NCBI GenBank assembly: GCA_964627365.1
Contig: CAZVJS010000006.1
Span: 3,075-27,074, forward strand
Direction: 5' to 3'
Length of the DNA stretch: 24,000 bases
From: an uncultured Candidatus Saccharibacteria bacterium
GTDB taxonomy: Bacteria; Patescibacteriota; Saccharimonadia; Saccharimonadales; CAZPPF01
Shown here one piece after another: positions 1-24,000 of this stretch. A model generated the notes under the pieces. It saw only the letters and a program-made list of their open reading frames with translations, was not told the DNA's origin and ran no database searches. A program made the position numbers and the translations under genes. Position 1 is the stretch's first letter. Each line of letters begins with the position of its first letter.

Positions 1-232
1 CAATAAGGGCATAAATTATGGTGTTGCGGGCCTTGGAGGTTTTTTGCGGATCGCCTGAAGATAAAATAAACTGCAGGCCAGACAAAACTATGATAATTAA
101 GGCAACTGCACTGGCCAGGGCAAAAACAATCTGCAGCACAGTGTGTATGTGGCCGCCATTTAACTCCGTAGTGGGTATATTAAGCTGATCTGGAGTTACA
201 GTTACCTGGCCAAAAACCGTGAAGAGGCTCAT
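1..232 (-). CDS. TrbC/VirB2-like T4SS pilin, paralog 3 (first 77 codons only; gene runs off the left edge)
   Basis: Absent from the ORF track because it is truncated. Manual reverse-strand translation from ATG 232..230 gives MSLFTVFGQVTVTPDQLNIPTTELNGGHIHTVLQIVFALASAVALIIIVLSGLQFILSSGDPQKTSKARNTIIYALI... A hydrophobic helix is followed by the G-x-Q-F/Y-x-x-S-x-G-D/E-P-x-K...A-R/K..I..AL motif shared with the two upstream paralogs. ATGA start/stop overlap with the preceding gene (stop 231..229). GGGAG lies 6 nt upstream. Confidence 0.6.
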   Translation of the reverse strand, partial: MSLFTVFGQVTVTPDQLNIPTTELNGGHIHTVLQIVFALASAVALIIIVLSGLQFILSSGDPQKTSKARNTIIYALI

Positions 233-621
233 GTCAGACTCCCGGCAATAAAGCTTACGATCACGGTGGCCATGATGGCGATAACCAAACCAACGAGCGC
301 ATTAATAATGGTTCGACGGGCCGAGGCGGCTTTTTCCGGCTCGCCTTGGCTCAAGATAAATTGAAAACCCCCGTAGATGACAAATGCAACCGCGACCAGG
401 CCACCAACCCGAAGGGCAATTTCAACCAACGCTAAACCTATTTTGGCAACGTTTTGAGGGTTGTTTACAAGGTCAAGTTTGGGTGTGCACTTTCCGCCAA
501 TATCATCACCATCAAGGTATTTATACCAAGGTGGTACAACATCATTCAAAATGCTTCCGCCTGCACCAGGCGTGCATGCAGCTGCAAAACGAGTAACAAG
601 ATTGGTTATGCCGGGTATCAT
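229..621 (-). CDS. TrbC/VirB2-like T4SS pilin, paralog 2 (130 aa from ATG 621)
   Basis: The track ORF is 229..648, but codon 648 is GTG. The in-frame ATG at 621..619 has a perfect AGGAGG (636..631) 9 nt upstream and overlaps the upstream stop as TGATG, so 621 is preferred. The C-terminal half has two hydrophobic helices flanking GGFQFILSQGEPEKAASARRTIINALVGLVIAI, the loop motif typical of T4SS pilins. Confidence 0.7.
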   Translation of the reverse strand: MIPGITNLVTRFAAACTPGAGGSILNDVVPPWYKYLDGDDIGGKCTPKLDLVNNPQNVAKIGLALVEIALRVGGLVAVAFVIYGGFQFILSQGEPEKAASARRTIINALVGLVIAIMATVIVSFIAGSLT

Positions 622-1268
622 CAGAAAACTCCTCCTGGAACTATCCACTGCAGGAAGGCGTACATAAATATAAAGACAAATAATGCGAGAAGGGCGTTGG
701 TAATTTTGGTCTTGGCGGCTTGGACTTTTTGCGGGTCATCGCCAGCTGCCGAATACTGGATGCCACCGACAATAATCATCATCACAACGACCACACCCAC
801 GATGGCCGATAAGACATTAATGGCAGTCACCAGGTAATCAAGTATTCCACAATGTTCCGCCGAACCCTCGGCAGCACCAGCCTTAAGGGCTGTGCCGTTA
901 CAGTCATCCTTAACATATTTTGGTTGATGAGAACCGCCTGTATCGAAATTTATTTTGGTTACAGGAATGCAAACCTGCACGCCGTAAATACTAACAAAGC
1001 CTGCCCCACCAAAAGGGCAGGCTGTACCACCCGTGCCTATAGCTACTTGGTCTCCGTCGTTAAAATTGGTCGCACAATCATACGTCGTGCCATCTTTTTG
1101 CGGTATATTGGTCGTTAGTTTTATATCACCGTTGCTACAGGTCCCATTACTAGAGGGGTAGACATCGGCCGCAAAGACCTTGGCATTAGGAGCAAGTCCC
1201 ATTACTATAAATGTTACCGCAAAACAGAGAAGCATGGCTCTAAGAACAGTTTTTGTTATTAGGTGCAT
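621..1268 (-). CDS. TrbC/VirB2-like T4SS pilin, paralog 1, with signal peptide and a ~125-aa six-cysteine ectodomain inserted before the pilin core
   Basis: 215-aa ORF. N-terminal signal-like MHLITKTVLRAMLLCFAVTFIVMGLAPNAKVFA/ADV. Then a Gly/Thr/Cys-rich segment with 6 Cys, followed by the pilin core VVVVMMIIVGGIQYSAAGDDPQKVQAAKTKITNALLALFVFIF. First gene downstream of a consensus promoter. Confidence 0.7.
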   Translation of the reverse strand: MHLITKTVLRAMLLCFAVTFIVMGLAPNAKVFAADVYPSSNGTCSNGDIKLTTNIPQKDGTTYDCATNFNDGDQVAIGTGGTACPFGGAGFVSIYGVQVCIPVTKINFDTGGSHQPKYVKDDCNGTALKAGAAEGSAEHCGILDYLVTAINVLSAIVGVVVVMMIIVGGIQYSAAGDDPQKVQAAKTKITNALLALFVFIFMYAFLQWIVPGGVF

Positions 1269-1277
1269 TTGGGGTTT

Positions 1278-1306
1278 ATTTTACAAGCATGTCCACCACT
1301 AGTCAA
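1278..1306 (-). promoter_or_regulatory. Sigma70-type promoter of the pilin operon (TTGACT-17-TAAAAT); near-leaderless
   Basis: Minus strand reads TTGACT (1306..1301), a 17-nt spacer, TAAAAT (1283..1278), then AAACCCCAA and ATG (1268). There are only 9 nt between the -10 and the start codon, and no SD. Confidence 0.6.
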
Positions 1307-1324
1307 AGCACAGGCAAATCGCCA

Positions 1325-1353
1325 TTGATTATTTAGACTTTTTGCTGTATAAT
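1325..1353 (+). promoter_or_regulatory. Sigma70-type promoter (TTGATT-17-TATAAT) for the plus-strand T4SS gene string
   Basis: TTGATT at 1325-1330, a 17-nt spacer, TATAAT at 1348-1353. The GAAGGAAGAG SD-like tract precedes ATG 1377. It lies back-to-back with the pilin promoter; the -35 boxes are 18 bp apart. Confidence 0.6.
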
Positions 1354-1376
1354 ATGGTGCATAAGAAGGAAGAGTT

Positions 1377-2243
1377 ATGGCAGTAGATAATCCTCAAGAA
1401 CCCCAGGCAACGCCAACGATGCCGGAAGGCTTAGCTCATTCTGGTACAACTGGGCATGAGAAGCCTGTACATGAAGACGAATTCAGCGGTGCGGATTTAG
1501 TAGATGTTGTTGATCTAAACCTGGTTAATACTGAAGGTCCAACTACTACGGGAGACTTGCCAGACTTTGTTCAGGCGCCCGAAAAGAAGAGTCGAAGGAA
1601 ATTTCTCATTGCCCTTGGTGCAGGTGTGGCTGTTGTTGCCCTCGCCGTTTATGGTGCCCTAAAAATTGGGGGCGATAGTGACTCCTCAGGCCAAAATAAT
1701 TCTAACCAGACCAGTGGGCAAGACGCCGGAAATAAGCCGCCTTCTAGTGTGCATATATCTCCCGAGACTGGACTTCCCACCGACCTAGACAAGAACCTCC
1801 CTCCCGAGCTCGATATTCCTAGTGGTTTCACGGCTCAACTGCTCGCAAATCAACTCTTTTCAAATTACACGAATGCAATTAATAGGAATGATGTACGCTT
1901 TCTGGCATACGAAGTTGCAGATCTTAACAGCAAGGCAGGACAGGAAGGTCTGGCCGCAATGAAGAAATTTGCTGACTTCAGGAAACTACACCCTGACTAT
2001 ACAGACACTTTTACACCGACTGTTATTCAGGATCAAATTTTTACTGGCAATGAGAGTGAGCGGGTAATCACGTTTAGGCTTGCTGAGGATGAGCACGGTA
2101 CGGGAGTAGAGTCCGATCATTACAGCTTCGTCAAGCAAATGCGTTTGATCCCGGTTGAGAGAACGGTTGATCTTGATGATGGTGACGGCCCGCATGAAAT
2201 AACCTTGTGGTTGATTGACACAGTTCAAGACGTTCAAAATTAA
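1377..2243 (+). CDS. Bitopic membrane protein (acidic N-terminus, one TM, ~170-aa C-terminal globular domain); function unknown, possible VirB8/ConB-type scaffold
   Basis: 288-aa ORF with an SD and a consensus promoter. Single TM FLIALGAGVAVVALAVYGAL, then a Ser/Gly/Asn linker and a mixed alpha/beta-looking domain. The VirB8-like idea rests only on topology, size and context. Confidence 0.75.
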   Translation: MAVDNPQEPQATPTMPEGLAHSGTTGHEKPVHEDEFSGADLVDVVDLNLVNTEGPTTTGDLPDFVQAPEKKSRRKFLIALGAGVAVVALAVYGALKIGGDSDSSGQNNSNQTSGQDAGNKPPSSVHISPETGLPTDLDKNLPPELDIPSGFTAQLLANQLFSNYTNAINRNDVRFLAYEVADLNSKAGQEGLAAMKKFADFRKLHPDYTDTFTPTVIQDQIFTGNESERVITFRLAEDEHGTGVESDHYSFVKQMRLIPVERTVDLDDGDGPHEITLWLIDTVQDVQN

Positions 2244-2311
2244 GCGTTTGTTACATCTCTAACCATAGGTGTTTGGGCGTAATATCGGTTATTTTTGCCA
2301 TCTCTTGTACG

Positions 2312-2320
2312 TGATAGAAT
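2312..2320 (+). promoter_or_regulatory. Possible extended -10 element (TGaTAGAAT) 10 nt upstream of ATG 2330
   Basis: TGATAGAAT at 2312-2320. No good -35 and no SD before ATG 2330. The upstream ATG 2324 is immediately followed by an in-frame TGA. Confidence 0.35.
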
Positions 2321-2329
2321 AAACATGAA

Positions 2330-5300
2330 ATGAAAAAGCAAAAGCGTAATGGTTTTGTTCGAGTTTTCGGCTATTTGAGCGCTTTTACTATTCTGTCATC
2401 TATTCTAATATCTCTGATTCTAAATTCTTCTGTACTTGCTGTAGACACTTACACACTTACAGTTGACGGCAATGGCACAGCGTCAATCAGGGGCCCAGTA
2501 GTCCCCTCGAGTCCCAGAACGGTGTCATTCTCTCAAGACTATAATACGAATGCGAACCCGATAACTGGACATTATTCATTTACCGATGGTGATCCTAGCA
2601 GTGGAAGCGGAGATTACTGTACCTATATAATAGCAACCTCTAACGGGAAAAAAACGGATACAAGCGGTACCTTGGGCGTGACCGGTTCAGCCTCTAAATG
2701 CGGTAACCTCAATGGAAAGACTTATCAGATAACAATTACCGTTAATAGCCTGACAAAAACGGGTACATGGCTTGACCACAGCACTATATCCGTGGATGGC
2801 GTCGATTACACCGACCCAAAGATTGATGACAATCTGACTTTCACTGCTAAAGGCAGCGGCTGCGTAAACGGGAGCACTATTAGTGGCTTTTCCCACCAAG
2901 GCAACGATCCGGCCAATGCGACTGCAACAGTAAATCTTGAGCTTCTCAGCGGGAGCAGCGGAAACTGCACATCACAGACCTACAGCTTGAAGCTTTCTGA
3001 TCCCAATAATCTATACAATGCCTACTTCGTCTGGCAAGATTCGACAACTATTTCAACTTCAGATGGTACTGGCGTCATATTTTTGAATACCGACCCCACA
3101 ACAAACCTATACTTTGGCACGGCCGGAAGAAGTGGTGACGGTTCGTCGCCTAAAACTTGTCATGCATCCTCTATTGAAGCCGCTTTAGGGGTTACTACTG
3201 GGCAATTGATACTCAGAAACGGTAATCTGCATGAAGGTTGGCAAGATAAAATTTCAGGTGCAACTCTGAATAATATCGGAGGCTGTGAACAATCTGGGAA
3301 AATTTCTGTACAAATTGCAAGGGGTCCAAACGCAACCAAGGCTGGAGGTTCATCAGATGTTGCTAAGGGTGTGGGTTCCGGAGCACAGGGTGACGGTTCA
3401 CAAAAACCCTCCTGTGAGTCCAAGGGTGGCGACTTTGCGTGGGGCATTTGTCCAATAGTTAGGATGGTTGATAGTGCTCTCAAATGGGTTGACGAACAAA
3501 TTGAAGCTTTGCTTGAGGTTGATCAAAAGCCGTTTAACTCCGGTAGTGGTCTACAGCAGGCTTGGGCACAAATACGCAACATTGCATATATAATCCTGGT
3601 TCCGATGATGTTAGTTATGGTTATTGGCACCGCCCTCGGCTTCAGCTTTGTGGACGCCTACACTGTTCGGCGTGCCTTACCTCGTATGGTTATAGCCATA
3701 TTATTCATTGCCTTGTCCTGGGAACTAACAACCTTTCTAATCACTGTCTCTAACGTTGTTGGGGCGGGCGTTATGGGAATTTTGACACTACCATTTAAAG
3801 GGGCTGCCTCCGCACTCGGGGCTGATTCAATCAGCCATCTTACCCTTTCGTCGCTGTTTGCTGGTAGTAATAATGTTGGTGGTTTCTTGGAGACAATTGC
3901 GGCTAGCGCTGCATTTGCTGTTGGTGCAATTGTCCTACTGTGGTTATTTGGTAGTGCTTTGCTTTTGGCGGCCACCCTTGCATTTATAGTTTTAGTGCTC
4001 AGACAGCTTTTTATAGTTGCGCTTGTGATTTTTGCCCCACTCGCCATACTAGCCTGGATTTTCCCTGGTAACGATAAGCTATGGGGTGCCTGGTGGAGTA
4101 TGTTCTCTAAGCTACTGCTGATGTTCCCGCTTATAATGGCTCTGCTTGCTATTGGTCGGGACTTTGCCGTTATTATTCACCAAGGTGGCCTTGGAGATAA
4201 TGATGCTGGAAGCGTTATAGCCAAGATTGCTATTGTGATTGCCTGGCTGGTCCCATACGCCTTAATACCACTAACCTACAGGTTTGCGGGTGGTGCGTAC
4301 GCCTTTGCCACCGGTTGGGTTGGAGACAAAGGCAAGGGCATATCCGAGCGTCAGCGGAAAAAACGCGCCGAGCGGGTTCAGCAAAGGGCACAGAAAACAC
4401 TGGCTGGAGAAGCTTTTAATTCCAACAGCAGGCTGGGCAGAACCTTAAACAGACCATTTCAAACCGCCGCTATGGCGGCAACAGGCCGGGGTGGTATTAA
4501 TCCCTTGAATATGAAGAGTAAAATCAACTCCGTCAGGGGTGTAGCGGCAGGCTCTGAAATGGCGGAACTCGCGGATAAGAATGAAGACATTAAGGCAGTG
4601 TCGGTCGATGACCACTTGGCTGAAGCCACACAAGTAGCTCAAGGCAGAGCTCAGATACGAGACATGCTTCGCAATAGCCGCAATCGTGACGGTAGCGCAA
4701 GTCGATGGGCTACGGCTCAGCCACAAGAATTAGAAGAGGCTGTTTCGCAGGTACAAAGGGCACAACGTGCCGGTTCCACAACCGCTGTACGATCGGCAAT
4801 GTCGGTAGCAAGAGCAGCTTCTGGTACAGGATACGGATCATCTTCTGATATGTATAAATCCATCATACAGGCAGCAGGTGGTAACAGGCAGCTTGAGGGT
4901 TCCTTACTAGCAGCCACTAGAAGCGCCTCAGAAAGGGCTAGACGACCAGACCTAGCCAGTGTTGGACATGTAGAGCAGGCCACGTACATGGACCAGGTTA
5001 GAGCCACAATGGGTACGGCTGATGAGGCCGACACGGACGCGCGAGTAAATGCATCAATGCGGGCTCGCTCCTTCGAGACATCCGGCGCACATGCTGCCGT
5101 GTCTGGCAGAACAGAAGCGGTAGGAAATATGTTAGTTGAGATGGGCAATGACTATAATCACGCCATCGAAACTGGTGACGTACAAATGGCTACTGAGGTC
5201 GCATCACAAATAACCTCAGTCCGTCAAGCCCAGTCAGCCGCAACACCAGACGTAAGACGACAAATTATGGGCATGCTTGATACTGTTGGGTTTGATGCAG

Positions 5301-5512
5301 ACTCCGCCGAGAGTGTACCTCAACAATTGGGTGCTAGGATTGGTGGAATGGCGTACGGTGGAGGGGGACCAGAACAGCAACAAAGACTGGTTCAAGCAGC
5401 AATTCAACAAATTGGAACTCGAGCTGGAACGTACGATCAGGGTACTCTCGGCCGTACCCCAGAACAAATAAGGGCTGGTGTTCCAGAACCTCCACAACCT
5501 CCCACCCCATAA
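2330..5512 (+). CDS. Giant T4SS polytopic membrane protein, VirB6/TrbL-like core with a ~370-aa ectodomain and a ~400-aa cytoplasmic low-complexity tail
   Basis: 1060-aa ORF. Signal/anchor MKKQKRNGFVRVFGYLSAFTILSSILISLILNSSVLA. A Thr/Ser/Gly/Asn-rich extracellular region contains Cys. Around aa 420-670 there are 6-7 strongly hydrophobic helices (IAYIILVPMMLVMVIGTALGF ... VIAKIAIVIAWLVPYALIPL). The Ala/Arg/Gln/Ser-rich tail ends in PEPPQPPTP. The VirB6-like call comes from architecture and context, not a recognised motif. Confidence 0.6.
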   Translation: MKKQKRNGFVRVFGYLSAFTILSSILISLILNSSVLAVDTYTLTVDGNGTASIRGPVVPSSPRTVSFSQDYNTNANPITGHYSFTDGDPSSGSGDYCTYIIATSNGKKTDTSGTLGVTGSASKCGNLNGKTYQITITVNSLTKTGTWLDHSTISVDGVDYTDPKIDDNLTFTAKGSGCVNGSTISGFSHQGNDPANATATVNLELLSGSSGNCTSQTYSLKLSDPNNLYNAYFVWQDSTTISTSDGTGVIFLNTDPTTNLYFGTAGRSGDGSSPKTCHASSIEAALGVTTGQLILRNGNLHEGWQDKISGATLNNIGGCEQSGKISVQIARGPNATKAGGSSDVAKGVGSGAQGDGSQKPSCESKGGDFAWGICPIVRMVDSALKWVDEQIEALLEVDQKPFNSGSGLQQAWAQIRNIAYIILVPMMLVMVIGTALGFSFVDAYTVRRALPRMVIAILFIALSWELTTFLITVSNVVGAGVMGILTLPFKGAASALGADSISHLTLSSLFAGSNNVGGFLETIAASAAFAVGAIVLLWLFGSALLLAATLAFIVLVLRQLFIVALVIFAPLAILAWIFPGNDKLWGAWWSMFSKLLLMFPLIMALLAIGRDFAVIIHQGGLGDNDAGSVIAKIAIVIAWLVPYALIPLTYRFAGGAYAFATGWVGDKGKGISERQRKKRAERVQQRAQKTLAGEAFNSNSRLGRTLNRPFQTAAMAATGRGGINPLNMKSKINSVRGVAAGSEMAELADKNEDIKAVSVDDHLAEATQVAQGRAQIRDMLRNSRNRDGSASRWATAQPQELEEAVSQVQRAQRAGSTTAVRSAMSVARAASGTGYGSSSDMYKSIIQAAGGNRQLEGSLLAATRSASERARRPDLASVGHVEQATYMDQVRATMGTADEADTDARVNASMRARSFETSGAHAAVSGRTEAVGNMLVEMGNDYNHAIETGDVQMATEVASQITSVRQAQSAATPDVRRQIMGMLDTVGFDADSAESVPQQLGARIGGMAYGGGGPEQQQRLVQAAIQQIGTRAGTYDQGTLGRTPEQIRAGVPEPPQPPTP

Positions 5513-5532
5513 TAAGTATTCTATAAAATGAA

Positions 5533-5561
5533 TTGACTTATTATACAGCTTATGCTATTAT
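5533..5561 (+). promoter_or_regulatory. Sigma70-type promoter (TTGACT-17-TATTAT) positioned for a leaderless mRNA
   Basis: TTGACT at 5533-5538, a 17-nt spacer, TATTAT at 5556-5561. The A of ATG 5568 lies exactly 7 nt after the -10, and there is no SD. Confidence 0.6.
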
Positions 5562-5567
5562 ATTTAT

Positions 5568-6947
5568 ATGTCAGAAACTCCACATCGTACCACCGAAACT
5601 ACCCCCCCGGTACCGCCAGAATCAGCTCCAGTAGCGGCTCCTGAGTTACTTGCCACGAATATTGACGAGTCGGCACCAGCACTAAATGGGCTGCACAGGT
5701 TTGTATTAGCTTTCCGTTTGAGTTGGGCCACAGGGACCAGGGACAGTCGAGTAGCACGTGATAAAGTTGCTACAGAGACTGCTGCCGGGGCACAACTTAT
5801 TCGAGGGTTTGGCACTCCCGCAGAGGATCGTAGATGGATCCCAACCAACCCCCTACAACTAACCACCGCTATACATCGACGCGGCCAAGCAAGGAAAAGC
5901 CGTAAGGCTGCTGTTGAAAAGTGGAGAATATCACAGGTTTATGGCACGAAGGAGACTCCTACTGAACCAGCACCTCCAAATACAGCCACGGAGACTCCTA
6001 CTGAACCAGCACCCAAACATAGAAACAATCGCTCTACACAACTTGACTCTGAAGTTTGGGACAAAAGAAGGGAAAAAATTGCCGAAAATGATCGTCCTAA
6101 AGTCTATGATCCAGATAGGGCAACTGATCCAGAGCACCGTACCCGTCGATTTGAGAGTAGAGCAGAAAAAGGTGCTGCCCGCAGGTACAAAAGCCAGGAT
6201 AGGGTAATTAACAGGCGTGAACGCCGCTTGCATAGGGCAGCGGAGGGTAATACTGTAATTGGCAAAGTTAGAAAACAGCTAATCAAAAGGTCAAACCGTA
6301 AGGTTGACGACCTGACTGAGCGCCTTAGAGGAACACCAGCACAGCGCGATGCAGTTGCAGAACCGTCGCGCGAGCCGGAGCCGACCCCATTTAGCCCCAG
6401 AACACCCGTAACACCAAGACATGAGACACCCAGAACAACCCCTGGGGTAACCGTACACCCTAAAGGAAAACTTTTTGGTAAAAAACTTCCGGACGGTACC
6501 CACACTCCAGTTTTTTACGAGGAAGACAGGCGCCGTTCGCGAAGAGACAATCCAAGGTCGATGCCCCGTCGTCAAGCCAGTCGGGAAGGCAATCGCGAAG
6601 ACGATACGGCAAGGATGGTTAAGCAAACGTCAGATCTCCTAGAGGCAGTCGGAGCACGATTTGATTTTGCAAAAGTCCTAGACCTTGATACTAAGGTATA
6701 CAAAGAGCTTGAGGACAGAGCCCATGACATAAAGGATCACCAGCCCGAAAAAACTATCGAGGATCCTAAACGCCCGGGCACAAGAAAAGTTCGACCAGAC
6801 GTATTTAACCCAATTATCCGCGAGGTACGAACAAAGCAGATGCAAGAATTCTTGGCAGATATTTACAAGGATGAGCCGGTACACCCGGTAGTTGCTAACG
6901 CTCTCGATAAGGCGCTTGACCTTGCTCAAAACCTCCGCGACAGCTAA
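5568..6947 (+). CDS. Highly basic Arg/Pro/Glu/Thr-rich, predicted disordered protein with a structured-looking C-terminal ~100 aa; no TM; unknown function
   Basis: 459-aa ORF with no hydrophobic segment. It has runs such as RRERRLHR, RRRSRRDNPRSMPRRQASREGNRED and PRTPVTPRHETPRTTPG, plus the internal repeat TETPTEPAP. The long open frame sits in a region where the other frames are only short shadow ORFs. Confidence 0.75.
   Translation: MSETPHRTTETTPPVPPESAPVAAPELLATNIDESAPALNGLHRFVLAFRLSWATGTRDSRVARDKVATETAAGAQLIRGFGTPAEDRRWIPTNPLQLTTAIHRRGQARKSRKAAVEKWRISQVYGTKETPTEPAPPNTATETPTEPAPKHRNNRSTQLDSEVWDKRREKIAENDRPKVYDPDRATDPEHRTRRFESRAEKGAARRYKSQDRVINRRERRLHRAAEGNTVIGKVRKQLIKRSNRKVDDLTERLRGTPAQRDAVAEPSREPEPTPFSPRTPVTPRHETPRTTPGVTVHPKGKLFGKKLPDGTHTPVFYEEDRRRSRRDNPRSMPRRQASREGNREDDTARMVKQTSDLLEAVGARFDFAKVLDLDTKVYKELEDRAHDIKDHQPEKTIEDPKRPGTRKVRPDVFNPIIREVRTKQMQEFLADIYKDEPVHPVVANALDKALDLAQNLRDS
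5951..6013 (+). repeat. Perfect 24-bp direct repeat (GGAGACTCCTACTGAACCAGCACC) at 5951-5974 and 5990-6013, period 39 nt, in frame
   Basis: Read directly from the sequence. It encodes the duplicated ETPTEPAP peptide inside the basic disordered protein. Confidence 0.9.
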
Positions 6948-7001
6948 CATACCCATTACGCTTCTTGATGGCTTGCCTAATATGAGAGATACTTATGTTT
7001 A

Positions 7002-8147
7002 GTGGCAACATATAAAGTTATTCAAGATATTGAGGCCGAGGATAAGTTTGTCGGCCCGCTGACCCTAAAGCAATTCATTTTTGCCGCTATTACCGTAGTG
7101 TCTGGCTATGTCAGCTTCTTGTTTATTAGCAAGCACGTCTGGTTTTTGGCTTTGCCGCTATTGCCAGTAATTTTTGTGGGTGGGTTTTTGGCCTTTCCGT
7201 GGGGCAGAGACCAGCCAACCGAAACGTGGTTGTTGGCTAAAATTCGCTTTTTCTTTAAGCCCCGTCTGCGCATCTGGGATCAGGATGGGGTAGAGGAGCT
7301 GGTTACTATTACTGCGCCAAAAAAAGTTGAAGAAGTATTGTCAGACAACCTATCACAAACAGAGGTCAAAAGCCGTCTGAGAGCACTGGCAGATACTATT
7401 GACAGCCGGGGCTGGGTGGTCAAGAACGTTAACGTGAACATGTTTGCCGACCCATCCTATGCTACTTCTGTGACGGATAGTGATCGGCTAGTGGGTGTTT
7501 CAAGCCTACCGCAAGCCGTACCAGCCGTGGACATCCGTGCTGACGAAGACATACTGGACGAAAATAATAACCCGAAGGCCCAAAAACTTGAACAGATGAT
7601 CACCACTTCTGAAAAAGAGCACCGTCAAGAGATGATGGGCAAGATGCAGGCAGTTCGTGATCGTCAGACGGCACAACCAACACAGAATGGCCAAAACCAG
7701 CCACTATGGTTCATGGACGATCCAGCCAGTGGTCAACAATTACCAGCTGGTTATACTACCTTTAGCACCCAAACAGCTGCGCCTGGAAACGATTTGCCAC
7801 AGGTTGCGCAGCAAGCAACCACCCTGTCTGACGAAGAAAAGGCGCTTTTGGACAAAGTGCATAAAGATAAGGCGGAAGAGGCCAGAACTAAACACAGTAA
7901 CATGCGAGTTATTGAACCGTTTTCTTCTAAAAAACATCATCCAAAATCAACCGTCAAGAAAGCCGCACCCAGCCACCCGAAACCAGCGCCCCCCAACAGA
8001 GACACAAGCACTAGCGATAAGGGGACTGATCCTGCTATACTGGGACTTGCTGTTAACAACGACCGCGATGTGGCCAGTCTGGCCCGAGAAGCGAATAAAA
8101 AACGCCCTCCCGAACCGCCAGACGAAGTGGTTATTTCATTGCGTTAA
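7002..8147 (+). CDS. PrgI-family (VirB3-like; Tn916 Orf17 / ConD analogue) T4SS membrane protein with a ~260-aa low-complexity C-terminal extension
   Basis: GTG start. The N-terminus MATYKVIQDIEAEDKFVGPLTLKQFIFAAITVVSGYVSFLFISKHVWFLALPLLPVIFVGGFLAF matches the PrgI-type pattern: a charged box, then G-P-x-T-x-K/R-Q, then two TM helices. It sits immediately upstream of VirB4, as in Gram-positive T4SSs. Confidence 0.65.
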   Translation: MATYKVIQDIEAEDKFVGPLTLKQFIFAAITVVSGYVSFLFISKHVWFLALPLLPVIFVGGFLAFPWGRDQPTETWLLAKIRFFFKPRLRIWDQDGVEELVTITAPKKVEEVLSDNLSQTEVKSRLRALADTIDSRGWVVKNVNVNMFADPSYATSVTDSDRLVGVSSLPQAVPAVDIRADEDILDENNNPKAQKLEQMITTSEKEHRQEMMGKMQAVRDRQTAQPTQNGQNQPLWFMDDPASGQQLPAGYTTFSTQTAAPGNDLPQVAQQATTLSDEEKALLDKVHKDKAEEARTKHSNMRVIEPFSSKKHHPKSTVKKAAPSHPKPAPPNRDTSTSDKGTDPAILGLAVNNDRDVASLAREANKKRPPEPPDEVVISLR

Positions 8148-8196
8148 CTACTTCCCGTGAGCAATCACTTACGTAGGGTGGGCAAGTCTAGAATTT

Positions 8197-9033
8197 ATGG
8201 ACCCAAATGCACAGAATCAACATCTAAATAATGCTCCGCAAGGTGCGTCAGCTGGGCCGGCTATGCAGCCAGGTGTAACGCAGCCCATGGCCGTGCAGCC
8301 AAAAACTAATCAAAATAGCACTCAGAACGCTCTGCAGATTGCCGAAATTCGTGACGGCATTGTGATTATGAACGATGGTTCGTTTCGCTCGGTTGTGATG
8401 GTTAAATCGATTAACTTTGACCTGATGAGCCCTCAGGAGCGGGAGGCGGTGGAGTTTAGCTATCAGGGCTTTTTGAACTCATTATATTTCCCTGTTCAAA
8501 TCTATATTCGTTCACAAAAGGTAGACCTTAGGCCGTACATTGAGCGCTTGGATAAAATTCGCTCCGAGCACGACAATATGCTGCTAGCGTTACTGATGGA
8601 TGACTACATAACTTATATTGACCAGTTGTCGATGCAAACGAATATAATGGATAAGAAATTCTATGTAGTTATTCCGTATTTCTCGACGGTTGATGTTCAG
8701 AAAGCCTTAACGGCAACCAAAGGGCTCTTTAGTGGCATTGGTGCAATGTTCAGCACCAAGGCGCAGCACGTGACCATTAATGAGGCTGATCTTAGTAAGG
8801 CCAAGGATGAGCTCCGTAACCGTGTTCAGGCAATTTTGGGCGGTCTGATGCAGTGCGGCGTACAGGGCCTACCACTCGATACTCAAGAGTTAATTGAGCT
8901 GTATTACGATGCCTACAACCCAGATACTGCCACCCGGCAGGAACTCAAAAACTTTAACGACCTGTCAACACCGGTTGTTACCAAGGGTCAGGGTATGGCT
9001 CCACAGCCTAACCTCAATAGGGAGCTTCAGTAG
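8197..9033 (+). CDS. Stand-alone VirB4 N-terminal-domain-like protein (split VirB4, part 1)
   Basis: After a Gln/Asn-rich leader, IAEIRDGIVIMNDGSFRSVVMVKSINFDLMSPQEREAVEFSYQGFLNSLYFPVQIYIRSQKVD...KKFYVVIPYF resembles the extreme N-terminal module of Gram-positive VirB4s (Tn916 Orf16-type: I..GiI...d..Y.kilei.PINF.L.S..Eq....F..wL...P..lQ). Its stop TAG (9031-9033) overlaps the GTG of the next ORF. Confidence 0.6.
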   Translation: MDPNAQNQHLNNAPQGASAGPAMQPGVTQPMAVQPKTNQNSTQNALQIAEIRDGIVIMNDGSFRSVVMVKSINFDLMSPQEREAVEFSYQGFLNSLYFPVQIYIRSQKVDLRPYIERLDKIRSEHDNMLLALLMDDYITYIDQLSMQTNIMDKKFYVVIPYFSTVDVQKALTATKGLFSGIGAMFSTKAQHVTINEADLSKAKDELRNRVQAILGGLMQCGVQGLPLDTQELIELYYDAYNPDTATRQELKNFNDLSTPVVTKGQGMAPQPNLNRELQ

Positions 9034-10946
9034 TGGCCTTTGGCAAGAAAAAAACCAAGGTTGATCCGGTAACACTGGCTCAACAGCAACGGGTGCGCGA
9101 GGAGCAAGAGGTGGTCCAGGCCTTTCAAAAAGGCGTTACGGCCCTGCGCGATTTTATTGCGCCAAGCTCGCTCAAGTTCGAAAATGCCCTGTTTCACCTT
9201 GGCACACGTTTTGCCCGCACTTTTTACGTCTATGGCTACCCCCGTCAGTTATACACAGGCTGGCTATCGAGTATGGTGAACCTCGATGAGGTTATGGACT
9301 TATCTCTCTATGTCTATCCGGTTGAAAGCCAGGTGGTTATGGAAAATCTCCGTAAAAAAGTAACTCAGTTGGAGGCTGGTATACAGATTGATGCCGAAAA
9401 AGGTCGGGTGCGTGACCCGGGCAAGCAAGCAGCCATTATGGACGCCGAAGAAATGCGAGATAAGCTACAGGTGGGCGAAGAACGCTTCTTCCGGTTTGGT
9501 ATGTACTTTACCGTTTATGGCAGCAGTTTGGATGAACTGGAGTTTGTGACACACAAAATTGAGTCTGTGCTTGGGCAGCAACTGGTCTACTCTAAGCCGG
9601 CTAGCTCGCAGCAAGAACAAGGGTTCAATAGCACCATGCCACAGTTTACAGATCAGCTACAAATTCGCCGTAACATGAACACTGGCGCCATTAGTACTAC
9701 TTTTCCATTTACCTCAGCTGACCTAAGTCAGGACAACGGCATTCTGTATGGCATAAATATGCATAACTCGGGTCTAGTAATCTTTGATCGCTTTAGTTTA
9801 GAAAATGGTAATTCGGTAGTATTTGCAAAGTCTGGCGCCGGTAAATCGTTTACGGTGAAGCTGGAGGCTCTGCGTAGCCTGATGTTTGGCACAGAGATAT
9901 TTATTATTGACCCGGAGAATGAGTACCAGCGTATGGCTGACGCGGTTGGTGGAGCATATGTAAAACTCAGCCTCAATTCGCCGACTCGCATCAACCCATT
10001 TGATCTGCCTAAGGTTGTTGATTCGGAGGAGGCAGACAATGCGCTTCGAAGTAATCTTATTACACTGCATGGACTACTACGCCTGATGATGGGAGGTGCT
10101 CAGACGCAAATGGTGGGAGGCAGCGCCACAGCAATACCTGCATTGAGCCCGGTAGAAGAAGCCGATTTGGATGCCGCCTTGATAGAAACCTATGCCAAAG
10201 CCGGCATCACCAATGATCCTTTAACGCACACCGGTATGCCACCAACAATCGCTGATTTGTACGATACCTTACTACACATGGGCGGTACTGGGCCGCAATT
10301 AGCCCAACGTTTGAGGAAGTATACTTCTGGAACATTTGCCGGCATTTTCTCACAGCAGTCCAATATCGATATCAACAATCCATTAGTAGTCTTTAACGTA
10401 CGCGACCTCGAGGACGAACTACGCCCCGTTGCAATGTATATTATTTTGAACTTTATTTGGAACAAGACTAAAACTGATCAGAAGAAGCGCATTTTGATTG
10501 TTGATGAGGCCTGGCAGCTGCTGAAATATGAGGATTCGGCTAACTTTTTGTTTAGCCTTGCTAAGCGTGCCCGCAAATACAATTTAGGTCTGACTACAAT
10601 TTCCCAGGATGTCGAAGACTTTATGGGTAGTCGTATGGGGCGAGCTATCGTGGCTAATGCTTCTATGCAAATCCTGCTTAAGCAATCGCCGTCAGCTGTG
10701 GCAGTGCTGTCAGAGGTCTTTCGTCTGACCAGTGAAGAATCAAAGCGCCTTAGTCAGTTTCCAGTGGGACAAGGTTTATTCTTTGCTGGCCAAAATCATG
10801 TTCACATTCAGATTACTGCTAGCCCAACTGAAACTGGACTGATTACCACCAACCCTCAGCAAGTGCAGGAAATCGCCCAGCAAGGCGAGATCACTCAACC
10901 ACAAGGTACCATTGACCTTAGTAACAGATTAACTCCTGGGGTATAA
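9033..10946 (+). CDS. virB4: VirB4/TrbE/ConE-family T4SS ATPase (split VirB4, part 2)
   Basis: 637 aa. Middle-domain signature FIAPSSLKFENALFHLGTRFARTFYVYGYPRQLYTGWLSSMV. Walker A is AKSGAGKSF (nt ~9831-9848) and Walker B is ILIVDEAWQLL (nt ~10491-10520). Downstream is GLTTISQDVEDF. GTG start with AGGGAG 8 nt upstream. Confidence 0.9.
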   Translation: MAFGKKKTKVDPVTLAQQQRVREEQEVVQAFQKGVTALRDFIAPSSLKFENALFHLGTRFARTFYVYGYPRQLYTGWLSSMVNLDEVMDLSLYVYPVESQVVMENLRKKVTQLEAGIQIDAEKGRVRDPGKQAAIMDAEEMRDKLQVGEERFFRFGMYFTVYGSSLDELEFVTHKIESVLGQQLVYSKPASSQQEQGFNSTMPQFTDQLQIRRNMNTGAISTTFPFTSADLSQDNGILYGINMHNSGLVIFDRFSLENGNSVVFAKSGAGKSFTVKLEALRSLMFGTEIFIIDPENEYQRMADAVGGAYVKLSLNSPTRINPFDLPKVVDSEEADNALRSNLITLHGLLRLMMGGAQTQMVGGSATAIPALSPVEEADLDAALIETYAKAGITNDPLTHTGMPPTIADLYDTLLHMGGTGPQLAQRLRKYTSGTFAGIFSQQSNIDINNPLVVFNVRDLEDELRPVAMYIILNFIWNKTKTDQKKRILIVDEAWQLLKYEDSANFLFSLAKRARKYNLGLTTISQDVEDFMGSRMGRAIVANASMQILLKQSPSAVAVLSEVFRLTSEESKRLSQFPVGQGLFFAGQNHVHIQITASPTETGLITTNPQQVQEIAQQGEITQPQGTIDLSNRLTPGV

Positions 10947-10975
10947 TAAAACCATAAACTTGTTCAGAGACAAAC

Positions 10976-13900
10976 ATGGCCCTAAAACTAGAAGATAGAC
11001 CTGATAGCGACAACGATAATGGCAAGCCTTCGTGGATGACCAATCTGTCTGATTTTGATGATTGGGAAAAGGAACTCGCAGAGCCCTCAGAGACTGATGA
11101 CAGCTCGTCTGAAGGACAACCTAGTAAAAGCAAGGTTAGCAGTCCTGAAGAGCTAAAGGATGCTGAGAACAGTGCAAAGCAGCCCTCGCAAGACAGTTCT
11201 CCGGAGGACGAGCTCTATTCTGGTGACGAAGGGCCAACGGGCAAACAGCGGATTAGGGCTACCCTTACAACCAAGCGTTTGGTGGGTGGTGGTGTTGGTG
11301 CGCTCGTTACGTTGGGTGTCTTTGGTGCGCTAACCCTTTCCTCGGGACCATTGCAGTTTGTGCACATTGCTCAGCTTTTACAGCGTTTTCATTTTGGTTC
11401 TATGGAGGACAACGGCAATAGTCGTCTACTAAAACTCTATAAATACGCCAAGAACGCTCAGGAAGGCAATGCGGCAAATGTGCGTCTTGGGGTGTTCGAG
11501 AAACGTGTGGCCTTAAGTTTGGATGCCAAGTTGGAAGAAATTGGGGTAACAAAAAAGTATGGTGGCTTAACACAGCAATATGCTGGAGTAGAGATAGACC
11601 CGGTAAAATTCAGTCAGAGCGAAGTCGGAAAAGACATAGCAAGAAACGGGGACCCCGAAGTGGTTAGGAGCTGGTTACAAGAAAAATACGGGGGCACGGT
11701 TAGTATTGTTGAACATCCAGGAGGTAACTCAACTTTTCTTGTTGAGCCGGACAGTGGCTTTTTGGGCTATAGTAATCGATCGTTACGTGCCCAGAACAAA
11801 CTTCTTCTCGCTGATATTGGTGAGGATGGAGTAGTTGGATCTGTCGAGGCGAGAATTATGGGTAAGCGTGATGCGGTGTCTTGGCACTTTATGAAAAAAA
11901 TTGACGCTAAGATTAGCGGCACACTCGATGACTTTATAACAAGCCAGCTGAAGAAGCTTTTTCAGAATGGTGAAGACCCGGTTGCCGCAACGGCACAACC
12001 AAAAAAGGATACCCAAAGCGGCGAAACTACCACAGATCCTGCAAGTACAGACGCTGCTACAGGCGTGTCTGATGAAGGGCAGAGAGCCAAAGCGGCAACT
12101 ACCGCCGGGGAAGGGCTCACAAACAGTGCTAAAGAACCGGGCTATATTTCTCAATTCTTTGACACGACAACCGGCAAGCTAGTGGGCGGAGGAACCGCTG
12201 CAATTGGTCTCTTTTGTGCGATTAAAGCGCTTGGGGACAACGTGGATAGTATTCGTCACGATATGGTGGTTCTCCCGCTCATCCGGCAGGGAATGTTGGC
12301 TATCTCTCTGGGAAACCAGGTTATGAATGGGAAGGATGTCGACATAAAGCAACTTGGCGTTCTGGCCAAACAATTCAACGACCCGAAAAGTGGTTCGTGG
12401 TCGGCTGCAAAAAGTATTCAGGCGGAAGAAGGAAAAGATCCTACAGGCAAGGATATACCCAAATCAGCAAGTATTAAGGAGCTACAAAATAACGGCTTCT
12501 TTGGGGGTGTGTTGGGGGATATTTTTGGAAGCTCATTCGCTGGATTTACCTGCGATGCGGCAGGTAGTTTTATAGGACAGGCGTTTAGCATGACTATTGG
12601 CTTGGTAACGGCACCTGCTTTGACCGCAATTGGGTTTGGGCTCGCTCAAACTGATATAGCCAAAGAGGCGATTGTCGGGCTAGTGCAGTGGCTCGCCGGC
12701 ACCCCGATTCCAACACTGGTGTTTGGCCCAGATTATGGCAATTTCATCAATTATGGCGCGCGTTTAGCATCAAACGATGCTGCTCTTTCGCTGGGTGGTG
12801 TTAACTTATCTGATGCTCAGTCTACTGCCCTGCGCCAATATAGGCTAAATACACAGAAGGATGATATGAAAAATCAGTCCTTCGCTGAACGTGTTTTTGA
12901 CCCTTATTCGCCAGACTCGCTGGCCGGTAAGATCATAGACAACCAATCTACGAGCGTTAGTACTGGTGTGGCGAACATGTTCAGCTCCATTATCAATCCA
13001 ACCAAGCTGTTTAGTAGTTTTGGTAGCATATTCTCAAACCGTGTAAATGCAGCGGCTTCTAGTGGCTACGATTACGGTTTTCCCGAGATGGGCTTTAGTC
13101 TAGATGATTTGAATAATTCTACCTACGAAGATCCGTATGCAAACGCCGATAATGCTATTTCAAGTATAAAAGGTAATTGGACAAAATATAGTGACAGGGC
13201 TAAGGCCTGTTTTGGGGTGAACTTATCAAAGGATGGTGATGTCAGCACAGACCTATCTGCCAAGATTGATCCACTAAAAACAACGGGTGAGGGTGCGTAT
13301 CCCCAAGACTGTGCTGATCCAAGTCCGGAGTGGACAAGCATACGGTTCTACATTCTGGACACCAAAACAGCCGAGGCCGCCGACTGCTACGAAACCGGGG
13401 ACAGCCAATCTTGTACCAATGTCGGTTTTGGAACTACTTCTGGTACTGCTGATACCGGTATGGCTACCAGTGCCAATACCTACTTCTTGGGCGACTCTCT
13501 AACTGAAGGTATGCGTGATGCAGGTAACTTGGCGCAATCTCTGCAAGCCCAGGGTTGGAGCTCTACCATAATGGCCACGTGTGGTCGTCCCTTAGCTGGA
13601 ACGGATACCTACAGTAGTTGTGACGCGCCCCCAATTCAAGCATATAGGGGGTTAGGCGAAGTGGATCAACCGGCCGATCAAGCTGCTATTAAAAGTGCTG
13701 GAGTCGTAGTGGTTGGCCTGGGTGCTAACGATCCGGGTAGTGCAACTTTTGGAGACGACGTAAAGGCCATGGTAAGCAAAATTAAAGCACTCAATCCAAA
13801 TGTAAAAATTTACTGGATTAACTTGTACTCATCAAACAGTAACGCGCCGGCCTATCAGGCTATGGACGCTACTCTTAACAGTCTTGCGTCAACAGATGGC

Positions 13901-14023
13901 TTTACGGTTATTGACTGGGCTAGTATTGCGGGGCAATACCCTCTAGACGGAGGCGTGCACCCCAGTGGTAACTATGACAAGATGACAAATTTGGTTGTTA
14001 GCAAGCTAGGGCAAGCGCCATGA
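10976..14023 (+). CDS. Giant T4SS-associated membrane protein with a C-terminal SGNH/GDSL hydrolase (esterase/lipase) domain; occupies the ConG/Orf15 position
   Basis: 1015 aa. Acidic disordered N-terminus. TM LVGGGVGALVTLGVFGALTL, a second LVGGGTAAIGLFCAI segment, and Gly-rich hydrophobic stretches around aa 510-580. The C-terminus carries SGNH blocks: YFLGDSLTEG (GDSL at nt 13489-13500), VVVGLGANDPG (nt 13715-13738) and DGGVHPSG (Asp codon 13946-13948, His codon 13958-13960). Confidence 0.85.
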   Translation: MALKLEDRPDSDNDNGKPSWMTNLSDFDDWEKELAEPSETDDSSSEGQPSKSKVSSPEELKDAENSAKQPSQDSSPEDELYSGDEGPTGKQRIRATLTTKRLVGGGVGALVTLGVFGALTLSSGPLQFVHIAQLLQRFHFGSMEDNGNSRLLKLYKYAKNAQEGNAANVRLGVFEKRVALSLDAKLEEIGVTKKYGGLTQQYAGVEIDPVKFSQSEVGKDIARNGDPEVVRSWLQEKYGGTVSIVEHPGGNSTFLVEPDSGFLGYSNRSLRAQNKLLLADIGEDGVVGSVEARIMGKRDAVSWHFMKKIDAKISGTLDDFITSQLKKLFQNGEDPVAATAQPKKDTQSGETTTDPASTDAATGVSDEGQRAKAATTAGEGLTNSAKEPGYISQFFDTTTGKLVGGGTAAIGLFCAIKALGDNVDSIRHDMVVLPLIRQGMLAISLGNQVMNGKDVDIKQLGVLAKQFNDPKSGSWSAAKSIQAEEGKDPTGKDIPKSASIKELQNNGFFGGVLGDIFGSSFAGFTCDAAGSFIGQAFSMTIGLVTAPALTAIGFGLAQTDIAKEAIVGLVQWLAGTPIPTLVFGPDYGNFINYGARLASNDAALSLGGVNLSDAQSTALRQYRLNTQKDDMKNQSFAERVFDPYSPDSLAGKIIDNQSTSVSTGVANMFSSIINPTKLFSSFGSIFSNRVNAAASSGYDYGFPEMGFSLDDLNNSTYEDPYANADNAISSIKGNWTKYSDRAKACFGVNLSKDGDVSTDLSAKIDPLKTTGEGAYPQDCADPSPEWTSIRFYILDTKTAEAADCYETGDSQSCTNVGFGTTSGTADTGMATSANTYFLGDSLTEGMRDAGNLAQSLQAQGWSSTIMATCGRPLAGTDTYSSCDAPPIQAYRGLGEVDQPADQAAIKSAGVVVVGLGANDPGSATFGDDVKAMVSKIKALNPNVKIYWINLYSSNSNAPAYQAMDATLNSLASTDGFTVIDWASIAGQYPLDGGVHPSGNYDKMTNLVVSKLGQAP

Positions 14024-15207
14024 AAAGATATGCATCGTTATTAGCAATTGTCTTAATGTTAACTCAGATATTTGTTCCTTTGCATACTGCGCACGCACTT
14101 ACCGACGACCAAATCAAAGCCCTTCAGTCTGGTGTTCACTATTTCAATACGGAGGTGGATGCGGCGGGTTGCATAACCAGTGGTAGCGCTACTGTTTTGG
14201 CCGGAAATACTAATGCCGAAAAGGTGTGGAATTATCTCACACAGAAAATGGGTCTTAATTCCGTGCAAGCTTCTGGAGCTATGGGAAACATGGAACAAGA
14301 AGGCGGGTTTAATCCCGATGCTCTCAATCCCGATAGTGGTGCCTTCGGTATTGTCCAGTGGCTCGGTGGAAGAAAACAAGGCTTGCAAGATTTTGCCACA
14401 CAGCAAGGGAAGCCTATTAATGATCTTGGTTTGCAGCTTGATTATATGAAACAGGAGCTCGAAGGCTCATACAAGGCATCGGTGCTGGATCCACTAAAGG
14501 CCGCAACGACTCTTGAGGATGCTGTACGTGTGTGGCTAGAGCATTATGAAGTACCTTGCTCACCTCCCGGATCAGCATGTGACCCAGAAATGGCTATACG
14601 CCTGCCCAAGGCTCAGAGTTATATGACAACCTTTGGCTCGGGTACTCCCGCGTCGGGAAGTCCATCAAGCACCACCAGCACGTCGTCATGTACGAGTGGC
14701 TCGGGTGCAGGTTCAGGTGATATTCTTAAAACTGCTCTTGGTCTGGCTTGGCCAGATAACGGACATGGGAATGACTGTAGCGCTGCTACACCGGCCTTTA
14801 TTGCTGCTCATGAACCGATATACGGATCTGACGACTCAACACACTGTACTGGTTGTGATGTTTTTGTGAGCACAGTGATGCGCACTTCAGGTGTCGACCC
14901 AGACTATCCTACGTTTCAAACGTCCGTGCAATTGCCCTACATCATAAGTCATCCAGAAAAGTACCAAATTATAGGTACGACTAATGGCGACAACCTTGAC
15001 CCTTTGTTACAGCCAGGTGATATTTTGGCATATTATGTAAAGAACCCGGACGGCTCAATAGATGGCCATACTTTGATATATACTGGACCACTCCCAAGCG
15101 GCTACAATATGGTAGATGGCTCAAACGGTGGTCACGTGCCACAGTCTGGTCACTGGGGCAGTGGCGGCTGGAATGCTACCTATACAATAGCTCGGGTAAT
15201 TAAATAG
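14020..15207 (+). CDS. Secreted bifunctional peptidoglycan hydrolase, CwlT-like: N-terminal phage-tail-lysozyme-type muramidase plus C-terminal NlpC/P60 (or CHAP)-type cysteine peptidase
   Basis: Signal peptide MKRYASLLAIVLMLTQIFVPLHTAHA. Lysozyme-type motif SGAMGNMEQEGGFNP...GAFGIVQWLGGRK. Ser/Thr/Gly linker. Peptidase motifs HCTGCDVFVSTVMR (catalytic Cys) and DGHTLIYTG (His). ATGA overlap with the upstream gene at 14020-14023. Confidence 0.85.
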   Translation: MKRYASLLAIVLMLTQIFVPLHTAHALTDDQIKALQSGVHYFNTEVDAAGCITSGSATVLAGNTNAEKVWNYLTQKMGLNSVQASGAMGNMEQEGGFNPDALNPDSGAFGIVQWLGGRKQGLQDFATQQGKPINDLGLQLDYMKQELEGSYKASVLDPLKAATTLEDAVRVWLEHYEVPCSPPGSACDPEMAIRLPKAQSYMTTFGSGTPASGSPSSTTSTSSCTSGSGAGSGDILKTALGLAWPDNGHGNDCSAATPAFIAAHEPIYGSDDSTHCTGCDVFVSTVMRTSGVDPDYPTFQTSVQLPYIISHPEKYQIIGTTNGDNLDPLLQPGDILAYYVKNPDGSIDGHTLIYTGPLPSGYNMVDGSNGGHVPQSGHWGSGGWNATYTIARVIK

Positions 15208-15217
15208 GTTTTCAACT

Positions 15218-16768
15218 ATGGAAGCAAAACAACCATTCTACTTACAAAAGCGCAACTGGATTGTAGCGGTGCTGCTTATCATATTTGTTGTGGTGGTGTC
15301 TTACGTATCAGGGACGGGGATTCTTACTGTTAGCTTATCGGGTTCCACCACAAAAGAACTAGCCACTAATCTCACAAACCAGGACAGTGGCAAATCATCA
15401 GAAATTAAAACAAGTTCCAGCTTTTCCAAGTATTTACCAAAGAGCAGTTATGAAATCTTTTCCAAAGATACATCTGGCAGCTTTTTTGCAGTTGCCAAAA
15501 CCAAAGGCTTTCTACAAAAAACAGCCGTAGATGGAAAACTTGTCCAAGAAAAAAGCCGTGCGTTTATTGGAAATAATCCTCGCACCTGCTCTTACTACGT
15601 AGGTGGAACCCTGTACTCATATTACTGCAACGATTCTTTTACGAACGTAGTTATGCACGTTCCAGCAACCGCATCGCTTGCTACCTATATTTCCAAAAAT
15701 ACCAAAATTGGAGTCGATGGCTCCGTAGAGGGAACAGCCAACTTGGGTGGCAAAACGTATTTGCTGCTCAGGTCCCCGGCCACCGAAGGCACATCAAAGC
15801 CAACACACACCGCTTATTCAGCGGGCAGTAACTTTTCCCTAATTAATCCTATACCCCTTAAAGATTTAGATAATTCTGCAGTGTATGAAATCGCTACTTT
15901 TCAGGACGGCTTCTTGGTCTACAACGCGCCAAAGAATGATTATTGGTACTATGGGCAGGGTTTTAGTAATCCGCGTCACTTGCAAGTTCCCGGCCTTAAA
16001 GACCCCTCCTTAAAGCGCCCTCTGGTTGGTTTCAATAAAACAACTTTGGTTATTACACGCTCCAACAAGTCCGATTTTGAAAACCACGATAATCCAAACA
16101 ATAAGATTGGCAAAGTCAAAACACAAGTCGACATTTATGAGAATGGTGCCTTTAAAACAGTGGTCTTCGACCAGAAGTTAGACAATTTTTTCACAGGACT
16201 TGAACCCTGCGGGCAAGACTTGATTTGCATGATTAGTAATAAAAAGCTTTATGTGTATGACATAAGTGGTGACAATGCCAAACTCTCCTACGGCGTAAAT
16301 GGTGTGGATTATATATATACGGCCGCAAATCAAACACTCTTAATTCGCGATAAGGATATTTTGAACTTCAATGCAGCCACTGCTAACGGGTATGTCGAAT
16401 ATAGTTTTGGTAGCTACGGTTATTGTGGTCTGCAACGAGATACCGATAATGGCTATATACTTTGTGTATCTGGTATTAGTGGTGTTCCTTCGGCATTATA
16501 TATTGACCGCACAAAAGACAATACCGACAATATTGATAAAAAAGTAGGGAAACTGGGCGAATCAAAAGAGGTAAAAAGCGTCTCTGCCTATGGCAAATTT
16601 ATCTATATTGTACCCAACCTCGGAGATTTGGTTTATAACAGAAGTATCAAGGGCTACGACTACGACCCAGCCGTCAAAAAGAGTGTCGCAAGTAAAATAA
16701 ACCAAACCGTTGATGAATTAGGTATGGATAGAAGTTCGTACACCGTTATTAATACCCTGCACCCGTAA
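15218..16768 (+). CDS. N-terminally membrane-anchored 516-aa extracytoplasmic protein of unknown function (last gene of the T4SS string; Orf13/TcpC position)
   Basis: Single TM WIVAVLLIIFVVVVSYVSG, followed by a Tyr/Gly/Asn/Lys-rich, beta-strand-looking domain. It starts 11 nt after the hydrolase gene. I recognised no motif. Confidence 0.75.
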   Translation: MEAKQPFYLQKRNWIVAVLLIIFVVVVSYVSGTGILTVSLSGSTTKELATNLTNQDSGKSSEIKTSSSFSKYLPKSSYEIFSKDTSGSFFAVAKTKGFLQKTAVDGKLVQEKSRAFIGNNPRTCSYYVGGTLYSYYCNDSFTNVVMHVPATASLATYISKNTKIGVDGSVEGTANLGGKTYLLLRSPATEGTSKPTHTAYSAGSNFSLINPIPLKDLDNSAVYEIATFQDGFLVYNAPKNDYWYYGQGFSNPRHLQVPGLKDPSLKRPLVGFNKTTLVITRSNKSDFENHDNPNNKIGKVKTQVDIYENGAFKTVVFDQKLDNFFTGLEPCGQDLICMISNKKLYVYDISGDNAKLSYGVNGVDYIYTAANQTLLIRDKDILNFNAATANGYVEYSFGSYGYCGLQRDTDNGYILCVSGISGVPSALYIDRTKDNTDNIDKKVGKLGESKEVKSVSAYGKFIYIVPNLGDLVYNRSIKGYDYDPAVKKSVASKINQTVDELGMDRSSYTVINTLHP

Positions 16769-16773
16769 GTTCT

Positions 16774-17832
16774 TCAGTTGCTGGTTGGGATGATCGTGCA
16801 CTTATCCATGAAGTGTTGGACGACGATGTCAGCGTCGGTGGTAGTTATAAAAGTTTGGTAGTTCTTGAGAAACTTGGTTAGGTAGCGGCGGCGGCGGCCA
16901 TCCAGCTCACTAAACACGTCGTCTAGTAATAAAATTGGTTTTTGGCCACGTACTTCCTCAAGCAATTTGAGCTCTATAATTTTAAGAGCCAGTAGAAGCG
17001 TGCGTGATTCGCCGCGAGAAGCAGTGCTTGCGGCTGGATGGCCGCCCAAGCTGACCTCCATGTCATCACGGTGGGGGCCATAAGCCGTAAAACCCCTCAG
17101 ATAATCAAGCTCGGTGCTGGCCTCAAGCTTTTTGAGTAGCTGGCTGGCGTAGGTTTTGCTAGACCAAGGACTGGTGTATGTAACTTCAACTGTTGGCTTG
17201 CCGCCGGATAACTTTTGGTACGTATTGGAAAGTGCTTCATTAATTTGCTCCACTAACCCGTATCGAAAGCTAGCAATTTGACCACCAAGCTCACTAAGTC
17301 TCATATTCCAAGCAAATAGTTGATCTCCGCTGGCTTGACCCTTTTTTAGCAAACTATTGCGCTGGCTCAGTGCACGCTTGTAGTCGCGCCGCAATTTTCC
17401 ATACCCAGAGATGGTTTGTTCCAAAATATCATCCAGATAGTCTCGGCGGCGCTCCGGTTGACCGTTAAGTAAACGGAGGTGTTCTGGCTCAAACAAAACC
17501 ACTGGCAGTGTCTTGCCTAGCGGCAATCGCCGGTAGATCTGTGAATTTATATCAAAGGTTTTGGTGGCGGGTTCTTGTTGGTTATCTATTTTGAGAATCC
17601 TTTGTCCAGTCTCTGTACTCGCCTCTAACCTGGCCCAATCTTTATCAAATTGCACCAAATCTCGCGCACTTTTAGTGCGGTACGAAGTACCGCGGGCCAC
17701 CACTAGAATCGCTTCCAGTAAATTGGTTTTGCCACTGGCGTTTGGCCCTACCACAATGTTTACGCCATCACCAAACTCAAAAGCGCTGTCCTTATAGGAC
17801 CGAAAGTTCTGTACCCTAATATCGTGAATCAT
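16774..17832 (-). CDS. recF: DNA replication and repair protein RecF
   Basis: MIHDIRVQNFRSYKD..., Walker A GPNASGKTNLLEAI, signature/Walker B ILLLDDVFSELD. Synteny dnaA-dnaN-recF. AAGGA SD. Confidence 0.95.
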   Translation of the reverse strand: MIHDIRVQNFRSYKDSAFEFGDGVNIVVGPNASGKTNLLEAILVVARGTSYRTKSARDLVQFDKDWARLEASTETGQRILKIDNQQEPATKTFDINSQIYRRLPLGKTLPVVLFEPEHLRLLNGQPERRRDYLDDILEQTISGYGKLRRDYKRALSQRNSLLKKGQASGDQLFAWNMRLSELGGQIASFRYGLVEQINEALSNTYQKLSGGKPTVEVTYTSPWSSKTYASQLLKKLEASTELDYLRGFTAYGPHRDDMEVSLGGHPAASTASRGESRTLLLALKIIELKLLEEVRGQKPILLLDDVFSELDGRRRRYLTKFLKNYQTFITTTDADIVVQHFMDKCTIIPTSN

Positions 17833-17855
17833 TATCCTTATTGTAGCCCGGGCGC

Positions 17856-18947
17856 TTAGCTTTTGAGCGGCATAATGATGTGCAGGTAGTCAGAGGTTTT
17901 CTTGTCCTTGATTACACAGGGTTCTAGCTTGCCGTTAAAGCCAATTATCACTTCATCGCCAGTCAGAGCATGTAGGGCATCCAGCAAGTATCGGGAATTA
18001 AGCGTAATGTCACCGCCACCAGCAACTTCAGCCGAGGCACTGGCGGTATTCTCACCAAGCTGTGAAGCAACTGATCGAATACTAACTTCTTTGGCTTTAT
18101 TGTCGACATGTACGGTCACACTGCCGGCACTTTCGCGGGCAAATAAGCTTGAGACTTTGGTGATGTTAATAAACTCAGCTTTGTTAACCGTAGCACTGGT
18201 AGCAAAACTGGTCGGGATTAATTTACGGTAGTCAGGGTAATTTCCTTCAATCAGGCGAGCTACTAGCTCAACGTCACCAACCCGAAACAGAACTTGCTGG
18301 TCATCATGAACCACCTCAACCTCGCCCTCAAAGTCAGATACAATTCTGAGCAAATCTTGCATGGCTGAAGCGGGAATGAGCAGTGAAATCTCTTGCTTGG
18401 TTTTCATAAGTTGTTTTTCGGCCAAGCGGTAGCTATCGGTGGCAACCAACGTAATCTCGCCATCATGGCTGTAGATGTAAACGCCGGTAAGAGTAGGGCG
18501 AGCTTCGTCCCCTGAAGCGGCAAAAATGGCTTGTTGGAGGGCTTTTTTTAGGATTTTAGCGCTCAGGGTCCATTGGTTACCTTTGCTAATCGCGGGCATA
18601 ACAGGGAACTCATCGGCTGAAACACCATTGATAACAGACTGGTACTTGTCGGTGTCGATGTGCAGTTTTAGACCATCTAACTCAAGGTCGATAATTCCTG
18701 CTGGCAAACTAGTTACAAAGTCTTGGGTTAACCTAGCTGGCACGGTAATTGAACCCTCTTCAGATACTTTTGCACCCAAGTAGTGAGTAATGGCAATGTC
18801 GAGGTTGGTGGCAGCCACACTCAAGCGATTTCCGACGGTTTTGATGATCACATTGGAAAGTATTGGCAAGGTACTACGCCCACTAGCTACACGGGCTACG
18901 GTATTAAGCGCTTTGGCTAGGTTTTCTTGAGTTACTTGTAGCTTCAT
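17856..18947 (-). CDS. dnaN: DNA polymerase III beta subunit (sliding clamp)
   Basis: 363 aa. The MKLQVTQENLAKALNTVARVASGRSTLPILSNVIIK start is typical of DnaN. Three-domain length. Position between dnaA and recF. Confidence 0.96.
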   Translation of the reverse strand: MKLQVTQENLAKALNTVARVASGRSTLPILSNVIIKTVGNRLSVAATNLDIAITHYLGAKVSEEGSITVPARLTQDFVTSLPAGIIDLELDGLKLHIDTDKYQSVINGVSADEFPVMPAISKGNQWTLSAKILKKALQQAIFAASGDEARPTLTGVYIYSHDGEITLVATDSYRLAEKQLMKTKQEISLLIPASAMQDLLRIVSDFEGEVEVVHDDQQVLFRVGDVELVARLIEGNYPDYRKLIPTSFATSATVNKAEFINITKVSSLFARESAGSVTVHVDNKAKEVSIRSVASQLGENTASASAEVAGGGDITLNSRYLLDALHALTGDEVIIGFNGKLEPCVIKDKKTSDYLHIIMPLKS

Positions 18948-19205
18948 TAATATAAGTCCTTTATAAATATAAGATTTAATTTAGTAGACATAGTAATAAA
19001 GGGTGTGGGTAATAGGGATAACCTAGATTTTACAGAGGCCAAACCAGAAAAAACAATGTGGAAAGTTGTGGGGAAGGATGTGTAAGAAGCTCGGAAAACC
19101 TCCGTAGTTTTACGCAGGCCCAACTTGCTCCAAATCTGGCGTGTGTACAAATTGCCTAGTTGCCCACAATACTGCCACAACCACATACACAGACTGTCCA
19201 CAGAC
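18948..19205. promoter_or_regulatory. dnaA-dnaN intergenic oriC candidate: AT-rich unwinding region plus degenerate DnaA boxes
   Basis: AT-rich tract ~18948-19000 (TAATATAAGTCCTTTATAAATATAAGATTTAATTTAGTAGACATAGTAATAAA). One-mismatch boxes against TTWTNCACA: TGTGGGTAA 19004-19012, TGTGGAAAG 19057-19065, TGTGGGGAA 19067-19075, TGTGTAAGA 19079-19087. A CCACA core occurs four times between 19164 and 19202. Confidence 0.55.
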
Positions 19206-20564
19206 TTACGCATACAAACGCTCCTTAATTTCGGAGATAGCAGCCCGAATATCGGCATCAAAAGCCGACTCTTTTTCAATTTTTTCTACCGAGTGAATAG
19301 CGGTGGTGTGGTCTTTGCGGCCAAGTTCGTGAGCGATTTTTGGAAAACTAAGGTGCAACTCACTCCGGAGGATATACATGGCAATTTGGCGTGGCACCAC
19401 TATATCTTTGTCGCGTTTTGGGCCCAAAATCTCGTCCATGGAGACCTGGAAATAACGGGCTGTGCGCTCAATAATTTGCTTCGCACTAATGTGCTTTGGC
19501 CGAGTCTTGGTGCTGCCAAGCAAACTTGTGGCGATGTTAATGTCAGGATCAAGTCCACGCATTTCACAAAACGCTAGCAATTGGTTAAGAGCACCCTCCA
19601 ACTCACGGATATTGGTCTGAATATGAGTCGATAAGAACTCTACGACGGCCTGAGGCAGTGATACATCGTGGCTAGTTGCTTTGGTCTGCAAAATAGCGCA
19701 ACGCGTTTCAAAATCAGGCACTTGCATGTCAATACTCATACCCCACGCAAAACGAGATTTGAGTCGGTCCTCTAGCGTAGCGATATCACGCGGTGGTTTG
19801 TCGCTGCTAATAATAATCTGTTTGTTAGCCTGATAAAGCGCATTAAAGGTATGGAAGAACTCTTCCTGTGTTTTGTCTTTACCGGAAATAAACTGAATAT
19901 CGTCGAGGATTAGTACATCGGCGTTACGGTAGTATCCAGCAAAATCAGTGTTTTTCTTGAAACGCACTGCGTCAATAAACTCTTGTACAAACTGCTCAGT
20001 TGAAACGTACAGAATATGGGCATTCGGTTTCTTGGCCACAATAGCATTACCAACCGCTTGAATAAGGTGGGTTTTGCCAATACCCACACCACCGTACAAA
20101 AACAGCGGATTGTATTTGGTGCCTGGGTTTTGGGCAACGGCTTGGCAGGCGGCATAAGCTAACTCATTACCGGAACCTACCACAAAGTTTTCAAAGGTAT
20201 AACGCTCGTTTAAGCCTTGTCGGTAGGTGTGAGTAAGGCTGCTCTTGGCGGGTCTGTTGATCCTATCCATGCCTGTTAAAACTATCGGCTCGTCAGTAAT
20301 TGGCTTTTTGTTGGTAACGGCCAAAGAGTGAATCTTATATTCAATTTGCTTGGGCTCAACACCGTTTTTCTTGAGAGTGTCAGCCACTAGTTGATTAAAC
20401 TTGTGCTCCAGCTGCTGCTTTACAAAGACGTTCGGTACGCCAATGACCAAAAGCTCGTCTTGCTGTTTTAAGAGGCGGGTATTTTTGAACCAAGTTACAT
20501 AGCTGGCGCGCGATACAGATAGCTCAATCTCTCCTAGAACCGCTCGCCATAAGCCATCTTGCAT
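19206..20564 (-). CDS. dnaA: Chromosomal replication initiator DnaA (452 aa from ATG 20564)
   Basis: Walker A GGVGIGKTHL, Walker B VLILDDIQF, domain IV HTTAIHSVEKI. The track ORF extends to 20675, but MQDGLWRAVLGEIEL is a typical DnaA N-terminus. GAGGGAG lies ~9 nt upstream of ATG 20564, and the extension would cover DnaA boxes. Confidence 0.96.
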   Translation of the reverse strand: MQDGLWRAVLGEIELSVSRASYVTWFKNTRLLKQQDELLVIGVPNVFVKQQLEHKFNQLVADTLKKNGVEPKQIEYKIHSLAVTNKKPITDEPIVLTGMDRINRPAKSSLTHTYRQGLNERYTFENFVVGSGNELAYAACQAVAQNPGTKYNPLFLYGGVGIGKTHLIQAVGNAIVAKKPNAHILYVSTEQFVQEFIDAVRFKKNTDFAGYYRNADVLILDDIQFISGKDKTQEEFFHTFNALYQANKQIIISSDKPPRDIATLEDRLKSRFAWGMSIDMQVPDFETRCAILQTKATSHDVSLPQAVVEFLSTHIQTNIRELEGALNQLLAFCEMRGLDPDINIATSLLGSTKTRPKHISAKQIIERTARYFQVSMDEILGPKRDKDIVVPRQIAMYILRSELHLSFPKIAHELGRKDHTTAIHSVEKIEKESAFDADIRAAISEIKERLYA

Positions 20565-20623
20565 GTCCAAAAACTCCCTCGTTTCGTTTTCCTGTGTCCT
20601 TACTATATACAAAAGACGGCGAG

Positions 20624-20749
20624 TTTTCCACAAGTTTATCTCTGGAAAATTTATGTGTACATAGAAAACCTCCAACCAGATGAAATGTTATACACATGCT
20701 AGACCACTATCTTGAAATCTGTGGAAAATCCTTGGCGGATGGTGGAAAA
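20624..20749. promoter_or_regulatory. DnaA-box cluster (rpmH-dnaA intergenic oriC/dnaA promoter region)
   Basis: Perfect matches to TTWTNCACA: TTTTCCACA 20624-20632, TTATACACA 20688-20696, and TGTGGAAAA (reverse) 20720-20728. One-mismatch boxes: 20641-20649 (TCTGGAAAA) and 20741-20749 (GGTGGAAAA). Confidence 0.75.
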
Positions 20750-20832
20750 CTTGCTAGGATTAGCGGGGTAAATATTGTTAATTTAACGCCGCCCACCAAA
20801 CGTTAATGACTTTGGGCGGAGTCAAGGATTTT

Positions 20833-20970
20833 ATGCCTAAAGGTACCCACCAACCCAAAAAACGCCAACGCGCCAAAGAACACGGTTTTTTAAAGCGCAT
20901 GTCTAGTAAGGCTGGTCAACGCGTTCTAAAGCGCCGCCGCAACAAGCAGCGCGCCAAGGTTTCTGCGTAG
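20833..20970 (+). CDS. rpmH: 50S ribosomal protein L34
   Basis: Below the track size cut-off. Manual translation: [50 protein letters not shown] lies 5 nt upstream. Canonical position before rnpA. Confidence 0.95.
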
Positions 20971-21004
20971 CACGTATCAAAACCTAAATTAAGAAGCTGC
21001 AAAT

Positions 21005-21367
21005 ATGATTGCCTCGAGTCATCGTTTTCACGGACGTGCCAGCCTAAAGCCAGTATATGAGCGAGGTCGCACCGTACGTAGTTCGGCATTAGCTCTGCGC
21101 TACGCAGCTAACACCCGGCGGGGTAAATACCGTGCTGCCGTGGTGGTCAGTAAGAAAGTTCATAAATCTGCCGTGGCCCGCAACCGTATTCGCCGCCGCA
21201 TCTACGAAATTATTCGTACCGAACTGTCGGCCGACACACCAGCCTACGATCTGATTGTTACCGTTTTTAGCGACAAAGTAACCGACTTATCGCCAGAAGC
21301 ATTACGTAACGAAGTTGGTGGTTTACTGGCTCAGGCCCAGATAGTAAACAAGCCTGCGGGCAGCTAA
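21005..21367 (+). CDS. rnpA: Ribonuclease P protein component
   Basis: 120 aa, basic, with the RNR-type motif KSAVARNRIRRRIYEII. Position rpmH-rnpA-yidC. Confidence 0.92.
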   Translation: MIASSHRFHGRASLKPVYERGRTVRSSALALRYAANTRRGKYRAAVVVSKKVHKSAVARNRIRRRIYEIIRTELSADTPAYDLIVTVFSDKVTDLSPEALRNEVGGLLAQAQIVNKPAGS

Positions 21368-21404
21368 CTAACCCCTGTGGTATCATAGAGCGAAGGAGTT
21401 TCCC

Positions 21405-22325
21405 ATGTTCACTACCCTCATTGTCAGACCCATTTTTAATCTGCTGATTCTAATCTATGCCTTGCTCCCTGGCCACAACTTCGGCCTGGCCATCATTCTC
21501 TTTACCATTATTGTTCGCCTACTTATGTGGCCGTTGGTCAAAAAACAGCTCCACCAAGCCAAGGCCATGCGTGAGCTGCAACCAGAGATCAAGAAGGTCA
21601 AGGCTGCCGCCAAAGGGAACCGTCAGAAAGAATCGGCCATGCTGATGGAGCTCTACAAAGAACGCGAGATTAGCCCGTTTGGCAGCATTGGGTTGGTGTT
21701 ACTACAGATCCCTATCTTTATTGGACTGTATAGCAGTATTCACAGAATAGTGTTGAATCCCAGCTCCATAATTACATTTTCGTACTCCTGGGTGCGTCAC
21801 ATTGCTTGGATCCAACATCTAAGTAAGGATATTCACCAGTTTGACGCCACGTTATTTGGGGTAATTGACCTCACTCGGGCAGCCATCAACAAAGGCGGCG
21901 GTATTTACTGGCCAGCCATGTTTATTGTGGCGGGTAGTGCCATTGCCCAATACTTCCAGAGCAAGCAGCTACTTCCAGACGACAAAGAGAAGCGCAGTCT
22001 ACGTACTATCCTCAGAGATGCAGGCAAAGGCAAGCAATCTGACTCATCAGAAGTAAATGCAGCAGTTGGCCGCAGTACACGCTATTTGCTGCCGGGTATG
22101 ATCTTTTTGATCACGGTTAACATTGCCTCTGCTTTGTCGCTGTACTGGCTGACTAGCGGAATTGTTGCCTACATTCAGCAATCTCGAGTGCTTGGTCGCG
22201 ACGAAAAAGAAATGGAAGTCGTGGCCGACAAAAAAATCGGCAAGGAAGTGATCGAAGGCGAAGTAATTCCTCCTAAACCAAAAAACAAAAAGAAGAAAGC
22301 CTCTGCTAAAAAAAGGAGGAAATGA
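21405..22325 (+). CDS. yidC: Membrane protein insertase YidC (short Gram-positive/Oxa1-type)
   Basis: 306 aa with 5 hydrophobic helices, LMWPLVKKQ...MRELQPEIKK...MELYKEREISPF, and a Lys-rich C-terminal tail KPKNKKKKASAKKRRK. AAGGAG SD. Confidence 0.93.
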   Translation: MFTTLIVRPIFNLLILIYALLPGHNFGLAIILFTIIVRLLMWPLVKKQLHQAKAMRELQPEIKKVKAAAKGNRQKESAMLMELYKEREISPFGSIGLVLLQIPIFIGLYSSIHRIVLNPSSIITFSYSWVRHIAWIQHLSKDIHQFDATLFGVIDLTRAAINKGGGIYWPAMFIVAGSAIAQYFQSKQLLPDDKEKRSLRTILRDAGKGKQSDSSEVNAAVGRSTRYLLPGMIFLITVNIASALSLYWLTSGIVAYIQQSRVLGRDEKEMEVVADKKIGKEVIEGEVIPPKPKNKKKKASAKKRRK

Positions 22326-22783
22326 TGGAAGAATCCATTTTATATGCCAAAAAATACCTGGAAGACCTGTTGTCTTTCTTTGGGCTCAACACCGATGTGT
22401 ACGCCACCAATAGCGACGATGAAGTGATTGAACTCCATGTGCCGTCTACGCACCTAAACGGATTTCTGATAGGCCAACGCGGCGACACCATGCGAGCCAT
22501 GCAGTTTATGGTCAGTAATGCACTCAAGAACAACGACTACGAAGTAACACGTGTAAACGTGGATATTGCCGATTACAAGAAGCAGCGAGCTGATAGGCTG
22601 AGCGACGTAGCCAAAGAATGGGTAGATGAAGTCAAGAAAACTGGGAAGCCCATGGATTTGCAACCCATGAACGCGGCAGACCGCCGCACGGTACACAAAT
22701 TAGCCGGCGAAAACGGGTTAGTGACCGAATCTGTCGGCGAAGGCCGCGACCGCCACATTGTGCTGAAGCCTTCGGAAGAGTAG
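22322..22783 (+). CDS. jag: Jag/KhpB-type RNA-binding protein (KH plus R3H domains)
   Basis: 153 aa. R3H-type end MNAADRRTVHKLAGENGLVTESVGEGRDRHIVLKP. ATGA overlap with yidC and an AGGAGG SD. Canonical position. Confidence 0.85.
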   Translation: MMEESILYAKKYLEDLLSFFGLNTDVYATNSDDEVIELHVPSTHLNGFLIGQRGDTMRAMQFMVSNALKNNDYEVTRVNVDIADYKKQRADRLSDVAKEWVDEVKKTGKPMDLQPMNAADRRTVHKLAGENGLVTESVGEGRDRHIVLKPSEE

Positions 22784-22855
22784 ACCTTCATTAAATTTAG
22801 ATGAATATTTAAGTACATGTCCGTACAACACTGGACTATGTTTTATAATATGGAC

Positions 22856-23113
22856 ATGAAAAAGTCTATGACAACAATATTTTTTCTTACCTTAGCTACG
22901 ATAGATATTGCAATTGGTGCGCTTGTTTTTATGGCAAATTACCACCATTTACCAAAGCACCTTGATGATATAGCGGAAAGTGCAATAACGAGATATCTTT
23001 ATAGAGTGTATGGTCAACAATTCTCGGCTAACCTGGACTTTACAGGTAACCTCGAATATACACTTATTCGAAGTCAGAATAGAATAACCACCTCACCTGC
23101 GCACAAGAAATGA
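22856..23113 (+). CDS. Small (85 aa) membrane protein, unknown function
   Basis: The track ORF starts at 22817. The in-frame ATG 22856 (MKKSMTTIFFLTLATIDIAIGALVFMANYHH...) lies exactly 7 nt after TATAAT (22844-22849), giving the same leaderless geometry seen elsewhere in the window. One N-terminal TM. Looks AT-richer than its neighbours by eye (not computed). Confidence 0.4.
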   Translation: MKKSMTTIFFLTLATIDIAIGALVFMANYHHLPKHLDDIAESAITRYLYRVYGQQFSANLDFTGNLEYTLIRSQNRITTSPAHKK

Positions 23114-23140
23114 CGCCAAGACTACGGTGGCTATATGTAT

Positions 23141-23317
23141 TTATCTGACAGGAATGTGGCGGTGTCGGCGATACAGGACTGAATTACTACCCTCATGTGT
23201 ACCGTCGATCGTATAAAACAGGCCGGAAGCTGTTTGGGGATGTTTGCGAGCCAATTTTCGATTGTACTTTGCTTCTAAACGCATACGTAAGGCGTGTGAT
23301 TGTCTTGCTACGTTCAT
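23141..23317 (-). CDS. Candidate 58-aa basic protein, unknown function
   Basis: Absent from the track (<60 aa). AAGGAG (23330..23325) lies 7 nt upstream of ATG 23317. Translation: MNVARQSHALRMRLEAKYNRKLARKHPQTASGLFYTIDGTHEGSNSVLYRRHRHIPVR. The only support is the strong SD and the open frame. Confidence 0.3.
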   Translation of the reverse strand: MNVARQSHALRMRLEAKYNRKLARKHPQTASGLFYTIDGTHEGSNSVLYRRHRHIPVR

Positions 23318-23518
23318 TGTTTATCTCCTTAATCTTCTTTGCCTCAGGCAGCCTAGTGGCTGGCGGGAGGGAGCAGGATCTGTGATGCTGCCTCCAGTCA
23401 GCGTTCGGCTGCCGGTACCACAATACTACGGAAGCGTCCTTGAGAAGTCTGTTAGTAATATCACAGTTATTCAGTTGGGGCAGGACTACACTCTACGCAT
23501 TAAACAGGAGGATTTCAT

Positions 23519-23665
23519 ATGCTATTGTGGGTCGCAATTATCGTCGTTGTTCTCTGGTTGTTGGGGTTGCTTGGACATATTGGGGGCGGGCTCATAAACC
23601 TTCTCCTGGTGGTGGCGCTAATACTCTTTATTGCCAGTATTTTGTCTGGTCGCCGCGAAGTTTAG
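23519..23665 (+). CDS. lmo0937-family-like small (48 aa) two-helix membrane protein
   Basis: Absent from the track. AGGAGG lies 7 nt upstream of ATG 23519. MLLWVAIIVVVLWLLGLLGHIGGGLINLLLVVALILFIASILSGRREV follows the helix-GxxGG-helix-GRR pattern of that small-protein family. Confidence 0.6.
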   Translation: MLLWVAIIVVVLWLLGLLGHIGGGLINLLLVVALILFIASILSGRREV

Positions 23666-24000
23666 TCCAAGTCGCCAAGTACTTCTTGGTAAACGGCTAG
23701 AGTTTGTTCGGCTGTCTTTTGCCAGGAGTATCTTGCTGTCCGCTGTTTACCGAGCTCGCGCAGCTTCTTTGCCCTTTCTGGATTGTCGATAACTTTTGCG
23801 ATGGCTTTGGCAATTTCGCCTGAGTCGTAAGGGTCAAAGTATTCAGCAGCGTCACCATAGACCTCAGGCAGGCATGTAGCATTGCTGGATACCACTGGTG
23901 CGCCCTCCAGCATGGCTTCTAGGCCCGGCAGGCCAAAACCCTCACTCAAGGAAGGGAAGACGTATGCTGCGGTGTTCTGGTACAGCCATCTGAGCTGGCC
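23662..24000 (-). CDS. Glycosyltransferase family 4 (GT-B, group 1), C-terminal part; gene continues past the right edge
   Basis: The reverse-strand frame stays open to the window edge: ...VFPSLSEGFGLPGLEAMLEGAPVVSSNATCLPEVYGDAAEYFDP, the EX7E-type motif region of group-1 glycosyltransferases. Its stop overlaps the convergent small gene by 4 nt. Confidence 0.85.
   Translation of the reverse strand, partial: GQLRWLYQNTAAYVFPSLSEGFGLPGLEAMLEGAPVVSSNATCLPEVYGDAAEYFDPYDSGEIAKAIAKVIDNPERAKKLRELGKQRTARYSWQKTAEQTLAVYQEVLGDLD

Follow-up and report, generated by a model that had tools for sequence, protein, structure and literature searches.

Genes of the locus

Within the window (the whole stretch of DNA analyzed, 24,000 nucleotides), a pilin operon and a machinery operon diverge from a shared intergenic region, and the machinery operon runs up to recF-dnaN-dnaA. 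The features are as follows.

1–232, minus strand: VirB2-like pilin, third of a six-gene array (T4SS_pilin, 31.9 bits; first 77 codons in the window, full protein 96 aa)
229–648, minus strand: VirB2-like pilin (T4SS_pilin, 42.6 bits; 130 aa from ATG 621, as called on contig L082, or 139 aa from GTG 648)
621–1268, minus strand: VirB2-like pilin, 215 aa, first gene of the pilin operon (T4SS_pilin, 34.1 bits)
1269–1376, no strand: divergent intergenic region between the pilin and machinery operons, with promoter-like hexamers facing both ways
1377–2243, plus strand: NTF2-like membrane-anchored protein, 288 aa (TM residues 77–95; weak TAT-like signal, E 0.022; NTF2-like C-terminal domain)
2330–5512, plus strand: putative extended VirB6/TrbL-like polytopic protein, 1060 aa (precomputed Pfam TrbL_3, PF19590, on an identical protein)
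5568–6947, plus strand: Arg-rich protein, 459 aa, without a TM segment; lineage-specific
7002–8147, plus strand: PrgI/VirB3-like protein (Pfam PrgI, PF12666, 44.3 bits, cutoff 27)
8197–9033, plus strand: TrsD-like protein, 278 aa, a detached VirB4 N-terminal domain (partial NCBIfam matches to VirB4 models and TrsD)
9033–10946, plus strand: VirB4 ATPase of the CD1110 type lacking the N-terminal domain, 637 aa (NCBIfam conju_CD1110, 358 bits, cutoff 325)
10976–14023, plus strand: membrane protein, 1015 aa, with C-terminal Lipase_GDSL_2 (SGNH/GDSL esterase; 45.5 bits, cutoff 32.9)
14020–15207, plus strand: secreted bifunctional cell-wall hydrolase (Phage_lysozyme2, 115 bits; its ATGA start overlaps the preceding gene)
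15218–16768, plus strand: anchored protein of 516 aa whose extracellular portion is large, last gene before recF (single TM, residues 15–33)
16774–20675, minus strand: recF (16774–17832), dnaN (17856–18947), and dnaA (19206–20564 or 20675), the right border of the locus (Pfam)
20833–22783, plus strand: rpmH, rnpA, yidC, and jag/khpB, the usual origin-side operon (Pfam)

The pilin array

Three VirB2/TrbC-like pilins had been predicted from the sequence, and all three ORFs indeed exceed the gathering score of T4SS_pilin (Pfam PF18895, 26.6 bits). The full array has six genes; the window edge cuts through it, leaving the proximal half inside. On contig L082 of the same organism, whose proteins are 100% identical, there are six pilins and, after them, the C-terminal end of an Hsp20 gene. 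Alignment of the paralogues reveals that the six pilins are divergent from each other. The 215-aa pilin starts with a signal peptide, is extended at its N-terminus by a long Cys-rich stretch, and has predicted TM segments. The 130/139-aa pilin is predicted to carry two TM helices at its C-terminus, and the ATG of the 96-aa pilin overlaps the stop codon of the preceding pilin gene (ATGA). In the intergenic region, the best promoter-consensus matches of our scan are TTGATT-17-TATAAT on the plus strand (1325–1353) and TTGACT-17-TAAAAT on the minus strand (1306–1278), each agreeing at 10 of 12 positions. These are consensus matches only.

A split motor

The PrgI/VirB3-like protein scores above the PF12666 cutoff, as anticipated. 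Two TM helices lie within its first 91 residues and are followed by a long low-complexity tail. Homologues are present in 75 of the 80 related loci compared. The proposal that VirB4 is split is likewise borne out: the conju_CD1110 match of the 637-aa ATPase covers model positions 180–734 only, and the upstream 278-aa ORF matches positions 4–118 of the same model as well as VirB4_plasma positions 98–253 and TrsD (E 1.6e-6 to 3.8e-5). A comparison of the two ORFs with each other found no similarity. The TrsD-like stop codon overlaps the virB4 start by 1 nt (TAGTG). The 637-aa protein also matches Pfam P-loop_TraG and AAA_10. By its profile matches, this VirB4 is of the monoderm CD1110/FATA type.

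Putative channel protein and anchored proteins

Two membrane proteins of more than 1000 aa had been noted, and both are confirmed as such, one by a six-helix TM block (1060 aa) and the other, of 1015 aa, ending in Lipase_GDSL_2. The 1060-aa protein begins with a signal/TM segment, which is followed in the TM map by an ectodomain of ∼385 aa, six TM helices (418–646), and a hydrophilic tail of ∼410 aa. Its assignment as VirB6/TrbL-like fails on the current Pfam copy, and no match was obtained against the PDB sequence profile; the precomputed TrbL_3 match and the homologues, 5 of 31 of which match TrbL (PF04610), nonetheless point to this family.

A single TM segment is predicted in each of the two proteins described as single-pass and anchored, one of 288 aa and the other of 516 aa. 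In the AF2 model of the 288-aa protein, residues 140–288 are predicted with pLDDT >90 and form three helices and four strands. Foldseek against the PDB ranks NTF2-like domains (ARC6/PARC6) highest, along with two VirB8 homologues, CagV and TrwG; no match reaches E ≤ 1e-3. On the basis of this model the protein is a candidate VirB8-like component. Remote homologues were found, yet the protein is not conserved in all relatives. The 516-aa protein matches no Pfam or NCBIfam family and has homologues in only 11 of the 80 loci. The 459-aa Arg-rich protein is probably largely disordered; it has no Pfam or NCBIfam match and no homologue among the syntenic ORFs of relatives. Its gene carries an internal 24-nt repeat.

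Cell-wall enzymes

The 1015-aa protein consists of a conserved, helical N-terminal module of ∼800 aa joined to the SGNH/GDSL esterase domain. In the PDB, its AF2 model is most similar to PatB, Ape1, and OatA, all peptidoglycan O-acetyl enzymes, and to carbohydrate esterases. Homologues retain the N-terminal module and end in VanY/M15, beta-lactamase-like, or M15_4 domains, or in no recognized domain. Thus, C-terminal wall-enzyme domains are swapped between species. The equivalent of this protein in Southlakia epibionticum, SEML1_0007, is essential (PMC10633639).

The hydrolase had been described as a CwlT-like muramidase and peptidase. The lysozyme part of this description, at the N-terminus, is firm (115 bits; match to phi29 gp13 lysozyme at E 2.7e-4). 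The peptidase part is supported only by way of homologues: in its C-terminal region the window protein shows no Pfam match of its own, but BLAST homologues (E 1e-21 to 5e-5) match NlpC/P60, three of them above the cutoff, which suggests an NlpC/P60-like cysteine peptidase.

Borders and conservation

As originally described, the locus abuts recF-dnaN-dnaA, beyond which lies the rpmH-rnpA-yidC-jag operon. The same neighbors occur in relatives, and recF, dnaN, and dnaA are genes 0001–0003 in S. epibionticum. Mobility genes beyond the left edge had been raised as a possible refutation of this description. Instead, on L082 the source organism has three more pilins and then Hsp20 rather than a coupling protein, relaxase, or integrase. 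In relatives, the array comprises six or seven pilins, and the genes beyond it encode Hsp20 and a ComF-type phosphoribosyltransferase; in S. epibionticum these genes are SEML1_0020 (Hsp20) and SEML1_0021 (ComF). Among the window ORFs scanned, VirB4, RecF, and DnaA are the only ATPases found, and neither a relaxase nor a recombinase was detected. A repeat search of the window found no att-like or flanking repeats; both absences agree with the original observation. The G+C content is even along the window, with no composition shift. In relatives, 83 unassigned ORFs (≥250 aa) lying no more than 10 kb from virB4 were examined, and their top families include no coupling protein, relaxase, or integrase.

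All relatives found are Saccharimonadales MAGs, in keeping with the earlier suggestion of a Saccharibacteria-type, host-dependent bacterium with a small genome. The order pilins, VirB6-like, PrgI, TrsD, VirB4, 1015-aa family, lysozyme, recF-dnaN-dnaA is seen in about 45 long loci from species-level relatives. In the 80 Saccharimonadales loci compared, which were chosen by VirB4 similarity and are biased accordingly, VirB4 is 80%–89% identical (median 84%), the TrsD-like protein is present in all 80 (median 73%), and the medians fall to 41%–45% for the pilins, 29% for the VirB6-like protein, and 28%–33% for the hydrolases. These values, with the motor much better conserved than the surface components, may be the signature of a host interface.

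Identity of the locus and its possible function

We consider it very likely that the locus is a conserved chromosomal type IV secretion system (T4SS) of Saccharimonadia (Patescibacteria), non-conjugative and with a host-interface role. This confidence applies to its identity, non-conjugative nature, and host-interface role, and is separate from the direction of transport. The locus is the counterpart of S. epibionticum SEML1_0004–0019 and not a mobile element. Its core is supported as a repurposed conjugation-type machine of the monoderm (Gram-positive) kind, possibly pilus-bearing, and the CD1110/FATA-type VirB4, the fixed site, the Hsp20/ComF border, and the literature all agree with that original reading.

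This reading is correct but already published, for other Patescibacteria as well as Saccharibacteria, and hence not new. McLean 2020 described the origin-adjacent T4SS locus of Saccharibacteria and proposed secreted effectors. By Tn-seq, Wang 2023 (Cell; PMC10633639) found the gene-for-gene equivalent SEML1_0004–0019 essential for epibiotic growth, including the pilins and the VirB6-like, PrgI, TrsD-like, VirB4, post-VirB4 membrane protein, and lysozyme equivalents; comEC and a distant coupling-protein homologue were non-essential on the host. Quinonero-Coronel 2025 (PMC12102498) reported FATA ancestry, TrsD, pilin arrays, the missing relaxase, and dnaA proximity, and found coupling-protein homologues elsewhere in many Patescibacteria genomes. 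The pilin array, missing relaxase and coupling protein, dnaA proximity, and essentiality are thus on record (PMC7427843, PMC10633639, PMC12102498, PMC12857230). The small additions made here are the swapped C-terminal wall-enzyme domains and the much stronger conservation of the motor relative to the surface parts.

The machine might operate as follows. A two-polypeptide VirB4 assembly (TrsD-like N-domain plus ATPase) would be held at the membrane by PrgI/VirB3 beside the VirB6/TrbL-like channel protein. VirB4 would pull Sec-inserted VirB2-like pilins from the membrane for polymerization into a pilus or tube. Peptidoglycan, either its own or the host's, would be opened by the lysozyme/NlpC-P60 enzyme and the SGNH esterase of the 1015-aa protein, and the structure could then reach the host cell and carry macromolecules across. 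Our tentative preference is that it takes up macromolecules of the host, above all nucleic acids, as in the ComB and Ced systems that lack a coupling protein. The analysis of the source organism covered the genes of a 27-kb contig, and the suggested direction derives from analogy and from the absence of a coupling protein. A role in nucleotide uptake, with ComB as precedent, has been suggested previously (PMC11665869), and a recent preprint describes possible T4SS pili at the parasite-host interface and host RNA as food (bioRxiv 10.64898/2026.06.21.733656).

Several other explanations were considered. Effector-translocating and bacteria-killing T4SSs provide the model for one, in which the host bacterium is subverted by proteins, or by the cell's own wall hydrolases, that are injected into it or placed onto it. 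Protein export is common to most non-conjugative T4SSs, and the operon encodes secreted hydrolases that vary between species. However, known one-step effector translocators require a VirD4-type coupling protein for substrate recruitment, and the locus and its surroundings have none. Wang 2023 (PMC10633639) suggested protein export because a relaxase and a coupling protein are lacking, and effectors were proposed by McLean 2020, but the distant S. epibionticum homologue of the coupling protein is dispensable, the locus offers no candidate effector with a recognizable toxin domain, and the small "secreted array" formerly taken for effectors consists of pilins. We regard effector export as possible but somewhat unlikely, and tentatively favor uptake over it.

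An organelle that merely holds the epibiont on its host by VirB2-type pili, with no cargo, appears improbable. Six divergent pilins are encoded, the S. epibionticum pilins are essential, the rapid evolution of the surface parts would suit host recognition, and pilus biogenesis itself needs VirB4, VirB3, and VirB6. Nevertheless, type IV pili and adhesins already serve attachment in Saccharibacteria, and the strongly constrained full translocon (VirB6-like, PrgI, VirB4) and wall-cutting enzymes seem to go beyond what adhesion needs. Finally, the core genes have their ancestry in conjugation systems of monoderms and the window stops inside the pilin array, so that an ordinary ICE or conjugative island could have its coupling protein, relaxase, integrase, and att sites just outside. 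This reading is contradicted by the Hsp20 left border, the same gene order and place in about 45 species-level genomes, and the lack of repeats, G+C shift, or mobility families in neighboring ORFs, and relaxases are rare in the phylum (PMC12102498); an ICE is extremely unlikely.

Comparison with known systems

Like the locus in the window, Helicobacter pylori ComB and archaeal Ced DNA import are chromosomal, with a VirB4-type ATPase, VirB6-like and VirB2-like parts, and no relaxase or coupling protein. ComB, however, includes the outer-membrane core of diderms and imports free DNA, and Ced is archaeal. The likeness in sequence found here is confined to the ATPase fold (partial P-loop matches of the window VirB4 to the CedB and CedD models, far under cutoffs), and import by the Patescibacteria system is hypothesized.

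Mycoplasma ICEs (Mbov_0395 pilin-like, Mbov_0397 VirB4) are mobile, with genes for a transposase and for a coupling protein. Their NCBIfam "pilin-like conjugal transfer protein" family gives a weak match to the 215-aa pilin (NF045849, E 2e-6). Among NCBIfam models, the TrsD-like protein matches best to the mycoplasma VirB4 model, in its N-terminal part (E 1.6e-6); all scores are below curated cutoffs. Patescibacteria are thus not alone in having a pilin-like gene next to a VirB4 of the monoderm type, and the original statement that monoderm systems lack VirB2-type pilins does not hold as an absolute.

The MPF-FATA monoderm systems compared were pGO1 trsC-trsD-trsE-trsG, CTn2 CD1110, pCF10 prg/pcf, ICEBs1 conD-conE-conG-cwlT, and Tn916 orf17-orf14; the gene order of the last two presumably resembles that of the window. 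Shared features are a PrgI/VirB3-like protein, a CD1110-type VirB4 (its score exceeds the curated cutoff), a polytopic VirB6-like protein, and a bifunctional hydrolase combining a glycosidase with NlpC/P60. A separate TrsD-like N-terminal piece occurs as in pGO1, and the VirB8-like role would be taken by the NTF2-like anchored protein. In contrast, the window has no coupling ATPase, relaxase, oriT, or integrase, is chromosomally fixed across species, and carries a VirB2-like pilin array not found in these named systems.

The closest known systems are those of S. epibionticum ML1 (SEML1_0004–0019; PMC10633639) and the "Patescibacteria clade" T4SS (PMC12102498). Some parts differ between ML1 and the window. 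The protein after VirB4 ends in an M15/DD-peptidase-like domain in ML1 and an SGNH/GDSL esterase here, and the ML1 hydrolase has two lysozyme-like domains and a cysteine peptidase rather than one lysozyme domain and a peptidase. ML1 carries two ∼1000-aa proteins in the interval from PrgI to the pilins, where the window has one plus the 459-aa Arg-rich protein without homologues. The NTF2-like gene, comparable to the non-essential SEML1_0012 (TAT and NTF2-like), lies on the opposite side of the VirB6-like gene, and in ML1 PEGA and prealbumin-like proteins adjoin recF in place of the 516-aa protein. Otherwise, the layout beside dnaA-dnaN-recF corresponds nearly gene for gene. Neither cluster has a relaxase or coupling protein, and both include a lysozyme-type hydrolase, a ∼1000-aa membrane protein, VirB4, TrsD-like, PrgI, VirB6/TrbL-like, and TAT plus NTF2-like proteins and six pilins, beyond which lie Hsp20 and ComF.

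Gene content and layout of the cluster

The window carries two divergent operons of type IV secretion system (T4SS) genes, separated by 108 nt and directly bordered on the right by recF, dnaN, and dnaA.

Features of the window (positions; strand; assignment, with profile evidence in parentheses)
<1-232; minus; pilin (Pfam T4SS_pilin PF18895 above gathering score)
229-621/648; minus; pilin (Pfam T4SS_pilin PF18895 above gathering score)
621-1268; minus; pilin, 215 aa (Pfam T4SS_pilin PF18895 above gathering score)
1269-1376; intergenic region of 108 nt between the divergent operons
1377-2243; plus; 288-aa anchored protein, predicted NTF2-like C-terminal domain
2330-5512; plus; 1060-aa polytopic protein
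5568-6947; plus; 459-aa Arg-rich protein
7002-8147; plus; PrgI (Pfam PrgI, 44.3 bits versus cutoff 27)
8197-9033; plus; 278-aa TrsD-like protein (TrsD and N-terminal VirB4 model positions)
9033-10946; plus; VirB4, 637 aa (NCBIfam conju_CD1110, 358 bits versus cutoff 325)
10976-14023; plus; 1015-aa membrane protein, C-terminal GDSL/SGNH domain (Pfam)
14020-15207; plus; 395-aa lysozyme-type hydrolase (Phage_lysozyme2)
15218-16768; plus; 516-aa anchored protein
16774-20675; minus; recF, dnaN, dnaA, directly right of the cluster
Beyond dnaA; plus; rpmH (L34, at 20833-20970), rnpA, yidC, jag
23662-24000; minus; C-terminal part of a GT4 glycosyltransferase, running off the right edge

The ORF listing and profile searches confirm the components named in the original prediction, namely pilins, PrgI, a split VirB4, large proteins, and a hydrolase. 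Several cluster genes overlap by 1-4 nt, as expected of a co-translated operon. The two best sigma-70-like matches of a consensus scan, which are consensus matches only, both fall in the intergenic region, one in each direction.

For dnaA (19206-20675), the probable start is not the TTG at 20675 but an internal ATG near 20564, from which the protein has the 454 aa typical of relatives. The window contains seven matches to the Escherichia coli DnaA-box consensus against 5.6 expected, which is no enrichment, and the locus is thus called origin-adjacent by gene order alone. Three one-mismatch DnaA boxes are grouped at 20624-20728. Two or three small ORFs without a family match lie at 22817-23700, one of which (98 aa) looks membrane-anchored. 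No Rfam family and no tRNA was found in searches of the window.

A pilin array

The window holds three pilins of an array that numbers six in the source organism, every one a T4SS_pilin match; relatives have six or seven each. The paralogs are 21%-32% identical to the first pilin. Their profile matches and two-helix hydrophobic hairpins fit pilins of the VirB2/TrbC type, for which polymerization is a prediction, and one array member also has a weak TrbC (PF04956) match. An exact database look-up of the 139-aa form of one pilin returned nothing; the called gene begins at a later ATG.

The first pilin of the array (215 aa, 621-1268) weakly matches NCBIfam NF045849, the "pilin-like conjugal transfer protein" of a mycoplasma ICE. 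The original prediction had held that monoderm T4SSs lack VirB2-type pilins, and this generalization thus has at least one other exception; pilin-like genes are not unique to Patescibacteria among monoderms. The mycoplasma matches of this pilin and of the TrsD-like protein hint that the transfer systems of Patescibacteria and Tenericutes may be connected.

A VirB4 ATPase encoded by two genes

The 637-aa VirB4 scores 358 bits against conju_CD1110 (cutoff 325), a monoderm conjugal VirB4 family, and the alignment covers model positions 180-734 only. Directly upstream, with its stop codon overlapping the virB4 start, lies the 278-aa ORF, which aligns to N-terminal positions of three VirB4 models. 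It matches conju_CD1110 at positions 4-118, the mycoplasma VirB4 model at positions 98-253, and TrsD (E 1e-5 to 1e-6). The best match of this TrsD-like protein (8197-9033) is the mycoplasma VirB4 model NF045975.

A BLAST comparison of the two ORFs revealed no similarity and no paralogy. They are therefore complementary pieces and not duplicates, in keeping with a gene that was split. The TrsD-like piece is found in 80 of 80 related loci, with a median identity of 73%, so the split is not a frameshift of the assembly. Judged from these sequences, the split VirB4 can be taken as real and ancestral. The same arrangement is known as TrsD/TrsE in pGO1.

VirB6-like, NTF2-like, and unassigned proteins

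In the 1060-aa protein, a signal/TM segment is followed by an ectodomain of ∼385 aa, six TM helices between residues 418 and 646, and a hydrophilic tail of ∼410 aa; this is the layout of an "extended VirB6." Although the current Pfam copy gives no match even at E≤1, a precomputed TrbL_3 (PF19590) match is on record for an identical database protein, and TrbL matches occur in five of 31 homologs. The predicted VirB6 identity is thus upheld by these matches and the six helices, and not by current Pfam. PF19590 seems to be absent from, or altered in, the newer Pfam release. PDB searches with sequence profiles of 31 VirB6-like and of 31 TrsD-like homologs yielded no meaningful match; influenza HA2 matches at E>0.02 are coiled-coil noise.

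For the 288-aa protein, a weak TAT-like signal and one TM segment are predicted. Its C-terminal domain, modeled with nine remote homologs found by an exhaustive HMMER scan, is predicted to fold as a four-stranded sheet with three helices packed against it (pLDDT above 90). Foldseek matches to this model are NTF2-like, with ARC6/PARC6 best, followed by the VirB8 homologs CagV and TrwG, and none reaches E≤1e-3. A VirB8-like component is plausible from the model. The protein also resembles SEML1_0012 of Southlakia epibionticum, which has a TAT signal, is NTF2-like, and is non-essential.

Direct Pfam scans gave no match for the 1060-, 288-, 459-, and 516-aa proteins even at E≤1, and Pfam and NCBIfam searches left the 459- and 516-aa proteins without a family assignment. 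The 459-aa protein (5568-6947) contains 13% arginine and no TM segment, and its gene includes two identical copies of a 24-nt repeat (5951-5974 and 5990-6013), which encodes ETPTEPAP. No homolog was found for it, even among same-position ORFs of relatives, some of which carry unrelated ORFs of 280-430 aa in this slot.

Wall enzymes with exchanged domains

The hydrolase begins with a Phage_lysozyme2 domain (115 bits; phi29 gp13 lysozyme, E 2.7e-4). A direct Pfam scan of the C-terminal 180 residues gives nothing even at E≤1. In related loci, BLAST homologs of this region (E 1e-21 to 5e-5) match NlpC/P60, three of them above the cutoff, and share motifs with it, including a conserved Cys...His pattern. 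The protein is supported as a lysozyme-like enzyme, firmly, joined to a probable NlpC/P60-like peptidase recognized through these homologs. The predicted CwlT-like pairing of muramidase and peptidase is therefore direct for its first half and transitive for its second. In the CwlT-like pattern a glycosidase is followed by a C-terminal NlpC/P60 domain; the window glycosidase is Phage_lysozyme2, of the phi29 gp13 type. A database look-up found identical copies of the hydrolase and of the 288-aa protein.

The closest structural matches of the SGNH domain of the 1015-aa protein are carbohydrate esterases and three enzymes acting on peptidoglycan O-acetyl groups, PatB, Ape1, and OatA; no structural match was obtained for the N-terminal 800 aa. 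Across this family the N-terminal module (∼800 aa) is kept and the C-terminal enzyme (13480-14023 in the window) is swapped. The C terminus is GDSL/SGNH in the window and its closest relatives, VanY/M15 in most, and elsewhere beta-lactamase-like, M15_4, or without a recognized domain. The second domain of the lysozyme family (14650-15207 in the window) likewise varies among NlpC/P60, CHAP, C39-like, M23, Amidase_3, and GDSL. Such swapping would fit adaptation to different host walls.

Conservation and borders of the locus

VirB4 proteins 80%-89% identical to that of the window occur in 80 species-representative genomes, nearly all labeled Saccharibacteria or Saccharimonadales MAGs. Among the ∼45 loci long enough for gene order to be judged, the order is pilins (minus strand), VirB6-like, PrgI, TrsD-like, VirB4, 1015-aa family, lysozyme, recF, dnaN, dnaA. 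Left of the relatives' pilins are Hsp20 and a ComF-type phosphoribosyltransferase. A Logan contig of the source organism (L082), whose proteins are 100% identical to those of the window, reaches ∼1.6 kb beyond the left edge of the window and adds three pilins followed by the Hsp20 C terminus. Two relatives are rearranged: locus L048 has its pilins ∼10 kb downstream of virB4 and no recF-dnaN-dnaA in view, and locus L073 has recF upstream of its pilins. A place beside the origin genes is therefore common and not universal.

Median identities to relatives are 84% for VirB4, 73% for the TrsD-like protein, 74% for DnaA, 67% for DnaN, 56% for RecF, 45% for PrgI, 41%-45% for pilins, 33% for the hydrolase, 29% for the VirB6-like protein, and 28% for the 1015-aa protein. 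VirB4 and the TrsD-like protein are conserved at the level of DnaA or higher and above DnaN and RecF, with the VirB4 figure inflated because similarity to VirB4 was the criterion for choosing the loci. The motor changes far more slowly than the surface and wall-acting parts.

Conjugation-type genes could belong to an ICE, a reading that the original prediction had named as the case against it. Pfam scans of the major window ORFs detected no relaxase, coupling protein, or integrase. The left flank of L082 yielded Hsp20 and no relaxase, coupling protein, or integrase. A further scan covered 83 otherwise unassigned ORFs of ≥250 aa within 10 kb of virB4 in relatives; the best 25 of their 48 families comprise housekeeping and cell-wall enzymes and no coupling protein, relaxase, or integrase. 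A direct-repeat search of the window found no meaningful att-like repeats, and G+C (0.41-0.51) shows no discontinuity. Because the window shows no att-like repeats and an even G+C, and no mobility family stands among the best 25 of 48 near virB4 in relatives, the ICE explanation was rejected; the Hsp20 border on the left and recF-dnaN-dnaA on the right also speak against it. Of the features of conjugative elements (relaxase, coupling ATPase, integrase, att repeats, atypical composition, and patchiness), none was found in these scans and comparisons. The alternative put forward originally, a repurposed monoderm conjugation machine, is borne out by the conju_CD1110-type VirB4, the TrsD-like protein, PrgI, and the pilins, which occupy the same place in ∼45 genomes.

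Possible function and direction of transport

The following steps derive from established T4SS biology, with the parts list and position taken from this analysis and essentiality from the literature. PrgI/VirB3 would anchor VirB4 at the membrane, and VirB4, completed by the TrsD-like N-domain, would power assembly and pull VirB2-type pilins from the membrane. The VirB6-like protein would form the membrane channel, and the secreted lysozyme/NlpC-P60 enzyme and the SGNH domain would open or modify peptidoglycan.

ComB and Ced are T4SS-derived DNA-uptake systems that lack a coupling protein, and Saccharibacteria-type organisms have no nucleotide synthesis of their own. For these reasons, and because comEC is dispensable, we favor import from the host over export, a leaning held at somewhat less than even chance. 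It also draws on import needing no coupling protein, the distant homolog of which is dispensable in S. epibionticum (PMC12102498). Export of effectors is a serious rival, even if somewhat unlikely. A pilus used for adhesion only is possible and rather improbable. Returning to import, a more specific model is that a VirB2-type tube with a two-piece VirB4 and no coupling protein pierces the host wall and brings nucleic acids or other macromolecules of the host into the epibiont, the piercing being aided by swappable, species-specific wall modules (SGNH esterase, VanY/M15, NlpC/P60, M23, amidase); as a whole this model is somewhat unlikely. If it is true, the diverging pilins and enzyme modules would set host range. 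Wall-enzyme modules on two conserved components are exchanged between species and the ATPase barely changes, a pattern that makes the surface parts candidate determinants of host specificity.

Comparison with known systems

The locus is already known, and the interpretation in the original prediction is supported; its novelty holds only for substrate and physical architecture. A region conserved in Saccharibacteria, which encodes homologs of VirB4, VirB6, VirB2, and PrgI together with four to six arrayed small proteins with Sec signals, was described by McLean et al. (2020). By Tn-seq, the S. epibionticum cluster beside dnaA-dnaN-recF was found to be essential for epibiotic growth, with likeness to Gram-positive conjugative systems, an essential pilin array, and no coupling or relaxase proteins (Wang et al. 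2023; PMC10633639); this requirement has been reported for S. epibionticum ML1 only (PMC10633639). A distinct Patescibacteria VirB4 clade, sister to MPF-FATA, was defined by Quinonero-Coronel et al. (2025; PMC12102498), who found TrsD (the most abundant T4SS component in Patescibacteria), PrgI, VirB6, and VirB2-like genes to be widespread. Their survey counted 441 pilin arrays, with 2-11 genes each and a mean identity of 25%; relaxases were almost absent, homologs of the coupling protein mostly lay far away from virB4, and dnaA was often nearby (PMC12102498). A 2025 review considers these systems unique among monoderms in being essential and possibly piliated. Their function has been called "completely unknown," with nucleotide uptake suggested (PMC11665869), and a 2026 preprint describes tubular structures, possibly T4SS pili, at the parasite-host interface and feeding on host RNA (bioRxiv 10.64898/2026.06.21.733656).

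The window VirB4 appears to be related to those of monoderms (MPF-FATA), given its conju_CD1110 score above cutoff and its 80%-89% identity to proteins of 80 genomes. The locus belongs to the Patescibacteria clade by its TrsD-like, PrgI, and VirB6/TrbL-like proteins, its pilin array, its dnaA proximity, and a cluster in which no relaxase or coupling protein was found. T4SSs of Patescibacteria are essential, conserved, conjugation-derived, and without DNA-transfer genes, and may be a route for feeding on hosts. The window is one further member that raises no new question, and its value is comparative: It documents the split VirB4, a six-pilin array, and the locus borders in an environmental Saccharimonadales lineage. 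Its closest described counterpart is the locus of S. epibionticum ML1, whose published gene tables agree with the window at almost every gene, Hsp20 and ComF beyond the pilins included.
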